In this document: one piece after another, positions 1-64,000 of the stretch | How positions within the stretch are numbered: position 1 is the stretch's first letter | How the letters are laid out: every line of letters begins with the position of its first letter | IMG/VR virus record: IMGVR_UViG_3300027749_000034 | Reading direction: 5' to 3' (one strand) | DNA length: 64,000 nucleotides | Source: a virus | Taxonomy: Duplodnaviria > Caudoviricetes | Notes under the pieces: model-generated | Told to the model about the DNA's origin: nothing | Seen by the model: the letters and a program-made list of their open reading frames with translations, nothing else | Database searches by the model: none | Position numbers and translations under genes: made by a program

Positions 1-1
1 A

Positions 2-1069
2 GCACTCAAAGACAACAACGGACAGTTGAGCACTGGTTGGAAAACTCTTGATGATAAACTGTATGGTGGATTCAATAAAGGCGAGTTGAATATCTTTGCC
101 GGAGCATCAGGTGCAGGTAAGAGTTTGTTTTTACAGAACCTTGGACTGAACTGGGCAATGAGTGGATTGAATACTGTTTACTTTAGTTTGGAGCTCAGCG
201 AGGGCTTATGTGCCATGCGTATGGATGCCATGCTGTCTGACACGCCAACCAGAGAAGTGTTTAAGAAACTAGAGGATGTGGATCTCAAAGTGCGTATGGC
301 AGGAAAGAAAGCCGGCATCCTACAAATTGTACAGTTGACAAATGGTGTAACTCCAAATGACTTGTTGGCGTGGGTAAGAGAATTTCAAACTCAGCGCAAG
401 ATTAAAGTGGATGCTATCTTGGTTGACTACTTGGACTTGATGATGCCAGCAGGACAGAAGATCAGCGTCAGCGACATGTTTGTCAAAGACAAGTTGGTAG
501 CAGAGGAACTGCGTAACCTAGTGGTCAATGAGCAGTTGTTATTGGCAACAGCGTCACAGTTGAATCGTAGTGCAGTTGAAAGTGTGGAGTTTGACCACAG
601 TATGATTGCAGGCGGCCTATCTAAGATTCAAACAGCTGACAATGTGTTTGGTATCTACAGTACTCCAACAATGCGTGAGCGTTGTATGGTACAAATACAA
701 TTTATGAAAACTCGTAGCTCTAGTGCAGTTGGACAGAAGATTGACTTGAGTTTTAATCCGGATACTTTGCGTATCACAGACATGGCAGGTGATAATAGTG
801 CCAGCACATCTAGAGCCAGTGATGTATATGAAAAGATCAAGTCTAGGACAAATTTAGGAACAACAGTAACACCAACGCTGTCTACCAAATGGGAAAAGCC
901 ACAGGCCAAAGAAGGATTTGATTTAGAAAAGCCGCAGGGAGGTACACATGCTTGGGATATTCCACCAAATAATTCTGGTGCAAATGGACAAGTGACACCT
1001 GCGTCTGTACCAGTTGCCAGTAATGCCAATAGAGATGCACTACGAGCGATTGTCAGTCGTGAAACTTGA
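2..1069 (+). CDS. DnaB/gp41-like replicative helicase (5' partial)
   Basis: Walker A GASGAGKS, Walker B ILVDYLD, TASQLNR motif; frame open back to window start. Confidence 0.93.
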   Translation, partial: ALKDNNGQLSTGWKTLDDKLYGGFNKGELNIFAGASGAGKSLFLQNLGLNWAMSGLNTVYFSLELSEGLCAMRMDAMLSDTPTREVFKKLEDVDLKVRMAGKKAGILQIVQLTNGVTPNDLLAWVREFQTQRKIKVDAILVDYLDLMMPAGQKISVSDMFVKDKLVAEELRNLVVNEQLLLATASQLNRSAVESVEFDHSMIAGGLSKIQTADNVFGIYSTPTMRERCMVQIQFMKTRSSSAVGQKIDLSFNPDTLRITDMAGDNSASTSRASDVYEKIKSRTNLGTTVTPTLSTKWEKPQAKEGFDLEKPQGGTHAWDIPPNNSGANGQVTPASVPVASNANRDALRAIVSRET

Positions 1070-1516
1070 TCACTTTAATTCAAATGGGTCTTTGGGGTCT
1101 TTTGGCTCTTCATCGTCGATGTCAAATCCAACATATCGATCGTCTGTTTCATCTGGATCGTTATCTAGTTCTTTCTCATTGTCGCGATTGAATTTTGCAA
1201 TGTCATTTTTTAAACGATTCATCAGCCCATTGTCACTTGCAATAATGTCAATCATGCTGGTAAATGCAGAGGTAATTGTTTTTGCTTCAGCAGTACTAAC
1301 TGGCTGTTGGTTTGACATTTTGTTCAAAATTTGCATGAATCTGCTGGCTGTTTTACCATCAACCAGCGGGCGAAGCGCAACTTTTAATCTCAACAGGTCA
1401 CCAGTGGATATGTCGTGGTCAGGTTCACCAGTATCACTGTGTGTATTATATTCGGAAATTTGCTCTAGCTTGTTGGCTAAGTTACGCAATTCCTGTGCGC
1501 CGGGTGACAGTTCCAC
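1070..1516 (-). CDS. hypothetical protein
   Basis: 148-aa ORF, AGGAG RBS and TAAATA motif upstream on minus strand. Confidence 0.7.
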   Translation of the reverse strand: MELSPGAQELRNLANKLEQISEYNTHSDTGEPDHDISTGDLLRLKVALRPLVDGKTASRFMQILNKMSNQQPVSTAEAKTITSAFTSMIDIIASDNGLMNRLKNDIAKFNRDNEKELDNDPDETDDRYVGFDIDDEEPKDPKDPFELK

Positions 1517-1563
1517 TTTTTAGATCTCCTATTTCAATTCTATTTACCATAAATAACTTAATC

Positions 1564-1815
1564 ATGCGTAAACACACTCGTAGTATATTAGATGAAATTA
1601 CCGGGCTAGTACCCAAGCAAGACAAGCACTTGCTAATTGAGGGTCTAGCTGTACAGGCCATTGCCCGTGTAATTAATCTAGTAGAAGTAATACAACAAAA
1701 CTATCCTCAACATCAGTCTGAGGAACTAATTCGACGATTGCAATTGGCCATCAAAAATGGTGATCCTGCTAAATTTACCCGCGGTGTACGCTCAATAAAG
1801 GAAAACGAACTGTGA
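1564..1815 (+). CDS. hypothetical protein
   Basis: ATG 1564 follows TAAATA (1550-1555); overlaps next start. Confidence 0.7.
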   Translation: MRKHTRSILDEITGLVPKQDKHLLIEGLAVQAIARVINLVEVIQQNYPQHQSEELIRRLQLAIKNGDPAKFTRGVRSIKENEL

Positions 1816-3023
1816 AAATTCGTGAATTGCAAAGACAAAAATTAAAAGAAGGCTTCTTAGACAATTTAATTTCTAAGGTCAAAGACATGGCTGGCGGAGA
1901 TGGCCCCACTGGAATTGTCCGAAGCTTGATGGGTCAAGCGCCTAATCTAAACAAATTAGCAGACGAAATTGCCAACAATGCCAGAAGTAAAATACTCACC
2001 AGATTGGGCAATCAAATCAATGCTATTAAAAATGGAACAGCACCAACACCAATTGGACTTATTTTCCAACAAGCTCTGGCTGTTGCCGGTAACATTGCCA
2101 ATGGTGAAGAGGGTGTCAAGTTCAATCCAGCGCAAATTAAAGCAACTATTTCAAGCAAAGGAAATGAGCTTTTAAAAATTGTGCTGAATGGTGATGCCGC
2201 CAGCGATGACACAGTGACACAAGTGTACAACGCAATTCAATCAGGCACTCCAGAAATAACACTTGCAAATGATATCAATGTAACAATCAAAACTGTTGGA
2301 ATGATAGTGGCGGCCGCACTGGTTTATATTTCAACTCAGGCCGAGGATAATCCTGGTGCTGGATTCAAAATAGATCCAACGCTGTTGAGTAAGTTCAACA
2401 ACAGTGGAGAGCAAATTATTACCACATTGGTAAACCCAACATCGCCTGTGCTACGGTCATTGAAACCAACGCCACAGTACAAAGATAACTTGGAAAACTT
2501 GATTGCAAACCTGGTCAACGAGTTGATGGAATTCACTGACAAGTCAGTGGAGGAAATACAGGCCGCTGGAGTCAGTCCAAAATTGGTCAGCCTGGCACAA
2601 ATTGAAACTGCATTGGGTGGGCATGATATCAATGTAGATGTTGCAGTAGTAAAGGATGCGGCCAGGAAATTGAACTTGCAAATTACAAATTTAACAAAAG
2701 CATTTTTAAGTTCTGCCGCACTAGAAGCACAAGCAACTGGATCCGCTGATCGTTCTTGGCAACAGTTGGTCAAGCCTTGGGGTCAAAAAATTATGACTTC
2801 ATTGGATAATTTAAATCTTGCTGGCGGAAAACCCGGAGACGCACCAACAACTACACCACCTGAAGTTGAGGATACCTTTAAAAAGGCAGACGAAGCAGGA
2901 GATGCGGCCCGTAGTGCTCTTAGAAAAAACGCAGGCGAATCTAACGAGGACTTTATTGCCCGGGGCTATGCAGAATCTGACAGAGCAAGAACAGAGTACT
3001 TGAAGGCAAACCCAACACCATGA
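1812..3023 (+). CDS. hypothetical (putative virion) protein
   Basis: 403-aa ORF; N-terminal MKIxE...LxE pattern typical of jumbo-phage late proteins. Confidence 0.7.
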   Translation: MKIRELQRQKLKEGFLDNLISKVKDMAGGDGPTGIVRSLMGQAPNLNKLADEIANNARSKILTRLGNQINAIKNGTAPTPIGLIFQQALAVAGNIANGEEGVKFNPAQIKATISSKGNELLKIVLNGDAASDDTVTQVYNAIQSGTPEITLANDINVTIKTVGMIVAAALVYISTQAEDNPGAGFKIDPTLLSKFNNSGEQIITTLVNPTSPVLRSLKPTPQYKDNLENLIANLVNELMEFTDKSVEEIQAAGVSPKLVSLAQIETALGGHDINVDVAVVKDAARKLNLQITNLTKAFLSSAALEAQATGSADRSWQQLVKPWGQKIMTSLDNLNLAGGKPGDAPTTTPPEVEDTFKKADEAGDAARSALRKNAGESNEDFIARGYAESDRARTEYLKANPTP

Positions 3024-4174
3024 AAATATTTGAAATAGCAATCAATGGCAAGCGTATGCTGTCTGAAGCCAAGGCTCGTATTGACCATCCTGAAGATATT
3101 ATCTTTGACGAAGGACTTGCTGGAGCACAGCGAGCACTTGATGCAATCACACATGCCGCAGGCAATCCAACCAGCACATCAGTAAAATGGGATGGCACGC
3201 CAGCAATTATATTTGGCCGAGACGAAGGTGGATTTGTATTCACCGACAAGGCCGGATTTGGTGCAAAGAAATATGATGGCATGGCTCGTAGCCAAACAAT
3301 GTTTAGAGACATGATTTATAATCGCAAGCCAGATGAGCCGGGTCGTTTAGACTATGCTGGACATCTTGCCAAGTTGTATCCTATGCTTGAAAAGGCAGTT
3401 CCTAAAAAGTTTCAAGGTTACATCCAAGGCGATGTAATGTGGATGAATCGCCCGCCACTGGACGATGAAGGTAATTTTGTATTCAAACCCAACAAGGTCA
3501 GATATCGTATTCCCAAAGACAGCAACCTTGGCGACACTATTAAACTCAGCACCGCAGGCGTTGTTGTGCATAGCATATTTGAAAGCCGCACAGACGAAGA
3601 ACCTAGAGCAATTGAATCGGTAAAATCTCTTGGATTAACACCCACAGCCAAGTTGTTGATTTTAAACCCAGAAATGAAAATTGAACAGGGCACCACACAT
3701 GCATTAGATGACAGTTATGTGCAGGCCGTGGCTGGATTGATTGCCAAAGGCAAGTCAATTGAAAAGTTTCTCGACCCGTATACCATTGGATCATTGAAGA
3801 TTAGTAATCTTGGTGACTTATGCAAGAGCTACTTGAATTACAAAGCAAGAAAAGGCGACATGGACCTGACCGGAGCCGCCCAGGAGTTTATCAATTGGGT
3901 AAATGATCCAGCACTAAGTAAGTTGACAGAAAACAAAAGACAAAATGTCATTGCACACATTGAAGGCAATCAACCTGCTTACAAAACAATGTGGAAATTG
4001 GTAAATGCACTGGTAGCATTGAAGATGCATATGAAGAGTCAATTAGATTCTCATCCTGGCAGTGATGTTATGGCAGATATAAACGGCGAAACTGGACACG
4101 AAGGATTTGTGTCAGATACTCCACATGGTAAAATTAAATTTGTAAACAGACCGCTGTTTATGAAAGAGGAATAA
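3020..4174 (+). CDS. ligase-like nucleotidyltransferase-fold protein (DUF6267-like)
   Basis: VKWDG (KxDG motif I), QGD and HEGFV motifs resembling RNA/DNA ligase motifs. Confidence 0.65.
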   Translation: MKIFEIAINGKRMLSEAKARIDHPEDIIFDEGLAGAQRALDAITHAAGNPTSTSVKWDGTPAIIFGRDEGGFVFTDKAGFGAKKYDGMARSQTMFRDMIYNRKPDEPGRLDYAGHLAKLYPMLEKAVPKKFQGYIQGDVMWMNRPPLDDEGNFVFKPNKVRYRIPKDSNLGDTIKLSTAGVVVHSIFESRTDEEPRAIESVKSLGLTPTAKLLILNPEMKIEQGTTHALDDSYVQAVAGLIAKGKSIEKFLDPYTIGSLKISNLGDLCKSYLNYKARKGDMDLTGAAQEFINWVNDPALSKLTENKRQNVIAHIEGNQPAYKTMWKLVNALVALKMHMKSQLDSHPGSDVMADINGETGHEGFVSDTPHGKIKFVNRPLFMKEE

Positions 4175-4175
4175 T

Positions 4176-4949
4176 ATGGAAGACAACAGCTTTAGTTTCA
4201 TTAGAGAAAATTGTAACGAAAGTAAAATGTTTCGTAACGCATACTTGGAGCAAATGACTCTAAGAGATACTGCTGACAGCGTATTTTTAAACATGATTAC
4301 TTTGTACCTTTTGAGTAAGGAATTTGAAACTGCTGGCTTTGCTCAAGACTATGCTCATAGAACATCAATGTATGGAAATTTTCAAGTAGCAAGAGTAAGT
4401 GGAACAGACTTATACCAAGGTATTCATATTGTATTATACCCACACAGTGAAACGGCATTAAAATTAAATGCTGAAGAACAAAATGCAATACTTGCATCTA
4501 AGATGCATCCACAGCAAAAGATGTTCAAAGACTTTTTGCGCGGCATCCAATCAGGTATGACTTCTATTACAGCTATTCGACTAATGTATAGAATTGAAAG
4601 CCAGCTTGGTATCAATATCAGCAACTACAAGAGTTTACGCAGATTAGTCACTGACTGGGATAATATCAGCACATATCAACGACAGTTATGTGTAACTAGA
4701 CTATTACAATATTATCGAGTTCGCGGCCGTAGAAGCGAACTGTTTCCAGTACTGACCACATTGTCACAAAACAAAGGTTTGGAACTCACAGACGCAGGCA
4801 ATGCCGAGTTGCGTGATGTTGGAGCAGGTGCAATTGTCGGATCCAGTTCAGGCCACGGATTTTTAAGTAGTTTGGCCGCTGTGGCCGCAGGAGCCTTGGC
4901 CGGCCATGTTGCACAACGAGCACTCAGCGGTCCAGTGCATAACAAGTAA
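4176..4949 (+). CDS. hypothetical protein
   Basis: 257-aa ORF with RBS, C-terminal Ala/Gly-rich segment. Confidence 0.75.
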   Translation: MEDNSFSFIRENCNESKMFRNAYLEQMTLRDTADSVFLNMITLYLLSKEFETAGFAQDYAHRTSMYGNFQVARVSGTDLYQGIHIVLYPHSETALKLNAEEQNAILASKMHPQQKMFKDFLRGIQSGMTSITAIRLMYRIESQLGINISNYKSLRRLVTDWDNISTYQRQLCVTRLLQYYRVRGRRSELFPVLTTLSQNKGLELTDAGNAELRDVGAGAIVGSSSGHGFLSSLAAVAAGALAGHVAQRALSGPVHNK

Positions 4950-4957
4950 GGAATCAT

Positions 4958-5374
4958 ATGTCAAGAAATTCGTGGATGATTCCCGGATCTTCAATTGGTG
5001 CAGACCCTGACTTTTTTACAGCTTGGACATTGTTTGACATAAGTCCAAATGATGCAGGTGGCACCAGAAATTTAAACAAATTCTTTTCATTGATTAGTGG
5101 ACATGGTCAACCGTTAATTGCTGGTGTCGAACAACTGTTGGATCAACCACTTGCCGGCGGCATGTTTGGCGAGAATCACACAGGTAATCATAATGTTTGG
5201 TGCTTGAAGTGGATTGCAGATCGTCAGGGTTTGATGAGCGAAGATTCCTTATCTAAGGAATTCAACAATGTTGCTTTGGAACTTGGTTTAGAAGAAACAG
5301 CCAACATAAATGGCCAAGTTTTAACCCAAGGTCCCGACACAAACACCTTTTTTATTCGGCACGATTCTTTCTAA
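4958..5374 (+). CDS. hypothetical protein
   Basis: 138-aa ORF, AAGGA RBS. Confidence 0.75.
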   Translation: MSRNSWMIPGSSIGADPDFFTAWTLFDISPNDAGGTRNLNKFFSLISGHGQPLIAGVEQLLDQPLAGGMFGENHTGNHNVWCLKWIADRQGLMSEDSLSKEFNNVALELGLEETANINGQVLTQGPDTNTFFIRHDSF

Positions 5375-5495
5375 GATCGGCTAAATATCACTAATATAAA
5401 CAACCCGTATTAACACAACTCACCCTGGCTCATTGTATTCTGATTCACCTCAAGTATGAACTTGGGTGTGGTTTAATATTGGGTAATATAAGTTT

Positions 5496-5789
5496 ATGGG
5501 TGACAGTAAAATTACTGAGTCAACAAGCCTGGAAATGCATGTGGAATTATGTGCAGAACGCTACAAGCGTTTAGAAGAAAAGTTTGATTTGGTTGAAGAA
5601 CGATTGGGTCATTTGCACGGCGACTTTACTAGTTTTAAGGGTGAAAATTCTAAGAATCTAAATGAAATTAAAACCATGCTGAGTAATGCAAAAGACGAAA
5701 AATTTAAAACAATGGTGACTGCAACTGCCACTGTTATTGTTGCGTTGGTTGGAATGTTAGGATATGTTGTTTTACACTTGCCAAAATAA
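5496..5789 (+). CDS. coiled-coil protein with C-terminal TM helix (holin/XhlA-like)
   Basis: Heptad-rich N-terminus; hydrophobic ATATVIVALVGMLGYVVL. Confidence 0.55.
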   Translation: MGDSKITESTSLEMHVELCAERYKRLEEKFDLVEERLGHLHGDFTSFKGENSKNLNEIKTMLSNAKDEKFKTMVTATATVIVALVGMLGYVVLHLPK

Positions 5790-5839
5790 GTGGTTACGAT
5801 TAAAACTAAAAGACACTAAATAGCACATCGGAGAACCAT

Positions 5840-6457
5840 ATGAAATTTAATGACATTACATTAACAAAAACGCCAGCTAACGCGGCCCGTGAGGCATTGC
5901 TTAAAGAAAGCATTGTTGTCAACGAGAATCTTTCGGGTTACAGATTACACGAAGAACTACAGCGTGTGCGTGAAGAAATTGACATTCTTTCAAGTAAAGG
6001 TGGTGCTGAGTATGCTCGCGCTATTTTACACAAAGAAGTCTATGAAAGTGCATTGCTTGAAGCTGATTTAGATGAAGAAGGCATTGAACAAGCCGAAGTT
6101 ATTATCGCCGCCAAAGCAATGAACAAGAAATTCCAAGACATGATTGAAGATGTAGCTGACATGCTTGGCAGTGATATGATTACCTTGGTTGACCAAATGA
6201 AACAACGATTTGGTGATGGCGCAGGTGAGCAATATTCACAAAATGTTAAAGGTGCGTTGGAAACAGCAATTGATACTTTGACAACTACAAAAGATTCGTT
6301 AGACAGCGCAATTACAGGTTTAACCAATCCAGGACAAATTCAACCAGCGGATGCCTTGGGCGCCGAGCCTGGTGCAGAAGAAGCTCCAATCTACCCAAGC
6401 AGTACCGGCCCAGAAGATGAAACTACTGGCAGGGAGATGAAGAGTGATATTGCTTGA
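5840..6457 (+). CDS. hypothetical acidic (putative head scaffold-like) protein
   Basis: 205-aa acidic helical ORF, GGAG RBS, TAAATA at 5817. Confidence 0.65.
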   Translation: MKFNDITLTKTPANAAREALLKESIVVNENLSGYRLHEELQRVREEIDILSSKGGAEYARAILHKEVYESALLEADLDEEGIEQAEVIIAAKAMNKKFQDMIEDVADMLGSDMITLVDQMKQRFGDGAGEQYSQNVKGALETAIDTLTTTKDSLDSAITGLTNPGQIQPADALGAEPGAEEAPIYPSSTGPEDETTGREMKSDIA

Positions 6458-6785
6458 ACTAACTAGTTTCGATAACGAATTTTCCAACGCCGTCAAGATG
6501 TTGATCATCAAAGGTCAAAACGACGGCTTGACGACTATTCCCATGAAACAGTTGACCAGTGATTTAAGTCGTATGGGCTATAACGCATCCAACAATGTGG
6601 ATGCTGTCCGACAACTCATTTCCACTTTCAAAGCAAAAAACAAAAATCTAGTAGCCGATGTCAATAACGATCAAGTTATGTTAACAACTGTACCAACTGC
6701 TGATAATCAAGACAAGGTAGAACAAGACAAAGAAAAAGTCAGCAAAGATGCAGTCGGTCAAGCAAGAAAGGCACTGGGACTATGA
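6444..6785 (+). CDS. hypothetical protein
   Basis: 113-aa ORF in operon. Confidence 0.7.
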   Translation: MILLELTSFDNEFSNAVKMLIIKGQNDGLTTIPMKQLTSDLSRMGYNASNNVDAVRQLISTFKAKNKNLVADVNNDQVMLTTVPTADNQDKVEQDKEKVSKDAVGQARKALGL

Positions 6786-7132
6786 GTAGAATAATGTTAA
6801 CTGCCGGTGAGGCCAGAGTTAAATCTTTACAAGATATTATTGTTATTCGAGAAATCCGAGATATCGAAGAAGCAATTATTGAAGCAAGTTCAGACGGTGC
6901 CATGTCAGTAATACTTGGCATTACTACCACAATGGCCAAGCCAACTGCAAGTGCTCCTGGTTATGCAGTGGCCGCAGAATATTTTAATACATGGCAAGGT
7001 GATAGAGACGATCGTCAAAAGACTTTGCAAATGAACAAGGTGGTTCAATACTTCAGCGACCTTGGATACACAATTGATCGACAAACCAATTTGGTATCAA
7101 ATGCCACATTCCAGTGGTACATCAGCTGGTAA
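6782..7132 (+). CDS. hypothetical protein
   Basis: 116-aa ORF, ATGA overlap. Confidence 0.75.
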   Translation: MSRIMLTAGEARVKSLQDIIVIREIRDIEEAIIEASSDGAMSVILGITTTMAKPTASAPGYAVAAEYFNTWQGDRDDRQKTLQMNKVVQYFSDLGYTIDRQTNLVSNATFQWYISW

Positions 7133-7140
7133 AATAGTCA

Positions 7141-7169
7141 TTGACATCTGTCGTTGTTTCGTTTATACT
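7141..7169 (+). promoter_or_regulatory. sigma70-type promoter
   Basis: TTGACA-17-TATACT, 8 nt before ATG 7178. Confidence 0.8.
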
Positions 7170-7177
7170 AAACGACA

Positions 7178-7846
7178 ATGATAACTTTTAATCCCAAATA
7201 CAAATACGAAAAATTAACTAGGATTGATGGTCCTAGCCGTCTTTATGCTACTCCCGATGGTTCTCGGGTTCCTAGTGTAACAACAATCCTGAGTGGCACC
7301 GCAGACAAAACATTCTTAATTGAATGGCGCAAGCGTGTAGGTGATGCAGAGGCAACTCGCATCAGTACAGAAAGTGCCGGACTTGGGACACTGGTTCACA
7401 AGCATGTTGAAAACTTTATAGAAGGCATAGAACGACCACCGGGTAGTACTCCTATTCATGTGCTGGCCCGTAGCATGTCTGATATGATCATCAATCAAGG
7501 ACTTCCAGGTGTTGATGAAGTATGGGGCATGGAAGCAAGTCTTTACTACCCTGGCTTGTATGCTGGCACCACAGACTTGTGCGGTGTGTACAAGGGCAAG
7601 CCCAGTATTATGGACCATAAGACTGCTAAGAAAATGAAGAAGCCCGAGTGGATGCAGGATTATTTTATCCAAACTACAGCATACGCATTGGCACACAATG
7701 AAGTACATGGCACTGACATCCAACAAGGTGTGCTGTTTATGGCTGATAGAGAAGGTGCATACGAAACATTCATCATCGAAGGTGCAGAATTTAAACACTA
7801 CAGCGACCTCTGGTTGCAACGAGTTGAACAGTACTACAAACTGTAA
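7178..7846 (+). CDS. PD-(D/E)XK exonuclease
   Basis: VPSVTTIL, GTLVH, E-x-LY, AGTTD and DHKT motifs. Confidence 0.88.
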   Translation: MITFNPKYKYEKLTRIDGPSRLYATPDGSRVPSVTTILSGTADKTFLIEWRKRVGDAEATRISTESAGLGTLVHKHVENFIEGIERPPGSTPIHVLARSMSDMIINQGLPGVDEVWGMEASLYYPGLYAGTTDLCGVYKGKPSIMDHKTAKKMKKPEWMQDYFIQTTAYALAHNEVHGTDIQQGVLFMADREGAYETFIIEGAEFKHYSDLWLQRVEQYYKL

Positions 7847-7857
7847 TAAGTAGTACC

Positions 7858-8304
7858 GTGGAACATAGAACCCTAGAACATTGGTTCCTTGACAAGCAAG
7901 GAAAGTTATCAGCCTGGCGCGAGTGGAGACAACAGTTATCTGCAATGGATACTGAATCTGCTTACAACGAAGCCGCTACCTGGTGGAAATTTGTTCCTTT
8001 AGTAAACAAAACCTTTGATCCTTGGAGAGAAGAAACTTGGCCTGATCCTTGGTCATTGGTGGGCAATGGAAGTTTTTGTCCCAATGCACAAGGCCTTGGA
8101 ATTTTTTATAGCCTAGTATTAACCAGCATAGATTGCGAGTTAATGCTGGTTATTTTGGAAGACAAACCTCGGCTTATGGTATTACTACCAAACAAAACTT
8201 TGTTAAATTATTATGACGGAGAAACAGTTGACATGAAAAATGCAGACTTCCAAATTTTAAAAACATGGACGTCTAGCGACCTGGCTAGGCTGGTTAAAGT
8301 GTAA
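7858..8304 (+). CDS. hypothetical protein
   Basis: 148-aa Trp-rich ORF; TAAGTA at 7847. Confidence 0.7.
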   Translation: MEHRTLEHWFLDKQGKLSAWREWRQQLSAMDTESAYNEAATWWKFVPLVNKTFDPWREETWPDPWSLVGNGSFCPNAQGLGIFYSLVLTSIDCELMLVILEDKPRLMVLLPNKTLLNYYDGETVDMKNADFQILKTWTSSDLARLVKV

Positions 8305-8368
8305 AGATATTACGTCAGTGGTCCTGGTTAAGTATTTGACCGTTTTATGACTAGGAGCACTACAAACA

Positions 8369-10702
8369 ATGGATAATCAAATAAGAGATATGAGCAAAAG
8401 TATAATAAATGTTGTAAAGAGAGATGGACACCGAGAGCCATTAGATATAAACAAAATCCATTTGATGGTAGAAGAGGCATGCGAAGGGTTAACTGGAGTC
8501 AGCGTAAGTCAAATTGAAATGAATGCAGATTTGCAGTTCAATGATGGCATTACCACTGCTGACATCCAAGAAATTCTTGTGCGTAGTGCTAGCGATTTAA
8601 TTAGTCTAGACAAGCCAAAATATCAGTATGCCGCGGCCCGTTTATTGCTATACGGTTTACGCAAAGATGTATTTGGACAATTTGATTATATCCCATTGTA
8701 TGATCTAGTTAAGAAGAATGTTGAGCGTGGTGTATATGATGCTGAATTGTTGACTCAATATACCGAAGCAGAATGGCGTCAGCTAGATGTCTATATCAAT
8801 CACGAACGCGACTTAGAATTCACCTACGCTGGCATGCGCCAAGTTGTGGACAAGTATCTGGTTCAAGATCGTAGCAATGGTTGTGTGTTTGAAACTCCAC
8901 AGTACATGTACATGATGATTGCGGCAACATTGTTTGCCACCTATCCAGCTGACAAGCGCCTGAGTTATATTCGTCGTTACTATGATGCAATTTCTACATT
9001 TAAAATTAATATTCCTACTCCTGTAATGAGCGGAGTGCGTACTCCTATTCGACAATTTGCCAGTTGTGTGCTGGTTGATGTTGATGACACATTACCTAGT
9101 ATCTTCAATAGTTCTACCGCCGTTGGTTATTACATTGCACAACGAGCTGGCATTGGTCTAAATCTTGGTCGCATTCGTGCCATCAATTCAAAGATTCGCG
9201 GCGGCGAAGTGGCACACACTGGTGTTGTCCCCTTCTTAAAAGTATTTGAGTCAGTGGTGCGTAGCTGTACACAAAATGGTGTGCGTGGCGGAAGTGCCAC
9301 TGTGCATTTCCCAATTTGGCACAAAGAAATTGAAGACATACTGGTGTTGAAGAACAACAAAGGAACAGAAGATAATCGTGTTCGCAAGTTGGACTATTCA
9401 ATCCAGTTAAGCAAACTTTTCTATGAGCGACTAATTACCGATGGTGATATCACATTGTTCTCACCACATGATGTTCCTGGCCTGTACGAAGCATTTGGCA
9501 ACAACGATGTATTTGATGCGCTGTATGTAAAATACGAAAACAATTCTAAGATTCCAAAGAAGACTGTGAAGGCCATGACATTGTTTGGACAGATGCTGAA
9601 AGAAAGAGCAGAAACCGGCCGCATCTATATCATGAACATTGACCACTGTAACAGTCACAGTAGCTTTCAAGATATGATTCGCATGAGTAACCTGTGTCAA
9701 GAAATTACATTGCCAACAGATCCAATTCAATCCATGGATGATGTTGAAGGAGAAATTGCCCTTTGTATTCTGAGTGCAATCAATGTTGGCAATCTAAGAG
9801 AGTTGGATGATCTTAAAAACCTAACAGAACTTGCTGTTCGTGCGCTGGATCAGATCATTGACTATCAGCGTTATCCAGTTGTGGCCGCAGAACGCAGTAC
9901 CAAGGCTCGTCGCAGTCTTGGAATTGGTTACATTGGCATGGCACATTACCTGGCCAAGAAAGGTTTGAAGTACAGCGACCCAGAAGCCGCCCGGTCAGTC
10001 AATCGTTTAACGGAAGCATTCCAGTATTACTTGATCAAGGCCAGTGTGCAGTTGGCCAAGGAAAAAGGCCCATGTGAATTCTTTGACCGTACAAAATACA
10101 GCCAGGGCATTTTACCAGTTGACACATACAAGCGTGAAGTTGATGAGTTTCTTGGAACTGAGTTACATTACGATTGGGAAGCCCTACGCAGAGAAGTTGC
10201 AGAGCATGGCATGCGTCACAGCACACTGAGCGCACAAATGCCCAGTGAATCAAGTAGTGTGGCCAGCAATGAAACAAACGGTATTGAGCCACCGCGTGCC
10301 GCAATGAGTACAAAGAAGAGCAAGAAAGGCCCGTTGAAACAAATTGTTCCTCAATATAATTCATTGAAAAATGATTATTCATATCTGTATGAAGAAGGTG
10401 TCAATGATGGTTACATTCGTATTGTAGCCGCAATGCAAAAATACTTTGATCAAGCAATTTCAGGAAATTGGTCATACAATCCAAAACACTACCCAGACAA
10501 CGAAGTACCAATGAGTGTGATGTTCACTGATCTACTGACCACATATAAATTGGGTTGGAAAACCAGTTACTACCAGAATACATACGACATGAAAGGTGAA
10601 GATGAAGATAACATACAATCTGTGTCAGACACTCATCATAATTTACAACCAACACTATTGATACCCGATAGTGATGAAGCTTGCGAAGCTTGCACAATTT
10701 AA
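8369..10702 (+). CDS. nrdA: ribonucleotide reductase class Ia alpha subunit
   Basis: N-terminal ATP cone (VVKRDG), FASCVL, SNLCQEI, C-terminal CEAC; no intein or intron seen. Confidence 0.97.
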   Translation: MDNQIRDMSKSIINVVKRDGHREPLDINKIHLMVEEACEGLTGVSVSQIEMNADLQFNDGITTADIQEILVRSASDLISLDKPKYQYAAARLLLYGLRKDVFGQFDYIPLYDLVKKNVERGVYDAELLTQYTEAEWRQLDVYINHERDLEFTYAGMRQVVDKYLVQDRSNGCVFETPQYMYMMIAATLFATYPADKRLSYIRRYYDAISTFKINIPTPVMSGVRTPIRQFASCVLVDVDDTLPSIFNSSTAVGYYIAQRAGIGLNLGRIRAINSKIRGGEVAHTGVVPFLKVFESVVRSCTQNGVRGGSATVHFPIWHKEIEDILVLKNNKGTEDNRVRKLDYSIQLSKLFYERLITDGDITLFSPHDVPGLYEAFGNNDVFDALYVKYENNSKIPKKTVKAMTLFGQMLKERAETGRIYIMNIDHCNSHSSFQDMIRMSNLCQEITLPTDPIQSMDDVEGEIALCILSAINVGNLRELDDLKNLTELAVRALDQIIDYQRYPVVAAERSTKARRSLGIGYIGMAHYLAKKGLKYSDPEAARSVNRLTEAFQYYLIKASVQLAKEKGPCEFFDRTKYSQGILPVDTYKREVDEFLGTELHYDWEALRREVAEHGMRHSTLSAQMPSESSSVASNETNGIEPPRAAMSTKKSKKGPLKQIVPQYNSLKNDYSYLYEEGVNDGYIRIVAAMQKYFDQAISGNWSYNPKHYPDNEVPMSVMFTDLLTTYKLGWKTSYYQNTYDMKGEDEDNIQSVSDTHHNLQPTLLIPDSDEACEACTI

Positions 10703-10710
10703 GGATGCAG

Positions 10711-11811
10711 ATGTCAGCGACCGTTTTTAATCAGAATAAAGTAGACTTTACCAAACAACCTATGTTTTTTGGCGAGGCCCTAAATGCCCAGCGGTTTGAT
10801 GTATTCAAGTATCCGGTGTTTGATAAACTCACACAAACACAGCTTGGATACTTTTGGAGACCCGAAGAAGTGAGTTTGCAAAAAGATCGTAGTGACTACA
10901 TGGACTTCCGTGATGAACAGAAGTTTATTTTCACTGCCAATCTAAAGTATCAAATACTGCTTGACAGCGTACAAGGTCGTGCGCCAGCAATGGCATTCAT
11001 GCCATATTGTTCGTTGCCTGAACTTGAAGGATGCATGAACGCATGGCAATTCTTTGAAAACATTCACAGCAGATCATACACACACATCATTAAAAATGTT
11101 TACAGTGATCCAAGCGAAGTATTTGATACCATGCTGGATGATGAGAAAATTATTGCCAGAGCCAAATCAGTGACCAAATCATACGATGAGTTCATTGCCG
11201 CGGCACAGCAATTTACAGTGACAGGCAAAGGTTCCATGCGAGATGTCAAGAAGAAGCTGTTCTTGGCCATGGTAAATGTAAACGCACTTGAAGCACTTAG
11301 ATTTTTTGTCAGCTTTGCATGTAGCTTTGCATTTGGCGAACTGAAGAAAATGGAAGGCTCTGCTAAAATTATTAGTTTGATTGCCCGAGACGAAAGTCAA
11401 CATTTAAGCATTACTAGCCATATCATTAAAAATTGGCAAAGAGGCGATGACCCAGAAATGCAAGAAATTGCACAAGAAAATTATTCGGCCATTGGTGAAA
11501 TCTATGACCAAGTTGTTGCTGAAGAAAAAGATTGGGCAGACCATTTGTTTAGCCGCGGAGCCATTGTTGGTTTAAATGAACGCCTATTACACCAGTATGT
11601 TGAATATATTGGTAATCGCCGCCTTAAAGGGCTAGGAGTTGAACAACGATATGACCGAAGTGCTAACGATAATCCGTTACCTTGGACAGAGCATTGGACA
11701 AGTAGCAAGGGACTTCAAGTGGCCCCACAAGAAACCGAAATTGAAAGTTATGTCATTGGAGGAATTAAGCAAGATGTTAGCAAAAGTACCTTCGCCGGCT
11801 TCAAGCTCTGA
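10711..11811 (+). CDS. nrdB: ribonucleotide reductase class Ia beta subunit
   Basis: FWRPEEV, ENIHSRSY, EALRFFVSF, RDESQH di-iron motifs; QETEIESY tail. Confidence 0.97.
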   Translation: MSATVFNQNKVDFTKQPMFFGEALNAQRFDVFKYPVFDKLTQTQLGYFWRPEEVSLQKDRSDYMDFRDEQKFIFTANLKYQILLDSVQGRAPAMAFMPYCSLPELEGCMNAWQFFENIHSRSYTHIIKNVYSDPSEVFDTMLDDEKIIARAKSVTKSYDEFIAAAQQFTVTGKGSMRDVKKKLFLAMVNVNALEALRFFVSFACSFAFGELKKMEGSAKIISLIARDESQHLSITSHIIKNWQRGDDPEMQEIAQENYSAIGEIYDQVVAEEKDWADHLFSRGAIVGLNERLLHQYVEYIGNRRLKGLGVEQRYDRSANDNPLPWTEHWTSSKGLQVAPQETEIESYVIGGIKQDVSKSTFAGFKL

Positions 11812-12058
11812 GTTTTCTGAACTATATACAATGGAAGGTTGTGCGGCTTGCAAAAGCTCTATAACCAAACTTATTGATGCAGGGTATGAATTTGATATTA
11901 TTCACTACACTGATGAAAGTTCAACCCGATGTAATCGGGTGTGGGAACATAGACTAGGAAAGAATCCAAATAGTGTTCCACAGTTTTGGTACAAAGGCCA
12001 ATACATTGGCGGTAGTGTTGAAATTGCAAAATTTATAAAGGATAATGATGTTACTTGA
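11774..12058 (+). CDS. glutaredoxin
   Basis: CAAC active site, SVPQ, YIGG; start uncertain (GGAGG-linked ATG 11774 inside nrdB, or 11831). Confidence 0.8.
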   Translation: MLAKVPSPASSSEFSELYTMEGCAACKSSITKLIDAGYEFDIIHYTDESSTRCNRVWEHRLGKNPNSVPQFWYKGQYIGGSVEIAKFIKDNDVT

Positions 12059-12365
12059 TATTAAGAAAAATGGCGATGTAATAAGTTTAAAAATGAGTTC
12101 AGGTGAAGAACTCATTGGAATGTATGTTGAAGAAGACAATGCCAACTACACAATTGATCGTCCAGTTACATTGACTGTTGGCCCCAAAGGTGGTCCAGCA
12201 CTGACTCCTTACCTTATGACTGTTAGTCCAGATAGGACTAGAAATTTAAAAATCAACAAGAATCTTGTTGTCACAGTAGCATCAACTGACACGCAATTGG
12301 CTGATCAGTATACTTCTGCTTTGAGCGGAATACAAGTGGCACCAAAAGGCATGGTCTTCAACTAA
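12045..12365 (+). CDS. conserved phage hypothetical protein (Sm-like fold)
   Basis: VISLKMSSGEELIG beta-strand pattern. Confidence 0.65.
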   Translation: MMLLDIKKNGDVISLKMSSGEELIGMYVEEDNANYTIDRPVTLTVGPKGGPALTPYLMTVSPDRTRNLKINKNLVVTVASTDTQLADQYTSALSGIQVAPKGMVFN

Positions 12366-12366
12366 A

Positions 12367-12621
12367 ATGACAGCCGTACACAGATTAGGAGATCCCAATG
12401 AGGATAACGGTAAAATTACAAGTATTCCTCAGGGAACTGTCTTTGCAAACGAACTCTTAATCAGTATTGATGGCAGTGATGTTGAAAATGAACCAAATAC
12501 AGCCAACGGTAGCCCTACTGTTTTTATTGGTGGCATCCCAGTAAACCGACAGGGTGACGAAGATGAAAGCGGTAGCAGGCGAGCTGAGGGCAGTGGAAAT
12601 GTGTTTGTAGGACCCGACTAA
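12367..12621 (+). CDS. PAAR-domain baseplate spike tip
   Basis: AVHRLGD, GSPTVFIGGIPVNRQGD, GSGNVFVG repeats. Confidence 0.88.
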   Translation: MTAVHRLGDPNEDNGKITSIPQGTVFANELLISIDGSDVENEPNTANGSPTVFIGGIPVNRQGDEDESGSRRAEGSGNVFVGPD

Positions 12622-12672
12622 TATTTTGTAAAACTTCTATAAATATAGGTTTAGAAATGGGAGTTTTATTCA

Positions 12673-13341
12673 ATGTGTTCAGTAAAGCCAACAGATACCG
12701 GAGCCAGACAAACTACAGAATCGGGTCAGATTTTTTACCCTGATACTCCTTCTGGCCATGCCGCAGCCACTGAAGATATGAAAGCAGCCGGAGGTGGTGG
12801 AGACAAAGGACACCCACCTGATAATACACCTCCACCAACCGATTTTACTGATTGTTCAACATATTCAGATGATAAATGGGATACAGGCTGTAGTAAAAAT
12901 TTCCGTTTTTCCCAAATGAAATATAAGCCAGTTGATGGACAAGGAAGTGCGCCAAAAGCAGACTTGGCATGCAATTGGCAAAAATTATGTCAACAATGTT
13001 TAGACCCAATCAAAGCACAGTTTCCTGGTATGGCCATTAATTCTGGATATCGCACACTGGCATATGACGCCACATTAGGTGGCACAGGAAAGGGCGATCA
13101 CACATATGGTAAAGCCGCTGATATTTCTCTAGGCGGTCCAGAAGGTGCCAAACAAATGTTCAAATGGATTAGAGCAAACAACATACCATATAGCCAATTG
13201 ATATTTGAAAATAATTGGGTACATATATCTCTGGGCGGTGGCTCTAATGCGGCGTCAGCGGTCGGAGTCACTAGAACAGGTACTGCACCATATCAATGGT
13301 ATGCTAAAAATGCAACAAACTTGCCACCTGACCTAGCATAA
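12673..13341 (+). CDS. peptidase M15A-like Zn endopeptidase
   Basis: INSGYR, H-x6-D (HTYGKAAD), WVHIS zinc ligands. Confidence 0.85.
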   Translation: MCSVKPTDTGARQTTESGQIFYPDTPSGHAAATEDMKAAGGGGDKGHPPDNTPPPTDFTDCSTYSDDKWDTGCSKNFRFSQMKYKPVDGQGSAPKADLACNWQKLCQQCLDPIKAQFPGMAINSGYRTLAYDATLGGTGKGDHTYGKAADISLGGPEGAKQMFKWIRANNIPYSQLIFENNWVHISLGGGSNAASAVGVTRTGTAPYQWYAKNATNLPPDLA

Positions 13342-13351
13342 GTATCATACC

Positions 13352-15178
13352 ATGGCAGACATTCCAGTTATACCCGGCGTTTCAGTTACCCCAATGGGGA
13401 TACTCAATAGACCAATCAAAGACATCATTTGTGCTATCCTTTTTGGTGGCATCAATAACATGCTCAAAGGAAATTTACTTTGTGTAAATTTAGACTTGGA
13501 AAAATTGTTAGATGAACCAATTGTTGCAGACATAAAAGCCGAGTTGACAGATCTAAAGAATGAACTCAAGGCCATGGAAGAAGCGTCTGGTATCAAAGAT
13601 GTGCTTGGCCGAGTCAATCAGGGCATCGCTGAAGTTCAAAATCTACTGGCACTGGATGGCTTATGTAAAATTCCACTGAAGTGTCCTCCGATACCCGACA
13701 TCCTGAACATGACCATTGACGCAGAGTTTGCCACTGCCAATGCAATTTTGGATGATATTGGTAGATTAGAAAAACCAAAATTATGTATCAATGGTGCTGG
13801 TGGTCTCAATACTGGTTCATACAATCCCAGTAGCATCTTGGGTAGAATACAAAGCAACATTACCAGACTGGGAACTATTCCTGGTCATGAATTAGACATA
13901 TTAAAAAGACAATTGACACGAGTGACTGCTGGACTAAAGGCCAGTCTCAATAGACAGTTGTTTCCAGATTTCAGACACAAGACAGATTTGACAACAGGCA
14001 GGCCATATGCTAAAGGTGGTGCTGGTGTAATACTGGCCAGTGCCGCTGAACAGACCAAACTGAAGGCCAAGATTGCCGCTGACTCAGCATCGCCTGCAGG
14101 CCTACTGGCATGGCAACAGGTAGCAAACATGCCTGGAGCATCTGCCGCGGATATTCAAGCATCATATCCGCCAGGTGACGCCAGTCTAAAAGATGCAGTC
14201 AACATAGCACAGACTCTGGTAGGTGGAATGAAAAAGACTGCCAGTTATCCTTCCACAGCCAATGGAATTATAAATGCAAACATGTGGCCCGGTGTGTTGG
14301 GTCCAGACATATATGCTATGGCAGTACAGGCAATGAGTCCACAGGACCCGCTATTTGTACAACAAGATCCACTGTATGATTATTGCGGTAAGTTCATTGG
14401 ATACAATGAAACAGTTATAACCGGCGACTCTGCATACAAAGGTGGCGACCCAAAGAAAGATGCTGTATTGAATCCACACAAAACAAACTTTGAATTCAAT
14501 TGGATCGCAGATAGACAATGTTGGGCAGTCACTGGCGTACAAAGCGAGCAAGTGGTAAATGGAAGAAAGGACACTTATCTAGATGCAAATCCAGAAATTG
14601 AATTGCATCGAGGGTATAGTCATATTCTAAGTGTGCCAAGTGCTGACATCAGTGGATTCGTTATGAGTGGCGACTATCCAACAGCAACTAGTACGGCTCC
14701 AGAATTTTTTATATGTCGAGTTGGAAACGATCTAAGGCCACTGATTGCCAATGGCGAAATTGTCAAGTTCAACATGGGACTAAGCAGACTTGAGACATCA
14801 GAAGTATTGGACAATGCCAATGGTTGGCTACCAAGTGAAACAGAACATGCGGGTATTGATGGTCCAGAAGGATACAATCGTAGATTAGAAAACCCAATGG
14901 GTACCACATTGTATTTTTCAGTCGAACAACGACAATACTCGGGTACTGTTCCTCCGCTGTACCCAAGCAAGGACATTTGGTGGTATAATCCAACCACTCT
15001 TATAACACAACAGTGGATACCAGATGGCGAGGCCAGTGGTCAATGGGTTGTAGTATCTGATCAGGATAGAAACAATCATTGGTATGGATCAAGTCCTTTG
15101 CAGAGCGATATAAGTGCAAACTATCTGGCCTACAGTAATCGAAATGGTTCAGTTTTTGGCCTATTAAAATTAATTTGA
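13352..15178 (+). CDS. hypothetical (putative virion/baseplate) protein
   Basis: 608-aa ORF next to PAAR/M15; TAAGTA at 13339. Confidence 0.7.
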   Translation: MADIPVIPGVSVTPMGILNRPIKDIICAILFGGINNMLKGNLLCVNLDLEKLLDEPIVADIKAELTDLKNELKAMEEASGIKDVLGRVNQGIAEVQNLLALDGLCKIPLKCPPIPDILNMTIDAEFATANAILDDIGRLEKPKLCINGAGGLNTGSYNPSSILGRIQSNITRLGTIPGHELDILKRQLTRVTAGLKASLNRQLFPDFRHKTDLTTGRPYAKGGAGVILASAAEQTKLKAKIAADSASPAGLLAWQQVANMPGASAADIQASYPPGDASLKDAVNIAQTLVGGMKKTASYPSTANGIINANMWPGVLGPDIYAMAVQAMSPQDPLFVQQDPLYDYCGKFIGYNETVITGDSAYKGGDPKKDAVLNPHKTNFEFNWIADRQCWAVTGVQSEQVVNGRKDTYLDANPEIELHRGYSHILSVPSADISGFVMSGDYPTATSTAPEFFICRVGNDLRPLIANGEIVKFNMGLSRLETSEVLDNANGWLPSETEHAGIDGPEGYNRRLENPMGTTLYFSVEQRQYSGTVPPLYPSKDIWWYNPTTLITQQWIPDGEASGQWVVVSDQDRNNHWYGSSPLQSDISANYLAYSNRNGSVFGLLKLI

Positions 15179-15203
15179 CAAGCCGATCAAATAAGTATAT
15201 ACT
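15175..15203 (+). promoter_or_regulatory. sigma70-type promoter of tmRNA
   Basis: TTGACA-17-TATACT. Confidence 0.85.
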
Positions 15204-15209
15204 GTAAGT

Positions 15210-15500
15210 TATTGCTGTATGAAGCAAAGAGAAAAGTGTTCTGGACGGGGGTGCGAATCCCCCCAGGTCCACCATAAGCACATAGTTGTCCTAGATGAAA
15301 GAAACCTCTTAGGGCTCTAGTGGGGATTGTGTGCTTTTGATGGGCCTGACCTAGATTCGACAGGGCAACAAGTAACAGAGTGGACAGCACGACAGCGATA
15401 GTCGTAAAAACTAAACAAAAGTAACCGCAAACGACTCACAGTTCGCATTAGCGGCCTAACAGCCACTTAGGGTAAGACATACCTCGTAACAGAAACTCAG
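15210..15500 (+). ncRNA. ssrA: tmRNA, circularly permuted two-piece form
   Basis: T-arm plus CAGGTCC-ACCA (ends 15274) precedes the 5' end GGGCCTG (15342) with G3.U; tag ORF ANDSQFALAA*; ends are approximate. Confidence 0.93.
15427..15459 (+). other. tmRNA proteolysis tag reading frame (ANDSQFALAA*)
   Basis: gca aac gac tca cag ttc gca tta gcg gcc taa. Confidence 0.9.
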
Positions 15501-15528
15501 AAAAGGTTGCTTCGGCAACCTTTTTCTT
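15501..15528 (+). terminator. intrinsic terminator
   Basis: AAAAGGTTGC-TTCG-GCAACCTTTTT. Confidence 0.9.
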
Positions 15529-15576
15529 TATAAGTATTTTTATAATACGAACATTATCACACTAAAGAATATATCA

Positions 15577-16032
15577 ATGGCTGAAATATTAATTGCAACA
15601 GAACAAGATAAAAGCGGCACAGATGTGACAATTTATATGGCGCAAACAATTGCCGGAAGTCCGGTGTATCCATTTTATTTAAAAAATTATGCAGAATTAA
15701 TGGATGCAGGTTTGGCTCAATCTCTGCTGTATTCATCAAATCGAACCAAAGCAGTATATGCAACGATTGACAATAAGGTTGTTGGAAACATAGTTTATGA
15801 AATACAAGAAGATGTTTTCAAGTCCTGCTACTTGTTGTTTAGTGCAGTTGACGAAAATTTTAGACAGCGTGGAATTTTGAAATTGATGCACAACCACTTT
15901 GAAGTTATTATTAAAAAACAAGGTGCAAAAAAATTGTACAGCTTTGTCCATGTAGATAATGCGCCCCGAATCGCCAGTTGTGTGGGCCTAGGTTTAGAAA
16001 AGCAATTTTATAAAATGTATAAAGTGTTGTAA
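15577..16032 (+). CDS. GNAT acetyltransferase
   Basis: VDENFRQRGI acetyl-CoA motif, HVDN motif. Confidence 0.8.
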   Translation: MAEILIATEQDKSGTDVTIYMAQTIAGSPVYPFYLKNYAELMDAGLAQSLLYSSNRTKAVYATIDNKVVGNIVYEIQEDVFKSCYLLFSAVDENFRQRGILKLMHNHFEVIIKKQGAKKLYSFVHVDNAPRIASCVGLGLEKQFYKMYKVL

Positions 16033-16072
16033 AAATACAACACTTGACCATTGTTTCCCTTTGTGCTATAAT
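16025..16072 (+). promoter_or_regulatory. palindromic operator plus sigma70 promoter
   Basis: TGTTGTAAAAATACAACA (16025-42) then TTGACC-17-TATAAT. Confidence 0.8.
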
Positions 16073-16095
16073 ACTGTATGAAACAGGAGAATCAT

Positions 16096-16599
16096 ATGGA
16101 ATTAGTAGAAAGAGCCAGAATTTTTGCAACAGCGGCCCATACCGCTGTGGCACAATTACGGAAGTACACTAATGAGCCGTACATTGTGCATCCTGCCGAA
16201 GTGGCCGGCATTGTTGCCACAGTTCCCCACACTCCCGAAATGTTAGCGGCCGCTTGGTTGCATGATGTGGTTGAAGACACTGGTGTTACCAACGAAGTGA
16301 TCCGTGCTGAATTTGGCGCCACAGTTGCAGAGTTGGTTGGCTGGTTAACTGATGTCAGCAGGCCCGAACAAGGCAATCGTGCTGTCCGCAAGGCAATAGA
16401 CCGGGCACATACTGCTGGTGCACCTGCTGAAGCACAGACTGTAAAGTTGGCCGACTTGATCTCAAACACCAGAAGCATTGTGGCACAAGATGTTGCCTTT
16501 GCCAAAGTGTACTTGGAAGAAAAGCGGTTGTTGTTGGAAGTGTTGACTCGTGGTGATGCCACATTGATGGCAGAAGCCAGGACCAGTGTGTCTAAATGA
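16096..16599 (+). CDS. HD-domain small alarmone hydrolase-like protein (SpoT/Mesh1 family)
   Basis: AH...RKY..EPYIVHP, WLHDVVEDT, VKLADLISN. Confidence 0.85.
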   Translation: MELVERARIFATAAHTAVAQLRKYTNEPYIVHPAEVAGIVATVPHTPEMLAAAWLHDVVEDTGVTNEVIRAEFGATVAELVGWLTDVSRPEQGNRAVRKAIDRAHTAGAPAEAQTVKLADLISNTRSIVAQDVAFAKVYLEEKRLLLEVLTRGDATLMAEARTSVSK

Positions 16600-16763
16600 T
16601 CAGCGAACAAGACCTTGTGTTTCGTTTGAGAAAAAGAGCAGAGATCCGGCGGCAAATTTCGACTCGAAAGAGTGTACAAGAAGGAGCCCCGGATCGAATT
16701 GCCGACCTGTTGGAAGAAGCCGCAGATGAAATCGAAAGACTTAGAAAAAATGAACCAGCCTAG
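16596..16763 (+). CDS. small hypothetical protein (not in ORF track)
   Basis: MISEQDLVFRLRKRAEIRRQ...DLLEEAADEIERLRK, fills the gap with overlaps at both ends. Confidence 0.7.
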   Translation: MISEQDLVFRLRKRAEIRRQISTRKSVQEGAPDRIADLLEEAADEIERLRKNEPA

Positions 16764-17220
16764 ATTGTACATGTTGATTGGAATCCCCGGTGCAGGTAAA
16801 AGTACCTGGATTAAAAATCAGCCTTGGGCCTTGGGGCTGACTGTGGTCAGTACAGATGCGTTTGTAGAAGATTATGCCAGAGCCCAAGGCAAGACCTATT
16901 CCGAAGTGTTTGAGGAATACATGCCCACTGCTGTTGACCTAATGAGTCAACAGATTGTATTTGCTCGAGATCACGGTCATACTGTAATTTGGGATCAGAC
17001 CAGTACCACAGTTAAAAGTCGTGCTAGAAAGTTTCGCATGTTGCCCAACTACTATCACATTGCTGTGGTGTTTAAAATACCAGACCATGTAGAATTAGCT
17101 CGCCGCTTGGCCGCAAGACCTGGCAAAGTAATTCCAGATCGAGTGCTGGATGATATGATTATTAATTGGGATGAGCCAGAAGAAGAAGAAGGCTTTGACG
17201 AGATCTGGTATATATCGTAA
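16750..17220 (+). CDS. P-loop kinase (polynucleotide kinase/AAA_33-like)
   Basis: LIGIPGAGKST, VSTD, WDQTS. Confidence 0.82.
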   Translation: MNQPRLYMLIGIPGAGKSTWIKNQPWALGLTVVSTDAFVEDYARAQGKTYSEVFEEYMPTAVDLMSQQIVFARDHGHTVIWDQTSTTVKSRARKFRMLPNYYHIAVVFKIPDHVELARRLAARPGKVIPDRVLDDMIINWDEPEEEEGFDEIWYIS

Positions 17221-17756
17221 TGAAAACATGGGTTACTTCTGACATACATTTTAGTCACACCAACATTTTAAAATTCTGTGCTGACAGTAGGCCGTTTCAC
17301 GACATCACTGAAATGAATACTGCAATTATCAACAATCACAATAGTGTGGTTGGTTATGATGATTTGGTTTACATACTGGGTGACATTGCATTTACCGATG
17401 CAATTTCAGCATCCAGGCTGTTGAATCGAATGAATGGAAAAAAGATTCTGATCAAGGGCAATCACGATGTCAAGCTGTTGAGAGATCAAACTTTTAGAAA
17501 CTGTTTTGCAGAGATACACGAATACTTGGAACTTGGTTACAAAGAATTCCGGATTGTATTGTTTCATTATCCAATTTGGGAATGGGATATGATGCATAGA
17601 GGTGCGCTACACTTCCATGGTCACTGCCATGCTAGGCCCACCGGTGTTCCTGGCAGGATCTTGGATGTCAGCATGGATGGAAACAATTGCTTTCCTTACA
17701 GTATGGATGAAGCAGTTCAATTGGCCATGAAAAAAATTGTCAGAAGTCACCATTGA
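17220..17756 (+). CDS. calcineurin-like metallophosphoesterase
   Basis: SDIHF, LGD, GNHD, FHYP, HGHCH. Confidence 0.88.
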   Translation: MKTWVTSDIHFSHTNILKFCADSRPFHDITEMNTAIINNHNSVVGYDDLVYILGDIAFTDAISASRLLNRMNGKKILIKGNHDVKLLRDQTFRNCFAEIHEYLELGYKEFRIVLFHYPIWEWDMMHRGALHFHGHCHARPTGVPGRILDVSMDGNNCFPYSMDEAVQLAMKKIVRSHH

Positions 17757-17812
17757 CAACTGCGATAACTTCAGCTATAATAACTTTGCAACAATCATTT
17801 TAGGAGATTTAT

Positions 17813-18346
17813 ATGATCACAATGAAAGAGTGGATGGAATTGGTTGACTATAAAATTACCGAAGGTAGTGAATATGGTTGGTCGTGTTATGGCCCAAATG
17901 CTTACTGTTTAGACTCATGGAATGGAGTACATGGTGCAGGTGGATATAGTTTTAGCATTGTATTCAGTACTAAAACACAAAAGGTCTACGAAGTCAGTGT
18001 ATGTGACTATACCAATGACCGTGCCTATCGTATGATTGTAGAGAACAAGCAGGACAAGCACCGCAAGGAAGCAGAATCCAAAAGCGAACTGGCCAATCAA
18101 GCATGGGACGATGTCAACTATATTGATTTGGATGTTGATGATGATTTTTTCCAAAAATCACTGGCCATCAAAGAAGGAGATGAGTATGACACTCGTATAC
18201 TGGTTCCGGTTGACTTCAGTGATGACGATTTGTTGCACTACATGAAAATAGCACATGATATGGACATCACATTCAACGAATTTGTTGAAATGGCACTAGA
18301 AGAAGCCATAGCAAAGCATCAAATATTGCCAAAATCCGACGATTAA
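17813..18346 (+). CDS. hypothetical protein
   Basis: 177-aa ORF, AGGAG RBS, upstream TTGACA/TATAAT. Confidence 0.75.
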   Translation: MITMKEWMELVDYKITEGSEYGWSCYGPNAYCLDSWNGVHGAGGYSFSIVFSTKTQKVYEVSVCDYTNDRAYRMIVENKQDKHRKEAESKSELANQAWDDVNYIDLDVDDDFFQKSLAIKEGDEYDTRILVPVDFSDDDLLHYMKIAHDMDITFNEFVEMALEEAIAKHQILPKSDD

Positions 18347-18350
18347 GGTT

Positions 18351-18368
18351 ATTACAGATTGTTTACAA
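18351..18368 (-). promoter_or_regulatory. possible Pho-box-like tandem repeat
   Basis: TTGTAAA-CAAT-CTGTAAT (11-bp period) on minus strand, upstream of porin-like gene. Confidence 0.3.
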
Positions 18369-18436
18369 TCTATAAATAGTGTTCACAGTTAAGTATTTTC
18401 GAATACTTGGGTGTATATAAAAAGGAAATATAATTT

Positions 18437-18997
18437 ATGAAAAAAGTCTTAGCAATTTTAGCACTAACTATTAGTGGCTCAGTATTTGCAGGTTCTATCA
18501 CAGTTGAAGGTCAGAACATTGACGGTCAAAGTGGCGGCGCCGATCAGAAAAACTTCAACATGACAGCAAAGGAAAGTATCAACAATACTTTTGCAGGCCA
18601 TATTCAAGTTTCAACAACTCAGACAGATAATACCAATGCATTGTCAACTCGTCTTGAGGCTGGTTTGACCGGTTCTGTTGCAGTATTTGGTCCAGTGACT
18701 GGTTATACCACAGTTGCAGTAGGTGAGAAATACAGTTCCACTGGTAGTTTTGCTTACTACTCAGTTGAGCCAGGTCTCTCTGCACCAATTGGTAGCACTG
18801 GTCTAACTGCAAAGGTTGGATACCGTTATCGTACTTCGTTTGATAATTCCAGCGTTAACTTGGATACAACTCAAACAGTTCGTGCTGGCGTATCATATGC
18901 TCTTAGCAAACAAGATGCAGTTGGTGTCCGTTACGACAAGGTAACAGGCGATTCCAAGCAAAATATTATGGCAGTCAACTACACTCGCAGTTTCTAA
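18437..18997 (+). CDS. outer-membrane beta-barrel (porin-like) protein
   Basis: Sec signal ending VFA, alternating amphipathic strands, C-terminal YTRSF. Confidence 0.8.
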   Translation: MKKVLAILALTISGSVFAGSITVEGQNIDGQSGGADQKNFNMTAKESINNTFAGHIQVSTTQTDNTNALSTRLEAGLTGSVAVFGPVTGYTTVAVGEKYSSTGSFAYYSVEPGLSAPIGSTGLTAKVGYRYRTSFDNSSVNLDTTQTVRAGVSYALSKQDAVGVRYDKVTGDSKQNIMAVNYTRSF

Positions 18998-19017
18998 TTT
19001 TTTAAATTAGTTTCACC

Positions 19018-19043
19018 AAAAGCCACCACTACGGTGGCTTTTG
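19018..19043 (+). terminator. intrinsic terminator
   Basis: AAAAGCCACC-ACTAC-GGTGGCTTTT. Confidence 0.8.
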
Positions 19044-19112
19044 TGTTTTTGCAGTACATAACTATAATGTAAGACAACAGTTTTACGACACACTCAAACA
19101 CAGGAGATTATT

Positions 19113-19379
19113 ATGAGTACAATTGCCCCTAACGGCTACCAACTTCGTCTTGAACTACTCAAGATGTCAAAAGAAATGCTAGAGCAAGACTGGCATGCAC
19201 ATCGCGAATCGCTTCGGTCTCAATGGGAACAAGAAGTTAACTTGGTCCAAATTCGAGCCCATTCAATTGATCAACCAGTTGAAGCAGTTCCAGCACAACC
19301 CGCCTTCCGACCTTTTCCTACTGAGGAAGAGATCATCAAGAAGGCCAAGGTCCTAAACGAGTTCATTGCACAGAAGTAA
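19113..19379 (+). CDS. hypothetical protein
   Basis: 88-aa ORF, AGGAG RBS. Confidence 0.75.
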   Translation: MSTIAPNGYQLRLELLKMSKEMLEQDWHAHRESLRSQWEQEVNLVQIRAHSIDQPVEAVPAQPAFRPFPTEEEIIKKAKVLNEFIAQK

Positions 19380-19498
19380 TAAACGGTAGTTTCGCCAAAA
19401 GAAGTCTATGTGGCTAACACCTCATAGACTTTCTGTTTAAGTAATGTTACAATGTTAAAAGCATCACAATTAGTGATGTAATAATTTAAGGAAACACA

Positions 19499-19777
19499 AT
19501 GTTAAAGAAATTTGATGAAACCACTAAACAGTATAAACTGTTCAAAGCCCTTGTTATCAATGGCGAGTCATTGACAGAAGCCGCAATTGAAAAGCGTTTT
19601 GGTATCAAGAACCCAACTGCAACAATCAGCGTTATTCGTCAACGCGGTTATGCAGTTTATGCAAATCCCCGTAAAGCAGGTAATGGCGTTCAGGTCACTG
19701 AATATCGCCATGGTGAAGCCAGCCGTCGTATGGTAGCTTTGGCATACAAAGCACAGGCCATGGGCATCACAATCTAA
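19499..19777 (+). CDS. putative winged-helix DNA-binding protein
   Basis: LTEAAIEKRFGIKNPTATISVIRQRGY HTH-like segment. Confidence 0.6.
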   Translation: MLKKFDETTKQYKLFKALVINGESLTEAAIEKRFGIKNPTATISVIRQRGYAVYANPRKAGNGVQVTEYRHGEASRRMVALAYKAQAMGITI

Positions 19778-19800
19778 TTTGCTTAAAAATTAGACAAATT

Positions 19801-19823
19801 AGCCCCTTAATTGGGGCTTTTTT
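19801..19823 (+). terminator. intrinsic terminator
   Basis: AGCCCC-TTAATT-GGGGCTTTTTT. Confidence 0.85.
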
Positions 19824-19828
19824 GCGGC

Positions 19829-19884
19829 TGTAGCATAAAAACAACAGAAAAACGGTTGACAGCAAAACAGTTTAATAGTATAAT
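19829..19884 (+). promoter_or_regulatory. degenerate operator plus sigma70 promoter
   Basis: TGTAGCATAAAAACAACA then TTGACA-17-TATAAT. Confidence 0.75.
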
Positions 19885-19914
19885 ATACAAATACAAATAC
19901 ATGAAAGTTCAACT

Positions 19915-21984
19915 ATGAAACTCAAAGCACTAACCTTAGCAATTTTATTGGCCCTGGGCAGTACAGCCTACGCTCAGACCAAAGCACTAAATTATGAAGC
20001 GCAGGAAATTTCAACAGCACTTGTAAAAACAGGTGTACCAGTTGCATGGTCCAGGGGGTTCACTGGCAAAGGTATAACAATTGCCATTGTTGATCAGGGC
20101 TTTGATTTAACTCATGCAGACTTTGCCAATAAAATTGTTGGCAGTAAAAATTTCTATGATCCAGCATCAGCGGTAACTTGGGGCCATCATGGAACACTGA
20201 TGGCCGGCATCGCGGCCGCAAATAAAAACGGTTCAGGTACAGTTGGTGTTGCACCTGATGCTAACTTATTGTTGGCTCAAGTGGGAGCTGGTGGCAGTTC
20301 AGTTGGCATTAATTTTACCGCAGTAAAGCAAGCAGTGGATTGGGCCAGTGCCAACGGCGCATCAGTTATCAATCTGAGCCTTGGATCCGTGTTTGATCCA
20401 AATTTTACCAATGGTATCTCTCAAATGTCTGCAGGAATTTATAAAGCACCTGCCGCATATGGATCATTGTATGGTTATAGTACAACCGATGTGCAAGCAT
20501 TTGCTGTAGGTACCAACAGAGGAAGTATCATTGTTGCGGCCGCAGGCAATCAGGGACTGGCATACTCACAGGTACCTGGCATGTTTGCCACGCAGGTTGA
20601 TAGCACAGGTAAACTAGTACTTGGCGGCAAAATGCTGATTGTTGGATTTGCTGATACCAACGGCAATATTGCCACAGCATCAAACAAGGCCGGCTCCATT
20701 TGTAATAACATATCTGGCTCTACCTGTAACGATCCTTATCTTGTCAAAGACTTTTATGTTGTTGCGCCAGGCATGCAGTTGTATGGCTCAGTGGCCAATC
20801 AATATGGATTGAAAGATGACAAAGGCAATTTGAACACCAGCGGCTCAATTGCAGTTACTGGATCCAGTGGCGCCACGGCCTATGTGTCAGGTGGCGTGGC
20901 GTTGATGAAACAGGCGTGGCCACAGTTAAGGTCAGAACAAATTGTTTCATTGATTCTAAATACAGCCACGCCAATGGGCGATTCAAATGTTACCGGTCGC
21001 GGCATGGTTAACTTTGACAAGGCAACCCAGCCAATGGGCACAGTTACACTGGCCAACATGACCAAATTGAATGGCTCTGGACCACAAGGTAAAACAGTTG
21101 GCCTCACTGGCACCGGAGTAGCTACATCTGGTGCAATTAGTTTGGCCACCAGCTCAGTGCTACAAAATACTCAAGTGGTTGACAGCATTGGTCGTAACTA
21201 TACTGTAAACTTAACACAGGCAGTTGGATTTACCAACTCAATGAGTTACCAATATGCCAGTCCTTGGATGGCTATGGCTTCGTCAAACTACAGACACATG
21301 GCAGTACCATTTGGTAAAGATGGTGTAATAACATTCATGACCAGTGACACAGGTACCGCAAGTCAATATGAGTGGCAACATAGTGAGCGCACTCGACTTA
21401 ACTTTGAAGTGGGTGCATTAAAGGAATTGAATAGTGTACTTGGTTCACAAGGTGGTGGCGCATTGGCATTTGGCGGTAGCAATACCACATGGTTTGGTGG
21501 CGGCGGCAGTTACAAGATTGCCGAGAATACTGCACTGATTGGAAAATATACTGTGGGCTTTACCAAAACCTCCAATGTACAAGATAGTATGGTACAATTA
21601 GACTCTACAATTATAAGCGACTCATGGAAGCTTGGAGCATCACAAGAACGAGTGTTTATCAATCAAGGCAAATTACATGATGAAATTACTCTAGCCGTGG
21701 CACAACCAGTACAAGTACGAAGTGGTAGTGCAACAGTAACTGGAGTCACATCTTACACATACACAGACAATGGTGATGGCACAAGTACTGCAAATCCGCA
21801 GTCACAAACAATGCGTTCAAGCTTGGCTCCGCAAGTTCGTGAAATGGATCTGGTACTTGGTTATACTGTCAAACATACCAATGCAACCAGTGTTGGATTT
21901 AATGTGGTACGCCAGTTCAATGCAGGTGGTGCCGCAGGTGTACAAGCAACAGGATTTTCAATAATGGCCCGTAGCGTATTTTAA
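19915..21984 (+). CDS. S8 subtilisin-like protease with C-terminal autotransporter-like beta domain
   Basis: Signal peptide; triad IAIVD / HGTLMAG / GSSGA; AAAGN oxyanion Asn; terminal Phe. Confidence 0.85.
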   Translation: MKLKALTLAILLALGSTAYAQTKALNYEAQEISTALVKTGVPVAWSRGFTGKGITIAIVDQGFDLTHADFANKIVGSKNFYDPASAVTWGHHGTLMAGIAAANKNGSGTVGVAPDANLLLAQVGAGGSSVGINFTAVKQAVDWASANGASVINLSLGSVFDPNFTNGISQMSAGIYKAPAAYGSLYGYSTTDVQAFAVGTNRGSIIVAAAGNQGLAYSQVPGMFATQVDSTGKLVLGGKMLIVGFADTNGNIATASNKAGSICNNISGSTCNDPYLVKDFYVVAPGMQLYGSVANQYGLKDDKGNLNTSGSIAVTGSSGATAYVSGGVALMKQAWPQLRSEQIVSLILNTATPMGDSNVTGRGMVNFDKATQPMGTVTLANMTKLNGSGPQGKTVGLTGTGVATSGAISLATSSVLQNTQVVDSIGRNYTVNLTQAVGFTNSMSYQYASPWMAMASSNYRHMAVPFGKDGVITFMTSDTGTASQYEWQHSERTRLNFEVGALKELNSVLGSQGGGALAFGGSNTTWFGGGGSYKIAENTALIGKYTVGFTKTSNVQDSMVQLDSTIISDSWKLGASQERVFINQGKLHDEITLAVAQPVQVRSGSATVTGVTSYTYTDNGDGTSTANPQSQTMRSSLAPQVREMDLVLGYTVKHTNATSVGFNVVRQFNAGGAAGVQATGFSIMARSVF

Positions 21985-21994
21985 GGAAAAACAG

Positions 21995-22192
21995 ATGCAG
22001 GATCGTGACCATGTACGGCAACGAATGACTGAAATTATGGAGCTCATAGACAGCTCTATTCAGTTGACAGACGATAGAGAAGAGCTTATAATGTTAGCAT
22101 GTGCCATGTTACAACGCACAGTAGAATTACTCGATGACACTATTGGTGAACAAGGTCGAGATACCATATTAAAAGGATCACTAAGTGAGTAA
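21995..22192 (+). CDS. hypothetical protein
   Basis: 65-aa ORF with RBS. Confidence 0.65.
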   Translation: MQDRDHVRQRMTEIMELIDSSIQLTDDREELIMLACAMLQRTVELLDDTIGEQGRDTILKGSLSE

Positions 22193-22439
22193 AGCCAAAC
22201 ACAAACCTTATCAATGGATTGACGGTGAAACAGCGGATCGTATTACCAGCATGAATCTCAAAGACTATCGTGCGTATCTAAAGAAAGAAATCAAGCTGTG
22301 GAAGAAGAATCCCAAGACTGACACCAACCCAAGTGGCCATTGGATGCACCCAGAGGATGTGGGCATTAACATGCAGACCATTGAGGCATTGGATTTGATC
22401 ATCAGTCACTTTCCAGAAACACCGGATGAGATAAAATGA
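22185..22439 (+). CDS. hypothetical protein
   Basis: 84-aa ORF, GTG start in operon. Confidence 0.65.
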   Translation: MSKAKHKPYQWIDGETADRITSMNLKDYRAYLKKEIKLWKKNPKTDTNPSGHWMHPEDVGINMQTIEALDLIISHFPETPDEIK

Positions 22440-22633
22440 AAAAATGGATATATGTAATTTTAATGGGACTATTATGGTCCATGGTTGTAGTAAGTATTTT
22501 TAGTGCAGTTGCTACCAAGCCTCCACAAGTCATGTGCCTTGGGGGTATTGTAATGACACCAGACAAAGGTGGAGACATGTGGGTCCAGAAGGGCCTATTC
22601 CCAACGCATTGTATGTCTGTAGACAAGGATTAA
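22436..22633 (+). CDS. small membrane-anchored protein
   Basis: N-terminal hydrophobic helix. Confidence 0.6.
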   Translation: MKKWIYVILMGLLWSMVVVSIFSAVATKPPQVMCLGGIVMTPDKGGDMWVQKGLFPTHCMSVDKD

Positions 22634-22634
22634 T

Positions 22635-23222
22635 ATGAAAAAAGAACTAGACGAATTGTTGTGCAAGAAGTATCCAAAGATGATGGTGAACCGTGAAAAG
22701 TCCATGCGAGAAACTTGCATGTGTTGGGGATTTGAATGCGGCGATGGTTGGTTCCAAATTCTAAATCAACTCATGGGCAATATACAACATCACATTGACT
22801 GGCGTCTTCGTCAGCGTGAAGTTGCTATCAAAATGAGAGAAATTGCTGTGCAACTGAAAGCTGGCAACAGTGAGTTATTTGATCATGACATGATGGACAT
22901 GATCAATCTAGAGTACAAAGAAAAGCGCCGGCAAGAACTTATTGAAGATCCATTGCGTGAAGTACCAGAGGCCATTCATCAAGTTACCTTAGACCAAGTT
23001 AAAGAGAAGTTTGGCACATTGCGATTTTACTACACTGGCGGTGACGAATACATCAGTGGACTTGTTAGCATGGCAGAAAGCATGAGTGGTGTCACTTGCG
23101 AGGAATGTGGCAATCCTGGTAAACAAGTTGGTGGTGGTTGGATTACAACCTTGTGCCAAACTCATGCAGAAGCTCGGGGAATCTTTTTTGACAATGAAGA
23201 AGATGAAACTGTCGACAATTAA
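22635..23222 (+). CDS. conserved phage hypothetical protein
   Basis: FECGDGW, QVKEKFGTLRFY, C-terminal CEECG...TLC zinc motif. Confidence 0.8.
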   Translation: MKKELDELLCKKYPKMMVNREKSMRETCMCWGFECGDGWFQILNQLMGNIQHHIDWRLRQREVAIKMREIAVQLKAGNSELFDHDMMDMINLEYKEKRRQELIEDPLREVPEAIHQVTLDQVKEKFGTLRFYYTGGDEYISGLVSMAESMSGVTCEECGNPGKQVGGGWITTLCQTHAEARGIFFDNEEDETVDN

Positions 23223-23388
23223 TTGGGAGTTGTGTGGCGCAATAACTGCCATGTGTGTTTGTGTGTATCTTTTGTTTACTATTCCTTGGCCAAGGCAACA
23301 GGTATACAACTGTAGCATTTCAGAAATTAGTCCCGACTATCCTATAGAAGTCAAAGAAGGTTGCCGTAAATTACGGATAGAGAAATAA
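23203..23388 (+). CDS. small membrane protein
   Basis: TM helix followed by YNCSISEISPDYP motif. Confidence 0.55.
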   Translation: MKLSTINWELCGAITAMCVCVYLLFTIPWPRQQVYNCSISEISPDYPIEVKEGCRKLRIEK

Positions 23389-23389
23389 A

Positions 23390-23851
23390 ATGACAAAAGA
23401 AACAATCTTTTACATCAAGCAAGGCCGCAAGTATATCCCTCACAGCACATACAATAGTGAGTTCTGTGATGCATTTCCCAAAGGCACGCACCTGGTACAA
23501 AGCTATGCAGGCGGGAGTCTGCGTAGGTTCAATATTGATCCAAAGTATGCACCAATGATTGCCGCTGGCCGGGTCGCCGAGGAAAAGATTAGTGAAGTGT
23601 TAATGAAGGCCAACGAACTACGGCCAATGACTGCACCAATTACCCCAGCGGCTCACCGAGCATGGATGAAGCTGAAGAAAGAGCTCGGCAACGATGCTAT
23701 GTTGACTAGAGGTAGTGCAAGAGAAGCGGCCGAGTCAGCAGTCAATGCAATGGTTCAAGAAGCTGGCACTCTCATGGAACATCCAATGGTACAAGCCGCC
23801 TACCAGGAGTTTGAAGTAATCTGTAAATTGGTCAACGAGCAAAATAAGTAA
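23390..23851 (+). CDS. hypothetical protein
   Basis: 153-aa ORF in operon. Confidence 0.75.
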   Translation: MTKETIFYIKQGRKYIPHSTYNSEFCDAFPKGTHLVQSYAGGSLRRFNIDPKYAPMIAAGRVAEEKISEVLMKANELRPMTAPITPAAHRAWMKLKKELGNDAMLTRGSAREAAESAVNAMVQEAGTLMEHPMVQAAYQEFEVICKLVNEQNK

Positions 23852-23854
23852 AGG

Positions 23855-24532
23855 ATGAAAGTACAAGCGCATCCGGACTATTTTTGCCCTTTATCGTTGA
23901 AGTTACCGCAGACCGCAAAAACCTTCCTACAAGAATTCTTTGTAGATGATTTAAAGGAACAACAATCAAAGAAAAGGCAGTTGGGTTTATATCCACTGCC
24001 TGATTCTACAGCCTTGATTGAATTAAAGGAATTGGTAGATAACTTTTTGGCGCCACTGCAATTGGCGGCCGGTTCGTATGGTGCATTTGCATTGAAAGAG
24101 TCCACGCAAGATGTCAACATACATGTTGACGCCATGCGTCTCAATACCAGACTGAGTTTTTATGAACTTGCAGAAACACCGGGTGTTATCAATTGGTGGC
24201 AAGATGATGGAACAGGATATGAAGCATGGCGACCCAGTTACCTGGGTGGTAGCCCAATCCTTGATTATCGCTTTCCTTGGGTTGATGATTTACAAGCAGG
24301 AAAAAGAACTTGGGATGAAGTCCCCAAGCCTGTATTTGGTACAAGTACAGCAGTACCTAGTGCTTTATTAATGACAGCACTACCACACAATGTATTTCAA
24401 GGGCCAGGCTTTAGAATCACAATCACCTGCCAGATTGTTAACCGTCAAACTCGTTCAGTTGAACACACTTGGCAACAAGTACAACAGCATTTTAACTCCA
24501 TTGCATTGCCTGCCAGTGCATACGAATCGTAG
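23855..24532 (+). CDS. 2OG-Fe(II) dioxygenase-like protein
   Basis: IHVD ... PHNV ... R-I-T (HxD...H plus Arg). Confidence 0.55.
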   Translation: MKVQAHPDYFCPLSLKLPQTAKTFLQEFFVDDLKEQQSKKRQLGLYPLPDSTALIELKELVDNFLAPLQLAAGSYGAFALKESTQDVNIHVDAMRLNTRLSFYELAETPGVINWWQDDGTGYEAWRPSYLGGSPILDYRFPWVDDLQAGKRTWDEVPKPVFGTSTAVPSALLMTALPHNVFQGPGFRITITCQIVNRQTRSVEHTWQQVQQHFNSIALPASAYES

Positions 24533-25295
24533 CATAGCCAGATCCAAAGTAGTCGGAGCCAGACATGAATTTAAACAGCTGGCCATTGTAATTGGGATTG
24601 GCAGTGATTAGTTTTATAGTTGTTTGTGCTACCTCTGCTGATTTTGCAAAGAACACTTTGTTTTTGCCCCACATGATTGGATACAGCAATTTTTCTTGAT
24701 GGGCAATCACAGTGGCCCAAGTGCGTAGCGGTGCACCTGTGCACCAGTCGTCTACAATGTAGATACCACGATCTTTTAGCTTGGGTAACGACTTTCTAAT
24801 GGTGTTGAGATTTTCAGCAACACCGTCCCCGTAGTCATGATGTATAATATCATACTGTTCATCAGCTTCTGCTTCGCTCAGGTAGCAAGTCAAGGACATT
24901 GTCCTGCCAGTCAATTGTTCAGATCTTGTGGCAATCCAGGATTGCATATCTTTGGCAGTAGATAATGTTGCTAACACTTCTATTTCTTCTTGGCTTAAAC
25001 AACGATTAAAGTGATCTGTATACCAAGCACCACTAGAGTTTGTTTCCTTTGCCCCGATAAAGTTCAAATGATCAACACCGGTAAATTTTACACTATTATG
25101 ACCGGTTTCGCACAATGCTTCATTAAATATTGCAAGTCCACCGCCGATGTAAGATCCAAGTTCTAGGAACTTATCAATTTTGGGTAAACTACCAAATAAC
25201 AGCCAACATGCTATGACATCCTCCGGTGGACTTAACATTCCAAGCTTTAGGACATGTTGATAGATGTTGTTTAGATTTTTCCAGGAATAGTCCAC
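24492..25295 (-). CDS. class I SAM-dependent methyltransferase
   Basis: FLELGSYIGG, YDIIHHD, GIYIVDDW; GGAG RBS with GTG start. Confidence 0.8.
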   Translation of the reverse strand: MDYSWKNLNNIYQHVLKLGMLSPPEDVIACWLLFGSLPKIDKFLELGSYIGGGLAIFNEALCETGHNSVKFTGVDHLNFIGAKETNSSGAWYTDHFNRCLSQEEIEVLATLSTAKDMQSWIATRSEQLTGRTMSLTCYLSEAEADEQYDIIHHDYGDGVAENLNTIRKSLPKLKDRGIYIVDDWCTGAPLRTWATVIAHQEKLLYPIMWGKNKVFFAKSAEVAQTTIKLITANPNYNGQLFKFMSGSDYFGSGYATIRMHWQAMQWS

Positions 25296-25317
25296 TTTTT
25301 CTCCAATAAGTATGTGT

Positions 25318-25854
25318 ATGATTGACGACTTCTATGTATACGAAACACCTGACTTTTTAGATCTTCCTTACATTAAAAAACTAGTTATGGACAAGCTTGA
25401 GGCAGAGTTTGTCCTTAAAGGGTATGTGAGAATTGACGTCAGTACCGACGACTATCTAAAATCACTGCAAGAAAGGTTTGTATTCTTGGGTGGTTGGTTG
25501 AACATATATCATACCCCTCCAACAGGGTATATCCCCTTGCACATCGACGGACATCGACTGGCGGCATTCAACATACCAATCAGTGGATGTGATGATACAT
25601 CTGCTACAATTTACTATGAGCCAGTTGACGGCGAGATTGAAAAAGTCTACAAGCCTGACGAACGGCACTACCGAATCACGGGAGAGATGAAAGAGGTTTA
25701 TAGATTTTCATTGAAGCGTCCTGCACTGATTCGCAATGATGTGGCTCACGATGTAAAACGATTTGACTCCACTGATATTAGGATCATTGCCAGTTGGGGA
25801 GTAGCAGGCACCTTTGAAGAGTGCAGAAAAAAATTCAAAGAAATTTTGCCATAA
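25318..25854 (+). CDS. 2OG-Fe(II) dioxygenase-like protein
   Basis: LHIDG..AFNIPI ... AHDV ... RIIAS; TAAGTA at 25307. Confidence 0.6.
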   Translation: MIDDFYVYETPDFLDLPYIKKLVMDKLEAEFVLKGYVRIDVSTDDYLKSLQERFVFLGGWLNIYHTPPTGYIPLHIDGHRLAAFNIPISGCDDTSATIYYEPVDGEIEKVYKPDERHYRITGEMKEVYRFSLKRPALIRNDVAHDVKRFDSTDIRIIASWGVAGTFEECRKKFKEILP

Positions 25855-25858
25855 GAGG

Positions 25859-25887
25859 TAGACTTCTAAGTTAAAAGGATATATAAT
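25859..25887 (+). promoter_or_regulatory. sigma70 promoter of leader/attenuator 1
   Basis: TAGACT-17-TATAAT, ATG 6 nt downstream. Confidence 0.7.
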
Positions 25888-25893
25888 AATACT

Positions 25894-25959
25894 ATGTTAA
25901 ATGTAAAATTGTTACCAGGTAATACAGGACCAGCCACAGAGGATACTCCGAGGCCGTAA
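25894..25959 (+). CDS. putative leaderless leader peptide MLNVKLLPGNTGPATEDTPRP
   Basis: Starts at predicted TSS; ends 23 nt before terminator. Confidence 0.55.
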   Translation: MLNVKLLPGNTGPATEDTPRP

Positions 25960-25982
25960 CTCTACGCATAGTGAGATTACAG

Positions 25983-26013
25983 GCCCTGGAAATAAAAACT
26001 CCGGGGCTTTTTT
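25983..26013 (+). terminator. attenuator-type intrinsic terminator 1
   Basis: GCCCTGGA-9nt-TCCGGGGC-TTTTTT. Confidence 0.85.
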
Positions 26014-26018
26014 ATTGT

Positions 26019-26094
26019 GCGGGCGTAGCTCAGTTGGTAGAGCATTACCTTGCCAAGGTAAATGTCGTCGGTTCGAACCCGATCGCCCGCTCCA
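26019..26094 (+). tRNA. tRNA-Gly(GCC)
   Basis: Cloverleaf, TTACC-TT GCC AA-GGTAA, CCA encoded. Confidence 0.97.
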
Positions 26095-26098
26095 GGCT

Positions 26099-26272
26099 TG
26101 TTGTAGAAATACAACAAAAATAAAGGCAGATAGTTGTTGACAGGAATGAGTAGATAGCATATACTAGTTGAATACTGTAGCAATACAGCAGAAACAGTTT
26201 GAAAAGTGTTGTAGAAATACAACAAAAGAAAGTTAGAAAACGGTTGACATTACGGCATTGTCCGTATATAAT
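26099..26272 (+). promoter_or_regulatory. tandem operator plus sigma70 promoters (rrn P1/P2-like)
   Basis: Operators 26099-116 and 26207-224; TTGACA-17-TATACT (26137-65) and TTGACA-17-TATAAT (26244-72). Confidence 0.85.
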
Positions 26273-26280
26273 AACCAAAC

Positions 26281-26315
26281 ACTACAGCGAAAGTTGTAGT
26301 GATTGTTCTTTAAAA
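26281..26315 (+). promoter_or_regulatory. boxB-like hairpin plus boxA antitermination site
   Basis: ACTACAGC-GAAA-GTTGTAGT then TGTTCTTTAAAA. Confidence 0.7.
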
Positions 26316-26331
26316 ATTTGGTGGCATTTGT

Positions 26332-26406
26332 GCTCGATTCGTCTATCGGTTAGGACATCTGGTTTTCATCCAGGCAAGAGCGGTTCGATTCCGCTATCGA
26401 GTACCA
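26332..26406 (+). tRNA. tRNA-Glu(TTC)
   Basis: Cloverleaf, loop TT TTC AT, CCA. Confidence 0.95.
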
Positions 26407-26615
26407 TATGCAAGAATACTAAGGTTACCTAGACCACTAGGCGACTGGGATGATGGCAGTGCCGACGGGTGCTGGTCAAGTCCAGGAGCATGAAACAGGC
26501 GCAAGCTGGATTTGCGGTGGACAATCTAGGAGTAATGACCGTGCAGGCCTATACGAGACGTTCGTATATGGTAGACATAGATGCACAATGGTTCCTTTAG
26601 TATTCTTACATATGG
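26404..26615 (+). ncRNA. unknown structured RNA enclosed by 21-bp stem
   Basis: 26404-24 pairs 26595-615 with one C/A mismatch; internal hairpins. Confidence 0.6.
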
Positions 26616-26619
26616 TATT

Positions 26620-26705
26620 GCGAGTATGGTGAAATCTGGTAGACACAAGAGACTTAAAATCTCTCGCCGCAAGGTGTCCCGGTTCGACTCCGGGTACTCG
26701 CACCA
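26620..26705 (+). tRNA. tRNA-Leu(TAA)
   Basis: Type II cloverleaf, loop CT TAA AA, CCA. Confidence 0.96.
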
Positions 26706-26779
26706 AAATTAAGGCAATTGGGTTGTCAACCTAATTGGAGGCTAAGGCGTTATTAGTATATGCACTCCAGGAGAACAGC

Positions 26780-26920
26780 ATGTCAAATGATATATTAGCC
26801 CAAGTAAGAGAGATGTTGGATCGTACAAGAGATCCTTTTGAGATCGCGCACAAGTTGCATATTGATCTTGAATTTGTACAACAAGCAATGTCAATTTTAC
26901 TGAACAAAGTGTTAGCCTAA
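26780..26920 (+). CDS. small hypothetical (HTH-like) protein
   Basis: AGGAG RBS; PFEIAHKLHIDLEFVQQAM. Confidence 0.65.
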   Translation: MSNDILAQVREMLDRTRDPFEIAHKLHIDLEFVQQAMSILLNKVLA

Positions 26921-26928
26921 ACAAATTT

Positions 26929-27003
26929 GGTCTGTTCGTATAGAGGTTATTACTGTGGATTGTCTATCCACTTACGGGGGTTCGATTCCCCCACAGACCG
27001 CCA
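26929..27003 (+). tRNA. tRNA-Asp(GTC)
   Basis: Cloverleaf, loop TT GTC TA (U37), CCA. Confidence 0.93.
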
Positions 27004-27009
27004 ATTTTT

Positions 27010-27085
27010 TCCGCCTTAGCTCAGTTGGTAGAGTAGATGACTGTTAATCATTTGGTCCCTGGTTCGAGCCCAGGAGGTGGAGCCA
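27010..27085 (+). tRNA. tRNA-Asn(GTT)
   Basis: Cloverleaf, loop CT GTT AA, CCA. Confidence 0.96.
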
Positions 27086-27122
27086 AGAAAACATCAGTTT
27101 CTTTCATTTTACAAAGGCAATT

Positions 27123-27347
27123 ATGACATACATCAGTCGAGGAGTTGACATTGATACAGATCAATGTGTACAAAATGTTGGAGGCAATCGATTCAACTTG
27201 GTTTTAATTGCCGCGGCAAGAGCCAGGGAAATTAGTCAAAACAATAGAGAAAGTGTTCGCACAGAACATCTCCATACACCAGTAACTGCATTACTTGAAG
27301 TCCAAGATGGTAAGTTGGGGTATGAAGGAATACGAAAAGTTCGTTAA
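27123..27347 (+). CDS. rpoZ: RNA polymerase omega subunit homologue
   Basis: VGGNRFNLVLIAAARAREI ... PVTALLEVQDGK matches omega signature NRFDLVLVAARRARQ...VIALREIEEG. Confidence 0.85.
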   Translation: MTYISRGVDIDTDQCVQNVGGNRFNLVLIAAARAREISQNNRESVRTEHLHTPVTALLEVQDGKLGYEGIRKVR

Positions 27348-27353
27348 GTATAT

Positions 27354-27429
27354 CGCGGGGTACGTCAGTGGTCAGACTGCTAGGCTCATAACCTAGAAGA
27401 CGGAGGTTCGAATCCTTCCCCCGCAACCA
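27354..27429 (+). tRNA. tRNA-fMet(CAT), initiator-like
   Basis: CGCGGGG 5' end with C1xA72 mismatch, loop CT CAT AA. Confidence 0.9.
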
Positions 27430-27430
27430 G

Positions 27431-27624
27431 ACGTTCCGAGTGTCTTCGGATAGTGTGACCCACACGATGAGAAGTAGTGTGACAACTACGGGTGGTAGTC
27501 TTTGAACCGAAAGGCCGCTGGCAATGCGATAACGGAACCTGTCGGGAAGTGGGTGGAAGCCGTGTGTGATGGTGTTGGGGGTTCCTGGCGCTTGATACGG
27601 TACAATTACCACCGGGGTTCGCAG
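27431..27624 (+). ncRNA. unknown pseudoknotted structured RNA
   Basis: GTTCCG/CGGAAC (27433/27533) crosses GGTGGTA/TACCACC (27491/27607); GNRA hairpins. Confidence 0.5.
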
Positions 27625-27696
27625 AGCATATTAAAACACACTCTAACCGCAAGGTGACAAGTGAGCTCATGTTCATGAAGTGTGTTTCAATATGTT
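27625..27696 (+). ncRNA. long-stem hairpin cassette
   Basis: 18-bp stem AGCATATTAAAACACACT/AGTGTGTTTCAATATGTT with one A/C mismatch. Confidence 0.55.
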
Positions 27697-27700
27697 TTTC

Positions 27701-27776
27701 GGGGGTGTAGCTCATTTGGGAGAGCGCCTGCTTTGCAAGCAGGATGTAGCAAGTTCGATCCTTGTCACCTCCACCA
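27701..27776 (+). tRNA. tRNA-Ala(TGC)
   Basis: GGGGGTG acceptor with G3.U70, loop TT TGC AA. Confidence 0.96.
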
Positions 27777-27796
27777 TTATTATAAAGGAAAGTCGT

Positions 27797-27964
27797 ATGC
27801 ACGAAGCTGGTAAGGGCGATAGCCCAAGACCCTACAGCGTTGATTCAAAAACTTACTCAGACAATTGGGACACAATTTTTGGTAAGAAAGACAACAACGA
27901 TAAAAAAGAAATTGTTGATTCTTTGGACAAAAAACCAACAGACAACAATCCTGCGGCTAAGTAA
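27797..27964 (+). CDS. small hypothetical protein
   Basis: AAGGA RBS; GKGDSPRP...NWDTIFGK motif. Confidence 0.7.
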   Translation: MHEAGKGDSPRPYSVDSKTYSDNWDTIFGKKDNNDKKEIVDSLDKKPTDNNPAAK

Positions 27965-27968
27965 GATT

Positions 27969-28409
27969 ATGTTGCACTTGATTCAAACACTGGGGGAAAA
28001 TATACTGGACTTGATCAGTCAAGACCCAGTACGCCCACATATTCCTGCAAATGATAGGATTGGCAACAACAAAGAAATTTTTGTACTCAAAAATGAAGAC
28101 GACTCAGTTCGTGCAATCACCTGCGTAAGTTATCAAAACAGTATTCCCAAGTCTGAACTGGATTTGTTTATTTCAGATGTAGAACCAGACACAGCAGTTT
28201 TTTATACAATTTGGAGTTACAAGCCCGGAGCAGGCCGTCAGTTGATTTTTGATGCAGTTGACTACATCAAAAAAAATAAACCAAGTATAACAAAGTTTGT
28301 TACACTAAGTCCTAAAACAGAAATGGCCAAGCGTTTTCATACCAAGAACGGTGCTATTATTTTTAGAGAAAACGAAGAGTCAACAAACTACGAATATTTG
28401 CATCCTTAA
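27969..28409 (+). CDS. hypothetical protein (possible GNAT-like fold)
   Basis: QDPVRPHIP, FYTIWSYKPGAGRQLI, TLSP..EMAKRFH; stop codon lies inside tRNA-Val. Confidence 0.7.
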   Translation: MLHLIQTLGENILDLISQDPVRPHIPANDRIGNNKEIFVLKNEDDSVRAITCVSYQNSIPKSELDLFISDVEPDTAVFYTIWSYKPGAGRQLIFDAVDYIKKNKPSITKFVTLSPKTEMAKRFHTKNGAIIFRENEESTNYEYLHP

Positions 28410-28475
28410 CTCAGTTGGTAGAGTTCCTCGCTTACACCGAGGCTGTCGGCGGTTCGAGCCCGTCAGGATGTACCA
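28400..28475 (+). tRNA. tRNA-Val(TAC)
   Basis: Cloverleaf, loop CT TAC AC, CCA. Confidence 0.95.
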
Positions 28476-28497
28476 AACAACATAAGTAAATTTCAAC

Positions 28498-28573
28498 GCC
28501 CTTGTAGCTCAGCTGGTAGAGCACCGCACTTGTAATGCGGGGGTCCCGTGTTCGATTCATGGCGGGGGCACCA
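28498..28573 (+). tRNA. tRNA-Thr(TGT)
   Basis: Cloverleaf, loop CT TGT AA, CCA. Confidence 0.95.
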
Positions 28574-28586
28574 TTTTTAATCACCC

Positions 28587-28835
28587 ATGTGGGAATACCT
28601 AGTAACCTTTTTTGCGATCTTTTTACTTGACATTGTTTACACCTACTACTTGCGGTGTGTGGCCAATGACAATGTGTTAGGTGCAAGTTTTTGGTCAATA
28701 GCCTGTTATATTCTAGGAAGTGTGGCAGTTATAAATTACACAACCAATCATTGGTTAATGATTCCAGCCGTGGCAGGTGCGTTTTGCGGCACCTGGGTTG
28801 GAATGAAAATTAAGAAGAAACAATTCGGAGTGTAG
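28587..28835 (+). CDS. small multi-pass membrane protein
   Basis: Three hydrophobic helices; stop codon lies inside tRNA-Pro. Confidence 0.7.
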   Translation: MWEYLVTFFAIFLLDIVYTYYLRCVANDNVLGASFWSIACYILGSVAVINYTTNHWLMIPAVAGAFCGTWVGMKIKKKQFGV

Positions 28836-28902
28836 CGCAGTCTGGTAGCGCACCTGGTTTGGGACCAGGGGGTCCAAGGTTCGAATCCTTGTACTCCGAC
28901 CA
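28826..28902 (+). tRNA. tRNA-Pro(TGG)
   Basis: CGGAGTG acceptor, loop TT TGG GA, CCA. Confidence 0.96.
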
Positions 28903-29103
28903 AGTACCCCGGGCACCTCTGCCCGTTATACAAGAGGGGGATATTAGCAAACCCATAGACGCTACGGTGCATTGGATCTACCGCAAGGCCCATTTACGGC
29001 GACTTGAGAAATCACAAAGGCAGGAACTGTACTGTCTAAATAGAAAAATAGTTGGACGGGGTAACCACCCAGTCTGGGGCTCTTGTGGTGAGAGTAGCCA
29101 GAC
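28903..29103 (+). ncRNA. unknown structured RNA
   Basis: Nested hairpins GTCTGG/CCAGAC, GTCTAA/TTGGAC, GGGT/ACCC, CC-GCAA-GG. Confidence 0.45.
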
Positions 29104-29233
29104 ACTTTATAAAAGCCGTTTGAGTAGCTACAATGGAACACCGAAATACTTCTCAATACTAGTCAGTAGAAGGACCGGCCATGAAGAGTAGGGCTACCGC
29201 GAATTCAAGCGTCACAGACGGCCTCTATAAAGT
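29104..29233 (+). ncRNA. long-stem-enclosed structured RNA
   Basis: 18-bp closing stem 29104-21/29216-33 with A/C mismatches, abutting tRNA-Gly. Confidence 0.5.
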
Positions 29234-29307
29234 GCGGGATTAGTTTAATGGTAAAACTACAGATTTCCAATCTGTTGTCGTCAGTTCGATTCTGACATTC
29301 CGCTCCA
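29234..29307 (+). tRNA. tRNA-Gly(TCC)
   Basis: Cloverleaf, loop TT TCC AA, U73-CCA. Confidence 0.95.
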
Positions 29308-29329
29308 GACTTTTAGCATAAATATTGGT

Positions 29330-30202
29330 ATGAACCCAGACTTTACTAATCTAGCCTATGCCAAAGTCAATTTGAACTTTGATGCTGAATTATTTGCCAC
29401 CGAATACGATCGGCACATATTGCCACATGGAATTTCCATTTGCAATAGTCTTGAAACTTTAAACACATCTGTTGCACTCAATGAGTATTGGGGCATGGTT
29501 CCTCCAGATGAATATACCAAAGCAGATGTGTGGCGACAACCAGGACCTGCTACTACATTAGAATATATAAAACAACAACGCCCACAGTGGAAAATGGTGC
29601 AGTTAATGGGATTAGATATCACAGAAATAACTGACCCATTACTGTTGCGATTTTCCAAGCAAGGGGGACCTAGTGTTCGAAACGAAACACTGGATCCAAA
29701 GTATAAATTTTCAATCAAACCTTATTTTGCTGATTTGCAAATATACAAATGGATCATTGAAAATATTCCGTTACAGGAAATTAGAAGTTTACATTGTGTT
29801 AGCATTGAAGCAGGCGGGCTGGCAACAATACATCGAGATGTAAAAGGTCTATATGCTGGTATCAACAACAGCAGTGGATCGGACAATCGCATCTATAAAA
29901 ATGGTTATGTAATTATCAATTTAAATATCAGTAGCGGAGGTGGTCCACTATGGTGGTGCCTGGACGGGCCAGGTGTATTAGATCCGCAAAAATCAGATGA
30001 TCAAGTTTATTTGACAAACGATTATTTTTTACATGCAGTTCCATTAATGACTAGTCGACGCCGCCAAATTAGAATCATGGGCAAGCCAAAACCAGAGTTA
30101 TGGAACATGTTTGAATCAACGGGCATGATTACACTTCCAGACGACTACCAGTACAACGGCGGATTTGGCATTGAGTTCTTACCAAAAAATGACAGCAAAT
30201 AA
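29330..30202 (+). CDS. 2OG-Fe(II) dioxygenase-like protein (paralogue A)
   Basis: IHRD ... LHAV ... RRQIRI; TAAATA at 29319. Confidence 0.6.
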   Translation: MNPDFTNLAYAKVNLNFDAELFATEYDRHILPHGISICNSLETLNTSVALNEYWGMVPPDEYTKADVWRQPGPATTLEYIKQQRPQWKMVQLMGLDITEITDPLLLRFSKQGGPSVRNETLDPKYKFSIKPYFADLQIYKWIIENIPLQEIRSLHCVSIEAGGLATIHRDVKGLYAGINNSSGSDNRIYKNGYVIINLNISSGGGPLWWCLDGPGVLDPQKSDDQVYLTNDYFLHAVPLMTSRRRQIRIMGKPKPELWNMFESTGMITLPDDYQYNGGFGIEFLPKNDSK

Positions 30203-31073
30203 ATTTTCAAACATTGCCTATGCAAAGGTAAACCTGGCGTATGATCGTGAACTTTTTATCAAAGAATATGATGAGATTATATTACCACACGGTCACCCAA
30301 TTTCAAACAATTTGAATGCGGTTGGTTCTACTGCACCATTGAATAAGGTATGGGGAATGATACCACCAGAATTATACAATAAAGGTGATATCTACATGCA
30401 AGAAGGAAATGCCAACGCAATGAAATACATTGTGCGAGAACATCCAGGTTGGTTAATGGTGCAATTAATGCAAGCTGATCTGACTCAGGTTCCTGAGTCT
30501 AAGAAAGAAATTCTTAAGAAATTTTCTTTTAGAGGTGGACCCAGTTTTAGAAATGAAACATTGGATCTTGATTTTTCAATTAAACAACCTTTTGAACACA
30601 TGCAAATATGGAAATGGATACAAAATAATTTACCATTTAAAAAAATTAACAGCATTCATTGTGTGAGTTTAGAGCCTGGCGGGTTTTCAATCATACATAG
30701 AGATATGAAAGGCTTGTATAATCCATTGTCTAGTGCAACAACCAACAGACTTTACAAAGAAGGGTTCGTAGTACTTGCGTTGAATTTGTCAGATGGTGGA
30801 TCTCCTTTATATTGGTCGCTGGACGGCGCAGATGCAGTCAATTGTTTTAAAGCCAATGATCCACTGTATCTTTCAAGTGATTACTTCATGCACGGAGTAG
30901 GAATAGTAACCAGTCGCCGACGACAAGTCCGTGTTGCTGGTATTCCAGGTCCTGAATTATGGGATCTATTAGACAAAGATTCTATCATTGACCTGGGTGA
31001 ACATTACAAATATGATTCTTCCTGGGCCAGAGATTATGCAGAAAAAGAATTACTAAATCGAGAATCTAAATGA
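30189..31073 (+). CDS. 2OG-Fe(II) dioxygenase-like protein (paralogue B, tandem duplicate)
   Basis: Aligns end to end with A (AYAKVNL, GGPSxRNETLD, IHRD, H, SRRRQ). Confidence 0.6.
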   Translation: MTANKFSNIAYAKVNLAYDRELFIKEYDEIILPHGHPISNNLNAVGSTAPLNKVWGMIPPELYNKGDIYMQEGNANAMKYIVREHPGWLMVQLMQADLTQVPESKKEILKKFSFRGGPSFRNETLDLDFSIKQPFEHMQIWKWIQNNLPFKKINSIHCVSLEPGGFSIIHRDMKGLYNPLSSATTNRLYKEGFVVLALNLSDGGSPLYWSLDGADAVNCFKANDPLYLSSDYFMHGVGIVTSRRRQVRVAGIPGPELWDLLDKDSIIDLGEHYKYDSSWARDYAEKELLNRESK

Positions 31074-32584
31074 ATGTTGTACTATTAAATTCTGGTCCAA
31101 GAATTAATGAATTTACAGTTTACAGAACACTGGGTCCTTACAAGCTGGCACATGCACTGAGAAAAATTGGCATTTCTACAGTGGTAATTGATCACGTCAG
31201 ATGGTTAGATGATAACACTTTAACACAACTGCTGGATAAGTTTGTAACAGATGATACACTTTGCATTGGTATCAGCACCACATTTATATACCAACAGTTT
31301 GATACACCAGTTTTTCCGCCGGGCCTGCAAACTGCAATTGAAAAACTTGCTCAAAAATTTCCCAGGGCAAAAATTGTGTTGGGAGGACCTTACACGCAAA
31401 GATTTAAAGTAGAAGTACACCCTTCGTTTACTAAAGAGATTGATGCAATATTTGAAGAGTACTCTGAAGATACATTTGTAGATTACATACGCTCAATAAA
31501 AGAATCTAATATCACACTAATGCCACCATTTACTCATGAATTATGGAATGGCAAAGGAGTATTGTGTTTTAAAAAGCCCAAGATAGAACGATTTAACATT
31601 GAAACAAGTGCATTCAGATTTGTCGACGATGATGTAATTATGCCCAATGAGACATTGCCATTGGAAGTCAGCCGCGGTTGTATTTTTAAATGCAAATTCT
31701 GCAATCATTTGTTGTTGGGCAGAGGCAAGCTGGATTATCTAAGAGATTTTGAATTACTAAAAGATGAGCTAATGCACAATTATGAAAAGTGGGGAATAAC
31801 AAACTATTATATCATTTGCGATACATTCAATGACACTGAATATAAAATGAAAGCCTGGTATGATATGGTAGCAAGCTTACCTTTTAAAATCAAGTATACT
31901 TCATATTTGCGAGCAGACTTGTTGGATAAATTTCCAGATGTACCTTACATGCTACAAGAATCTGGGTTGCTGGCTGGTTTTCATGGAATAGAAAGCCTGG
32001 GCGAACAGGCTTCAGGCATCATTGGCAAAGGTTGGAGTGGCAAAAGTGCAAGAGAATATATACCAAAATTGTACCATGATATCTGGAATAAAAAAGTAGC
32101 GCAGACGCTCAGTTTCATTGTTGGATTAACCGGCGACACAAGAGAATCTTTGCTGGACACAGCACACTGGTTTGTTGACAACGATCTTTATAACATAACC
32201 TGGTCGTCATTGGGTCTTAGTAATCTAGGGGCTGTGCCCGGTCGACACGCCAGCGAATTTGAAAAAAATGCAACCAAATATGGATATGAATTTGTTGAAT
32301 TTATAGCTGATAATCGAAGAAAGACCAAGGGGTATTATTGGAAGACTGATTATTGGACTCTGCGAGATGCTGACAAATATGTGCAAGAAGTATTACGACC
32401 GGTGACCAACAAATCAAATGCGCCACATGGCAGTTGGACACTTTTGCAGTTTATGCAATATCCTGGTGTGACCGAAGAAAATTTGACCAAAGAAAATTCT
32501 AAAAAAATTGTAGCTGACCTTGATCTACGCCTGCAACAAAAATTATGGATCAATGCGTATGTAGGAAAAATGCTTGCTCTTTAA
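31070..32584 (+). CDS. cobalamin-binding radical SAM protein
   Basis: N-terminal B12-binding-like domain (LGPYKLA...IGISTTF...VLGG), SRGCIFKCKFC. Confidence 0.85.
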   Translation: MNVVLLNSGPRINEFTVYRTLGPYKLAHALRKIGISTVVIDHVRWLDDNTLTQLLDKFVTDDTLCIGISTTFIYQQFDTPVFPPGLQTAIEKLAQKFPRAKIVLGGPYTQRFKVEVHPSFTKEIDAIFEEYSEDTFVDYIRSIKESNITLMPPFTHELWNGKGVLCFKKPKIERFNIETSAFRFVDDDVIMPNETLPLEVSRGCIFKCKFCNHLLLGRGKLDYLRDFELLKDELMHNYEKWGITNYYIICDTFNDTEYKMKAWYDMVASLPFKIKYTSYLRADLLDKFPDVPYMLQESGLLAGFHGIESLGEQASGIIGKGWSGKSAREYIPKLYHDIWNKKVAQTLSFIVGLTGDTRESLLDTAHWFVDNDLYNITWSSLGLSNLGAVPGRHASEFEKNATKYGYEFVEFIADNRRKTKGYYWKTDYWTLRDADKYVQEVLRPVTNKSNAPHGSWTLLQFMQYPGVTEENLTKENSKKIVADLDLRLQQKLWINAYVGKMLAL

Positions 32585-32608
32585 GCGCAAATCACATATA
32601 ATATACAC

Positions 32609-33127
32609 ATGCCTTGGATTGAAAACATACCTTTAGAAAATGTAGCCACCGGACGTCATCATGATTGCGGTGACAACAGTATGCTGATCCAAATTTCGGA
32701 TCATGACATGGCGTTTCCTACTCCCAAACATCACTTCAAAGAAGTACACAAATTTACATTTTTGGACATTGAAGAAGATGGCATGACCAACACAGGTGAT
32801 GGTAGAACCATTGACATGAGCGAGTTTGCCATTACAGATGCACAGGCCGCAGAGCTTGTGCGCTTGTTGCAACATGCCTTTGAAAATCGCATGAATGTTG
32901 TGGTTCACTGTCATGCCGGTGTTTGCCGTTCAGGTGCTGTGGCAGAAGTTGGTGTTATGATGGGCTTTGCAGATTGCGAGCGTTTTCGTATTCCAAACCT
33001 GTTGGTCAAGCATAAAATGATGCGGGTGCTTGGATGGACCTACGATGAGCAGGAAAAGTCCTACGATGTAAACGGTACTGTTAACGAATGGGGCTTTATA
33101 CTGCCCAATCATGACGGAGATATTTAA
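32609..33127 (+). CDS. protein-tyrosine-phosphatase-like (Cys phosphatase)
   Basis: VHCHAGVCRSG CX5R loop. Confidence 0.85.
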   Translation: MPWIENIPLENVATGRHHDCGDNSMLIQISDHDMAFPTPKHHFKEVHKFTFLDIEEDGMTNTGDGRTIDMSEFAITDAQAAELVRLLQHAFENRMNVVVHCHAGVCRSGAVAEVGVMMGFADCERFRIPNLLVKHKMMRVLGWTYDEQEKSYDVNGTVNEWGFILPNHDGDI

Positions 33128-33306
33128 TGGATTGGTTACGCTATAGCGGCCTATGGATAACTGTAATTTTCAACCCATTCCATTGGCGCATTTCTTACTG
33201 CATTGATTCAACCCAGGCCGAATGGCCAAGCCCCAGTCGCCGAGAAATTGTAATACAGGTCATCATGCTGTCATTCAGGCTAGTTGTCGACAATGGTGAC
33301 TGGTAA
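33127..33306 (+). CDS. small hypothetical protein (not in ORF track)
   Basis: MDWLRYSGLWITVIFNPFHW..., TAATG overlap. Confidence 0.55.
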   Translation: MDWLRYSGLWITVIFNPFHWRISYCIDSTQAEWPSPSRREIVIQVIMLSFRLVVDNGDW

Positions 33307-33314
33307 GTATCGTT

Positions 33315-34277
33315 ATGAAATACGGCCTAGACGAAAACGACAAATATTGGATTGAATATACCAGCCTGCCCAGACCCATTGGAAACATGCGGCAAGAATT
33401 GGATTTGGCCTGTCAGCGCATTGCCAACGAAAGGAAAACAATAATCAGTCTAAGCAGTGGTTTAGACAGCCAAGTTGTACTGCATAGCTTTATACAACAA
33501 GGCTTGCCACATGAATGTGCGTTTATGTATCATCCTGGCTTTAATGATTCTGAATTTCAAAATATTAAAATCTTAGAGAAAAAATACAACTTTAAATGCA
33601 ATATCATTGACATTGATCCAATGGCTATAAAAGATGAAATAGAAGCGTTGTCGACTGCAACAAGGATACCACCACAACATCATATCAAAGCAAAATTTCT
33701 AGACCAACTTGATCAAGCTTGTCATGTGCTAGAAGGTCCAGAAAACCCAGACCTATTTGTAAACAACAACAATTTAAAATTGTCAGCCGCCGATGAGGGT
33801 ACTTGGCGCATGATGGAAAGTTACAATGCCATTGACACAACATCAGCTTGGTTCCATGCAAATCGACAAAACCCCACTGTGTATTTAGATAGACGAAGTT
33901 TGCATCAGGAATTTGCCATCAGCATGCTGATTGACGACATTGCAGTGGCCTATAGGCATGCATTTCCATATATTAAAGAAAACGGCATGGTAGATCCAAA
34001 AACTGGAAAAGCACCATTGTGGATCATCTGGGGCTGGGGCCTGTATATCAAGCCTATTCAATTTGGCAAGTATTGGGGCAATGAGCTAGAATATTTTCCA
34101 AAATTTGCTGTGCAAAAAGAAATAGATTATGTAGCAACTCCCAAAGTAATACACGACTATCTGGCACGAGTAATTTTCATCGACCTAGACCGGCACTTGG
34201 AGTTGATGTGCGATTATGGATCAAATCGCACAATAAAGCATACGCAAACATATATACAAAATGCAAAAAACATTTAA
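33315..34277 (+). CDS. PP-loop (adenine nucleotide alpha-hydrolase) protein
   Basis: ISLSSGLDS motif. Confidence 0.65.
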   Translation: MKYGLDENDKYWIEYTSLPRPIGNMRQELDLACQRIANERKTIISLSSGLDSQVVLHSFIQQGLPHECAFMYHPGFNDSEFQNIKILEKKYNFKCNIIDIDPMAIKDEIEALSTATRIPPQHHIKAKFLDQLDQACHVLEGPENPDLFVNNNNLKLSAADEGTWRMMESYNAIDTTSAWFHANRQNPTVYLDRRSLHQEFAISMLIDDIAVAYRHAFPYIKENGMVDPKTGKAPLWIIWGWGLYIKPIQFGKYWGNELEYFPKFAVQKEIDYVATPKVIHDYLARVIFIDLDRHLELMCDYGSNRTIKHTQTYIQNAKNI

Positions 34278-35469
34278 TAAAAATCTAGGTTATTATGTAT
34301 GTAATGATATTGATTTTCATTCTAAAATTGAAGCATGTATATATGGAACAAAAGTCAACCAGCCAGTACGCTGGATGTTCAACAACGCAGTTTTTAACTC
34401 ACACAATTGGGCAGTGGAACCTAGTGAAACATTAGATCAGTTGTATGATTCCCGTGCAAGACAGCTTCGTGAAAAGTATGACTATGTTATATTAAGCTAC
34501 TCGGGCGGCGCAGACAGCAACAACATCTACGAAAGCTTTCGTAGACAAGGCCTGCACATTGATGAAATTGTAGTTAATACAATGACAAAGGCCAGCGAAA
34601 AGTTTATTACAGTAGATGCAAACAGTAAAAATTCTTACAATGGTCCAGAAAGCGAACATCAATTGCATTTGTTGCCGCGCTTACGCACAATCGAAAATGA
34701 AATGCCTCGAACCAAGATTCGTATCTTTGATCTAAGTGACACATTATTTGAAAGCCTGGCCAACACAGATGAAAGTTGGGTATTGAATCAAAAGGAAGGT
34801 CTTAATCCAATTGGTATTACACGATTTAACTATCTGAGTTTTGATGAAGTCAAGCGTGATTTTGACCGCGGCAAGAGTACTTGTTTAATTACAGGAGTTG
34901 AAAAGCCCAGAGTTATAATTCGAGAAAACAATTTATTAATGCGGTTCAACGATCGTAGTGCCAATATCAACACAGTGGCAGAGCATATCAAAGAATATGA
35001 AAACTGCACAGTGGAATATTTTTATTGGGCTCCAGAAAGTGTGCGTATGTTGATCAAGCAAGGACATGTTATCAAGAAATATCTAGAGGCGTTCCCTGCT
35101 CAACAAGAATTTTGGCTAGAACACAGAGTTACTCCAGCGTTGACACGCCTGATGCACGAGCGTGTGTTAAGAAATCTGCTGTACACAACCTGGCAAGAAG
35201 AGTGGTTTCAGGCAGACAAAGCAGTGAGTGATTGGTACAGTGAGTTTGATCGTTGGTTCATTGATCATTACAAAGACACGTCAGCTTGGCGAAATTGGCA
35301 TGCTGGTATTGACTATGTTAAGAACAATTTAAAACCATTTTTAAAATCAAATGGACGCGGAATTCCAGACGGTTTAAAGCCAGTGGCACACATTTATAAT
35401 CTTGGACCAATCAAATTAGCAACCAACACATGGCTAATTGGAGAAAGCGGACAAAACAGACCACCATGA
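34261..35469 (+). CDS. PP-loop (adenine nucleotide alpha-hydrolase) protein
   Basis: LSYSGGADS motif, GVEKP. Confidence 0.72.
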   Translation: MQKTFNKNLGYYVCNDIDFHSKIEACIYGTKVNQPVRWMFNNAVFNSHNWAVEPSETLDQLYDSRARQLREKYDYVILSYSGGADSNNIYESFRRQGLHIDEIVVNTMTKASEKFITVDANSKNSYNGPESEHQLHLLPRLRTIENEMPRTKIRIFDLSDTLFESLANTDESWVLNQKEGLNPIGITRFNYLSFDEVKRDFDRGKSTCLITGVEKPRVIIRENNLLMRFNDRSANINTVAEHIKEYENCTVEYFYWAPESVRMLIKQGHVIKKYLEAFPAQQEFWLEHRVTPALTRLMHERVLRNLLYTTWQEEWFQADKAVSDWYSEFDRWFIDHYKDTSAWRNWHAGIDYVKNNLKPFLKSNGRGIPDGLKPVAHIYNLGPIKLATNTWLIGESGQNRPP

Positions 35470-36107
35470 CATATAAAAACTACCATATTCCAATGCCCAA
35501 GTTCAATCCAACAGAGGCCGAACAGAAATGGGCATTGGAGAATATTGCACCCGAGTTGGAGCCAGCATTGAAATTGATCAAAGGTGCATTTGACAGAGTT
35601 GACGTGCCGCAAGAGTTATTTAGACCATGGCCTCAGCGTGATGCAGTACTGGCGCACTTTGATGAATTAAAATTGGAATTTAAAAGATTTGCCGGTTTTA
35701 TTTCACATCCTGGTCAATGCCCCAAGAGTGCTCATATAGATGCACTTGAACGCGGTGTAGCAATGGTAGCCCGTTTTAATATTCCCATACAAGGATTAAG
35801 TCCAGTCACACTGGATTGGTGGAATGACGGAATTGACAGCGATCGAATTGGCGAGCGTGTGTTCACTGAACTTAGAAATGGCGTAGAAAAACCAGCCTAC
35901 AGCTTTAAATCTCTAATAGATGACTGGGGTACCACCCCAGCGTTTACGGTGCTAGATCCAGGAGCATGTTGGAACAGGACTGAAATTGCACACAGAGCAC
36001 AAAGCCCCAACTGTGCTGTCAGCAGGATTCAAATCACAGCAGAAGTTAAACAACAAATTGCCTGGACTGAATTGGTTGCCAGACTAGAACGCCTGGGCTA
36101 CTGTTGA
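35466..36107 (+). CDS. 2OG-Fe(II) dioxygenase-like protein
   Basis: AHID..RFNIPI ... AHRA ... RIQIT. Confidence 0.58.
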   Translation: MTYKNYHIPMPKFNPTEAEQKWALENIAPELEPALKLIKGAFDRVDVPQELFRPWPQRDAVLAHFDELKLEFKRFAGFISHPGQCPKSAHIDALERGVAMVARFNIPIQGLSPVTLDWWNDGIDSDRIGERVFTELRNGVEKPAYSFKSLIDDWGTTPAFTVLDPGACWNRTEIAHRAQSPNCAVSRIQITAEVKQQIAWTELVARLERLGYC

Positions 36108-36170
36108 CCCATTGACAATCTGTGGCGATTGCTGTATAATAGCAGTAATCGCTTTTCTTTTGGAGAAATT

Positions 36171-36581
36171 ATGTTAGAATGTTTGATCTTAGGTGACAGT
36201 ATTGCAGTAGGCACACAGCAATTCCGACAGGAATGTGCGCTGATAGGCAAAGGTGGAATCAACACAGCACAATGGAATCGTATGTATCGGAGTCGAGATC
36301 TAACTGCCCGCAATGTTATTATTAGCTTGGGTACAAACGATCACGCCGGTGTCAATACCTTTCGGGAATTGATGGACATGCGTATGCGTGTGGATGCTGA
36401 TCATGTGTTTTGGATCTTGCCGCCTTGCAATGACAAATTCTGCAAACCCGCAGTGAATGAAGTAGTTGAACTTATTGCTCGAAACTTTAATGACACTGTT
36501 ATTGGCACTAAAAAACTACAAACAGATGCCATACACCCCAGCTGGTCAGGGTACCAAGAACTGGGCCAAAAGACAAAATAA
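36171..36581 (+). CDS. SGNH/GDSL hydrolase
   Basis: GDSIA, SLGTND, DAIHP blocks. Confidence 0.85.
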   Translation: MLECLILGDSIAVGTQQFRQECALIGKGGINTAQWNRMYRSRDLTARNVIISLGTNDHAGVNTFRELMDMRMRVDADHVFWILPPCNDKFCKPAVNEVVELIARNFNDTVIGTKKLQTDAIHPSWSGYQELGQKTK

Positions 36582-36646
36582 CTGCGGTCCAAAATAAATA
36601 GTCCATACAACTTAGAGTTGAATTTAAGTTAACATGGGTTATTTCA

Positions 36647-37696
36647 ATGACAATCAGATCGTCAGGCGCACTGCCTGCCAGTGAAATCAATGCCGAACTC
36701 GGGCTCGCTTCAACCGCACAAATTGGCATTGGTGGAGCAGTACCTAGAGGCCTAGCTGGCGTTGCGTCAGGTGCTATTGCATTCAGCAACTTTTATGGCA
36801 AGGCCAATCTGACACCGGGCAATGGCGGTCTATTCACAACATCAACCACATTTACAGTACCCAGCTCATCTGGCGGAACACTCAAAATATTAAGCATTGG
36901 TGGTGGTGGTGGCGGTGGCGGTGGAACAAATCGTTGTGCTGTTTATCTGTATGTGGGTGGCGGAGGAGGTGGCTCCGGAGAAATCACATTAAAAACAGTG
37001 ACCGTGACACCTGGTACAGTTTTGACAATCACAGTTGGTGCCGCAGGTTCAGCTGGCGGACAGCGTGATGGACAATATGGCGGCGGTGCCGCAGGTGGCA
37101 CAGGCGGTACTACCACTGTCAAAAACGGTGCCACTATTTTGACCGGTGCAGGTGGCGGAGGAGGTGGCGCACTTTCTCAACAGCCGTCGTCGTCACCTAT
37201 TCTTGACAACTATAGTGCTCACTTTAACCAAAGCGTTATCAATACAGCGGCCAGCACAATTTTAGCGGCCGGAGGCGCAGGTGGTTCAGGTGGCGGAGGT
37301 GGTTCAGGCTACACAAATCCGTTTGCCAGCGTGGCCGGCAATGGCACTTCTTATGCAGGTACCACCTACATGGGCGGCGGCGATGGCGGCCGTGGCTACA
37401 CCATCGATACCACCAGTGGCGTGGCTACACCATACGGCACAGGTTCTGCAGGTCGTGGCGGACGAGGAAATGTTGGCCCACAAATCCAGCTGGACAAGGG
37501 TTACTATTATTTCACGCCACAAAATAGCTGTAAAGGCGGTTCGCCTGCCGCAGGAAACTACATTGCTCAAGCAGGAAGCACCTATGGAGGTGGTGGTGGT
37601 GGTGGTGGTATGGACAACGAATATTGCGGTACCACTGGTAAAGCCACTGGTGTTGCTGGATCGGGCGGCGCTGTATTCATCTGGTGGGGTTATTGA
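36647..37696 (+). CDS. glycine-rich tail-fibre/adhesin-like protein
   Basis: SSG..xS.INAELG...FSNFYGK N-terminal module, polyglycine tracts, C-terminal G.GAVFIWW. Confidence 0.7.
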   Translation: MTIRSSGALPASEINAELGLASTAQIGIGGAVPRGLAGVASGAIAFSNFYGKANLTPGNGGLFTTSTTFTVPSSSGGTLKILSIGGGGGGGGGTNRCAVYLYVGGGGGGSGEITLKTVTVTPGTVLTITVGAAGSAGGQRDGQYGGGAAGGTGGTTTVKNGATILTGAGGGGGGALSQQPSSSPILDNYSAHFNQSVINTAASTILAAGGAGGSGGGGGSGYTNPFASVAGNGTSYAGTTYMGGGDGGRGYTIDTTSGVATPYGTGSAGRGGRGNVGPQIQLDKGYYYFTPQNSCKGGSPAAGNYIAQAGSTYGGGGGGGGMDNEYCGTTGKATGVAGSGGAVFIWWGY

Positions 37697-37697
37697 C

Positions 37698-38090
37698 ATG
37701 AGCGCACCAGCTATCACAATTGGATGTGTGTCCAATCTCTACAGCAGACAAATGCACTTTGTCAATGCAGGCGATGTTGAACTGGGTCATACTCACTTGT
37801 ATGATCATTTCACATTGTTGGCCGCTGGTAGTCTTAGAGTCACTGTAGATGGTGCTGATAATGTGTTTACTGCACCACATATGATTTTCATTAAAAAAGA
37901 CAAAAATCATAGATTAGAAGCACTGGAGAACAACACAGTGGCCTACTGTATACATGCTCTTAGAAACAATGACGGATCAGGTGATATAATGGATCCCAAC
38001 ATGATACCCATGATACCACCTGATGGTGGTACCTATCAACCAGGCTCCGAAGGCCTAGTGACTCCGAGTTTACCCGATTGGATGAAATAA
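37698..38090 (+). CDS. cupin-fold protein
   Basis: GHTHLYDH...F.APHMIFI...H cupin metal motifs. Confidence 0.7.
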   Translation: MSAPAITIGCVSNLYSRQMHFVNAGDVELGHTHLYDHFTLLAAGSLRVTVDGADNVFTAPHMIFIKKDKNHRLEALENNTVAYCIHALRNNDGSGDIMDPNMIPMIPPDGGTYQPGSEGLVTPSLPDWMK

Positions 38091-38093
38091 CAA

Positions 38094-38153
38094 ATGGCAC
38101 TACAATCATCCGGAGCCATGAATGCCAGTGATATCAATGCCGAACTCACATAA
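38094..38153 (+). pseudogene. truncated copy of the Gly-rich adhesin N-terminus
   Basis: MALQSSGAMNASDINAELT* aligns with MTIRSSGALPASEINAELG. Confidence 0.65.
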
Positions 38154-38203
38154 TGTTGTAAAAATACAACACCGGTTGACAAACTGATTTTTTGTGCTAT
38201 AAT
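38154..38203 (+). promoter_or_regulatory. operator plus sigma70 promoter
   Basis: TGTTGTAAAAATACAACA then TTGACA-16-TATAAT. Confidence 0.8.
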
Positions 38204-38223
38204 AGTCTTTTAGAAGGATTTAT

Positions 38224-38445
38224 ATGACCAACAAACAACGAGCTGTATTTGAAACTGTCAAGATGGTTGTAATTTTTATTGTAATGGGTCTGACATTCAG
38301 TACCATCATACAAACTGGCTATGGCGTATACTTGGGTATTGCCATGGTTGCACTTGGCGTGGTGTATGCATTGATCATGATGTATGAAATGAAGCTGGGC
38401 CAAATTGAATCAAAACAAAGACTAGACGAACTATCAAAAAATTAA
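38224..38445 (+). CDS. small two-TM membrane protein
   Basis: Two hydrophobic helices, AAGGA RBS. Confidence 0.7.
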   Translation: MTNKQRAVFETVKMVVIFIVMGLTFSTIIQTGYGVYLGIAMVALGVVYALIMMYEMKLGQIESKQRLDELSKN

Positions 38446-38472
38446 TAATTTTAGCCTTAACGCAACAAGAGG

Positions 38473-38501
38473 TTGACAACAAGGCTAAGTAAGTGTACAA
38501 T
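38473..38501 (+). promoter_or_regulatory. sigma70 promoter of leader/attenuator 2
   Basis: TTGACA-17-TACAAT. Confidence 0.8.
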
Positions 38502-38508
38502 GATTACT

Positions 38509-38628
38509 ATGACGAACACATTCATATCAAGACTATCGCAGTGGTGCTCAAAACAGAGCATGAGCTTCTGTGACTCCTTTAGTATGAGCTATCATGTTCG
38601 CCATATTCTAGGAGCTCATCCAGGATAA
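38509..38628 (+). CDS. putative leaderless Ser-rich leader peptide (39 aa)
   Basis: MTNTFISRLSQWCSKQSMSFCDSFSMSYHVRHILGAHPG*; starts at predicted TSS. Confidence 0.55.
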   Translation: MTNTFISRLSQWCSKQSMSFCDSFSMSYHVRHILGAHPG

Positions 38629-38649
38629 AGTAATCAGACCGTTTACTTG

Positions 38650-38678
38650 AACCCTGGACTAACACTCCGGGGTTTTTT
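38650..38678 (+). terminator. attenuator-type intrinsic terminator 2
   Basis: AACCCTGGA-7nt-TCCGGGGTT-TTTT; stem identical to terminator 1. Confidence 0.85.
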
Positions 38679-38697
38679 CTTTTTGTGATAAGGAACA

Positions 38698-38853
38698 ATG
38701 ACATTAGATAAAAAGATCAAAGAAGCAGAGTGGACACGCACTCATACATTGAGCAAAGAGCAGTTACAAAAATTGCTCCGTGACAAGATGAAGAGAGCGC
38801 AACACATGCATCAGTTAAACAAGCGAGAGATGTTGACTCAGAGACATCGTTGA
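38698..38853 (+). CDS. small basic hypothetical protein (not in ORF track)
   Basis: TAAGGA RBS; MTLDKKIKEAEWTRTH... Confidence 0.6.
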   Translation: MTLDKKIKEAEWTRTHTLSKEQLQKLLRDKMKRAQHMHQLNKREMLTQRHR

Positions 38854-38864
38854 TCGCCAAGTGG

Positions 38865-38894
38865 TTGACAGGAAACGAGGTCCTGTGCTACACT
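38865..38894 (+). promoter_or_regulatory. sigma70 promoter
   Basis: TTGACA-18-(TG)TACACT. Confidence 0.6.
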
Positions 38895-38955
38895 ATAAAC
38901 AAGCACAAACGGGCGGTACTAGGGATGAAGCACCTTGTGTGGTGTGAAAAATCTA

Positions 38956-39051
38956 GTATATTAAAGCATATACTTGCCTGACTGCAAACGTCGTGGTAAA
39001 CTACTAGAGAAAGGGGTTCAAATCCCCGGGACTGGTATGTGCTTTAATATA
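38956..39051 (+). ncRNA. tRNA-like RNA in an 18-bp closing stem
   Basis: GTATATTAAAGCATATAC/GTATGTGCTTTAATATAC; inner T-arm GGGG-TTCAAAT-CCCC; TGGTAA D-loop-like segment. Confidence 0.6.
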
Positions 39052-39098
39052 CACATTGAGCTGGCCAGGACTGTAATGTCGCAGACAGTGTGTTTAAC

Positions 39099-39183
39099 GG
39101 AGAAGAAGCATCAATGGTGATGCAGTGGACTGTAAATCCGCCGCCTTCGGGCACGACTGGTTCGATCCCAGTATTCTCCACCA
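39099..39183 (+). tRNA. tRNA-Tyr(GTA)
   Basis: Type II cloverleaf, loop CT GTA AA. Confidence 0.95.
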
Positions 39184-39188
39184 ATTTA

Positions 39189-39280
39189 GGAAGTGTGGCC
39201 GAGTCCGGTTTATGGCACTAGTCTTGAAAACTAGCGGAGGGTTAAACCTCCCGTGAGTTCGAATCTCACCGCTTCCGCCA
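39189..39280 (+). tRNA. tRNA-Ser(TGA)
   Basis: Type II cloverleaf, loop CT TGA AA, G73. Confidence 0.96.
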
Positions 39281-39287
39281 TGTCAAT

Positions 39288-39362
39288 GGGCCAGTAGCTT
39301 AATGGTAAAGCAACCGACTCATAATCGGTCGAGTCTTGGTTCAATTCCAAGCTGGCCCACCA
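39288..39362 (+). tRNA. tRNA-Ile2(CAT) (lysidine type) or Met
   Basis: GGGCCAG acceptor resembling Ile2, loop CT CAT AA. Confidence 0.85.
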
Positions 39363-39368
39363 GTTTAT

Positions 39369-39443
39369 GCCCTGTTAGTTCAACGGATAGAATTAGAGTC
39401 TTCGAAACTCAGGATGGTGGTTCGATTCCATCACAGGGCGCCA
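39369..39443 (+). tRNA. tRNA-Arg(TCG)
   Basis: Cloverleaf, loop CT TCG AA. Confidence 0.9.
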
Positions 39444-39446
39444 AGT

Positions 39447-39646
39447 TTTGTTAGAGTGTCAGCAAGAGAAAGACTCGCTAGAAGGCTTCTTCGAAGGGCC
39501 GACTAATGTTAAAGAAGGACGGGTTCAAGTCCCGTAAACGCAGTGGAGCACCTTTGTCCTGTATCCCAAGTGACTTACCGAATCCCGCTCGAGCTTGTTA
39601 ATTCGGGTGAATGGTGCTTATAATGTGGTAGCACTACTTTAACAAA
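39447..39646 (+). ncRNA. long-stem-enclosed structured RNA with T-arm
   Basis: TTTGTTAGAGT/ACTTTAACAAA closing stem; ACGGG-TTCAAGT-CCCGT at 39519-35. Confidence 0.55.
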
Positions 39647-39654
39647 TTCAACAT

Positions 39655-39732
39655 GTACAGATGCCCGAGAGGCCCAAGGGAACTGATTGCAAACCAGTAA
39701 AGCCGTCGGTTCAAATCCGACTCTGTACTCCA
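39655..39732 (+). tRNA. tRNA-Cys(GCA)
   Basis: GTACAGA/TCTGTAC, loop TT GCA AA, U73. Confidence 0.92.
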
Positions 39733-39733
39733 A

Positions 39734-39808
39734 GGTAATGTAGCATAATGGTAGTGCGCCTGCTTCATACGCAGTCCAGTGCTAGTTCGACTCTAGCCAT
39801 TACCACCA
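39734..39808 (+). tRNA. tRNA-Met(CAT), elongator-like
   Basis: GGTAATG acceptor, loop TT CAT AC. Confidence 0.88.
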
Positions 39809-39828
39809 ATTTTATAGGAGAGCCTGTT

Positions 39829-39966
39829 ATGGCCAGTGTCAAGAAAGGAACGATGACTCGTTCACCACAGTGGTGGAAACACCTTAAAGAATGGAAGCGT
39901 GTGTTCTGGAAAGCAGAACGACAAGCTCACAAAAAAGCGGGTATAGCTCAGTTGGTAGAGCAGTAG
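39829..39966 (+). CDS. small Trp/Lys-rich protein
   Basis: AGGAG RBS; PQWWKHLKEWKRVFWK; last 10 codons overlap tRNA-Lys. Confidence 0.6.
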   Translation: MASVKKGTMTRSPQWWKHLKEWKRVFWKAERQAHKKAGIAQLVEQ

Positions 39967-40012
39967 ACTTTTAATCTATTGGTCGTGGGTTCGAATCCCT
40001 CTGCCCGCACCA
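39937..40012 (+). tRNA. tRNA-Lys(TTT)
   Basis: Cloverleaf, loop CT TTT AA, CCA. Confidence 0.96.
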
Positions 40013-40025
40013 ATAAATAGTTGTA

Positions 40026-40370
40026 ATGAAAATTCAGCAAGACAGCACCGGACTTTATATTGAAACAGATGAAGTAGTCTGTCGTCCAGTTGAATCAAGT
40101 CAATTCAAATCAGATGAAGAGGTTCGGCTGGCACTTGATGCTGAAATAGCCACGGTCAGTGATGCCAATGATCGCGGTGCAAATGCCTTTGAAGAACAGT
40201 GGCAAGCAGTATACAAATCTCAGCCGGCTAGAGTTACGTCAGCGCCGGTAACTCATCCACCCATGTATTATGTAGAACACACAGGTTGGTATACTGCAAT
40301 CATAATCCTACTGGGCGTCACTGGGTTTGACCTTGGTCTTCTTGTTGGCACCATCTGGGCCAGGCTTTAA
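40026..40370 (+). CDS. hypothetical protein with C-terminal TM helix
   Basis: 114-aa ORF; TAAATA at 40014. Confidence 0.65.
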   Translation: MKIQQDSTGLYIETDEVVCRPVESSQFKSDEEVRLALDAEIATVSDANDRGANAFEEQWQAVYKSQPARVTSAPVTHPPMYYVEHTGWYTAIIILLGVTGFDLGLLVGTIWARL

Positions 40371-40478
40371 TTCCAACGGTTGAAACTGCAACTTGGCTTT
40401 GGCCAGAAGAGCATCTGGTTTAAAGTCTGCAGGTAAACACCAGGTGGCGCTGGGCAACAATTTAGATTTAACACTCAT
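40308..40478 (-). CDS. possible small protein (56 aa)
   Basis: MSVKSKLLPSATWCLP...; TAAATA 4 nt upstream; overlaps the + strand ORF end. Confidence 0.3.
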   Translation of the reverse strand: MSVKSKLLPSATWCLPADFKPDALLAKAKLQFQPLELKPGPDGANKKTKVKPSDAQ

Positions 40479-40501
40479 ACAGTATTTAAGATCATTTAGG
40501 T

Positions 40502-40574
40502 GTGACCTTAGTGTTAGCGGTCAGCACCTCGGATTGTGATTCCGATAGGATGGGTTCAAATCCCATAGGTCACC
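40502..40574 (+). tRNA. tRNA-His(GTG) lacking encoded G-1 and CCA
   Basis: GTGACCT/AGGTCAC, loop TT GTG AT, C73; T at -1; flanks extend the stem. Confidence 0.9.
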
Positions 40575-40591
40575 CCTAAACGATCTTTATT

Positions 40592-40667
40592 GCCAAGATA
40601 GCTCATCTGGTAGAGCACCTGTTTGAAGCACAGGGTGTGGTTGGTTCGAGTCCAACTCTTGGTACCA
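40592..40667 (+). tRNA. tRNA-Phe(GAA)
   Basis: Cloverleaf, loop TT GAA GC (G37). Confidence 0.93.
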
Positions 40668-40676
40668 AGTTTCTGT

Positions 40677-40750
40677 TCGGGAATGGTGTAATGGTAACAC
40701 AACACACTTTGACTGTGTCGTTCTAGGTTCGAGTCCTAGTTCCCGTGCCA
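40677..40750 (+). tRNA. tRNA-Gln(TTG)
   Basis: Cloverleaf, loop CT TTG AC, G73. Confidence 0.93.
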
Positions 40751-40769
40751 AATTTATAAGTAAGTTTAT

Positions 40770-40846
40770 AGCCTCATAGCTCAGTTGGTTAGAGCATTGT
40801 CTTGATAAGGCAAGGGTCCCCTGTTCGAGTCAGGGTGAGGCTACCA
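40770..40846 (+). tRNA. tRNA-Ile(GAT)
   Basis: Cloverleaf, loop TT GAT AA. Confidence 0.95.
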
Positions 40847-40853
40847 GGATATT

Positions 40854-40994
40854 ATGAAAAAATTATTGTCAATCTGCGTACTTGCAACAGTTGCCGCATG
40901 CGGTTCAATGCCCAAGACTTGCTCTGTGCCTGGTGAGCAAGGTTGTACAAAGATACCGGCAATAATGATTCCAATTTTCAGCAAACAGTTTTAA
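40854..40994 (+). CDS. small lipoprotein (not in ORF track)
   Basis: MKKLLSICVLATVAA-C lipobox. Confidence 0.65.
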   Translation: MKKLLSICVLATVAACGSMPKTCSVPGEQGCTKIPAIMIPIFSKQF

Positions 40995-41068
40995 GGGTCA
41001 TTAGTATAATGGCAGTACTGCGGTCTCCAAAACCGTTAGTGGGAGTTCGAGTCTCTCATGGCCCGCCA
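40995..41068 (+). tRNA. tRNA-Trp(CCA)
   Basis: Cloverleaf, loop CT CCA AA, G73. Confidence 0.94.
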
Positions 41069-41089
41069 ATTACACCTAATAGGTAAATC

Positions 41090-42061
41090 ATGTCAGTTAT
41101 TTTATTTTCGCATCCACGCAGTGGAAGCAGTCACTATACCGCAATGTTGCATTGGCATAATCAGCACAAGTATAAAAACCAAAGCATATACCTTTTTGAA
41201 TTTTTTACAATACATTGCACAGATACATTTGGGCAAGCCGGCGATATACTTTACAACCTTGAGTTATATGGTAAACCTATTCAAGTCTGTGAGTTAGTTG
41301 ATGCAGTATGGAATCGTCAGTGGTTGTATTGGCAAATTGAATCCAATCAGGACCCTGCTGACTTGTTGCCAATGATGCTAAAAAACAAAACTGTAATTTT
41401 TAAAAATTTTCAAGAAGTCCAGCAGTGGTATACAGCAGAATGTTTAAAGAGGTTGAGCTGGCTTAAATTTTTAACCAACAGCAAAATTCATTATGTTGTG
41501 AAACATTTTTTTCTCAGCCAAGAACTCAACATTGATGCTGAGCTGATAGAGTTTGCCAAGTCAGCTCAGCAGGCCAAACTGTATTATAGGCAGGACTTTT
41601 ATCAAACTTTATTGAGTCATCTTATTAAGACTTGTTATTATGATATACCTGGTGCACAACAGAGTCTAACAAATCGTGGACAGGATGCACACAATATACA
41701 AAATAAAATGTCTCCACTACAACCAATGTCATTGTCATTGGAAAAAGATCAACTGTTGAAGTGGATTGATCCTTTTGTATTATTTTTAAATTTTGTCAAA
41801 AACAACAAATTTGATGCGGTAGACATATTGTTGTATGAAGACTTTTTAGCAAAAAAATCAATTCAAATTGACGGGCAAGAAATAAAGTTAGAAATAATTG
41901 ATGCTAAATTCATGCGGACCAAAGAGTTTCCAATGAATTATGCTGTGAGTAAAGATCAATATTTTATCAACAGTGAATTGATTAAGAGCGTGGTCTATGA
42001 AAAAATTGTTGACCAGCACCTGCTAGAAACAATGCAAATGCTAGGTATTCGATTGTTGTAA
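41090..42061 (+). CDS. sulfotransferase-like P-loop protein
   Basis: N-terminal HPRSGSS (5'-PSB loop), LFEFF, LLYEDF. Confidence 0.55.
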   Translation: MSVILFSHPRSGSSHYTAMLHWHNQHKYKNQSIYLFEFFTIHCTDTFGQAGDILYNLELYGKPIQVCELVDAVWNRQWLYWQIESNQDPADLLPMMLKNKTVIFKNFQEVQQWYTAECLKRLSWLKFLTNSKIHYVVKHFFLSQELNIDAELIEFAKSAQQAKLYYRQDFYQTLLSHLIKTCYYDIPGAQQSLTNRGQDAHNIQNKMSPLQPMSLSLEKDQLLKWIDPFVLFLNFVKNNKFDAVDILLYEDFLAKKSIQIDGQEIKLEIIDAKFMRTKEFPMNYAVSKDQYFINSELIKSVVYEKIVDQHLLETMQMLGIRLL

Positions 42062-42075
42062 TTGATCAAACACAT

Positions 42076-42150
42076 ACCACTATAGTTCAATGGATAGAAT
42101 CGGGTCCTCCTAAGACTTGGATACAGGTTCGATTCCTGTTGGTGGGACCA
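42076..42150 (+). tRNA. tRNA-Arg(CCT)
   Basis: Cloverleaf, loop CT CCT AA. Confidence 0.92.
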
Positions 42151-42158
42151 AAGTCAAT

Positions 42159-42235
42159 ACCCCGGTGGCGCAATTGGTAGACGCACCTCTCTCAAAAGGA
42201 GGGTGTTGAGAGTTCGAATCTCTCCCGGGGTACCA
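42159..42235 (+). tRNA. tRNA-Leu(CAA) with short variable loop
   Basis: Loop CT CAA AA; only 5-nt variable region GTGTT; 77 nt. Confidence 0.9.
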
Positions 42236-42245
42236 TTATAGTTTG

Positions 42246-42839
42246 TTATATAAAAATCTTAGATGCCAATAATTCATACGGCATCAGTTTATTTGTTGCG
42301 TCAGTCACTGTGAAAGAGACTGTGTATCGAGTTTCTTCCGTGGTTGTTACATTGTGTGGAATTCCAGTTTGTACAATGTTGTATCCAACAAGATGTTTGC
42401 TGTACAGCAAATTTACCTGATCTGCCGTAAAGCTTGCATAATTGTTTGAATAGTTATTTTTACGAGATATCTTTGTTACTTTTGGTGTGTACCAATTAAG
42501 CACTCCGCCACTGGAGTTGGAAATGTAATTGATCTTGGCCATATTTCCTGGCATCATGTAATCTGCATCAGCGCCATCGGTATGAATCATTGAGGTAAAA
42601 TTAGTTGGGTAGTAAAAAAGCTCGCAACCACGAACCAGCAAGCCCCTTCCTGCCAAGAAGCTGATCACATTGTGGTCAATGTACTTGGAAACTGTAGAAT
42701 CTTTTGAATTAAAAATAGTAGACCTATTGTAAACACCTTTGGCACTAATTAATTTCAACAGGCGTAATCCAGATACAGATAACGGACCATAAGATAAGCT
42801 GAAGTTTTTATACAATTCCATGCGATATTTATTCAACAA
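42246..42839 (-). CDS. 2OG-Fe(II) dioxygenase-like protein
   Basis: IHTDG ... IPHNV ... RYTVSF; start may be the internal ATG (MELY). Confidence 0.58.
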   Translation of the reverse strand: MLNKYRMELYKNFSLSYGPLSVSGLRLLKLISAKGVYNRSTIFNSKDSTVSKYIDHNVISFLAGRGLLVRGCELFYYPTNFTSMIHTDGADADYMMPGNMAKINYISNSSGGVLNWYTPKVTKISRKNNYSNNYASFTADQVNLLYSKHLVGYNIVQTGIPHNVTTTEETRYTVSFTVTDATNKLMPYELLASKIFI

Positions 42840-42892
42840 GTCATTGACAACAGTAGGTTAAATAGTTTATAATAAATTTTACAGAGTAAATT

Positions 42893-42982
42893 GGAGCGGT
42901 CCTATAATGGTATTAGAGCAGATTGCTAATCTGTCGCTCGGCGTAATCCGGGTTCTGAGTTCGAGTCTCAGTCGCTCCGCCA
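42893..42982 (+). tRNA. tRNA-Ser(GCT)
   Basis: Type II cloverleaf, loop TT GCT AA; promoter TTGACA-18-TATAAT at 42844-73. Confidence 0.93.
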
Positions 42983-43001
42983 AACACAACGAAAGCACAG
43001 T

Positions 43002-43166
43002 ATGAAGCCAGGTAAAACATTTCGATTAAGCAAAACAACCAAGCGAATGCTATGTAGCATTGTTGATACAACCAAGCGTAATGCTTGGAAGGCCGCAATG
43101 ATTCAAGCAGAGTTGGCCGCAGGTGTAGTTGTCAAGAGAGAGCCAAAAGAAGGACAGCGTAAGTAA
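43002..43166 (+). CDS. small basic protein (not in ORF track)
   Basis: MKPGKTFRLSKTTKRML...KAAMIQAEL. Confidence 0.65.
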   Translation: MKPGKTFRLSKTTKRMLCSIVDTTKRNAWKAAMIQAELAAGVVVKREPKEGQRK

Positions 43167-43175
43167 AGTTTTTTT

Positions 43176-43259
43176 GCCCCGGTGGTGTAATGGTAGCCAC
43201 GCTGGTCTTAGAAGCCAGTGCCGAAAGGCGTGTCGGTTCGAGTCCGACCTGGGGCACCA
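43176..43259 (+). tRNA. tRNA-Leu(TAG)
   Basis: Type II cloverleaf, loop CT TAG AA. Confidence 0.95.
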
Positions 43260-43276
43260 TAATTTAAAGGTCAAAT

Positions 43277-43498
43277 ATGCCAACAGTCTATACTGAAGTC
43301 GAAGTCGATGTAAGTCTAAGTGATTTTGATACCGAAGATCTAATTGAAGAATTAGAATCTCGAGGTAACTTGCCAATTGAGGGCAATACCGACGCTAAAG
43401 AGCTAGTCGAGTCAATGTATCTAAAGCGTAGAAATGGCAAAGACTACCAGCAAGAGTTGGACCAACTGATTTATCGAGTCCTTGGTAAGATCGTTTAA
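43277..43498 (+). CDS. hypothetical protein
   Basis: 73-aa acidic ORF. Confidence 0.7.
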   Translation: MPTVYTEVEVDVSLSDFDTEDLIEELESRGNLPIEGNTDAKELVESMYLKRRNGKDYQQELDQLIYRVLGKIV

Positions 43499-43508
43499 AT
43501 TGCATCAT

Positions 43509-43583
43509 CTGGCCATAGTACAATGGATAGTACATAGAGCTTCTACCTCTAGAATGTGGGTTCGATTCCTGCTGGCCGGGCCA
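43509..43583 (+). tRNA. tRNA-Arg(TCT)
   Basis: Cloverleaf, loop CT TCT AC. Confidence 0.93.
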
Positions 43584-44432
43584 CTTATTGTTGTAATGTT
43601 TGCAATGCCTGCACAGGCAAAAAAGAAAACAACTGCACCACCTAGCGAACCAGCTCGTGCAGTTTTAGTTTTTAATGCAACAACAGATACACTGGTGCAT
43701 GGTCTAAACATACACGACATCATGCCAATTGCCAGTGTGACAAAATTAATGACTGCATTTGTAGTCTTAGAAAGTCGAGCAGACTTGGATGAAAGATTGC
43801 CAGTTGTACCACAATCAGTGGAAAGTAGCCGTGTTCTCAAGCTTGGTATGATAATTACTCGACGAGAACTACTACACCTTGCACTTGTCTCCAGTGATAA
43901 CCTAGCGGCAAAATTGCTTGCTGTATACCATCCATACGGTTATGATTCATTTGTTCGAGAAATGAATGCCACGGCACAACGCCTGGGAATGAAGAATACA
44001 TCCTATATTGAACCAACTGGACTCCTGTTAAACACCAGTACCGCATGGGATTTACACCTGCTGAATCGTCATCTATCTAAATATACAATTTTCAAAGAAG
44101 CCGCAATGAGCGCAACAGCCAGTGCAGAAGCCCGGACTCGCCGGGGCATATGGCAAAAGTTAGTGATTCGTAACACCAATGCATTTGCAGGAAAATATGA
44201 TATCAAGATTGCCAAAACTGGATTTACTAATCCAGCTGGCTGGTGCATTGACATGCAAGTGCATCATAAGGACCAGGATGTAGATTTTATAGTACTAGGC
44301 TCACCAAGCAAAAAAATACGCAACGAGCTGGTCAGTAAACGATTAAACAATTACATGACTTTCATGACATCTCGATCTATTGTTATTAAAATTGAAGACA
44401 TTGATGATGCAAGTGGATTTATTAATTGGTAA
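43554..44432 (+). CDS. peptidase S11 D-Ala-D-Ala carboxy/endopeptidase (PBP7-like)
   Basis: SVTK, SDN and KTG motifs; start uncertain (43554 in tRNA gives a full signal peptide, 43596 does not). Confidence 0.88.
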   Translation: MWVRFLLAGPLIVVMFAMPAQAKKKTTAPPSEPARAVLVFNATTDTLVHGLNIHDIMPIASVTKLMTAFVVLESRADLDERLPVVPQSVESSRVLKLGMIITRRELLHLALVSSDNLAAKLLAVYHPYGYDSFVREMNATAQRLGMKNTSYIEPTGLLLNTSTAWDLHLLNRHLSKYTIFKEAAMSATASAEARTRRGIWQKLVIRNTNAFAGKYDIKIAKTGFTNPAGWCIDMQVHHKDQDVDFIVLGSPSKKIRNELVSKRLNNYMTFMTSRSIVIKIEDIDDASGFINW

Positions 44433-44463
44433 CAACCCTAGAACTACTGCAAATAAGTATCTC

Positions 44464-44988
44464 ATGTCATTGTTCAGTATAAACGGAATTGGTCCAACAG
44501 TTGATTCATCTGCCTATGTACATGAGTCAGCAACCATAATTGGTCACTGCCAAATTGGCAATAATTCCTCAGTCTGGCCCGGCGCAGTGATACGAGCAGA
44601 CAATGACAAGGTATTCATTGGCAACTGTGTCAATGTTCAAGACGGCACAGTAATTCATGTTGATGACAATCATCCGGTGGTGTTAGAAGATGGAGTCAGC
44701 ATTGGACATATGGCCATGATTCATGGTGCAACAGTAAAGGAAAATACATTGATTGGTATGCAAGCAATAATATTAAACAATGCAATCATTGGAAAGAACT
44801 GTATCATTGGCGCCAATACTGTTATTGCCTCCGGAAAAATAATTCCTGACAATTCGTTGGTTGTTGGTACCCCAGGAAAAGTAATAAGACAAGTGACAGA
44901 CGCTGAAGTAGAAAACAACCGTCGCAATGCGGATGTGTATGCATCAAAGGCTGTGCATTACAAAACAAATTTGATTAAGGTAGGATAA
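44464..44988 (+). CDS. gamma-carbonic-anhydrase family (left-handed beta-helix) protein
   Basis: IRAD, NVQDG..IH, IGH.AMIHG hexapeptide repeats. Confidence 0.88.
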   Translation: MSLFSINGIGPTVDSSAYVHESATIIGHCQIGNNSSVWPGAVIRADNDKVFIGNCVNVQDGTVIHVDDNHPVVLEDGVSIGHMAMIHGATVKENTLIGMQAIILNNAIIGKNCIIGANTVIASGKIIPDNSLVVGTPGKVIRQVTDAEVENNRRNADVYASKAVHYKTNLIKVG

Positions 44989-44989
44989 C

Positions 44990-45766
44990 ATGTGGAATAA
45001 AACATTTGATTCAGGCACAGCATGGATTCATATGAACGGATTTAAAAAAAGAACCAATGCCAATGCATATTATAGTCCAGGGGTTGATAGATTCTTTGCA
45101 GTTGACTCATTTGATCCTTATACTGCATTTGAAGTAGCACAGATTCTAAGCGGGAAGATGCCAGGCATTTCTATTTGTGTACTAAGTGGTGATGATGCTT
45201 GGTTTGAAAATAACAACTGTCACGAATATACATTGCGAGACAAATCTATATTGTCTCCAGGAAACTCTGTGTTGTTCAATAGGCAAATTCCAATGATTAG
45301 AAAATTGCCACCTAAGAGTGTTATACAATCCCTAGCAATGCCAACTGACTACATTGATCCATCTGTAAACTTTGATAATTTTATGAAGTTTAAAGAATAT
45401 GCACAGTTTGTAATTCAAGCATGGCATACTGCAAAAATAGCAGAAATATATTTTAATACTCAACCAATGGATTTGTATCTGCAGGATTACTTTGGTGAAT
45501 CAACCCCGGAAGGATTTATCACAACAGCTGACAGCATCAATGGTAAACTTAAAACAGGTATCACAAAAGAAATCAAGAAAGTGTTATATAATAGCAATTC
45601 ATCTGAAGAGGCATTGGATGCAATTGCAGATATATGGGTTGAGAATTCAACTCATATGGGTTCTTATTGGAGAGATTTCTTTTACAAAATTTTAGAAATT
45701 GAGATTCCAGCCAAGGTGCTGGCCGCCGGTACTAACATTGATGGATATTCAGGATACATTTTATGA
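44990..45766 (+). CDS. hypothetical protein
   Basis: 258-aa ORF coupled to next gene. Confidence 0.75.
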   Translation: MWNKTFDSGTAWIHMNGFKKRTNANAYYSPGVDRFFAVDSFDPYTAFEVAQILSGKMPGISICVLSGDDAWFENNNCHEYTLRDKSILSPGNSVLFNRQIPMIRKLPPKSVIQSLAMPTDYIDPSVNFDNFMKFKEYAQFVIQAWHTAKIAEIYFNTQPMDLYLQDYFGESTPEGFITTADSINGKLKTGITKEIKKVLYNSNSSEEALDAIADIWVENSTHMGSYWRDFFYKILEIEIPAKVLAAGTNIDGYSGYIL

Positions 45767-47058
45767 TACAATTGACAGATAAGCTATACTTCAGTTCAAT
45801 CAATTTCAATGGTTATGCCACTGACTTTTGGAACAACATGTATGCGGAAACAAGTGAAGGCGGTCGATTTGCAATTGATATGGGCAGGAGACTAAACCCA
45901 TATCGACATGTGACTAGGAATGACAGCATCTGGACCAACCCCTGGCCTCAACCAATCATTCCAAAATACGCAATGGTTGATTACGATCCAACTTTTAAAT
46001 TAAACTTTGCAGAAGTGAGTGATCTAAAAGCACAACAGTTTGCAAAACGAATTAGAGAAACAAACGAAAAGTTTGCAATCATGTATTCAGGTGGCATTGA
46101 CAGTTCCACAATCATGATTGCATTAATAAAGAACTTGACCTCTGAAGAATTAAAAAATATTAGTGTTTGTACCAGTGCAGTGGCGCTGGTTGAAAATCCA
46201 ACACTTTGGAAAAACCACATTTACGGAAAATTTGAAATTATTGATTCTGCATCGGTCAAGTACAGCGATCTAATAGCCACTGGTTATACACCAGTAACTG
46301 CTGATGATGGTGATTGCTTGTTTGGTACAGTTTTTGGTTTGAGTATCTATTACAATTGGCAATGCCTCATTGAGAAGTACAATCTAAGTCCACGGGCAAA
46401 AACCTTTATTGCCAACAACATACACAGGTTTAGTGACCCGGATTTACATTACTCATACTTCAAAGATTTGTTAATTGGATACCTTAATCTTCAAGAAGGC
46501 GGCCGATACCCAAACATTATTGTCAACCCCGATCCAAACTTTGGTCGTAGGCTGTACGACAAGTTTGACTTAAACTGTAAAACTGCCGGCCTCCCAATTA
46601 GTAGTTTACATGATTTCTTTTGGTGGCTAATTTTCAATGTCAAGATGTTGAACTGTAGCGTTCGCGGTGCATTGTATTACAATGATGTTGTGGATCCCAA
46701 CACCGCAATTCATGCAATTGAAAATTGGTACAATGATAGCTTATACCAACATTGGTCAATGAACAATAATAATAATGGACAAAAGATATTAGGTGGACCC
46801 GCTACATACAAAAAAGCGGCCAGAGATTACATTTATAGTTTTGATAAAAACGAATGGTATCGTAGTTTTAAATTAAAACTTGAAAGTATGGCAAATCTTG
46901 CATTACCACAAGCGTGGGATTTAAATTTGCCAAATGGTCGACCAACTGCAAGGTTTGGCATTACGACAGATTACAAACTATTGTCAATTGATGATATCAG
47001 TGTGCAAGAGTATATTCGACATCATTTGAACAATTATCAACTGGATTGGACAGAATAA
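45763..47058 (+). CDS. asparagine-synthetase-like PP-loop protein
   Basis: IMYSGGIDS, VTADDGDCLFG. Confidence 0.75.
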   Translation: MIQLTDKLYFSSINFNGYATDFWNNMYAETSEGGRFAIDMGRRLNPYRHVTRNDSIWTNPWPQPIIPKYAMVDYDPTFKLNFAEVSDLKAQQFAKRIRETNEKFAIMYSGGIDSSTIMIALIKNLTSEELKNISVCTSAVALVENPTLWKNHIYGKFEIIDSASVKYSDLIATGYTPVTADDGDCLFGTVFGLSIYYNWQCLIEKYNLSPRAKTFIANNIHRFSDPDLHYSYFKDLLIGYLNLQEGGRYPNIIVNPDPNFGRRLYDKFDLNCKTAGLPISSLHDFFWWLIFNVKMLNCSVRGALYYNDVVDPNTAIHAIENWYNDSLYQHWSMNNNNNGQKILGGPATYKKAARDYIYSFDKNEWYRSFKLKLESMANLALPQAWDLNLPNGRPTARFGITTDYKLLSIDDISVQEYIRHHLNNYQLDWTE

Positions 47059-47636
47059 TGAAATATAAAATAAGTGACACAATTGATGCCAAGGGCGATG
47101 CTGTAATCCTTTGGCACGGAGATTACATTTCACAATTTAAACACATTGGTGCTCTATACTATGAAGCAATTGCATTTTTATTAAAAAAGGGTTGGGCACG
47201 ACTACCTTACCATACAACTATGGCCAACCATAAAATTATTTGGGCAGAAAATGCAGATGGTGTTGCAATGGGCGGGGTCATATATGAATATCATCAAACA
47301 ATCAAACAAGGTTATATTGTAATTATTTTTACATCCGATGAGTTCAGAGGCCGCCACATATATACCCTATTGCAAACTGCACTTGAAAACGAAATTATTC
47401 GATTAGGTGGAACCAGCATTGCCAGTGAAGCACACAAAGATAATGAGCCAAGACTGATAGCAGGTCGTCGAGAAGGCATGCTTCCAGAATATTTACGGTT
47501 ATATAAAGATTTGACTCCTGTACTAGAAGAACGCAAGCAGGAAATGTCAATTCGCTTCAATTGCAAGCCAGAAGAAGTGGTAATTGAACGATGGAATGGT
47601 AATGTAAATCCGTTGTACGACAGACTTACAAAATAA
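47058..47636 (+). CDS. GNAT acetyltransferase
   Basis: FTSDEFRGRHIY motif, HKDN. Confidence 0.75.
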   Translation: MKYKISDTIDAKGDAVILWHGDYISQFKHIGALYYEAIAFLLKKGWARLPYHTTMANHKIIWAENADGVAMGGVIYEYHQTIKQGYIVIIFTSDEFRGRHIYTLLQTALENEIIRLGGTSIASEAHKDNEPRLIAGRREGMLPEYLRLYKDLTPVLEERKQEMSIRFNCKPEEVVIERWNGNVNPLYDRLTK

Positions 47637-48279
47637 TTGAATTCCAAGGCTGGCACGACCTGACACTTAAAATTACCCTAGGTTGTCGGCCAGTCCAGTT
47701 TAACGCATGGAGTCTATCAGTTCTAACAAAGCTGGCATGTTGTTGTATCTTGGTTAAATTATTTGCCTTTGCCACTGGATCGCCAACCGTGCTCCATCTA
47801 TCTTCCAAACTTTTGCCGCGAGCTTGTAATCTTCCAACCAATTCATTGCGTTGGTTTGGAAACTGTATAGTTTCAACTCGATGATCACGCCAGTCTATAT
47901 CCCACCAAACCATTTCAGTGTTATCTTCGCCAGTGATCAGTATATTGAATCGAATTGGTACCTCTATATCAACTCCAGTTTTTCCAGTGGTGTCAATATG
48001 TGGATTTCCTAAAATTACGTCTCTTGGCTTTGGTAACCTTTTGTAAACAAACAATTGCGGCGATGGATCAACAATTCCATAACTACTCATTGCGTTGACA
48101 ATTTCTTTCCATGCTTCGCTTGCTATCAATCTATCTGATTGCACACTATTAAAATGCAATAATCCGTTATTCAGCGGCGCTGTGATTTGATAGTCCAATA
48201 CAATTGGTGCAACAAATTCTCTCAGCCAGGCAAAATTTATAGGACTTAGGGCAAACGGAACAGTTACAAACGGAGTCAT
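47626..48279 (-). CDS. 2OG-Fe(II) dioxygenase-like protein
   Basis: PHID..RFNILI ... LHAL ... RVILSVR; TAAATA 6 nt upstream. Confidence 0.6.
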   Translation of the reverse strand: MTPFVTVPFALSPINFAWLREFVAPIVLDYQITAPLNNGLLHFNSVQSDRLIASEAWKEIVNAMSSYGIVDPSPQLFVYKRLPKPRDVILGNPHIDTTGKTGVDIEVPIRFNILITGEDNTEMVWWDIDWRDHRVETIQFPNQRNELVGRLQARGKSLEDRWSTVGDPVAKANNLTKIQQHASFVRTDRLHALNWTGRQPRVILSVRSCQPWNSIIL

Positions 48280-48354
48280 ACTGATATTTAGTCTATAAAT
48301 AGGTTGACATACAAGGCAAAGATAGTTATACTTTGTTATTCACTTGGGAGTTTT

Positions 48355-48588
48355 ATGATAGTTCACATTAATGTTGGTGTTGCCAAAGAAAATGGCAAAT
48401 GGATTGGTCGATGGAAAACTCAGCGATGTGCTGATGTTAGTTTTACATGTGAAGAATGTACTGATTCTCAGCACGAAATTTTAGCCAATCGCAGAGAAGA
48501 ATTAGAACGAAAACTAGATAAAGCTTTACGCCTAGCATTTCCCAAGGCCAGTTATATTGTGCAGTACCGAGACCGAGAAAATGCGTAA
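48355..48588 (+). CDS. hypothetical protein
   Basis: GGGAG RBS; upstream TTGACA/TATACT. Confidence 0.65.
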   Translation: MIVHINVGVAKENGKWIGRWKTQRCADVSFTCEECTDSQHEILANRREELERKLDKALRLAFPKASYIVQYRDRENA

Positions 48589-48805
48589 TCTAGAAGCAGA
48601 ACGAAAAATAATCGAGCGGGTCTTTATGTTGGCTGGCGCCACCCTGGTCGCAGGTTTAGTAGCACTGGCAATTGGAACAGAAATGTTAGTACTATCCTAT
48701 TACAATATTGACCCAATCATGTTTTGGATCTGGCAAGGCACTTGGGCCGTGGTTGTTTCATTTATAATCAGCGGGCTGGCCCGCATGGTCAAAGGAAACA
48801 GTTGA
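48581..48805 (+). CDS. small membrane protein
   Basis: Two hydrophobic helices. Confidence 0.6.
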   Translation: MRNLEAERKIIERVFMLAGATLVAGLVALAIGTEMLVLSYYNIDPIMFWIWQGTWAVVVSFIISGLARMVKGNS

Positions 48806-48862
48806 CCAATCAACTTTAGTGTGTTACACTAACCCTGTTAGTAACTAATTAATAGGTGGATT

Positions 48863-50020
48863 ATGTTTAAAAAATCAGCAATATGCCTGGTTCTTTGCTG
48901 TTCAGCAGTTGCAGTTTATTCAGCACCCAGTGAGATCACCCCCAGTCAAGCCACAGGTGGCATGGCATTCCGGTATCCAAACATTCGTTTGCCGGCGGCA
49001 GATCAACCTAATCTATTACCTAATAAAGTATTGACCGAGTCGGACCGCAATATTATTAATCAAGCAGAATCCATGTTTGATCGTAATGCATCATTGTCTA
49101 TTGTAATGATAGAAAAGGGACAGCTGGTGTTTGAAAAGTATCGACAACCAGCAAGTCCACGCTCGTTGAACTTTTCATGGTCCATGAGTAAGAGTTTAAC
49201 TGCATACACCGTTGGCGCCATGTCATGCGAAGGTAAAATACCAGATCTCAATAAACCAGCGCAGACATATTCTCCGGACCTCAAAGACACAGTATATGGC
49301 GAAGCAACAGTAAAGAATTTGCTAACAATGAGTAGTGGTGTTCGTAGAGCTATATATGCAGGAAATTTAATTAAGAAACAACCAGGTACATGTGATCCTG
49401 CTAGAGATTGTGACGGCTGGCTGATGCAACGAGCCGGTATTATGACTGGTTTAGAAATGATCAAGCACGATGCAGATCGTGACACCTCTTGGGGCAGACC
49501 AGTGGCCAGTGGATCCAGGTTTGCTTACAATGGAACTGATACATTAAGCTTGGCAAATGTTGCAGATCATACAGGTGGATTTGTTGATAATTTTAACAAG
49601 CACATATGGTCGCAGATTGGCAGTCAAGGACCAGGACATTGGCTGGTTGACAAAGACAATAAAGCAGTGGCACAGGCAGGGTTTAGTGCAACCAGCAAAG
49701 ACTGGGGACGTCTGGCCATGTGGTCTATCAAACAGCTAAAGTCTGAAGATAAATGCATCAGTAGTTTTATGAAAGAAGCTACCACAGAACAATTGCCAAA
49801 CTCAACTGGCGAAGCAGGCCGAGCGTTTTCTGGATATGGATATCAGACCTGGATCATGCCCGAACGCTGGGGACAAAAAGCCAGTTATTGGTGGGTGGGT
49901 TTTGGCGGACAACGAGTTGGTGTTGATCCAGTGAGCGAAAAGATTATTGTGGTGACCAGTAGTCGAGAAGATTACATGGATGAAATCTACGGGTTGTTTC
50001 AAAAATGGCAAAGGCAATAA
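48863..50020 (+). CDS. serine hydrolase, class C beta-lactamase/esterase fold
   Basis: Signal peptide, SMSK, FAYNG, G.GGQ motifs. Confidence 0.85.
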   Translation: MFKKSAICLVLCCSAVAVYSAPSEITPSQATGGMAFRYPNIRLPAADQPNLLPNKVLTESDRNIINQAESMFDRNASLSIVMIEKGQLVFEKYRQPASPRSLNFSWSMSKSLTAYTVGAMSCEGKIPDLNKPAQTYSPDLKDTVYGEATVKNLLTMSSGVRRAIYAGNLIKKQPGTCDPARDCDGWLMQRAGIMTGLEMIKHDADRDTSWGRPVASGSRFAYNGTDTLSLANVADHTGGFVDNFNKHIWSQIGSQGPGHWLVDKDNKAVAQAGFSATSKDWGRLAMWSIKQLKSEDKCISSFMKEATTEQLPNSTGEAGRAFSGYGYQTWIMPERWGQKASYWWVGFGGQRVGVDPVSEKIIVVTSSREDYMDEIYGLFQKWQRQ

Positions 50021-50328
50021 ACAATTACAATCAGTATTGGTCTGATGAACGATCAAACTATTGGATGGTGTACAAGAAGTTTCACTTCTATGAGGATGTA
50101 ACAGGCAATGAATACATAACCATTCAGAAGGATATCCGAGAGGCTGTCGCCGAGGTTCGACAGCAGTTAGAAGAACATCAAATTGACATTGTCAATGTGG
50201 CACAGCAACAATTTCTAGATCCGATGCGTGGCGGCAATACCATTGGCGTTGCAGTGGCCTTTAAGAATCGAGAAGACTTGGCCATGGCCAAGATGTTGAT
50301 TGAATGCGATAGTGTTTATGGATTGTGA
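50005..50328 (+). CDS. hypothetical protein
   Basis: 107-aa ORF. Confidence 0.6.
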   Translation: MAKAINNYNQYWSDERSNYWMVYKKFHFYEDVTGNEYITIQKDIREAVAEVRQQLEEHQIDIVNVAQQQFLDPMRGGNTIGVAVAFKNREDLAMAKMLIECDSVYGL

Positions 50329-50522
50329 TCGGGCAGGCCTGTAATTGGATCAACCTTTGAACCCCATTTGCCCAAAGGACAGTAACTGAATTTGAGACCA
50401 GTTTTCCATGGCAGGTAGCACCAGCACTTTTTGCACACATCTGTCACAGGATGACGATGCTCGCAGGTGTTACAAATGCTCAGTCTTCTTTGCTTTTCAG
50501 TTTCTTCTGATTTGATTGACAT
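50316..50522 (-). CDS. small Cys-rich protein
   Basis: CNTCEH...CKKCWC...CPLGKW. Confidence 0.7.
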   Translation of the reverse strand: MSIKSEETEKQRRLSICNTCEHRHPVTDVCKKCWCYLPWKTGLKFSYCPLGKWGSKVDPITGLPDHNP

Positions 50523-50534
50523 GGATTATTTATT

Positions 50535-50786
50535 TTGAAACGAGTGTTATTAAAAAATTTAGCATTAGGTGATCCAAGTGATGTAGAGATTTATGCGGCC
50601 GCCGCTGTATATGAGTGGACACAGAAACCTGACGGTCGGCAAGTGGTTGAACAGTTTGGAATTACCACAGACCAAATGTATTGGACCAATGGACCTATGC
50701 TACCACACAGTATTACCGTGGATATCTGGGCCGATGTTGATAGCGAAACAGAAATATTGTTAAAATTATCTGGATTGTGTCGTTAA
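50535..50786 (+). CDS. hypothetical protein
   Basis: 83-aa ORF, TTG start. Confidence 0.55.
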   Translation: MKRVLLKNLALGDPSDVEIYAAAAVYEWTQKPDGRQVVEQFGITTDQMYWTNGPMLPHSITVDIWADVDSETEILLKLSGLCR

Positions 50787-51052
50787 AAATCAGTCTGGCT
50801 TACTGTTATCACCGATTGTGTGCTACCTCCAGGTCCTGTAGCAGTGAATAAAAAAGTGGCACCTCTACCATATGTTAGACGACTAACAAAGAAGCCGCTG
50901 GTATTAGTTAATGCAAGTGAGCCTGAAATTGAGCTACATGTTAATCTAGTTGCATTCATAGTGCTCCACAGAAGGAAAATTCTTCTTTGGCCAGGAATGT
51001 ATCCTTGAATTATAGCCCGTACAGAAAGTAAAGGTTTTGGTGTAAGCGGCAT
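50783..51052 (-). CDS. beta-rich hypothetical protein
   Basis: ATG 51052 preceded by TAAATA; TFLFTATGPGGS resembles an Ig-like strand. Confidence 0.5.
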   Translation of the reverse strand: MPLTPKPLLSVRAIIQGYIPGQRRIFLLWSTMNATRLTCSSISGSLALTNTSGFFVSRLTYGRGATFLFTATGPGGSTQSVITVSQTDF

Positions 51053-51159
51053 AACAATATTTACCGAAATTGTCCGGATTGTGTCAACGGTAGTGTTGAT
51101 CAAGGCGTTATATATGTATACAGACAATAATGTGTGTATAAACAACTTAAGGAAATATC

Positions 51160-51426
51160 ATGAAATTAGTATCCGCACTTATCGCAACCCTGTTTGCCGC
51201 TACTGCATTTGCCGCTGAGCCAGCCAAGGCACCAGCAACTACTGCGCCTGCCGCGACTGCGCCTGCCGCGACTGCTCCTGCCGCGCCAGCCAAGAAAGAC
51301 GAAAAGAAAGCTGAAAAGAAAGCTGAAAAGAAAGCTACCAAGGAGGTAGCCAAGTCTGACGCTACTAAAAGTGCACCAGTTGCACCCAGCGCCAAGGATC
51401 CGAAAGCCGAAGCTACTAAGAAGTAA
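51160..51426 (+). CDS. secreted Ala/Pro/Lys-rich low-complexity protein
   Basis: Signal peptide; tandem TAPAA and EKKA repeats. Confidence 0.75.
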   Translation: MKLVSALIATLFAATAFAAEPAKAPATTAPAATAPAATAPAAPAKKDEKKAEKKAEKKATKEVAKSDATKSAPVAPSAKDPKAEATKK

Positions 51427-51634
51427 CCCACTAAGACTAGGACTAATTAGTCAAGGAACTCGACCTAGTGACATTGAGTTTGATGATGAAGACATTATCG
51501 TTAACACTAGGCGTTCCACAAAGGTTGAGCCTGCAACGCTGGGGCCAGACGATGAACTTAGCGACTATGTCTTAGCCAGACTACAATTGGCCAGAGAAAT
51601 GGCCATGTTGAAGTATCGAGAAAAATGGGGCTGA
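51371..51634 (+). CDS. hypothetical protein, start unclear
   Basis: Acidic/helical C-terminal part looks coding; only early start is a GTG inside the previous gene. Confidence 0.5.
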   Translation: MHQLHPAPRIRKPKLLRSNPLRLGLISQGTRPSDIEFDDEDIIVNTRRSTKVEPATLGPDDELSDYVLARLQLAREMAMLKYREKWG

Positions 51635-51647
51635 AAGGCCCCATTTT
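51622..51647 (+). terminator. intrinsic terminator
   Basis: AAAATGGGGC-TGAAA-GGCCCCATTTT. Confidence 0.7.
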
Positions 51648-51697
51648 CCTTGAAAAAGTAGGTAAATATATGCCTACACCTTTAAGGAGGATATGTT

Positions 51698-51811
51698 ATG
51701 TTAGAAACTTTATTTTGGTTTGCACTAGGTGCGTTCGTTGGTTGGAATTTTCCACAACCTGATTTTGCCAAATCAATTCAGGCAAAAGTACTAGGAATGT
51801 TTAAAAAATGA
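51698..51811 (+). CDS. small membrane protein (not in ORF track)
   Basis: AAGGAGG RBS; MLETLFWFALGAFVGWNFPQP. Confidence 0.7.
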   Translation: MLETLFWFALGAFVGWNFPQPDFAKSIQAKVLGMFKK

Positions 51812-51999
51812 TTGTAGCATTCGCAAATAAAATTGGCCAGGCGCATGGTAAGTTTTTTACATGGCTTGGTCGTAAAGCAGAGTCCAATCCTTGGTGGGCA
51901 GTAGCCCTAACCTTCTGGGCATTGTATGAGATCGTTGAACATATTGCTGGACCAATTCTAGCCGTGTTAGCCGCAACAGGACATGTGAGTATACACTAA
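51808..51999 (+). CDS. small membrane protein
   Basis: Hydrophobic ORF, ATGA overlap. Confidence 0.6.
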   Translation: MIVAFANKIGQAHGKFFTWLGRKAESNPWWAVALTFWALYEIVEHIAGPILAVLAATGHVSIH

Positions 52000-52379
52000 T
52001 GGCATATTCAGAAAAAGTAATTGACCATTACGAGAATCCCAGGAATGTTGGCTCATTTGCAAAAGATGATACTGATGTTGGCACTGGCATGGTAGGTGCA
52101 CCAGCCTGCGGTGATGTGATGAAATTACAGATCAAAGTAGAAGATGGAATAATCACTGATGCAAAATTCAAAACATACGGCTGTGGTTCAGCTATTGCAT
52201 CAAGTAGTCTTATAACTGAAATGGTCAAGGGCATGACATTGGATGATGCCTCCAAGATTAAAAATAGTGAGATTGCCGAAGAGCTGGCGCTACCACCAGT
52301 GAAAATTCATTGCAGTATCTTGGCTGAAGATGCCATCAAGGCCGCTGTTGCCGACTATAAGGCCAAACATGCCAACTAG
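51999..52379 (+). CDS. iscU: Fe-S cluster scaffold IscU
   Basis: YSEKVIDHYENPRN, APACGDVM, GCGSAIAS, LPPVKIHCS. Confidence 0.96.
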   Translation: MAYSEKVIDHYENPRNVGSFAKDDTDVGTGMVGAPACGDVMKLQIKVEDGIITDAKFKTYGCGSAIASSSLITEMVKGMTLDDASKIKNSEIAEELALPPVKIHCSILAEDAIKAAVADYKAKHAN

Positions 52380-53160
52380 AATTTTAATCATGGGCCTTCC
52401 GGGCTCGGGCAAAACCACATTGGCACAGCATGTATTAGATCACTTGCAAGCTGAAAAGAAAACAGTAATGTGGCTCAATGCCGACGATGTTCGTAAAAAA
52501 TACAACGATTGGGATTTCAGTCATGAAGGCCGTATTCGTCAAAGTCTGCGTATGCGAGAACTTGCAGACAGTTATGATACCGATTTTGTAATTTGTGACT
52601 TTGTTGCACCCTTGGTTGAAATGCGTAACAACTTCAAAGCAGACTGGACCATTTGGGTAGATACCATTCGCGAAGGTCGTTATGCAGATACCAATGCCAT
52701 GTTTGTAGAACCCGAAGTTTATGACTTCCGAGTGACTGTGCAAAAAGCAGAAACATGGGGCGAGTTTATTGCAGGACACATACTGGACAATCGTCGTAGG
52801 CCTGTGTTTGATTGGAAGAAAGAAACAGTACAAATGCTGGGCCGTTGGCAACCATGGCATGATGGTCATCGTGCGTTGTTTGAACGCCTGCTGGCTCGTA
52901 CTGGTCAAGTGATCATTCAAGTGCGTGATGTGCAAGGCTGGCAAGGCAGTAACCCATTTGAAGTGGCCAAAGTCAAAAGCTTTATCAAGCGTGATTTAGA
53001 TCCATTATATCAGGGTCAATATGAAATACAAGTTGTTCCTAACATTGTACACATTGGTTGGGGTCGTGGAGTAGGCTATACTGCCGGTGAAGAAACATTT
53101 GATAACGCAGTAACAGATATCAGTGCCACAAAAATTCGTAAGGAATTAGGCCTTGAGTAG
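52369..53160 (+). CDS. cysC: adenylylsulfate-kinase-like domain fused to cytidylyltransferase-like (HIGH) domain
   Basis: [20 protein letters not shown]; then [10 protein letters not shown]. Confidence 0.75.
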
Positions 53161-53171
53161 CATGGGGAAAA

Positions 53172-53492
53172 ATGATAACATTGACTGAGCCAGCAAAGCA
53201 CAAGGTCCAAAGCATGTTGAGCCGTAGAGGCCACGGACTGGGCATTAGACTTGGAGTGAAAACTACCGGTTGCTCTGGGCTTGCTTATGTGTTAGAATAT
53301 GTAGACAGTCAGGCCACAGGGGATCAATGTTTTGACTGTGAAGGATGTATGATTTTTATGGATCCAAAGAGTAGCGTATATCTAAGCGGGTTGACTGTGG
53401 ACTATGTACGCAAAGGGCTAAATGAAGGATTTGAATTCATTAACCCCAACGAGAAAGACCGCTGTGGATGCGGTGAAAGTTTTAGAGTCTAA
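53172..53492 (+). CDS. iscA: Fe-S cluster carrier IscA
   Basis: [23 protein letters not shown]. Confidence 0.95.
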
Positions 53493-53503
53493 AGGAGACT
53501 ATT

Positions 53504-53821
53504 ATGAAAAAGCTAATTGCAATTTTATTGTTGACATTGACAGCTACTACTGCCATGGCACAACATCATGGTGGCGGCTACTATCGAGGTGGTGGTTATC
53601 GTGGCGGCTGGGTTGCACCTGCCTTGATTGGTGGTGTCATTGGATATGGTCTAAGCCGTCCCTACTACGAACCCTACTACGCACCGCCTCCGGTGTACTA
53701 CGCACCTCAGCCACCGGTGTACTACACACAACCTGCGCCAATGGTACAGTCCAACTGTGTTCGTTACATCATTCAAAATGAACAAGGCCAGACAGTACGG
53801 GAAGAAACTCGTTGCAATTAA
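53504..53821 (+). CDS. secreted Gly/Tyr/Pro-rich small protein
   Basis: Signal peptide; YY.PPPVYY repeats. Confidence 0.7.
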   Translation: MKKLIAILLLTLTATTAMAQHHGGGYYRGGGYRGGWVAPALIGGVIGYGLSRPYYEPYYAPPPVYYAPQPPVYYTQPAPMVQSNCVRYIIQNEQGQTVREETRCN

Positions 53822-53846
53822 CTGACAATTCAGCTATACTAGTTGA

Positions 53847-54104
53847 ATGCAAAAGTTAAATGAAATTACCGACCGTGAAACCCTTTTAAGTTATCTCGAT
53901 CCTGCGGATTGGGATAACTTTTCTACAGCATGGTACAATGGACTAGATCCATTCAAAGAATATCCCGACTCCTTGATTTTAATGGCCAATGCAGTACTAA
54001 CACATTGGGAAGTTCCATTGTATGCAGTTGATGTCAGCTGGGACGAAGAGCTAGGTTGCTTCATTTGGCACTTTGGCAAAAACACCAGTCCTGACTATCC
54101 ATAA
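53847..54104 (+). CDS. hypothetical protein
   Basis: 85-aa ORF. Confidence 0.6.
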   Translation: MQKLNEITDRETLLSYLDPADWDNFSTAWYNGLDPFKEYPDSLILMANAVLTHWEVPLYAVDVSWDEELGCFIWHFGKNTSPDYP

Positions 54105-54126
54105 TTAATAGAACAGGAGATCATGC

Positions 54127-54840
54127 ATGTACTTTAATGATGGAAGCTTACTAGTTCCAGCAGAGCCACAGTGGACCAGATATGACGGTGTTAAAATGGC
54201 ACCGTTGATTGTACCCGATGGCGCAGGACCATGGGCCTTACGATATATTTGGTGCAGGCATACCGAAAATAACAAAGACTTTGTTGGCAATTACTTTGCC
54301 GCAAAATCTGATCAAGAAAAAGGAAAGGCCGGATTAAATTTGCGTAAGCGTACAGCCTACATGCAAGAACATTGGGATCCTCACAATGAGTTGATCAACA
54401 CAAGCCGAGACAATGGAAATATGATCTGGCGTGTAAAAGTACATAACCCAATTGCAGACAGCATTGACTATGTTGAATGTTGGCGCAGTCCTGAAGTGCT
54501 ATCGCAGGCATTCAGTGATTTAATGCCTGGCGCAGAATTAAAAATCAAAGACAATGTTGTTCGTACATCAACCAATCAGCAAACACTAAGAAACAATCTG
54601 TACAAGGAAGGTTTTGAAATTAGACGCTGGGTTGATCCTGTAACAAATTGGCCCACTATTAATCCAGGACTGGCCATGTACTTCTACTGGAACTTTGTGC
54701 AGAAGCATTGGCTAAAAGCAAATTGTAGGGTGAATACAATGTGGCGTGTGCATTTGAATCCATGGAGAGGCTTGTACCCAGAGCTTTATCCAATTGACGA
54801 CATGCTCGTTAAGTTAAAAGAAAATACAAGTTATCTATAA
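54127..54840 (+). CDS. hypothetical protein
   Basis: 237-aa ORF, AGGAG RBS. Confidence 0.75.
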   Translation: MYFNDGSLLVPAEPQWTRYDGVKMAPLIVPDGAGPWALRYIWCRHTENNKDFVGNYFAAKSDQEKGKAGLNLRKRTAYMQEHWDPHNELINTSRDNGNMIWRVKVHNPIADSIDYVECWRSPEVLSQAFSDLMPGAELKIKDNVVRTSTNQQTLRNNLYKEGFEIRRWVDPVTNWPTINPGLAMYFYWNFVQKHWLKANCRVNTMWRVHLNPWRGLYPELYPIDDMLVKLKENTSYL

Positions 54841-54849
54841 AGGAAAATT

Positions 54850-55440
54850 ATGAGTTTAGTGCCAATCGTAGTAGAGAAGACCGGAGCAGGTGAGCGCAGT
54901 TACGACATTTACAGTCGTTTACTCAAAGAGCGAATTGTATTGCTTGAAGGCGAAGTACATGACCAAATGGCCAATCTGATTGTTGCCCAGTTGCTGTTCT
55001 TAGAAGCAGACAACCCAGAAAAAGAAATCAATCTTTTTATTAACAGCCCTGGTGGAAGCATTACAGCAGGCATGGCAATCTACGACACAATGCAATATAT
55101 CAAAAGCCCTGTAAGCACCATTGTCATGGGTCAAGCATGTAGCATGGGCAGTTTCTTAGCGCAGTCTGGTCAAGCAGGTCGACGGTTTGTATTGCCCAAT
55201 GCAAGACACATGATCCACCAACCTTCAGGTGGCACTCGTGGCATGGTAAGTGATATTGAAATCAGTTACAATGAAATTGTATTTTGGAAAAAACGACTAA
55301 CAGAGTTATATGTCAAGCATAACTCAGCTGGTAAAACATATCCACAGTTTGAAAAAGACATGGATCGAGATACATTCATGAGCGCCGAAGAAGCTGTTGC
55401 ATACGGCTTGGCCGACGGTATCATGACAAAACGCCCATGA
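54850..55440 (+). CDS. clpP: ATP-dependent Clp protease proteolytic subunit
   Basis: [23 protein letters not shown] (Ser), MIHQP (His), DRD. Confidence 0.96.
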
Positions 55441-55592
55441 TACTTGAAGTTATAGTATACGGATTCTTCACTGCATTTGGCTGGTGGGGCGCAAATCACT
55501 ATGTGATCGAACCCTATTTTCCTGAACCTGTTGCCAAGGTAAAGAAAGCAGAAGAAAAGAAAGAAACTACTGTTTCAAAAGAGAATCAGTAA
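55437..55592 (+). CDS. small membrane protein (not in ORF track)
   Basis: [23 protein letters not shown] overlap. Confidence 0.6.
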
Positions 55593-56208
55593 ATTCCAGC
55601 AAGAGTTGATGGTGAGTACCCCCGTGGTACTTGCCCGTCATCCAACTGTATCCATCATACCAGAACTGTTCGCTTTCTGGATGACAACCAATTAGACCAA
55701 TACGGTTTTGTATTATCGCCATAGCATCATTATTAGCATATTTGGCAATGGTGTCGTGATATCCTGCACCAACTAAAGCACAGCCATCATACCAGAACAT
55801 GTTCATAGGTTTTCCTAACCAGTCAATTGAAATGTTTTTTGCATGTGGCCTGCGTGTATCAGTTCCAGGACGAGTTATGTATTGTACTGCATCAATGTCT
55901 TTTAAGATATTAAAATAGTGTGAGCCTGCCCAGTAGGCACCCATACAAATTCCCAAATACCGCCCGCCATCCTTAACAAATTGCCGAACTCGTTCACCGT
56001 TGTATTTGAACAAGTTCTCAAAGCTGTCGGCATCACCTATTCCACCAGGCACAGCAATTATATCAACATTGTTGAAAAATACATCTTCTACTGCATTTTT
56101 TCCAAACACTTTAAAATTGTAATATTGCCCAAGTGCATTCATTATACCATTTCCACTTTGCACTGAACATTTTGGATCAGCTAAAAATAGTGCTACAGTG
56201 GGCTTCAT
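55567..56208 (-). CDS. class I glutamine amidotransferase-like (BPL_N-like) protein
   Basis: VPGG, YLGICMGAY nucleophile elbow, HPE. Confidence 0.8.
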   Translation of the reverse strand: MKPTVALFLADPKCSVQSGNGIMNALGQYYNFKVFGKNAVEDVFFNNVDIIAVPGGIGDADSFENLFKYNGERVRQFVKDGGRYLGICMGAYWAGSHYFNILKDIDAVQYITRPGTDTRRPHAKNISIDWLGKPMNMFWYDGCALVGAGYHDTIAKYANNDAMAIIQNRIGLIGCHPESEQFWYDGYSWMTGKYHGGTHHQLLLEFTDSLLKQ

Positions 56209-56251
56209 GATCTATTTATATAGATAAATACTTGTCAAGGAGGACTCAACC

Positions 56252-56410
56252 ATGAAACAGAAAAAGCTACTGGCTAAACTGTACAGGGCTTGCGTCGACC
56301 ATGATACAGAAACCATTGCTGAACTCCGTCAAAAAGAGTTTGCAAAGATACTGAAACACAAGGCCGAAGGTAAGTCATTTACAACAAAATGGACTTTGGT
56401 TAGGATTTAG
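56252..56410 (+). CDS. small basic protein (not in ORF track)
   Basis: AAGGAGG RBS, TAAATA upstream. Confidence 0.65.
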
Positions 56411-56427
56411 TGTAACAAAACAGTAAC
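56410..56427 (+). promoter_or_regulatory. Pho-box-like tandem repeat
   Basis: GTGTAAC-AAAA-CAGTAAC, 11-bp period, about 35 nt before the plcP-like start. Confidence 0.45.
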
Positions 56428-56460
56428 ACAAAAATCCACAATTGGGCGATAAGTAATGGT

Positions 56461-57240
56461 ATGACAGCCAAAACTTATCGCTCAATTTTTGTTTCCGATG
56501 TACATTTAGGCACTAGAGATTGTAAAGCTGGACAGCTGAACAATTTCCTTAAACACAACAGTTGTGATACATTATATCTAGTAGGCGATATAATTGATGC
56601 ATGGAAGATTCAACAAAACAAATGGCGTTGGAAACAAAGCCACACCAATGTTGTTCGTAGAGTATTGGGACATGCCAAGCGTGGTACTCGAGTTGTATTC
56701 ATTGCCGGCAATCATGATGAGTTTTTGAGACCCATGATACCATATGGATTTAGTTTTGGCCTGGTGGAAATACACAATCAAATAGAACACATAGGTGCTG
56801 ATGGTCGACACTATCTTGTTACACATGGCGACCTGTTTGACGGTATCACAAGATTGGCACCGTGGATAGCATTTTTAGGAGACAAGGCATATGATATCAT
56901 TTTATCGCTTAATAGCAAATACAATTGGCTACGTCATCGTATGGGTTTTGGGTACTTTAGTCTTAGTCAGTATCTCAAAGCAAGAGTAAAGAAAGCAGTG
57001 GACTTTATATTCCACTTTGAAAAAAATCTAGCCACCTATTGTAAAAAGCGTGGATATGATGGAGTCATATGTGGACACATACACCACGCGGAAATAAAAG
57101 AAATAGATGGCATCATATATATGAACGACGGTGACTGGGTAGAATCGTGTACTGCACTTGTAGAACATCATGACGGTCGTTGGGAAATAATTACATGGAC
57201 CAAAAGCAATGACAAAGACAATACTGATAATAACAGATAA
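56461..57240 (+). CDS. plcP: PlcP-like / UDP-2,3-diacylglucosamine-diphosphatase-family metallophosphoesterase
   Basis: YRSIFVSDVHLG, LYLVGDIID.W, GNHDE, THGD, CGHIH, NDGDWVES. Confidence 0.75.
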   Translation: MTAKTYRSIFVSDVHLGTRDCKAGQLNNFLKHNSCDTLYLVGDIIDAWKIQQNKWRWKQSHTNVVRRVLGHAKRGTRVVFIAGNHDEFLRPMIPYGFSFGLVEIHNQIEHIGADGRHYLVTHGDLFDGITRLAPWIAFLGDKAYDIILSLNSKYNWLRHRMGFGYFSLSQYLKARVKKAVDFIFHFEKNLATYCKKRGYDGVICGHIHHAEIKEIDGIIYMNDGDWVESCTALVEHHDGRWEIITWTKSNDKDNTDNNR

Positions 57241-58216
57241 TTTACCGGAGCAAATAAATGGCGTGGTTACGACCTACACAAATATTGAGGCACATGCGAT
57301 TTTGGATGGTTATAACTTTGTGGTGCTTCATCCCGGGTGGTTCAGCTACATTGATTGCCCTGGCTACAACGAAGTCAAGATTGCCTATCCGCGCAATCTG
57401 GGCAAGAAGATTGAGGAGATCAATCCGGATTATATCCATATCGCCACAGAAGGTCCTCTTGGTCTGTGGGCTAGAGCATATCTTTCACTGGCTAATATTC
57501 GCCACAATACCGCTTATCACACTAAGTTTCCTGAAGGGCTCAGAAAGCTATTTGGAGTTCCTGAATGGATTACTTGGCGCTTTGTTAGATGGTTTCATAA
57601 ACATAGCGGCAAAGTTTTAACAACTACTGATTCAATGGTTGCTGAACTAAAAGCACACGGATTCGGTGGCGAAGTATTGCCCTGGACTCGCGGTGTTGAC
57701 CGTGCGATCTTTACTCCTGATCTGAGAGAAGACTTTCCTAGTAGATACTTGCTGTGCGTAAGTCGTGTCAGCAAGGAAAAGAATCTAGAAGCGTTTTTAG
57801 AATTAGACTATCCTGGTTATCAAAAAATCATGGTAGGAGATGGCCCCATGCTGGAAACATATCGCCGGCAATATCCAGAAGTTGTGTTCACAGGATTTAA
57901 GACAGGAGTTGATCTTGCTCGTTACTATGCCAATGCTGAAGTGTTTGTATTCCCCAGTAAATGGGAAACATTTGGACTGGTAATGATTGAAGCCATGGCC
58001 TGTGGCACTCCTGTAGCGGCGTATAACTGCCAAGGACCTGCTGATGTGATTGATCAAGGTGTTACCGGATTCATGGTTGAAGAAAGCGAAGGTCTGGCGG
58101 CGGCAGTTGACAAGTGTTTGAAAATTAACAGAGCCGATGTGCATAGAGTAAGTCAAAGATGGACATGGAAACGAGCCTGGGAAATATTCAGAGACAACCT
58201 GGTAGAGAAGGTTTAA
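57209..58216 (+). CDS. GT4 glycosyltransferase (Agt-like glycolipid synthase)
   Basis: QINGV, HIATEGPLG, W.RGVD, ETFGLVMIEAMACG. Confidence 0.88.
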   Translation: MTKTILIITDNLPEQINGVVTTYTNIEAHAILDGYNFVVLHPGWFSYIDCPGYNEVKIAYPRNLGKKIEEINPDYIHIATEGPLGLWARAYLSLANIRHNTAYHTKFPEGLRKLFGVPEWITWRFVRWFHKHSGKVLTTTDSMVAELKAHGFGGEVLPWTRGVDRAIFTPDLREDFPSRYLLCVSRVSKEKNLEAFLELDYPGYQKIMVGDGPMLETYRRQYPEVVFTGFKTGVDLARYYANAEVFVFPSKWETFGLVMIEAMACGTPVAAYNCQGPADVIDQGVTGFMVEESEGLAAAVDKCLKINRADVHRVSQRWTWKRAWEIFRDNLVEKV

Positions 58217-59295
58217 TGAATTGGTCAGCAGTTAAACATCTGCATTTGGAAATCAGTTCGCAATGCAATGCGGCCTGCCCGTTGTGTGCTAGATATCCAA
58301 CTTCCAGCTTGTACGAACATCCTAGTATTAGTATGGATCAAGTTTGGACCATTGAACAGGTTAGAGCTCGATTACCAACAGCAGACCTGGTCAATATTGA
58401 AAAGTTTCTCATCAACGGCACCGTGGGCGATTTCATTACAAATCGAGATGCACTGGAAATTATACAGCACTTCAGTTCAGCAAGTCCAACAGCACAGATT
58501 GAAATCAACACCAATGGTTCAGCCAGGACTCCAGAGTTTTGGAAAAGTCTGGCCCTGATAAAAAATGTTAGAATATCATTTGCACTGGATGGTCTGGAAG
58601 ATACACATCACTTGTATAGACGACAGACCAATTGGAAGTTTATCATTGACAATGCCAAGACATTTATCAATGCCGGCGGAACAGCTGATTGGATCATGAC
58701 CAGGTTCGCCCACAACGATCATCAAGTTGATGAGTGTGCAAGCCTAGCAAAGCAACTGGGTTTTGCAAAATTCTATGCCAGACACAGTGATAGATATTTT
58801 GCTCCAGCCAGGGACAAGAATGGAAATACCACACATGAGTTGCTACCAGCACCAACTGCTCCATATACTTCAAGCACTAGAACTTTGGCCGAATTGCAAT
58901 CAAAAGAAGTAAGATATCGCAATGGAACATTTCGAGCTGTACAAATGCACAACAGTACGCCATTGCCCAGCTTGGACAATTGTGAAAGCCTGCGAACCAG
59001 GAGCATTTATGTTGGTGCAGATTGGTCTGTTGCGCCATGTTGTTTTATTGGAGTCCTATCTTTTACTCGAGAAACAGATCATCGCTATGCCAGTTTTGCA
59101 ACTGCACTAGCCGAAGCCGGACTGACTCTACAGGATTTGATTGCAAGCACAACAGTGAGTGCCATTGTAGATCGAGGGTTTGATTGGATTTACAATCGTA
59201 TTACCACAGACCGAGCATTAATGAGCTGTTTTCATTCCTGCCATCCAGACAAATCAAATTATAGAATAAGTCAAGCTACCAAATTGGCAAAATAA
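58216..59295 (+). CDS. radical SAM protein with SPASM/twitch-like C-terminus
   Basis: CNAACPLC; C-terminal C...PCC...C..SC. Confidence 0.85.
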   Translation: MNWSAVKHLHLEISSQCNAACPLCARYPTSSLYEHPSISMDQVWTIEQVRARLPTADLVNIEKFLINGTVGDFITNRDALEIIQHFSSASPTAQIEINTNGSARTPEFWKSLALIKNVRISFALDGLEDTHHLYRRQTNWKFIIDNAKTFINAGGTADWIMTRFAHNDHQVDECASLAKQLGFAKFYARHSDRYFAPARDKNGNTTHELLPAPTAPYTSSTRTLAELQSKEVRYRNGTFRAVQMHNSTPLPSLDNCESLRTRSIYVGADWSVAPCCFIGVLSFTRETDHRYASFATALAEAGLTLQDLIASTTVSAIVDRGFDWIYNRITTDRALMSCFHSCHPDKSNYRISQATKLAK

Positions 59296-59323
59296 AATAA
59301 ATAAAGTACAGGAGGACACTAAC

Positions 59324-59377
59324 ATGTACCTAACACAAGAAGAATGCCCAATCTGCGGCGGCAACCATAAGAAATAA
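59324..59377 (+). CDS. 17-aa Cys/His micropeptide MYLTQEECPICGGNHKK
   Basis: AGGAGG RBS 8 nt upstream, TAAATA motif. Confidence 0.6.
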   Translation: MYLTQEECPICGGNHKK

Positions 59378-59386
59378 GGATTAAAA

Positions 59387-59971
59387 ATGGCACTTATTGA
59401 CAGCGTAATGAATTTAATCAATAAAACACCAAAGGACCCAGATGCACCAAAGCCTCCAGTTGGATCAAGATCAGAGCGCGAAGCAAAAATCAAAGACAAA
59501 GCTGGTATGGTTATCAATGTATTTGCATTGTTACTTGCAGTCAATGCATGGTACGGCGGCACCCTTGGTTCAACAGTACTAAACAATACAATTAAAGCAA
59601 ATGACACTTGGGCTTTTTATCAAGCCAAGTCCATGAAACAAACCATGGCTGAATATGCTCGTGATGATGCACTACGAGCAAAGGATGTTAAACGGGCAGA
59701 CGAGCTGAAGGCTAGAATTGATCGTTATGAAAACGAACCCAAAGATGGCAAGCGAGATTTAATGATCAAAGCAAAGGCACTTGAAGCAGAACGAGATGAG
59801 GCCAAAAAGCGTAGTCCGTGGATTGGCTATGCAAGTACTGCATACCAATTATCAATTGTTGTACTGTCAGCAAGTATATTGGCAGTCAGCATTCCGTTGT
59901 TCTGGAGCAGTTTTATTGTTGCAGGCATTGGCATGTTATTGAGTAGTCAGGGCGTTTTACTCTGGTTCTAA
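59387..59971 (+). CDS. DUF4337-like membrane protein
   Basis: TM helix, W.FYQAKS, coiled coil, two C-terminal TM helices. Confidence 0.75.
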   Translation: MALIDSVMNLINKTPKDPDAPKPPVGSRSEREAKIKDKAGMVINVFALLLAVNAWYGGTLGSTVLNNTIKANDTWAFYQAKSMKQTMAEYARDDALRAKDVKRADELKARIDRYENEPKDGKRDLMIKAKALEAERDEAKKRSPWIGYASTAYQLSIVVLSASILAVSIPLFWSSFIVAGIGMLLSSQGVLLWF

Positions 59972-59993
59972 ACCACTGTAGTAAAATTGCAAC

Positions 59994-60016
59994 AAAAGGA
60001 CCTTAGGGTCCTTTTT
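59994..60016 (+). terminator. intrinsic terminator
   Basis: AAAAGGACC-TTAG-GGTCCTTTTTT. Confidence 0.8.
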
Positions 60017-60079
60017 TCTTGACAAGATGATCAGACCTATGTTATACTAGGAACTTGTTAAACTTTACTCGAGGTAAAG

Positions 60080-60616
60080 ATGAATAAGTGGCTCACCGTA
60101 TTAGGAATTTCAGCTCTGTTACTCTTTATGGTTCGTATAGAATCACGATTGGACATTATTCAAAGTGAAGTTGAGGACCTAAATCGAATCGTAAAAACCT
60201 CAACCACAGTCAAGTACACCCCTAAAGATCTTGAATGCCTGGCCCGCAACATCTATTATGAGGCCGGAGTAGAGGACCAAGTTGGCAAGTATGCAGTGGG
60301 CCATGTCACACTGAACCGGCTCAGCACAGGCTACTGGGGCAAAGATATTTGTTCTGTTGTTTATGCCCGGGGGCAATTTTCTTGGACCTTAAAAAAGAAA
60401 CTACCCAAACCCAATCCAGCACTATATGCTGAAGCGGAAAGCGTTGCATGGGATGTCATACATGGCTATAAAGTTGCCAGTCTTGACAAGAGTTTATTTT
60501 ACCATGCTGACTATATTAAAGATCCGCATTGGGCAGTACAAGAGCACAAAGTGACACAAATTGGGCGTCATATTTTCTACACCAAAGCGCGAAACAGCTG
60601 GCTAGCTATGTTGTAA
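60080..60616 (+). CDS. cell wall hydrolase SleB (Hydrolase_2)
   Basis: CLARNIYYEA, VTLNR, ICSVVY...QFSW, IGRHIFY. Confidence 0.9.
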   Translation: MNKWLTVLGISALLLFMVRIESRLDIIQSEVEDLNRIVKTSTTVKYTPKDLECLARNIYYEAGVEDQVGKYAVGHVTLNRLSTGYWGKDICSVVYARGQFSWTLKKKLPKPNPALYAEAESVAWDVIHGYKVASLDKSLFYHADYIKDPHWAVQEHKVTQIGRHIFYTKARNSWLAML

Positions 60617-60698
60617 AAATGCAACAAAAGTACTAGTTTTTGTGTTGCAAAAATACAACAAAAAAACGGTTGACCACAGGCCCAATCCACAGTATAAT
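60609..60698 (+). promoter_or_regulatory. two operators plus sigma70 promoter
   Basis: Operators 60609-26 and 60643-60; TTGACC-17-TATAAT. Confidence 0.8.
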
Positions 60699-60727
60699 AA
60701 ACACTTAAACAGCAAAAAGGAACCGCA

Positions 60728-60985
60728 ATGAAAGCACTTCAAACTTACATCGACAAGAAGAATCAGTGGAACGCTATCTTCAAAGGTCGTCAATTTGAAA
60801 TCCAAACTGCCAAGGGTCGTCAAGAAGTTGCTGACTGTTTGGATGCAGATCTTAGCCCAGAGAATTTAACTTGCGATGGTGAATTGCCTCGTAGCCAAGT
60901 ACAGGCCAAGTATCGTGCATTGACTGCCGCGGCCCGTGACTTGCAGAAGCTGGACTCCTCAGTTAAATTTTACGAATTTGCCTAA
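60728..60985 (+). CDS. hypothetical protein
   Basis: LSPENLTCDGE motif; RBS. Confidence 0.75.
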   Translation: MKALQTYIDKKNQWNAIFKGRQFEIQTAKGRQEVADCLDADLSPENLTCDGELPRSQVQAKYRALTAAARDLQKLDSSVKFYEFA

Positions 60986-61215
60986 TGAAGTTTAACTTTG
61001 ACGAAGTGCTACAGTGGGCCGGAGCAGTATTAATTATTGCTGGCCACACATTGAATGCCATTGGCCCTTCCATGTATCCTTACAATATTGTGGTCTTTGC
61101 AGTAGGTACAGTGGCATTTTTAGCCTGGGCCATTCGTGCAGGAAATCGGCCGCAAATGGCAGTCAATTTAGTGTCAATAGCCATTGGGATTGTAGGGTTA
61201 CTAAAGTTGTTGTAA
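60985..61215 (+). CDS. small three-TM membrane protein
   Basis: Three hydrophobic helices. Confidence 0.7.
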   Translation: MKFNFDEVLQWAGAVLIIAGHTLNAIGPSMYPYNIVVFAVGTVAFLAWAIRAGNRPQMAVNLVSIAIGIVGLLKLL

Positions 61216-61274
61216 AAATACAACAAAAATAGACTCAGAAAACGGTTGACAGTTGGGCCTAGATCGCTTATACT
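61208..61274 (+). promoter_or_regulatory. operator plus sigma70 promoter
   Basis: TGTTGTAAAAATACAACA; TTGACA-17-TATACT. Confidence 0.8.
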
Positions 61275-61304
61275 ATGAACATAGTAAGGAACAAGGAGAG
61301 CAAG

Positions 61305-61685
61305 ATGGAAGACTTTAAAAGCTGGGAAGAGATGAGCGATTTGGAGCAAGCCCAATGCACATTTTGGGACATGTACAAGGATGCTTATGGTGTCCGCCCC
61401 CGTGGCATTGACACCAGCACTTGGACGCTGGAGCAGTTCCAGGAGGAGTTTGTGATTCTGGGTCAAGCAATTGACCGTGAAGAAATCGCCCGCAAGGCCT
61501 CCGAAGCCGAAGCTGTCATTAAGTTTGAACAGCATGTGACCAACACCATCTGTATGGGTGCAGGTACCCGCGAAGTTGCACTTCGTTGGATCATGGAAGC
61601 CAGCAATGCCAATGGCGACTGGGAATACTTGTGCTACGATTTGGGCTTGCCCTACCATTACTTTCGAGTCAAGGAGACTGTATGA
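61305..61685 (+). CDS. hypothetical protein
   Basis: WDMYKDAYGVRPRG motif; AGGAG RBS. Confidence 0.78.
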   Translation: MEDFKSWEEMSDLEQAQCTFWDMYKDAYGVRPRGIDTSTWTLEQFQEEFVILGQAIDREEIARKASEAEAVIKFEQHVTNTICMGAGTREVALRWIMEASNANGDWEYLCYDLGLPYHYFRVKETV

Positions 61686-61900
61686 TGAAGTTTGATACCA
61701 TTTATGATCGCAAGCATGGCAGTCTCTATGACAGAGGTGCCGCAGACAGTTACTATGGTCGCCCAAGAGATCCACATTGGTACCCTAATGGTACCTATAA
61801 TGAGCCTCGCGTTCAGGCCGTGGATCAGCTAGACATCCGTGAGTACAATGAAGGCTATGACTATAACGAAAAGTATGGCGACAAGAAAAACTGGAACTAA
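61682..61900 (+). CDS. hypothetical protein
   Basis: YDRG.ADSYYGRPR.PH motif. Confidence 0.75.
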   Translation: MMKFDTIYDRKHGSLYDRGAADSYYGRPRDPHWYPNGTYNEPRVQAVDQLDIREYNEGYDYNEKYGDKKNWN

Positions 61901-61910
61901 GGAAAAGAAT

Positions 61911-62021
61911 ATGTGGAATCAACTTGATCGTGAACAAAAGATTAATGAAATAATTACCTGCGTGGCCTTTGTGGCCTTTGTTGTGCTACTATGTTTCATG
62001 CCTGACTTGACAAGAGGTTAA
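61911..62021 (+). CDS. small membrane protein
   Basis: RBS, one TM helix. Confidence 0.55.
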   Translation: MWNQLDREQKINEIITCVAFVAFVVLLCFMPDLTRG

Positions 62022-62022
62022 T

Positions 62023-62355
62023 ATGAACACCAGAGAACTTGACACACAGGCCGCACCAAACAAATGGTGGGCCGCTCAAGATGCTCGTATGCGTAATTTT
62101 GCAATGAGCACAAAATACACCGACGCACAAAAGGTCCAGGCCGAGCGTATGCGACTGGGACTTGGTATGGTGTACTCCACTGCCAAAGAGATCCACATCA
62201 ATTTTCGCAAGCGGTTCATTGCTATCAAAATTGAACAGCCCACAGTTCGTGATCGCAAGAACTTGGCTCTGCTGGAAGCAGACTACACCCGTGCAGGCAT
62301 TGTGAAGAAAGTTACCGCGCAGGGCATCATTTACGAAATTCCAAACAAAGGTTGA
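62023..62355 (+). CDS. hypothetical protein
   Basis: 110-aa ORF, GAGG RBS. Confidence 0.7.
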   Translation: MNTRELDTQAAPNKWWAAQDARMRNFAMSTKYTDAQKVQAERMRLGLGMVYSTAKEIHINFRKRFIAIKIEQPTVRDRKNLALLEADYTRAGIVKKVTAQGIIYEIPNKG

Positions 62356-62356
62356 T

Positions 62357-62950
62357 ATGAAAAGCCATTATTTTCTATTACCATTGGCTTTTACATTTAA
62401 TGTCCAAGCGGCCAATTTAAAGCCGATTGAGGATTTTGTTAACAGTTTCTACGACTGCGGCAAGATTACAAATACAATGACAACACAATGGACTGAACAT
62501 CAGACTGGTACAATTGTTAAATGCTCTAATACAAAACGCTATTTAATTCTTAAAGCTGGGCCTAATAGGCATTCGGTTAGACCGATATTATCGGACCCAT
62601 TTGACCCCAATGAGCAAGCAGAATACAAAAGAAGAGAAGAGCAGATGCTGAGAATCACAGATTCTCAGGGTGCGTTACCCTCAGCGACTAATGTTAACAG
62701 TCGGGCTTCTACAGACTGTGAAAAACCCGAATATCCAGAAAAAGCCAGACGCTTAAACCAAGAAGGTACTGTTCAGCTTAAATTGCTAATAGATGCCAAT
62801 GGCAAGGTTAATAAGGCACTCATTGAAAATTCGTCTGGATTTCCATTATTAGACGAGGCATCATTGACTAATTTATCTAAATGTCAATTTAAAGCCGGTA
62901 GGTACGCTACCGGCTGGGCTAGCATTCAATATAACTGGAAACTTAATTAA
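62357..62950 (+). CDS. secreted protein with TonB C-terminal domain
   Basis: PEYPEKARRLNQEGTV.LKLLID.NGKV...SSG.PLLD.A. Confidence 0.82.
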   Translation: MKSHYFLLPLAFTFNVQAANLKPIEDFVNSFYDCGKITNTMTTQWTEHQTGTIVKCSNTKRYLILKAGPNRHSVRPILSDPFDPNEQAEYKRREEQMLRITDSQGALPSATNVNSRASTDCEKPEYPEKARRLNQEGTVQLKLLIDANGKVNKALIENSSGFPLLDEASLTNLSKCQFKAGRYATGWASIQYNWKLN

Positions 62951-62952
62951 TC

Positions 62953-63120
62953 ATGAAATCATTTTGGCTACTATTCCTAACAGGATTAATGCTGGTAGTA
63001 TTTGCAATATTCGGTATTGAACAACGAGTTGCAGGCAATTTGATTGATCAGATGTTGGTCATGCTGTTGGGGTTTGGTCTAATGTATTGCAGTTCATTAA
63101 TGTTGAAGGGTAGGAAATAA
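62953..63120 (+). CDS. small membrane protein (not in ORF track)
   Basis: Two hydrophobic helices. Confidence 0.55.
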   Translation: MKSFWLLFLTGLMLVVFAIFGIEQRVAGNLIDQMLVMLLGFGLMYCSSLMLKGRK

Positions 63121-63121
63121 A

Positions 63122-63607
63122 ATGAAATACATTAAATGGTCTCTAATTTGTGTAGTATCATTGGTTGTATTATGTTTAACAGTTTTTTATCTGACGACTT
63201 CTACAGAAGAAAAACTATATGTGTGTACAGGAACTGAAGTAAGATTCTACCCTTATTCAACTTCCATGTCAATGAAAGAAGATAAAGAGACTATTGCATT
63301 TACATATAAAATTACCAAGTCATTGATTGGCGAAAGTAGTGTAATTAATTTTGATGGTTGGGGTTTTTATGGATTCAGGAAAAATGATGGTAACCATGGG
63401 CCAGAGGCAAAAGACATAGTATGGGCCAATGATTCTATTATAGGTGCGTCTAAATTCATAGCATTCAGGGAAAATGTTTCGTTTAACTTTGACAGGATTA
63501 CAAAAAATATTAACTTCCAACACAATGTCCCAGCCCCAAATAACCCAGGCTATGAGACATTTGAAAGGACATTTAACGGTTCTTGTGTTTTAACAACCAA
63601 AGGATAA
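63122..63607 (+). CDS. membrane-anchored hypothetical protein
   Basis: N-terminal TM helix, paired Cys. Confidence 0.7.
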   Translation: MKYIKWSLICVVSLVVLCLTVFYLTTSTEEKLYVCTGTEVRFYPYSTSMSMKEDKETIAFTYKITKSLIGESSVINFDGWGFYGFRKNDGNHGPEAKDIVWANDSIIGASKFIAFRENVSFNFDRITKNINFQHNVPAPNNPGYETFERTFNGSCVLTTKG

Positions 63608-63611
63608 TAAA

Positions 63612-63980
63612 ATGAAAAACTTTTTAATTGTAGTTGCTATGGCGGCTGTATTGTACTCTTGTGGTAAATCTGAAAAAGTTGCAAGCGACGAATCTGGATG
63701 TAGTTATTATGCATCTAAATTTAGTTGCGAGTATGTTATTAACAAGGCAAGTTATGATGTATACTACTGGAGATATTTAAACAGTGACAATTCTGAAAGA
63801 TATGTTGATACTGTTACAGGGTTGATTAACTGTCATGATGCCGCAATAAGTGCCCATAACGAAGCTAATCATCGGATGAATCAAGACCTTGAATGGTCCG
63901 ATCGTATGTATATTTGTATGCTGAAGAAGGATGGCAGAAACTTGGAAAAGCATCGTTATATTGGATGGCCTAGCAAATAA
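63612..63980 (+). CDS. lipoprotein
   Basis: MKNFLIVVAMAAVLYS-C lipobox. Confidence 0.72.
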   Translation: MKNFLIVVAMAAVLYSCGKSEKVASDESGCSYYASKFSCEYVINKASYDVYYWRYLNSDNSERYVDTVTGLINCHDAAISAHNEANHRMNQDLEWSDRMYICMLKKDGRNLEKHRYIGWPSK

Positions 63981-63983
63981 AAC

Positions 63984-64000
63984 TGTTGTAAAAATACAAC
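63984..64000 (+). promoter_or_regulatory. palindromic operator (cut by window end)
   Basis: TGTTGTAAAAATACAAC. Confidence 0.75.

Follow-up and report, generated by a model that had tools for sequence, protein, structure and literature searches.

The attenuators of E. coli trpL, his, leu, thr, ilv and pheA follow a shared plan: a short promoter-proximal open reading frame (ORF), RNA segments that pair as 1:2, 2:3 or 3:4, and an ORF end that lies in segments 1 and 2, so that the position of the ribosome picks the fold. TnaC relies on Rho-dependent termination and on an arrest motif (Trp/Asp/Pro) that is conserved. For tRNA genes, the known control of transcription is exerted at promoters, through growth-rate and stringent control. 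In Sinorhizobium meliloti the 5' end of the trpL attenuator RNA is the ATG of the leader peptide (PMC7298713); this attenuator senses Trp via Trp codons and controls trpE(G), and its terminated leader, rnTrpL, is a stable small RNA (PMC7298713, PMC6614838). In mycobacteria, pausing on the codons of a single amino acid within leaderless polycysteine short ORFs resets downstream RNA structure at many loci (bioRxiv 10.1101/834739). The literature that we searched holds no report of a leader-peptide attenuator before tRNA genes, whether in cells or in phages; a tRNA operon is mentioned in passing in PMC3082878.

Here we analyse a leader that precedes a tRNA-Gly(GCC) gene in the DNA of an uncultured virus of the Caudoviricetes (Duplodnaviria; IMG/VR record IMGVR_UViG_3300027749_000034), of which a stretch of 64,000 nucleotides, called the window below, was examined as a whole. 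On balance we think that this element is a ribosome-mediated (leader-peptide) transcription attenuator, gating read-through of transcripts that begin at the leader promoter into tRNA-Gly(GCC) and the first tRNA array, and it would be best described as ribosome-mediated attenuation in a new form, applied to phage tRNA genes. The geometry of an attenuator, part of the original prediction, is indeed present, and it extends to a four-segment, trp-like layout with a weaker hairpin at 25933-25954. The phage leader is unlike the trp-type attenuators in its predicted leaderless start and its lack of a Shine-Dalgarno sequence, in having its stop codon inside segment 2, and in the absence from its upstream ORF (uORF) of a tandem run of one regulatory codon such as those of the trp, his and leu leaders; it is also phage-encoded, and its proposed targets are tRNAs and not biosynthetic enzymes. 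The closest likeness is to the ilvGMEDA and thr leaders, where several amino acids are sensed together, as we propose for the phage leader.

The S. meliloti trpL leader provides a precedent for the leaderless attenuator start proposed here. The mycobacterial polycysteine ORFs have the leaderless sensory design that we propose for the phage leader, but their effect is on translation, through a ribosome-binding site that becomes exposed; they use no intrinsic terminator, carry single-codon runs and serve cysteine metabolism genes. T-box riboswitches, in which tRNA supply is likewise read through a choice between antiterminator and terminator, differ in that they bind tRNA via Stem I and the T-box bulge, are longer than 200 nt, and control aminoacyl-tRNA synthetase and amino-acid genes. 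A T-box reading of the phage leader was rejected, because an Rfam search of positions 24500-44500 (E <= 1) returned only tRNAs and chance plastid matches, with no T-box among them, and the leader RNA up to the terminator is only about 120 nt long (about 160 nt for the whole element). A UGGA in the terminator arm is able to pair with the UCCA at the tRNA-Gly 3' end, but as evidence for a T-box it was also rejected since this UGGA lies in a helix and not in a bulge. The original prediction had drawn a parallel with TnaC, which, like the leader of the window, is a short leader ORF ending in Arg-Pro-stop. This parallel does not extend to the relatives: the peptide ends in RP here but in QA, GA, VV, GV or RG in other clades, and the phage leader has an intrinsic terminator and an antiterminator. 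A TnaC-type arrest peptide was rejected because the C-terminal Pro-stop is not conserved across clades.

Table 1. Coordinates of the leader features, the tRNA gene that they precede and the paralogous element, numbered from the first nucleotide of the window.
Feature	Coordinates	Strand	Details
Sigma-70-type promoter	25859..25887	+	-35 box TAGACT 25859-25864, 17-nt spacer, -10 box TATAAT 25882-25887; 10/12 match
Putatively leaderless 21-codon uORF, MLNVKLLPGNTGPATEDTPRP + TAA	25894..25959	+	ATG is the 7th base past the -10 box; TAA 25957-25959
Segment 1:2 hairpin, codons 14-17 with codons 18-21	25933..25954	+	From folding; candidate anti-antiterminator or pause hairpin
Antiterminator hairpin (segments 2:3), 19 pairs	25947..25990	+	25947-25965 with 25971-25990
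Intrinsic terminator (segments 3:4)	25982..26013	+	9-pair GC-rich stem, 25982-25990 with 26000-26008; 9-nt A-rich loop; T6 26008-26013
tRNA-Gly(GCC), proposed regulated gene	26019..26094	+	ARAGORN; Rfam tRNA 71.2 bits
Paralogous attenuator, head of second tRNA region	38473..38680	+	TTGACA/TACAAT promoter; ACTATG start at 38509; 39-codon uORF; antiterminator; same terminator module

The promoter, the 21-codon ORF and the terminator with its T6 run ending 5 nt before tRNA-Gly(GCC) all lie exactly where the original prediction had placed them (Table 1). An upstream gene of 180 codons stops at 25854, just before the leader promoter. There is no Shine-Dalgarno sequence 5' of the uORF start, whereas ordinary genes of the window have one. 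The last four codons of the uORF, its stop codon and the next few bases make up the 5' strand of the antiterminator. In the terminator, the core of the stem is GCCCTGGA (25983-25990) paired with TCCGGGGC (26000-26007); the hairpin is absent from a consensus terminator scan because its loop has 9 nt and the scan allows 3-8. The spacer between the T run and the tRNA consists of 5 nt (ATTGT), with no promoter between terminator and tRNA-Gly, and no other promoter in the window serves this gene. Two strong promoters on the 3' side of tRNA-Gly, at 26137 and 26244, feed the rest of the array, and full dependence on read-through is therefore limited to tRNA-Gly. The peptide samples the whole first array although the attenuator alone would control tRNA-Gly only, which is an awkward fit.

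Relatives of the leader were gathered by searches with the upstream protein, which is 72-96% identical among homologues, and with DNA patterns; among the matches listed these gave 14 distinct leader versions, grouped in clades A-D. Conservation of the uORF, which the original prediction had put forward as a check, was found throughout. All 14 relatives have TATATAAT followed by 6 nt and the ATG, so that the spacing from -10 box to ATG is fixed. Each has a frame of 20-22 codons, whereas its two alternative frames soon run into stops; in each, a TAA or TGA lies within the 5' strand of the antiterminator, and the same terminator is followed by a tRNA-Gly(GCC) gene. The GGATATATAAT of the promoter shows no variation in any relative, and the -35 box in other clades is TTGACA or TTGACT. 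No homologue lacking the ATG was found among the matches listed, using a pattern that did not demand an ATG. Differences in length preserve the frame: C1 and D have each lost one codon, and hexamer repeats occur. The peptide retains the motifs MLN..LL and E(D/G)T. Amino-acid identity of the peptide among relatives is 57-81%, and the split of variable columns among the three codon positions, counted by eye in an alignment, is 9:9:11; with substitutions so evenly spread and identity in this range, the peptide sequence appears to be hardly selected. Such weak selection on the peptide is usual for leader peptides and is also expected of non-coding RNA. That 20 codons should stay free of stops in a few lineages by chance alone is only weakly unlikely. 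The arrangement as a whole is beyond chance, being conserved in 14 distinct relatives and recurring as a paralogue at 38473-38680.

In clades B, C and part of D about 30 extra nucleotides with a TAGAAT box follow the terminator, and this box might be a bypass promoter. A metagenome scan added two near-identical C1 variants among the matches listed; L019 and L168 were rejected as chance matches. When the region was used to search GenBank phages only tRNA genes were matched, and hence a cultured close relative was not found. A contig of 285 kb is among the relatives. Lake and freshwater samples are the source of the RNA and DNA runs in which the stretch is present.

We next consider the alternative folds of the leader RNA. 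The antiterminator and the terminator are mutually exclusive because the 3' strand of the former takes all nine bases of the 5' arm of the latter. In the window the antiterminator has a folding energy of -19.4 kcal/mol (z = -4.2, matched by 0/200 shuffles), and across all clades the values run from -19.4 to -25.0 kcal/mol (z = -4.2 to -6.7), again with 0/200 shuffles as good. For the terminator the energy is -15.6 kcal/mol in the window (z = -3.6) and -11.8 to -15.7 kcal/mol across clades, and for the segment 1:2 hairpin it is -7.7 kcal/mol in the window and -13.1 to -16.1 kcal/mol in clades C and D. An antiterminator had originally been predicted from the pairing of TCCGAGGCC (25947-55) with GGCCCTGGA (25982-90). 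Eight of these nine positions do match, one of them as G-U, but the structure is far longer than was proposed, the nine nucleotides being the base of the 19-pair hairpin. RNAalifold recovers this hairpin, and its inner helix varies by clade (GGCCGTAA/TTAC.GGCC, GGCTTGATC/GATCAAGCC and GGTTTAAT/ATTAAGCC) with its strength retained.

Covariation among relatives, a further check that had been suggested, gave a divided answer. Compensatory changes are present between clades in the terminator stem, but a column-wise test on 7 distinct sequences was not significant, with 3 pairs changed on both sides, a count reached by 62/500 shuffles. This weakness arises partly because the bulges are placed differently in different clades, which puts the columns out of register; realignment with a covariance model did not resolve the between-clade register shift. 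A long-range stem between ACTATG at the 5' end and CATAGT past the stop codon, which is part of the minimum-energy fold in the window, was dropped because it is absent from the other clades.

When a prefix of the leader was folded, as it would be before segment 4 is made, the antiterminator core was the best structure in every homologue tested. For the free full-length leader the terminator state is best in the homologues used for masking; clade C1 instead retains the antiterminator. Masking segment 2, which mimics a ribosome at the stop codon, gave the terminator fold. Masking codons ~7-16 gave the antiterminator, or a fold that cuts into the terminator stem, in 4/5 homologues tested. With the window sequence itself the terminator state was still the minimum-energy fold under a simulated stall, and this counts against the model.

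The window carries 27 tRNA genes detected by ARAGORN, together with a permuted tmRNA. The first array (26019-29307) serves G, E, L, D, N, M, A, V, T and P, and the second (39099-43583) serves Y, S, M, R, C, K, H, F, Q, I, W and L, a set that includes one tRNA-Tyr-like gene detected by Rfam alone. The paralogous attenuator stands at the head of the second tRNA region, and the ORFs of both attenuators (25894 and 38509) have no Shine-Dalgarno sequence. A third leaderless ORF candidate, after a promoter at 22064, was dropped as it lies within a coding region.

The terminators of these two leaders share one module, CCNNGGA, an A-rich loop, CTCCNNGG and a T run, which is present in two copies in the window (at 25984 and 38652) and in at least 119 IMG/VR viral contigs. 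We defined a leaderless class by a -10 box, 5-9 bases, an ATG, and an ORF of 12-60 codons that ends 5-45 nt before the terminator. Among the matches listed, 47 copies of the module have a leaderless short ORF, 21 have another short ORF, and 27 lie at the end of a long gene. In prefix folds the 5' arm of the terminator is paired upstream in 36/68 of the short-ORF copies (47 + 21) versus 2/27 of the gene-end copies (P = 2e-5, among the matches listed), and in the examples inspected the pairing partner of the arm was again the end of the short ORF. The antiterminator is thus largely confined to the uORF copies of the module. Linkage to tRNA genes divides the copies in the same way: among the matches listed, a tRNA on the same strand lies within 1.5 kb of 38/40 short-ORF leaders with enough downstream sequence (median distance 224 nt), compared with 1/20 gene-end copies (P = 2e-12). 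On the strength of this linkage and of the contrast in arm pairing we conclude that a leaderless short ORF with an antiterminator and a terminator is a specific head-piece of phage tRNA arrays. The family of leaders is widespread and apparently undescribed.

We also asked how the residues of the uORF peptides relate to the tRNAs that follow. In the first uORF 15 residues are unique to the amino acids of the first array and 2 to those of the second, against 9 and 25, respectively, in the paralogous uORF (Fisher P = 5e-5). The bias of the first uORF is specific to its frame, at 15:2 in frame versus 5:11 and 7:12 for the two alternatives; it is seen in all clades, and shuffling of the nucleotides reproduces it with P <= 1e-4. 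L261, an unrelated leader in another phage with the peptide MMNRNANTFIVIPSTPRWCGCFCGST and the same promoter-to-ATG spacing, precedes tRNAs for W, P, C, M, T, S and G, and 14/25 of its residues are in the set of its array (P = 0.003; other frames 5 and 6). Across 17 uORF groups among the matches listed, the match to the own array exceeded that of shuffled pairings (mean z 1.1, permutation P about 0.001). In clade C a separate leaderless ORF of 14 codons has three ATA codons and lies before a tRNA with anticodon UAU, for which P = 6e-4 given that ATA makes up 1.3% of codons. These composition tests were partly framed after the data had been seen, and related loci are not independent; across independent sequence families they nevertheless point the same way.

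Two single codons can be set aside as the signal. The rare AGG of the window uORF, which the original prediction offered as a sensed codon, is not conserved among clades. Dedicated sensing of tRNA-Gly(GCC) was also rejected: a GGY codon is found in every variant, but the Gly codon for the downstream tRNA stands at different positions in different clades, and the presence of GGY is no evidence for Gly sensing since about 67% of random 20-codon ORFs contain one.

These features suggest the following mechanism. Host RNA polymerase would begin transcription on the ATG at 25894 or no more than a few bases away, and with such a start the leader RNA would be a leaderless mRNA for the 21-codon test peptide. 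One contig from an RNA library starts at 25890, and contigs bridge the terminator into and past the tRNA; such contigs may contain DNA and cannot define RNA ends, and they give no more than a weak hint of transcription that begins near the ATG and often reads through. In the proposed scheme codons 14-17 would serve as segment 1, codons 18-21 with the stop and the next bases as segment 2, positions 25971-25990 as segment 3, and 26000-26008 with the T run as segment 4. Pairing of 2 with 3 would give the strong antiterminator and consume the whole 5' arm of the 3:4 terminator. A ribosome at the last codons or at the stop would cover segment 2, allowing 3:4 to fold, and transcription would end 5 nt short of the tRNA. 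If the ribosome were instead held back near codons 9-14, it would cover segment 1 and free segment 2, so that 2:3 could form and the polymerase enter the tRNA genes. The footprint figures used here are those of general knowledge of ribosome size. Codons 9-14 in the window are Gly, Asn, Thr, Gly, Pro and Ala, and in every clade these positions fall within the amino acids of the first array. Since nearly all of the peptide is drawn from the amino acids of the array tRNAs, the likely signal is slow decoding of array codons, and a shortage of those tRNAs would thereby increase the phage's tRNA output.

The main alternative is that the switch is real but independent of translation, being set by a phage or host RNA-binding protein, by polymerase speed, by nucleotide levels or by an RNA, with the open frame a by-product of a conserved RNA; the terminated leader of about 120 nt may then act as a small RNA, and a precedent exists in S. 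meliloti, where the attenuator RNA acts in trans (PMC7298713). Constraint at the RNA level is indeed suggested by the many invariant third codon positions (TTACCAG, CAGCC and GAGGNTACTCC), and the even spread of variable columns over codon positions, as counted by eye, and the conservation of the terminator loop across at least 119 loci fit this explanation too. It leaves several features of the ORF unaccounted for, however. The amino-acid bias is specific to the frame and is not explained by base composition, and the content of the uORF follows the downstream tRNAs across unrelated leaders. The distance between -10 box and ATG is fixed in both attenuators of the window (att1 and att2) and in L261 despite their otherwise unrelated sequences, indels are in frame, and the stop codon is always inside the antiterminator 5' strand even though TAA and TGA alternate. 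Taking these points together, we regard a switch independent of translation as unlikely.

A second alternative is a constitutive structural leader, in which the hairpins would serve RNA stability or the processing of the tRNA precursor by RNase P or RNase E, and the terminator would be a fixed and unregulated partial brake that keeps tRNA-Gly low. The adjoining tRNA-Glu leader (26244-26331), in which a promoter, a hairpin at the 5' end and a T-rich tract are found but no ORF, shows an arrangement of this type, and the bridging of the terminator by the RNA-library contigs is also compatible with it. The retention in all clades of two mutually exclusive hairpins of similar strength, and of the position of the ORF relative to both, argues against a leader of this kind, which would also leave the match in composition with the downstream tRNAs unexplained; we consider it very unlikely. 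Most improbable of all is a stand-alone micro-gene for a small functional peptide, with tRNA-Gly supplied by leakage through the terminator or by transcription coming from genes further upstream. The complete promoter-to-terminator unit and the conservation of the ORF, with its fixed start and its motifs, fit such a gene, but peptide identity is low with substitutions that lack synonymous bias, the last codons and stop are built into a terminator-competing hairpin that a plain gene end does not need and that gene-end copies of the module largely lack, 38/40 such units among the matches listed lie directly before tRNAs, and tRNA-Gly has no other promoter in the window.

The core of the original prediction, that a leaderless uORF chooses between antiterminator and terminator before a tRNA gene, is thus supported by conservation, by the specificity of the antiterminator, by the linkage to tRNA arrays and by the frame-specific composition. 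Judged from these sequence features, the related lake phages probably adjust their tRNA production to the decoding speed of the ribosome. More tentatively, and with less assurance than we attach to attenuation at this locus, large lake phages may run a codon-specific feedback in which a leaderless test peptide, composed of the codons that an array serves, stands before each array; slow decoding would flip the antiterminator and raise exactly those tRNAs, and the widespread family would let a virus maintain its translation capacity through depletion or cleavage of host tRNAs. The elements are compact, at about 160 nt, and come in many sequence variants, and the matched sets of peptides and tRNAs across unrelated leaders amount to a natural variant series. 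If the model is true, it would provide direct feedback from decoding speed to tRNA synthesis, would account for the regulation of large tRNA sets in the phages that carry them, and would offer a testable connection with the view that phage tRNAs offset the loss of host tRNAs during infection.

In clade C, one of the groups of relatives of the tRNA-Gly leader, an additional unit precedes the tRNA-Gly attenuator. Its promoter is TTGACA/TATACT, and an ATG seven bases past the -10 box opens a 14-codon ORF (MMTHFSIAGSISIR) containing three ATA codons. Behind the ORF comes a 92-nt tRNA whose anticodon is UAU and whose variable arm is long. The unit has no T run. In the predicted fold, its leader is instead base-paired to the tRNA's 5' half (-22.2 kcal/mol, z = -3.7). 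The unit may represent a form of the attenuator idea that operates at the level of processing.

The design is also found in another phage lineage, where the peptide of the L261 leader (MMNRNANTFIVIPSTPRWCGCFCGST) is unrelated to that encoded by the uORF in the window, and tRNAs for Trp, Pro, Cys, Met, Thr, Ser and Gly lie directly downstream. The terminator module itself recurs at the end of a long gene with a product ending ...GFKLTT, in the viral loci L209, L212 and L239 and in at least about 25 others among the matches listed. These gene-end copies retain the conserved A-rich loop and have no antiterminator. Conservation of this loop suggests that the terminator hairpin does something more, such as binding a protein or serving as a processing site.

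Within the first tRNA array, the leader of tRNA-Glu contains no ORF; its hairpin sits near the 5' end, and the leader is kept in relatives. It may be a promoter-proximal brake of a second type, one with no ORF. At the site that tRNA-Glu occupies in other clades, a clade D relative, L202, has a tRNA called by ARAGORN with a four-base anticodon (ttac; 4323-4397).

Features of the window and of related viral loci
Feature	Location	Strand	Details
Additional unit upstream of tRNA-Gly attenuator, clade C	L007 3579-3728; also L008, L011		
tRNA-Glu leader	window 26244-26331		perfect promoter (12/12 match), then hairpin CACTACAGCGAAAGTTGTAGTG, T-rich tail
Leader with same design, other phage lineage	L261 2400-2600	minus	TTGACA/TATACT promoter, 6 nt, ATG
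Inverted-repeat spacers between tRNA genes	window 26407-26619, 27430-27700, 28903-29233, 39444-39654		
tRNA-Tyr(GTA)-like gene	window 39099-39183		long variable arm; Rfam, 35.3 bits
Permuted (two-piece) tmRNA	window 15182-15550		tag ANDSQFALAA
GTTGTA-N4-TACAAC copies	window 16026, 26100, 26208, 38155, 60610, 60644, 61209, 63985	plus (all)	

Some tRNA genes are separated by spacers of 210-330 nt that are closed by long inverted repeats (e.g. CCATATGCAAGAATACTAAGG ... CCTTTAGTATTCTTACATATGG). These spacers had no match in Rfam, one stretch (26426-26599) is covered by RNA-library contigs, and they look like unknown structured RNAs within the tRNA array. The tRNA-Tyr(GTA)-like gene was found by Rfam alone and was not called by ARAGORN; once it is counted, the two arrays in the window together serve all 20 amino acids.

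The palindrome GTTGTA-N4-TACAAC occurs eight times in the window, against 0.26 copies expected by chance, and is kept in the relatives L001, L004 and L198. Most of the copies checked have a strong TTGACA/TATAAT promoter a few to about 25 nt downstream, and the palindrome is absent at both attenuator promoters (25859 and 38473). A possible role for it is that of an operator or activator site marking a separate class of promoter. A strong promoter (15175) lies directly at the permuted tmRNA. The two-piece form of tmRNA is typically seen in alphaproteobacteria, some betaproteobacteria and cyanobacteria, so the tmRNA may offer a hint at the host of the phage.

Follow-up and report, generated by a model that had tools for sequence, protein, structure and literature searches.

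Why should a phage carry tRNAs for all 20 amino acids, and what decides when they are made? The purpose of phage tRNAs has been debated for 50 years (PMC10264068), and the question is raised again by the window studied here, a stretch of 64,000 nucleotides from an uncultured lake phage whose + strand holds 28 tRNA genes between positions 26019 and 43583. The genes form two blocks about 9.8 kb apart, with 11 and 17 members (Table 1). An earlier note on this DNA had described them as a minimal complete decoding set, capable of replacing the whole tRNA pool of the host. Large tRNA sets are already known, the complete-pool idea is not new, and replacement after host tRNA loss is a published hypothesis (PMC10264068, PMC11555353); the new and informative part is the codon-matched leader, a putative attenuator, that stands before each block.

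Table 1. Positions of the tRNA blocks, their leader units and associated features in the 64-kb window.
Feature	Position	Strand	Basis or remark
tmRNA, permuted (two-piece), betaproteobacterial type	15161..15550	+	lies 10.5 kb before block A and has a promoter of its own
Promoter A, sigma70 type, 10/12	25859..25887	+	conserved across 6 aligned loci
Leader ORF A, 21 codons, MLNVKLLPGNTGPATEDTPRP	25894..25959	+	
Candidate protector hairpin (segments 1:2)	25933..25954	+	predicted; overlaps 5' strand of antiterminator A
Antiterminator A, -18.4 kcal/mol	25947..25990	+	predicted fold; compensatory changes among relatives
Intrinsic terminator A, -16.1 kcal/mol, U tract	25981..26015	+	3 nt upstream of tRNA-Gly
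Two strong internal promoters, 26137-26165 (11/12) and 26244-26272 (12/12)	26100..26272	+	
tRNA block A, genes 1-6 of 11: Gly-GCC, Glu-TTC, Leu-TAA, Asp, Asn, fMet	26019..29307	+	ARAGORN, Rfam
tRNA block A, genes 7-11 of 11: Ala-TGC, Val-TAC, Thr-TGT, Pro-TGG, Gly-TCC	26019..29307	+	
Promoter B, sigma70 type, 11/12	38473..38501	+	almost invariant across 7 loci
Leader ORF B, 39 codons, MTNTFISRLSQWCSKQSMSFCDSFSMSYHVRHILGAHPG	38509..38628	+	
Antiterminator B, -13.0 kcal/mol	38619..38658	+	predicted fold
Intrinsic terminator B, -14.4 kcal/mol, U tract	38649..38684	+	
Internal promoter-like site, 10/12, extended -10	38865..38894	+	before tRNA-Tyr; similar in L179, L180, L094
tRNA block B, genes 1-9 of 17: Tyr, Ser-TGA, Ile2(CAT), Arg-TCG, Cys, Met, Lys-TTT, His, Phe	39099..43583	+	
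tRNA block B, genes 10-17 of 17: Gln-TTG, Ile-GAT, Trp, Arg-CCT, Leu-CAA, Ser-GCT, Leu-TAG, Arg-TCT	39099..43583	+	
Strong internal promoter, 12/12	42844..42873	+	before last three block-B tRNAs

ARAGORN reports 27 of the genes. The remaining one, Tyr-GTA at 39099-39183, is recovered by Rfam (RF00005, 35.3 bits, cut-off 29) and by ARAGORN at a relaxed threshold, and the two programs agree with the count of 28 for which the note had sought confirmation. An E-value Rfam scan of positions 14000-50000 yields zero tRNAs beyond these, and relaxed ARAGORN with introns yields only noise besides Tyr. The tally refers to the 64-kb window rather than to the whole genome; in a close relative, G001, all 29 tRNAs lie at 3.1-18.8 kb of a 91.6-kb contig, with zero elsewhere on that contig. 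The CCA end is encoded by 27 of the 28 genes, tRNA-His ending in CCC. All 20 amino acids are represented, as claimed, and the three CAT genes appear distinct under the established identity rules for fMet, Ile2 and elongator tRNAs: the gene at 27354 has a C1:A72 mismatch, as in fMet, the one at 39288 has C4:G69, C5:G68 and C29:G41, as in Ile2 substrates of TilS, and the one at 39734 is elongator-like.

Each of the eight family boxes has a U34 tRNA (Arg as UCG), the split boxes are covered, and no anticodon is duplicated apart from the three CAT genes, all as the note had stated. Given four-way reading by U34 in seven boxes, the 28 tRNAs read all 61 sense codons; without it, 14 codons, or 15.4% of the phage's codons, go unread. 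The word ‘minimal’, by contrast, was too strong. Twenty-five tRNAs would suffice (8 for the family boxes and 17 for the split boxes and CAT functions), and Gly-GCC, Arg-CCT and Leu-CAA exceed this number; thus, the set is complete, not minimal.

The note's analogy with mycoplasma superwobble carries over only in part. M. mycoides has 28 tRNA types, and mycoplasmas and organelles use one U34 tRNA per family box (PMC11571807, PMC10853795), as this phage does; the phage differs in having two Gly tRNAs, in entering a cell where a host set is present, and in that its U34 is probably modified to cmo5U by the host. In Gram-negative bacteria cmo5U34 allows a single tRNA-Val(UAC) to read all four codons (PMC11571807). 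Since cmo5U34 reads four codons and Gly has its own GCC tRNA, only Arg-UCG clearly needs superwobble by an unmodified U; this tRNA has C32, which favours such reading (PMC10853795). The note also pointed to Arg-UCG in place of ACG, which would need TadA. The UCG gene is indeed present here, but the TadA argument is weak, for the relatives are mixed: among related arrays of at least 10 tRNAs, 21 have UCG only, 13 have ACG only and 6 have both.

The capacity to replace the host pool is supported by the relatives. Complete sets are found in G001 (29 tRNAs), G003 (27), L001 (30), L011 (26) and L158 (27), with no codon unread. Gene order is shuffled among these genomes while the sets stay complete, and this supports pool replacement, since codon tuning would not require completeness. 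The set would still draw on the host for synthetases, for RNase P and for tRNA modification, by TilS in the case of Ile2 and by the U34 enzymes: among the roughly 50 ORFs scanned we found no synthetase, CCA-adding enzyme, TilS, TadA, RNase P or U34 enzyme.

What, then, stands before the blocks? Because the -10 box of promoter A ends 6 nt upstream of the leader ATG, transcript A is probably leaderless. The corresponding distance for B is 7 nt, and across the relatives the -10 box lies 5-10 nt upstream of the ATG in 53 of 59 promoter-bearing units. (A 42-codon version of leader B was rejected, its first ATG overlapping the -10 box.) The stems of terminators A and B lie about 23 nt past the leader stop, and the indels found inside leader ORF B among relatives are all multiples of 3.

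The codons of each leader match the tRNAs behind it. Block-A tRNAs decode 18 of the 20 codons of leader A (background 52.6%, P=4.5e-4), every one of the 10 elongator tRNAs of the block has a codon, and the mismatches are Lys and Arg. Block-B tRNAs read 29 of the 38 codons of leader B (background 50%, P=8e-4) and 28 of the 30 in its core; 15 of the 17 tRNAs are covered, AGG and TTG being absent, and the core mismatches are Asp and Val. Cross-tabulated by own and other block, the codons divide 17:2 versus 9:29 (Fisher P=2.6e-6), and the same partition recurs in related, hence not independent, genomes with P from 1e-7 to 3e-6, a comparison in which the Ile2 assignment fails in G003 and affects one ATA codon. 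Compared at the level of sequence, leader codons follow tRNAs that relocate between blocks, down to synonymous Leu codons. For example, where Leu-TAG lies in block B, the Leu codons of leader A are TTA or TTG only; G003 has it in block A, and there CTA occurs twice in leader A and Leu codons are missing from leader B. Similarly, in L131 the tRNAs for Glu, Asn, Pro, Thr and Asp are in block B, and their codons are in the core of leader B. All 20 amino acids occur in 17 of 64 related leaders, against 1.1 expected, and in 11 of 25 clusters (50% identity). Each sensed tRNA has one or a few scattered codons and tandem runs are absent; we therefore regard the units as a variant of the leader-peptide attenuator, not as plain members of the class.

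The end of each leader is also predicted to form an antiterminator. In unit A the last codons and the stop codon would pair with the spacer and the 5' arm of the terminator, and in family A some pairs have changed on both sides, with A-U/G-C for the outer helix and A-U to G-C within the stop (TAA to TGA). The predicted 1:2 hairpin, a candidate for the pause hairpin that would keep polymerase and ribosome in step, is likewise conserved in family A, at -7.7 kcal/mol in the window and -10.9 to -15.8 in three relatives. In unit B, TCCAGG in the last codons would pair with CCTGGA in the arm of the terminator and so enclose an inner hairpin; this antiterminator is invariant, and therefore gives no covariation signal. 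The mean antiterminator duplex is -12.5 kcal/mol, compared with -7.6 for shuffled leaders and -5.8 for same-type terminators after ordinary genes (64 vs 59), in a sample that is biased, the loci having been collected via terminator-like patterns. For the two window units taken alone, this simple duplex test falls short of significance (0.25, 0.17); only 0.1% of shuffled leader ends equal the window antiterminators. In 24 of the 25 sequence clusters a leader pairs better with its own partner than with a swapped one. We rely on energies and partner swaps because the probability that the arm is paired discriminates poorly (0.80 vs 0.63 shuffled).

We consider it likely, on these grounds, that the leaders act as attenuators governed by the ribosome and replenish the tRNA pool when the tRNAs of their block run short. 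The 28 genes would constitute the complete back-up pool of a large T4-like phage, in two operons each with a ribosome-coupled attenuator. Host sigma70 polymerase would start at the leader AUG, as the observed promoter spacing suggests, and a ribosome would read a checklist in which each downstream tRNA has a single codon or a few, as the codon match and the frame-preserving indels suggest. On predicted folding and by analogy with trp and his, a ribosome that reaches the last codons would mask the 5' strand of the antiterminator, so that the terminator folds and the transcript ends. If a tRNA were missing or initiation failed, the ribosome would lag, the antiterminator would form first and the block would be transcribed. 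At equilibrium the terminator is favoured at every ribosome position (0.86-1.00), and the switch would therefore need a pause or kinetic trap. A modelled stall would leave the antiterminator free at codons 2-13 of A and 2-33 of B. With a 12-nt footprint, a ribosome stalled at Glu16 or Asp17 of leader A would mask the antiterminator itself, and so the Glu and Asp tRNAs may not be sensed.

The internal promoters would provide a basal supply and the attenuators a feedback top-up; the attenuators would thus not be the sole on/off gate. The two internal promoters of block A, each with a GTTGTA-N4-TACAAC palindrome ahead of it, circumvent attenuator A for 10 of the 11 tRNAs, and the site before tRNA-Tyr is a possible bypass of attenuator B. 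Strong promoter-like sites lie past both window terminators and within 29 of 34 related arrays, in 10 of them before the first tRNA. Metatranscriptome contigs, which also cover protein-coding stretches and reveal neither transcript ends nor levels, cover leader B; in one run they end at 38677 and in two they bridge terminator B, a pattern that speaks neither for nor against attenuation.

Could the tRNAs instead be a constitutive pool, driven by strong early promoters whatever the supply and taking over from that of the host, with the leaders of little consequence? The 12/12 internal promoters and the complete, non-redundant sets in 6 arrays speak for this, as does the example of T5-like phages, which evade tRNA-cutting defences through strong promoters (PMC11555353). 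T5 (NC_005859) resembles our phage in its 25 annotated tRNAs for 20 amino acids, its three CAT genes, U34 in seven family boxes and stable RNAs of unknown function interspersed among the tRNAs, and its tRNA-rich region counters such defences (PMC11555353). It differs in that its set is not complete, lacking Leu-UUR and Arg-CGN readers, and in having plain strong promoters, with no promoter-proximal short-leader and terminator unit before its tRNAs in our scan. A constitutive pool leaves unexplained the codon-matched leaders that track tRNA moves, the triplet-only indels and the partner-specific antiterminators, and we judge it unlikely. It is compatible with attenuation as the basal share.

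Equally improbable, in our view, is that the same switch responds to overall ribosome speed, charging or coupling rather than to loss of specific tRNAs; its inputs could then be amino-acid starvation, slow host growth or infection stage. Leaders that list all 20 amino acids, as in single-operon relatives, would react to any slowdown. Attenuators do not distinguish an uncharged from a missing tRNA, and an untranslated leader would likewise favour the antiterminator. Such a sensor, however, needs no block-specific codons, whereas the leaders partition with the blocks even in synonymous Leu codons.

We give still less credence to an arrest peptide, or a phage protein acting by antitermination at a shared terminator sequence, as the agent of read-through with the codon match secondary. 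The same terminator stem is also found behind ordinary genes in these phages, and Trp and Cys are among the residues that recur in leaders; but the leaders form 25 clusters (below 50% identity) that share no apparent motif, antiterminators are absent at the control terminators, and synonymous codon choice tracks tRNA position. Codon-bias tuning alone, the classical hypothesis (described in PMC10264068), is hardly credible when every box has a tRNA that is kept through reshuffling, particular codons are not targeted, and 15% of phage codons are readable solely by four-way wobble.

If the leaders are indeed attenuators, what depletes the tRNAs? With one codon per tRNA rather than the runs of hisL or trpL, the response would be mainly to severe loss; and since making tRNA cures a shortage of tRNA alone, the likely trigger, which is the weakest step of the scheme, would be cleavage or decay of host tRNAs. 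We offer, tentatively and as something short of an even bet, the view that codon-checklist attenuators of large phages sense host defences that destroy tRNA, the sensor co-evolving with the content of its operon. Cleavage of any one host tRNA would stall the leader ribosome and induce the operon that carries its substitute, so that the defence is countered through feedback. Such a list of the tRNAs that follow would be the phage's own record of what is monitored, and the question of purpose becomes testable. Shortage-triggered, block-specific induction, if true, would speak for replacement of lost tRNAs rather than for codon tuning, would carry attenuation beyond amino-acid operons to the genes of tRNAs, and would represent a one-sensor design serving up to 20 amino acids.

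Attenuators of amino-acid operons include trpL, hisL, pheL and leuL, the multivalent thrL and ilvGMEDA leaders, and the pheST leader. With the trpL/hisL type (for pheL, see PMC3082878) the phage units share a short leader ORF, product-related codons, alternative antiterminator and terminator hairpins and a U-tract terminator. Unlike that type, they are phage-borne, precede tRNAs rather than enzymes, begin at the 5' end or close to it and lack a Shine-Dalgarno, sample 10-20 amino acids through a single codon or a few apiece rather than through runs, and place the 5' strand of the antiterminator within the last codons and stop. The leaderless polycysteine short ORFs of mycobacteria (bioRxiv 10.1101/834739) are also codon-based sensors for a downstream operon; they differ in being bacterial and in sensing one amino acid for protein-coding targets. 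Mycobacteriophages of cluster C1, compared by description, have similarly large arrays, 33 tRNAs on average, which are read as a reply to host anticodon nucleases (PMC10264068); they belong to another host and phage group, with no attenuation described. Our literature search, with subscription journals mostly outside its coverage, returned nothing on attenuated tRNA genes in phages.

Neither the leaders nor the spacer RNAs have a match in Rfam, and the phage has no close cultured relative: the best RNR matches are at 69%, and DNA matches are to single tRNAs. A similar unit is nevertheless found in the cultured phage phiCbK (NC_019405), with a leader at about 51341-51439 and a terminator from 51471.

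The feature of value in this DNA is a pair of putative codon-checklist attenuators, one before each of its two groups of tRNA genes, block A and block B. Both blocks are headed by a single design: a promoter, a short open reading frame (leader A, 21 codons; leader B, 39 codons), and then a terminator, whose stem is CCCTGGA/TCCGGGG. From the end of the -10 box to the ATG there are 6 nt for leader A and 7 nt for leader B, and this distance is 5-10 nt in 53 of the 59 related units that have a promoter. Because the box ends so near the ATG, translation of the leaders probably starts at the 5' end of the transcript. Indels within the leader frames come in multiples of three only; the spacers show indels of 1 and 2 nt. 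The related contig L261 splits 24 tRNAs for 20 amino acids among three leader-terminator units (3871, 6169, 7535).

The codons of each leader are largely those read by the tRNAs it precedes. Block A tRNAs read 18 of leader A's 20 codons, and this leader supplies a codon for each of the block's ten elongator tRNAs, as do 1.4% of equal-length windows of real genes. Block B tRNAs read 29 of leader B's 38 codons, and 28 of the 30 in its core. Leader B covers 15 of the 17 block B tRNAs, as do 0.04% of gene windows (computed on a 42-codon frame); the two uncovered are the extras Arg-CCT and Leu-CAA. Cross-tabulating leader codons against blocks gives 17:2 against 9:29 (P=2.6e-6). The match extends to synonymous codons. 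For example, leader A uses TTA/TTG and its block carries Leu-TAA, and leader B uses CTA and its block carries Leu-TAG. The related contig G003 carries Leu-TAG in block A instead; there, two CTA codons appear in leader A, and Leu codons are absent from leader B. In another related contig, L131, codons for Glu, Asn, Pro, Thr and Asp all occur in the core of leader B, whose block has the matching tRNAs. A single leader heading a whole array tends to hold everything. All 20 amino acids occur in 17 of 64 related leaders (1.1 expected), spread over 11 of 25 clusters at 50% identity, counts that overstate independence, since the genomes share kinship and were found by terminator or tRNA patterns.

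The predicted antiterminator pairs the last leader codons and the stop codon with the spacer and with the 5' arm of the terminator. Its energy is -18.5 kcal/mol in A and -13.0 kcal/mol in B, values equalled by 0.1% of shuffled leader ends. Over the 64 units the mean duplex energy is -12.5; shuffled sequences average -7.6, and 59 terminators of this type that follow ordinary genes average -5.8. A unit's own partner outperforms a swapped one in 24 of 25 clusters. Loci resembling unit A show two-sided pair changes, one within the stop codon, and a predicted candidate protector hairpin; antiterminator B is invariant. When ribosome masking is modelled, the terminator arm is released once the A site lies beyond roughly codon 14 (A) or 34 (B). 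Codons Glu16 and Asp17 in leader A may therefore come too late for sensing. Since equilibrium folding favours the terminator for every ribosome position, control would have to be kinetic.

Judged from sequence, the units combine a promoter, a selected leader frame, a codon match, a terminator and a partner-specific antiterminator. By analogy with the trp, his and ilv attenuators, a ribosome stalled in the leader would cause read-through into the tRNA block, and the arrangement would be one of basal output plus feedback. We consider it probable that the units are ribosome-mediated attenuators of the tRNA blocks. The trigger would be tRNA destruction, because extra tRNA cures only a tRNA shortage and single codons require severe loss, and because published phage tRNAs defeat tRNA-cutting defences (PMC11555353, PMC10264068). 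That the attenuators serve specifically as counter-defence is a more tentative reading, on which we lean slightly towards doubt. The units resemble the multivalent leader-peptide attenuator in their mode of working, but they lack codon runs and their target is tRNA genes. A literature search found no paper on attenuation of phage tRNA genes, and no leader-terminator unit was found before the tRNAs of T5. In the cultured phage phiCbK (NC_019405, ~51341-51500), a 32-codon frame directly follows a promoter-like site, and a terminator comes 31 nt after the frame. The unit stands ahead of a tRNA block for Phe, Val, Ile, Gln, Arg and Gly; codons for these amino acids make up 16 of the 19 in the middle of the frame. 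One fold of this leader gave no clear antiterminator. Two further annotated terminators lie immediately before other phiCbK tRNA blocks.

Part of the tRNA output probably bypasses the switch, since strong promoters lie past both terminators (26137, 26244, 38865, 42844); of 34 related arrays, 29 contain strong internal promoters too. The palindrome GTTGTA-N4-TACAAC has six exact copies (16026, 26100, 26208, 38155, 61209, 63985; none in 100 shuffles) and variants at 60610 and 60644. For five of the exact copies the distance to a -35 box can be read, and all five stand 2-21 nt upstream of one. The palindrome is absent at both leader promoters and is probably a binding site for a phage regulator of early promoters. 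Three of the five ORF-poor spacers between tRNAs recur in 16-27 loci, and none of the five matches Rfam; they are candidate stable RNAs similar to those of the T5 tRNA region. Two ORFs have stop codons (28407-28409, 28833-28835) on positions 8-10 of tRNA-Val and tRNA-Pro, and processing of these tRNAs would thus strip both mRNAs of their stop codons.

Coordinates of features in the window
Feature	Position	Strand	Remarks
Permuted two-piece tmRNA, betaproteobacterial type	15161-15550	+	RF01850, 136 bits; tag ANDSQFALAA
Leader A	25894-25959	+
Block A	26019-29307		11 tRNA genes
Spacer	26407-26619	+	folding z -3.2
RNA polymerase omega-subunit homologue	27123-27347	+	within block A; PF01192, E 1e-9
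Spacer	27430-27700	+	folding z -3.0
Spacer	28903-29233	+	folding z -1.5
Leader B	38509-38628	+
Spacer	38895-39098	+	folding z -3.3
Block B	39099-43583		17 tRNA genes
Spacer	39444-39654	+	folding z -0.8
D-Ala-D-Ala carboxypeptidase	43482-44432		start overlaps tRNA-Arg-TCT
Beta-lactamase-fold protein	48863-50020
ClpP	54850-55440
TonB C-terminal domain protein	62357-62950

The earlier note had described 28 tRNAs forming a minimal complete decoding set. ARAGORN and Rfam bear out the number and the completeness: ARAGORN finds 27 genes, and Rfam and relaxed ARAGORN add Tyr-GTA at 39099. The three CAT genes have fMet-, Ile2- and elongator-type features, one each. All 61 sense codons are readable provided that the wobble base U34 allows four-way reading in the boxes for Ser, Leu, Pro, Arg, Thr, Val and Ala, as 14 codons (15.4% of 12,472 phage codons) require. 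'Minimal' is an overstatement, as 25 genes suffice and three are surplus. The further proposal, that the set can replace the host pool, is supported in part and is already in print as a hypothesis. Completeness looks selected, because it is shared by five related arrays whose gene order differs; Arg-UCG is not fixed among relatives (21 arrays UCG-only versus 13 ACG-only). The set itself belongs to a known kind, of which it is a good example: the 25 tRNAs of T5, with three CAT genes among them, already serve all 20 amino acids, and cluster C1 mycobacteriophages average 33 tRNAs. Several tRNAs are unusual: Asp (26929) has U37, with the same TA at 37-38 in 18 of 49 related genes; His (40502) ends in CCC, and CCA is missing in 6 of 34; Leu-CAA (42159) has a short variable arm, as do 13 of 14; and Leu-TAG (43176) has A37. 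These features could possibly reflect evasion of anticodon nucleases. ARAGORN calls no CTA-anticodon tRNA in the window; it calls such amber-reading tRNAs in the related contigs L124, L126, L127 (at 237-312), L175 and L261.

The window is a portion of a large T4-like phage genome, with nearly all genes on one strand, among them a DnaB-type helicase and a class Ia ribonucleotide reductase that shares 69% identity with its counterparts in Pelagibacter and Synechococcus myoviruses. Its relatives are uncultured contigs, and the sequencing runs containing parts of its DNA are freshwater. The tmRNA, together with sigma70-type promoters, suggests a betaproteobacterial host. Two-piece tmRNAs are already known from aquatic phages (PMC9004378), and the relative G002 also has one; that of the window has its own promoter (11/12), and may form a tagging-and-proteolysis pair with the phage ClpP.

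What the first reader, a model, noticed from the sequence alone, without database searches (positions are those of the whole stretch)
26404..26615. 212-nt multibranched RNA between tRNA-Glu and tRNA-Leu
Seen: 21-bp closing stem overlapping the tRNA-Glu CCA; inner helix TTAC-CTAGA-CCAC / GTGG-TCTAG-GTAA; GC-GCAA-GC and TACGA/TCGTA hairpins; GC-richer than the flanks; no ORF with an RBS. Inference: ornate ncRNA (ribozyme-like or protein scaffold). Established: large unexplained RNAs such as GOLLD and ROOL are tRNA-array associated, but I cannot match this one to a family by eye.
Basis: partly seen in the sequence, partly recalled or inferred. Interest (0 to 1): 0.68.

Follow-up and report, generated by a model that had tools for sequence, protein, structure and literature searches.

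The report
Kissing-loop RNA of lake phages
The gap between two tRNA genes of an uncultured freshwater giant phage holds a real, roughly 200-base folded RNA that matches no catalogued RNA family; about 180 variants occur in related phages and matched mutations support a loop-to-loop contact in its fold, but its job is unknown.

Summary
Observation confirmed. 26404-26615 is one copy of a structured non-coding RNA family of uncultured freshwater phages. I found about 180 distinct variants in IMG/VR and metagenomes (aligned sample: median identity 50%), one copy per large genome. It has no match in Rfam 15, the cultured phages or the cellular genomes searched. Compensatory changes support a long closing stem, two three-way junctions with near-invariant bases, and two fixed-length arms ending in GACG-type loops. 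The loops most likely pair through two C-G pairs: the only three variants that alter one loop alter the other to restore pairing (UG/CA, CA/UG, GC/GC). It is a discrete gene: about half the copies lie by tRNAs, and 33 of 174 start at their own sigma-70 promoter. A close relative carries a 60%-identical allele in the same slot. Best reading (about 50%, inferred): a stable trans-acting RNA recognised by its shape, as decoy or scaffold for a host protein or complex. No ribozyme signature was found, and it is not GOLLD or ROOL. This scan already reported what appears to be the same family on other DNA (e1-5319954, probably e1-5380848).

The parts
26404..26615 (+). Structured ncRNA gene, whole unit (mature ends inferred to lie within 26407-26619)
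   Evidence: Covariance model score 209 bits (the window is in the training set); covariation
26404..26424 (+). P1 closing stem, 5' strand (first 3 nt are the tRNA-Glu CCA; ends in near-invariant GG 26423-26424)
   Evidence: sequence varies wholesale with compensation, and the stem is short or absent in a minority of members
26594..26615 (+). P1 closing stem, 3' strand (starts with near-invariant CC)
26425..26438 (+). P2 5' strand (P2a, P2b, P2c); fixed length in 173 of 174 members; top pair is an invariant U.G
26516..26535 (+). P2 3' strand with 4-nt and 2-nt bulges, ending in the invariant GUAA
26439..26440 (+). Junction 2, invariant unpaired A-G of the UAGG word
   Evidence: 80 of 80 aligned members; the word was a search term in two of the scans
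26441..26489 (+). P3 arm: interrupted helix of fixed length and freely varying sequence
26464..26467 (+). Loop L3, GACG tetraloop; its C-G (26466-26467) is the predicted kissing partner of L6
   Evidence: GACG 129, GCCG 42 of 174; used as a search term only, after this count
26490..26496 (+). Junction 2 purine-rich strand (A-N-G-A-A near-invariant)
26498..26507 (+).
   Evidence: region is 28-59 nt across members
26536..26539 (+). Junction 1: single unpaired U, then P5a 5' strand pairing with 26591-26593
   Evidence: P5a covaries: GAC/GUU, GUG/CAY, GAU/RUU, GUU/AAU (the script required pairing when picking the partner)
26540..26593 (+). P5/P6 arm with a 9-nt bulge
26557..26561 (+). Loop L6, GACGU; its C-G (26559-26560) is the predicted kissing partner of L3
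   Evidence: GACG in 170 of 172 scorable members; variants covary with L3
26332..26406 (+). tRNA-Glu(UUC), upstream neighbour
26620..26705 (+). tRNA-Leu(UAA), downstream neighbour
26244..26272 (+). Perfect sigma-70 consensus promoter likely to drive the operon (second one at 26137-26165)
   Evidence: 12 of 12 and 11 of 12 matches; consensus match only
26280..26315 (+). Leader hairpin and boxA-like word, resembling an rRNA-operon antitermination leader
   Evidence: sequence; likeness to boxA from my own knowledge and e1-5375635

Best explanation
A stand-alone phage RNA gene. It is transcribed from sigma-70-type promoters, either inside tRNA operons or on its own. Here it is probably cut out of the tRNA precursor by host enzymes (RNase P at the tRNA-Leu 5' end; RNase III or RNase E at the closing stem). 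It folds into a compact, closed shape: two three-way junctions send out two arms of fixed length whose GACG-type loops meet through two C-G pairs. The stem P1 is a clamp or processing handle and P4 is a free insertion site. It most likely acts in trans by being recognised as a shape, as a decoy or scaffold for a host RNA-binding protein or complex of the translation or stable-RNA machinery during takeover. Shown by comparison: gene status, secondary structure, fixed arm lengths. Well supported: the L3-L6 kiss. Inferred: processing route, that the kiss is within one molecule, the decoy role and the class of target.
For: About 180 distinct members (174 tabulated, plus L509, L511, L518, L542, L543); median pairwise identity 0.50 in the 80-member alignment. 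Covariation in every variable helix. Loop covariation in three divergent members only 48-54% alike where compared: L401 has L3 GAUG with L6 GACA; L543 has the reciprocal L3 GACA with L6 GAUG; L404 has GC in both loops. No member breaks the pairing. The MoMuSV GACG loop and guanidine-II ACGR loops are precedents for a two-pair C-G kiss (PMC7357161). Arm lengths are tight (L3 to junction 18-22 nt, sd 1.1; junction to L6 18-23 nt bar one insertion) while P4 is free. In 33 members the -10 box ends exactly 30 nt before the core GG, which puts the start site at about the 5' end of P1. One copy in each of 22 large contigs and in three large genomes picked by protein markers alone. A close relative with 96% identical flank carries a 60% identical allele in the same slot, so the function is kept while the sequence is swapped. 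No conserved variable single strand that could act as a guide or antisense region, no consistent downstream gene. A lake RNA library holds a 100% identical 81-nt piece (26426-26506, depth 171).
Against: No binding partner is identified and no protein gene co-travels (best family 29 of 174 loci, scattered offsets). Invariant junction purines fit a catalytic or ligand pocket just as well. The kiss rests on three variant sequences and could be between molecules. P2a has no double-sided change and two tabulated members break it (GGUCA). Expression is only weakly shown: contigs cannot give level, strand or ends, DNA may be present in RNA libraries, and only one of four runs covered the core well. 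Conservation of several words is partly a result of my search patterns.
Confidence: 0.5

Rival explanations
1. RNA-only oligomer: L3 of one molecule pairs with L6 of the next, building rings or cages, as phi29 pRNA, ROOL and GOLLD do.
For: The reciprocal UG/CA and CA/UG variants exclude L3-L3 and L6-L6 pairing but fit head-to-tail pairing equally well. ROOL and GOLLD share the tRNA-island context and use kissing loops between chains (PMC12286853); pRNA oligomerises head to tail (PMC7357161).
Against: Only two pairs, which are easier to form when tethered in one chain; the RNA is a third to a quarter the size of ROOL or GOLLD; no link to packaging genes was seen in the neighbourhoods. This reading describes assembly and could coexist with the decoy role.
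Confidence: 0.14
2. A new ribozyme class (self-cleaving, ligating, or acting on tRNA precursors).
For: Invariant unpaired purines at junction 2; two three-way junctions plus a kissing loop recall the VS ribozyme (my own knowledge); phage theta ribozymes sit at tRNA 3' ends (PMC10879173).
Against: No hammerhead, RNase P, or group I words; no further pseudoknot in the covariation scan; many copies are their own transcription unit far from tRNAs and need no self-processing.
Confidence: 0.13
3. A ligand-binding RNA acting as a sponge or sensor, like the guanidine-II riboswitch with its two kissing ACGR loops, or binding a nucleotide alarmone.
For: L6 reads G-ACG-N, close to the guanidine-II loop; the phage also carries an HD-domain hydrolase and an RNA polymerase omega homologue.
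Against: L3 is GCCG in 42 members, L6 often ends in U and lacks the fixed G-C closing pair, and variants lose ACG altogether; there is no expression platform or consistent downstream gene.
Confidence: 0.1
4. A cis-acting processing or stabilising element for the neighbouring tRNAs.
For: It fills the gap between two tRNAs exactly, and P1 pairs with the upstream CCA; a tRNA follows directly in 48 members.
Against: About half the members have no tRNA nearby, many have their own promoter, and the conserved part is the inner core, not the tRNA-touching ends.
Confidence: 0.08
5. A selfish or neutral passenger RNA.
For: It sits in different slots in different phages and alleles are exchanged.
Against: Single copy per genome (one tandem pair in L162), no decayed copies seen, no mobility enzyme beside it, strong structural constraint.
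Confidence: 0.05

Closest known systems
Phage T4 RNAC and RNAD (species 1 and 2 RNA)
   Same: Small stable RNAs of unknown role transcribed from a phage tRNA region (PMC3014915, PMC9697503).
   Different: 139 and 119 nt, different fold and words; neither family model matches them.
GOLLD and ROOL RNAs
   Same: Ornate phage RNAs of unknown function, often near tRNA islands, with kissing loops (PMC12286853, PMC5737381).
   Different: About 660 to over 800 nt with several pseudoknots, against about 175 nt of core here; no Rfam hit even at E<10.
MoMuLV/MoMuSV GACG tetraloop kissing motif
   Same: L3 is the same GACG tetraloop and the predicted contact is the same two C-G pairs (PMC7357161, PMC516450).
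   Different: A motif only: there it dimerises retroviral genomes through like loops; here variants show pairing of two unlike loops in a phage RNA gene.
Guanidine-II (mini-ykkC) riboswitch
   Same: Two hairpins whose ACG-containing loops kiss through tandem C-G pairs (PMC7357161).
   Different: Loops are not fixed ACGR, they sit on arms of two junctions in a 200-nt RNA, and there is no regulated downstream gene.
Theta (HDV-like) ribozymes of gut phages
   Same: Can lie directly at a phage tRNA 3' end (PMC10879173).
   Different: No nested double pseudoknot was seen, the RNA is much longer, and most copies do not follow a tRNA.

Membership tests
GOLLD / ROOL | Match to the Rfam covariance models | tested here: not met
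   no hit for the window or for diverged members
GOLLD / ROOL | Length of several hundred nt with multiple pseudoknots | tested here: not met
   core 157-221 nt; the covariation scan shows only nested helices
GOLLD / ROOL | Encoded by phages, often near tRNAs | tested here: met
   90 of 174 members have a tRNA nearby
GOLLD / ROOL | Forms RNA-only multimers | not testable with these tools
   needs biophysics or cryo-EM
RNase P RNA | P4 pseudoknot with CR-I and CR-V sequences | tested here: not met
   words absent; no Rfam hit
Small self-cleaving ribozymes (hammerhead, HDV/theta and others in Rfam) | Catalytic core consensus and topology | tested here: not met
   Rfam at E<10; hammerhead words absent; no second pseudoknot. 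No dedicated theta descriptor was run.
Small self-cleaving ribozymes (hammerhead, HDV/theta and others in Rfam) | Self-cleavage activity | not testable with these tools
   needs a transcription assay
Group I intron | P7 core elements R and S, flanking exons | tested here: not met
   both neighbouring tRNAs are intact
6S RNA | Long hairpin with a central open bubble; Rfam match | tested here: not met
   both junctions are tightly paired three-way junctions; no Rfam hit
Y RNA / YrlA | Ro-binding helix, tRNA-like domain, Ro (TROVE) partner gene | tested here: not met
   words absent; no TROVE in 5 carrier genomes while the control rang in 2
SRP RNA | S-domain helix 8 motif; kissing loops on one Alu junction | tested here: not met
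   motif absent; the kissing loops here come from two different junctions
CsrB/RsmZ-type sponge | Several GGA motifs in hairpin loops | tested here: not met
   150 of 174 members have none in a predicted apical loop
Guanidine-II riboswitch | Two ACGR tetraloops | tested here: not met
   L3 GACG or GCCG tetraloop, L6 GACGN pentaloop
Guanidine-II riboswitch | Loop-loop pairing through tandem C-G pairs | tested here: met
   inferred from three compensatory variants
Guanidine-II riboswitch | Position in the 5' leader of a guanidine-related gene | tested here: not met
   followed by tRNAs, new promoters or unrelated small ORFs
T4 RNAC / RNAD | Sequence or structure homology | tested here: not met

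The most novel reading that the evidence does not exclude
The RNA founds a new functional class: either a new ribozyme whose active site is one of the invariant junctions, or an RNA-only structural mimic that freshwater phages use to neutralise a host defence or stringent-response factor, with allele swapping reflecting a host-phage arms race.
Probability: 0.25. Interest if true: 0.88.

Novelty: new variant of a known kind. Interest (0 to 1): 0.63.

Why it matters
Phage tRNA regions have carried stable RNAs of unknown role since T4 RNAC and RNAD, and GOLLD and ROOL remain without a function. This family is small enough (about 175-nt core) to synthesise, probe and solve, has about 180 natural variants, and comes with a specific testable tertiary contact. 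It is kept as a single copy across phages whose marker protein is only 38-53% identical to the window's, in both 173-kb and 350-kb genomes, so it probably does something these lake phages need. It would also be a natural use of the two-pair GACG kiss outside retroviruses and guanidine-II riboswitches. The limit is that no cultured carrier was found.

Tried and rejected
Rfam at gathering score and at E<10 on the window, and on 22 homologue loci: only tRNAs and tmRNA. BLASTN of three alleles against 50,697 phage records: only chance 24-31-nt hits. Pattern scan of GTDB genomes: 15 matches, none resembling the family on inspection or by the model (one scored 18 bits, E 0.019, in a 146-nt AT-rich stretch, taken as chance). 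Model search of 151 genomes of one phylum (centred on an alphaproteobacterial MAG) and 4 others: none; this is 'not found in those searched' under strict filters. Cultured jumbo phages Phosso, Atu_ph07, XbC2, RsoM2USA, XacN1, PA5oct, A4 and T4, and four 415-578-kb IMG/VR phages: none with either model. One pattern was mis-specified and gave nothing useful. A scan for more loop variants was swamped by chance hits and gave three new members, none a new compensatory pair; L511 keeps C-G in both loops. A broader structural model could not be calibrated, so a sequence-only one was used. My two measures of P1 length disagree (114 of 174 with at least 15 pairs ungapped; 134 of 165 with at least 19 pairs by a permissive gapped method that over-extends). 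Runs X5, X7 and X8 barely or did not cover the core, which shows nothing either way. Literature searches found no description of this RNA; the supplements of Fremin 2023 (PMC10690425; candidates up to 151 nt) and Weinberg 2017 (PMC5737381) were not held, so a partial model there cannot be excluded. No whole genome is held for the window.

Full report
Setting. The window is part of a phage genome with 27 tRNAs called by ARAGORN and a permuted, betaproteobacterial-type tmRNA. Its exonuclease is 46-49% identical to those of cultured jumbo phages such as Atu_ph07 and 99% identical to one on a 285-kb IMG/VR contig. Sequencing runs that hold the stretch are lake and freshwater samples where labelled. 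The host is not known; a betaproteobacterium is a guess from the tmRNA.

Observation. The element fills the gap between tRNA-Glu (ends 26406) and tRNA-Leu (starts 26620), downstream of two consensus sigma-70 promoters and a boxA-like leader. It folds better than all 200 shuffles (z = -4.46). Rfam has no match.

Homologues. A pattern from the inner helix found nine IMG/VR loci 88-97% identical over the core, with unrelated closing stems. A syntenic phage found through the neighbouring omega gene carries a diverged allele in the same Glu-Leu slot: the flank is 96% identical, the core 60%. Words shared by the two alleles guided further scans and a covariance model confirmed the hits. The total is 174 distinct tabulated members plus five found later. 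An 80-member alignment has median pairwise identity 0.50. Each of 22 large carrier contigs has one copy, including complete 173-kb and 350-kb genomes whose exonucleases are 38-53% identical to the window's where tested. Three large genomes chosen by protein markers alone also had one copy each. It was not found in eight cultured phages, four larger uncultured phages, or the cellular genomes searched.

Structure. P1 closes the RNA. Junction 1 joins P1, P2 and P5 with one unpaired U. Junction 2 joins P2, P3 and P4 through the conserved UAGG and A-N-G-A-A strands. On 34 sequences, 33 of 47 pairs show double-sided changes, 0 of 500 shuffles match this, and slid controls fall to 41-47% paired; relatedness inflates such counts, but the top-ranked column pairs of an unbiased covariation scan on 80 sequences are the modelled helices. 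P2a is the weak point: it is almost invariant and two tabulated members break one pair. The P2 strand is 19 nt in 173 of 174 members, and the arms to loops L3 and L6 vary by only a few bases, whereas the P4 region ranges from 28 to 59 nt.

The kiss. L3 is GACG (129) or GCCG (42); L6 begins GACG in 170 of 172 scorable members. L6 was a search term in several scans, but it is equally conserved among members from the scan that did not use it. Only three members lose C-G in either loop, and each loses it in both: L401 has UG in L3 and CA in L6, L543 has CA and UG, L404 has GC and GC. L401 is 48% and 54% alike to the other two and its change is the reverse of L543's, so these look like separate events; no tree was built. 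Each restores two Watson-Crick pairs between L3 and L6, and the first two cannot pair like with like. A two-pair C-G kiss is known for the MoMuSV GACG loop and the guanidine-II riboswitch (PMC7357161). Whether it is within one molecule or head to tail between molecules cannot be told from sequence.

Gene status and expression. Ninety members have a tRNA nearby; 27 follow a tRNA directly and 48 precede one. Ninety have a promoter consensus within 140 nt, and in 33 the -10 box ends exactly 30 nt before the core, which places the start at about the 5' end of P1. No protein family travels with it and it is not coding. One lake RNA library holds an identical 81-nt piece at depth 171 and covers the core and the tRNAs but not two nearby ORFs. 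These are contigs, which cannot show level, strand or ends, so this is a weak hint only.

Mechanism. Processing is inferred from general knowledge: RNase P cutting before tRNA-Leu frees the 3' end, and the roughly 22-bp P1, behind an rRNA-style leader, resembles an RNase III processing stem. Members with a short P1 suggest that the core is the working part. Conservation of shape and junction bases, with no guide-like strand, no target gene and no catalytic signature, fits best a trans-acting RNA bound as a shape by a host protein or complex (0.5). Rivals: RNA-only oligomer (0.14), new ribozyme (0.13), ligand sponge (0.10), cis processing element (0.08), passenger (0.05).

Comparison and novelty. 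It works in the same setting as T4 RNAC and RNAD (roles unknown, PMC3014915, PMC9697503) and GOLLD and ROOL (PMC12286853), but fails the membership tests for these and for RNase P, 6S, Y RNA, SRP, Csr sponges, guanidine-II and the Rfam ribozymes. No paper describing it was found, with the caveat that two large motif catalogues could not be searched at sequence level. Earlier agents of this scan reported what appears to be the same family on other genomes; those notes are not independent support. What I tested here is the family's breadth, the compensatory evidence for the kiss, the promoter spacing and the allele swap. Verdict: a real, apparently undescribed RNA family of a known broad kind, function unknown; interest 0.63.

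Noticed in passing
window 27430-27640: Second structured spacer RNA after tRNA-Met; 97% identical in L001-L004 and 90% over 123 nt in L033/L054 between other tRNAs; no Rfam hit.
   Followed up: partly
window 28903-29102 and 29103-29233: Two more candidate structured RNAs between tRNA-Pro and tRNA-Gly, with homologues in L001, L006-L008 and L054 in other tRNA contexts; no Rfam hit.
   Followed up: partly
window 27620-27701: Long hairpin with a 23-nt arm before tRNA-Ala; a relative in run X8 has 194 other letters in place of its inner 55, suggesting a cargo slot.
   Followed up: no
window 27123-27347: RNA polymerase omega-like gene inside the tRNA array (Pfam RNA_pol_Rpb6, E 1e-9); 10 IMG/VR loci, none in cultured phages.
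   Followed up: partly
window 16078-16599: HD_4 domain protein, SpoT/Mesh1-like by family; with omega and the boxA-like leader it may counter the stringent response.
   Followed up: partly
window 15161-15550: Circularly permuted two-piece tmRNA of the betaproteobacterial type, tag ANDSQFALAA.
   Followed up: no
window 26096-26227: Three copies of a 21-nt hairpin-forming repeat interleaved with the tandem promoters.
   Followed up: no
L012:6150-6250; also L017, L023, L104, L123: A conserved, roughly 90-nt structured RNA lies between the promoter and this RNA in many stand-alone copies; no Rfam hit at gathering score.
   Followed up: partly
L162:2548-2755 and 3341-3539: Two diverged tandem copies of the family in one contig, the only duplication seen.
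   Followed up: partly
L313, L364, L365, L392, L418, directly downstream of the RNA: A recurring small element beginning with a CUGAYGUAAGC word follows the RNA in several phages.
   Followed up: no
window 39099-39180: Rfam tRNA match (35 bits) not called by ARAGORN: a degenerate or tRNA-like gene.
   Followed up: no
window 51999-55440: ORFs that look like IscU and IscA/HesB by eye, and a ClpP (Pfam).
   Followed up: partly

Follow-up and report, generated by a model that had tools for sequence, protein, structure and literature searches.

The interval from 27430 to 27632 on the plus strand of the window (by which we mean the whole 64,000-nucleotide stretch that was analysed, taken from the Caudoviricetes record IMGVR_UViG_3300027749_000034 of IMG/VR) is a real gene of a roughly 200-base, intricately folded non-coding RNA. 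This RNA is a member of a large family from uncultured large phages that is absent from both Rfam 15 and the GenBank phages, and well over a hundred uncultured giant phages carry it, mostly within tRNA gene clusters. In the window the gene is present in a single copy, since a covariance model (R1) built from the first 41 sequences of the family finds only one match, at 27430-27632, with 229.8 bits. The limits of the gene, 27430 and ~27632, are the points at which homology to relatives begins and ends. The minimum free energy of the stretch is -96.2 kcal/mol (z = -3.0), and none of 200 shuffled sequences was as stable. The gene and its immediate surroundings are as follows:

27354-27429, plus strand: tRNA-Met(CAT), found by ARAGORN and by the Rfam tRNA model (61.4 bits)
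27430-27632, plus strand: the structured RNA gene, ~200 nt, delimited by homology (R1, 229.8 bits)
27636-27700, plus strand: AU-rich hairpin with a U run, outside the RNA family, from folding prediction
27701-27776, plus strand: tRNA-Ala(UGC), the next tRNA in the array, found by ARAGORN and Rfam

The RNA gene begins at the base right after the encoded CCA of tRNA-Met (27429 is followed by 27430). This tRNA carries an initiator-like C1/A72 mismatch, and Rfam flags its first acceptor pair as non-standard. The gap between tRNA-Met and tRNA-Ala comprises 271 nt and is GC-rich (~0.53-0.55 versus ~0.35-0.45 for coding DNA close by), and it lacks a convincing open reading frame. The AU-rich hairpin upstream of tRNA-Ala ends in GUUUUUC, and its 5' arm overlaps the conserved GAGCA tail of the RNA. 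It is absent even from relatives that are 97% identical over the RNA: homology to one such group (L001) stops near 27640, where a different 212-nt spacer is found. The source of the window is a large uncultured phage, the window carrying 27 tRNA genes, a permuted tmRNA and ribonucleotide reductase. The tmRNA gene, in two pieces, lies at 15161-15550; its top model is the betaproteobacterial tmRNA (136.5 bits) and its tag peptide is ANDSQFALAA. Rfam also calls a tRNA at 39099-39180 (35.3 bits), which is not in the ARAGORN list and is 90% identical to the annotated tRNA-Tyr of Limnohabitans phage DC31. This is probably a 28th tRNA gene, and the similarity may also provide a hint at the host group.

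Rfam 15 (4227 models, among them those for tRNA-like RNAs, RNase P, tmRNA, T-box, known ribozymes, GOLLD and ROOL) was searched with three nested stretches at gathering and permissive thresholds. At gathering thresholds, 27430-27640 matched none of the 4227 families, and the permissive search (E <= 10, 213-nt query) returned only chance matches to vertebrate lncRNAs at 11-14 bits, in keeping with the preliminary description of this locus, which had recognised no known family. Blastn of the RNA against 50,697 GenBank phage records gave no match at E <= 10, and megablast of 20 kb against GenBank phages matched tRNAs only. A survey of IMG/VR has reported 10,006 candidate structured RNAs (PMC10690425), and the present motif may be among them. 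We retrieved homologues from IMG/VR and from JGI metagenome contigs with short exact words of the RNA, and found family members in at least 266 loci. Because two word scans, one with a word from the 5' half and the other with the core word of a second subfamily, each gave at least 120 matches, the family is much larger than the first 41 sequences. For comparative analysis, 100 distinct members were aligned by R1 (alignment A4). Five pattern matches (L030, L065, L080, L085 and L091) were judged to be chance. The same applies to the three matches that a scan of GTDB genomes with the core word produced, all in high-GC MAGs of Acidobacteria and Planctomycetia: R1 gave the best of them (L092) 7.4 bits, and neither of the other two reached the reporting level of E = 10.

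As predicted from covariation among these relatives, the fold consists of a 5' module, in which three hairpins are tied together by a kissing loop between H1 and H3 and which also includes a GGGU strand and H5, and a long irregular 3' arm. Altogether there are five short hairpins, followed by the arm that runs from P6 through P7 and an internal loop into H6. The predicted elements are the following:

27435-27450, plus strand: hairpin H1 (27435-39 with 27446-50); all five pairs compensated, 99.6% of cells paired
27442-27483, plus strand: kissing loop, H1 loop 27442-45 (GUCU) with H3 loop 27480-83 (UGAC), from covariation
27453-27465, plus strand: hairpin H2 (27453-56 with 27462-65); all four pairs compensated, 99.5% paired
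27466-27473, plus strand: single-stranded junction GAUGAGAA, 98-100% identity in members found without constraining that segment
27474-27489, plus strand: hairpin H3 (27474-78 with 27485-89); all five pairs compensated
27490-27496, plus strand: GGGUGGU, putative hub of tertiary pairing, complementary to ACCC of the H2 loop and ACC of the H4 loop
27498-27515, plus strand: hairpin H4 (27498-503 with 27510-15); four pairs compensated
27516-27532, plus strand: H5, a 3-bp stem (27516-18 with 27526-28) with the 7-nt loop UGGCAAU, from covariation
27535-27620, plus strand: helix P6, GGAACC(U) 27535-40 with (G)GGUUC 27615-20; all six pairs compensated, 99.7% paired
27543-27614, plus strand: split helix P7, CG 27543-44 and GUGG 27549-52 with CCACCG 27609-14, from covariation
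27553-27608, plus strand: internal loop, GUGGAA 27553-58 opposite ACAAUUA 27602-08, from conservation
27559-27601, plus strand: arm H6, stem 27559-64 with 27596-601; three stem pairs compensated
27621-27628, plus strand: 3' tail GCAGAGCA; A, G, C and A at 27625-28 are 97-99% conserved

On A4, which was aligned to a model already holding most of the fold, 97.3% of cells are paired, compared with 80.8% in shuffles, and both partners change in 37 of the 52 pairs; in 500 shuffles the fold was not equalled on any measure. When the 3' partners are shifted by 1-3 columns, pairing falls to 37-49%. MAFFT alignments had shown these helices beforehand, and both the revised register of P7 and the kissing loop are absent from R1. 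In addition, the RNA has many invariant unpaired nucleotides, a trait of ornate RNAs, ribozymes and riboswitches; conservation at unpaired positions amounts to 96-100%, also in members that were gathered through another part of the molecule.

Within the 5' module, the H2 loop GACCC (27457-61) is conserved, and so is AACC (27505-08) in the H4 loop, where the ACC is 98-99% conserved. The junction has variants in some clades, namely GAAGGAGA, GAUAAGA and GAUAGGA. Two of the small hairpins in this part of the RNA had been noticed before. GTAGT/ACTAC is borne out as H3, whereas CC-GAAA-GG gives way to H4, covariation favouring GUCUUU/AAAGGC around that site instead. The short stem of H5 changes from C-G to U-A in 14 of 100 members, and a lone tertiary pair is seen between U27525 of its loop and A27532 (U-A in 94, C-G in 5 and U-G in one). 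The complement of the H5 loop, ATTGCCA, has 22 sites on the plus strand of the window versus ~4 expected; the sites lie within long open reading frames on that strand and have no common flanks, and the excess is most likely a matter of codon usage (the Ile-Ala codons ATT GCC) and not a motif. Some members (L038, L045, L056, L099, L173, L187-L189 and L193) have one or two extra hairpins of 30-70 nt between GGGUGGU and H4, which is a clade-specific expansion. In three others (L101, L163 and L181) the standard 5' module is joined to a different, larger 3' domain (R1 scores of 109-132 bits); perhaps the 5' module is the ancestral or a separable unit.

The predicted pseudoknotting of the RNA has two components, the kissing of the H1 and H3 loops and the contacts that other loops make with GGGU 27490-93. 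For the kissing loop, the pair 27442-27483 is G-C in 63 members of A4, A-U in 31, G-U in four and another combination in two, and in other clades the H1 and H3 loops are complementary through different words (ACG:CGU and GGUUA:UGACU). One outlier (L226) breaks this rule, both its loops reading GUAGCAA, which is not self-complementary. The contacts to GGGU were checked in 123 distinct 5' domains, gathered by central words that leave those positions free. In this set, the change of U27493 to C is paired with a change of A27506 to G in the H4 loop in six out of six cases, with four G-U intermediates and no C-A combination. The same six members also have an additional G in the H2 loop, and in a further member (L086) G27490 is changed to C together with C27461 to G in the H2 loop. 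Consequently, both the H2 and the H4 loops appear, from this covariation, to touch GGGU 27490-93. The geometry could be that of a triple or of two short helices stacked on each other; the loops might also pair in alternative states or with another copy of the RNA.

The last of these options leads to the idea that the RNA forms an RNA-only homo-oligomer like ROOL or GOLLD, with the kissing loop and the loop-GGGU contacts made between copies. Covariation cannot separate intramolecular from intermolecular pairs, and the H2 and H4 loops compete for a single GGGU strand, a competition that would be easier to satisfy between copies. Moreover, ROOL and GOLLD are themselves phage RNAs often found near tRNA islands, and their kissing loops, found by covariation, proved to be intermolecular (PMC12286853). 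However, the size of the RNA is only ~200 nt, and the raiA RNA of 205 nt was monomeric in the same study (PMC12286853). Furthermore, the Rfam models of GOLLD and ROOL remain unmatched, and H1 and H3 are near enough to kiss within one molecule. We therefore consider a homo-oligomer improbable.

In the 3' arm, P6 is the long-range helix that closes the arm, and its pair 27536-27619 occurs as U-A in 52 members, A-U in 30, C-G in nine and G-C in four. P7 contains a 4-nt bulge (27545-48). Its pair 27550-27611 covaries perfectly (C-G 78, U-A 16, A-U 6), and 27543-27614 is C-G in 93, U-A in three and U-G in three. An earlier candidate partner for TACCACC, GGUGG at 27552-56, was dropped when the larger alignment pointed to CG 27543-44 plus GUGG 27549-52. 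In the internal loop most positions are 96-99% conserved in members gathered via the 5' domain only, the exceptions being R at 27558 and Y at 27603; this conservation marks the loop as a candidate functional core. The base of H6 coincides with the previously noticed hairpin CCGTGT/ATACGG, which thus holds up. Above it, a k-turn signature (a 3-nt bulge at 27565-67 and GA 27568-69 opposite GA 27594-95) is present in 73 of 100 members, and the distal hairpin varies in length. In some clades the k-turn region is replaced by an ordinary helix or a GCAA-capped stub, and the H6 arm has shrunk to such a stub in L024, L019, L103 and L152. A GNRA tetraloop at the tip of H6 was rejected as a family feature, a candidate being found in just 39 of 100 members. 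No pairing partner was found for the tail GCAGAGCA, and a search within the window for complements of the junction, the tail and the internal loop as possible targets found none.

The fold differs from the one drawn in the preliminary description, where two long-range helices, GTTCCG/CGGAAC (27433-38/27533-38) and GGTGGTA/TACCACC (27491-97/27607-13), crossed each other. All the words quoted there, including GTAGT/ACTAC and CCGTGT/ATACGG, are present at these positions. A lack of conservation of the crossing helices in homologues had been named there as one refuting outcome, and the relatives reject both of them. The first helix has 68.9% of cells paired on A4, no better than shuffles, and at two positions pairing fails in 64 and 73 of the 100 sequences. 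Its GTTCCG strand belongs to the local hairpin H1 (five of five pairs compensated) and its CGGAAC strand to P6, with GGUUC 27615-20 (six of six). The second helix varies on one side only and shows no compensation: 27611 is changed in 84 of 100 members while 27493 is constant in 99, and 27611 tracks 27550 instead. In addition, A27497 is changed to U in 18 members, which would give U-U with 27607. The notion of a pseudoknotted RNA thus survives through the kissing loop and the GGGU contacts, although not through either of the crossing helices. Similarly, the proposed compact, ribozyme-like or ornate core stands as far as it is compact, conserved, pseudoknotted and rich in invariant unpaired nucleotides, but loses the helices that were to build it.

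Nonetheless, the energy model predicts the GGTGGTA/TACCACC helix and it is pairable in 94 of 100 members, so it may form as a transient alternative. If this is the case, the RNA might be a cis-acting switch (a riboswitch or tRNA sensor) controlling read-through to downstream tRNAs or genes, in which UACCNCC would re-pair between its P7 partner and GGUGGUA. The alternative is a perfect 7-bp helix, the AU-rich hairpin with its U run lies downstream in the window, with a stem that overlaps the conserved tail, and GGGUGG is similar to the T-box word. On the other hand, the alternative helix lacks compensatory change, and there is no conserved expression platform, the downstream hairpin being missing in the relatives that are 97% identical over the RNA. 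In L019, L023 and L017 the next tRNA follows the RNA by only 5-31 nt, and the Rfam T-box model is silent even at E = 10. More generally, a cis-regulatory leader is disfavoured because the tRNA-flanked cases leave it no room or target. In our judgement a cis-acting switch is very unlikely.

The genomic context of the family is dominated by tRNA genes. In 56 of 100 distinct members, no more than 5 nt separate the start of the RNA from the 3' end of a tRNA, and nine tRNA identities precede it in these abutting cases, Tyr, Ser and Asp being the commonest. The position directly after tRNA-fMet, emphasised in the preliminary description, is thus true of this phage but not of the family, whose members follow nine different tRNAs or none. 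A same-strand tRNA is found within 3 kb in 90 of 100 members, ~10% being without one, and in 24 of 100 the RNA ends within 15 nt of the next tRNA. In some relatives the RNA lies squeezed between two tRNA genes, with 1-3 nt separating it from the preceding gene and 5-31 nt from the following one; in L023 the next tRNA starts 5 nt past the conserved GAGCA. Non-abutting members are often preceded by AAAG or a hairpin, and so may be transcribed from a promoter of their own or processed in another way. In two of the members with no abutting tRNA (L103 and L116), a short hairpin followed by UACCA lies just upstream of the RNA. This arrangement, which might serve as a processing signal, resembles a minihelix of the tRNA type that ends in CCA.

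The coincidence of the 5' edge of the RNA with a tRNA 3' end raises the question of whether the RNA might be a ribozyme, either cleaving itself at its 5' edge and thereby freeing the CCA end of the upstream tRNA or acting on tRNAs or other RNAs. With its many invariant unpaired nucleotides, several tertiary contacts and the k-turn signature, it does look like natural ribozymes. Yet it matches no known ribozyme family, the helix at the 5' end that would resemble an HDV-type P1 is rejected, and many members do not adjoin a tRNA. A ribozyme is, in our view, a distinctly unlikely explanation.

No conserved neighbouring protein gene was found in the flanks of the relatives. The flank genes are unrelated and include those for a radical SAM protein, a DUF2201 metallopeptidase, an SH3 protein and a D-Ala-D-Ala carboxypeptidase; the RNA is therefore a free-standing gene. 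Furthermore, R1 finds no copy in the relatives that share the upstream omega-like gene (L005-L010), among them a 98%-complete contig of 354 kb, which means that the RNA is dispensable for some phages. A close relative without the RNA, together with near-identical cores that lie in unrelated flanks behind nine different tRNAs or none, is what one would expect of a selfish or drifting mobile RNA gene that brings the phage no benefit and is kept by spread between phages. High identity across unrelated flanks could indeed partly result from recent horizontal spread rather than functional constraint. However, no transposase, endonuclease or reverse transcriptase travels along with the RNA, and dozens of compensatory changes indicate long-term selection on the fold. 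A purely selfish gene thus seems extremely improbable.

Our preferred reading is that the gene yields a trans-acting binding or scaffold RNA that is cut from tRNA precursors; we hold it tentatively, with a confidence somewhat short of even. The near-invariant unpaired nucleotides, the tertiary contacts and the k-turn signature argue for a precisely shaped RNA that either binds a partner or is active itself. On the evidence of the gene layout, excision from tRNA precursors and action in trans are probable. Two sigma-70 consensus promoters lie on the tRNA strand at 26137-65 and 26244-72, and no promoter-like site was found between these promoters and the RNA. Their sequences, within 26137-26272, are TTGACA-17-TATACT and a perfect TTGACA-17-TATAAT; a terminator-like hairpin (26280-26301) lies directly after them. 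The RNA would be transcribed together with the tRNA array from these promoters and would be released by the host nucleases that mature tRNAs. Where a tRNA directly follows the RNA, as in several relatives, the cut would be made by RNase P. Once released, the RNA would act in trans as a pre-folded molecule, with the invariant unpaired GUGGAA/ACAAUUA, the junction GAUGAGAA and the tail GCAGAGCA forming a putative pocket for one conserved partner. Such a partner might be a protein, the end of a tRNA or a small ligand linked to translation in the infected cell.

It is also conceivable, if somewhat unlikely, that the family constitutes a new natural class of functional RNA with an activity of its own, through which giant lake phages manage their own tRNA pool. 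Such an activity might be that of a ribozyme at tRNA ends, of a tRNA- or ligand-sensing switch in which GGGUGGU is passed among the H2 loop, the H4 loop and UACCNCC, or of a subunit of an RNA-only assembly. In any case, intricately folded orphan RNAs are rare, and those that have been studied gave new biology, as with ribozymes, with riboswitches and with the cages that ROOL and GOLLD build from RNA alone. The present family is abundant in uncultured large phages, and its size of ~200 nt suits probing, crystallography and cryo-EM. Dozens of compensatory changes support its secondary structure, candidate tertiary contacts have been defined, and the near-invariant internal loop offers itself for mutation. 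Moreover, its place in phage tRNA arrays ties the RNA to the question of why large phages carry near-complete tRNA sets and how these are managed.

Among known systems, GOLLD and ROOL are likewise phage-encoded RNAs, often beside tRNA genes, with elaborate covariation-supported folds that include kissing loops, GOLLD having first been seen downstream of a Met-tRNA (PMC12286853). Both form homo-oligomers held together by intermolecular kissing loops and A-minor contacts. They are, however, three to four times larger, and their Rfam models do not match the RNA described here. The raiA motif RNA, for which the same study constructed its own profile, is a compact, multiply knotted orphan RNA of 205 nt (PMC12286853), and in this respect similar; unlike our RNA it is bacterial, and the two were compared by description only. 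By eye, likenesses to P4 of RNase P, SRP, domain V of group II introns, the cobalamin riboswitch and the hammerhead were also considered and rejected, as they have no Rfam support and the helices do not correspond. An HDV-like nested double pseudoknot was rejected as well: its proposed P1 is 68.9% paired with no excess covariation, and its P2 is one-sided, with a partner that covaries elsewhere. T-box leaders have the word GGGUGG(N)A, which occurs twice in the RNA, and are likewise associated with tRNA; they also carry a k-turn at the foot of a long arm, where the RNA has a candidate k-turn. In contrast to them, it lacks a Stem I, a specifier, a terminator/antiterminator and a regulated gene downstream, the Rfam T-box model is unmatched, and the GGGU of the first GGGUGG(N)A copy is predicted to pair inside the RNA.

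The remaining comparison is with rnaC and rnaD of phage T4, the species 1 and species 2 stable RNAs. With 139 and 119 nt they are shorter than the ~200-nt RNA with several tertiary contacts described here, and T4 belongs to a different phage group. R1, run with filters off on T4 69000-75000, gave 5.6 bits at best and nothing credible on either RNA. What they do have in common with our RNA is their setting: both are small and stable, and their genes immediately follow a tRNA gene of a phage tRNA cluster, on the same strand as the tRNAs. In T4, the spacers that set rnaC and rnaD off from tRNA-Arg and from each other measure 1 and 6 nt, a layout that implies release by tRNA-processing enzymes.
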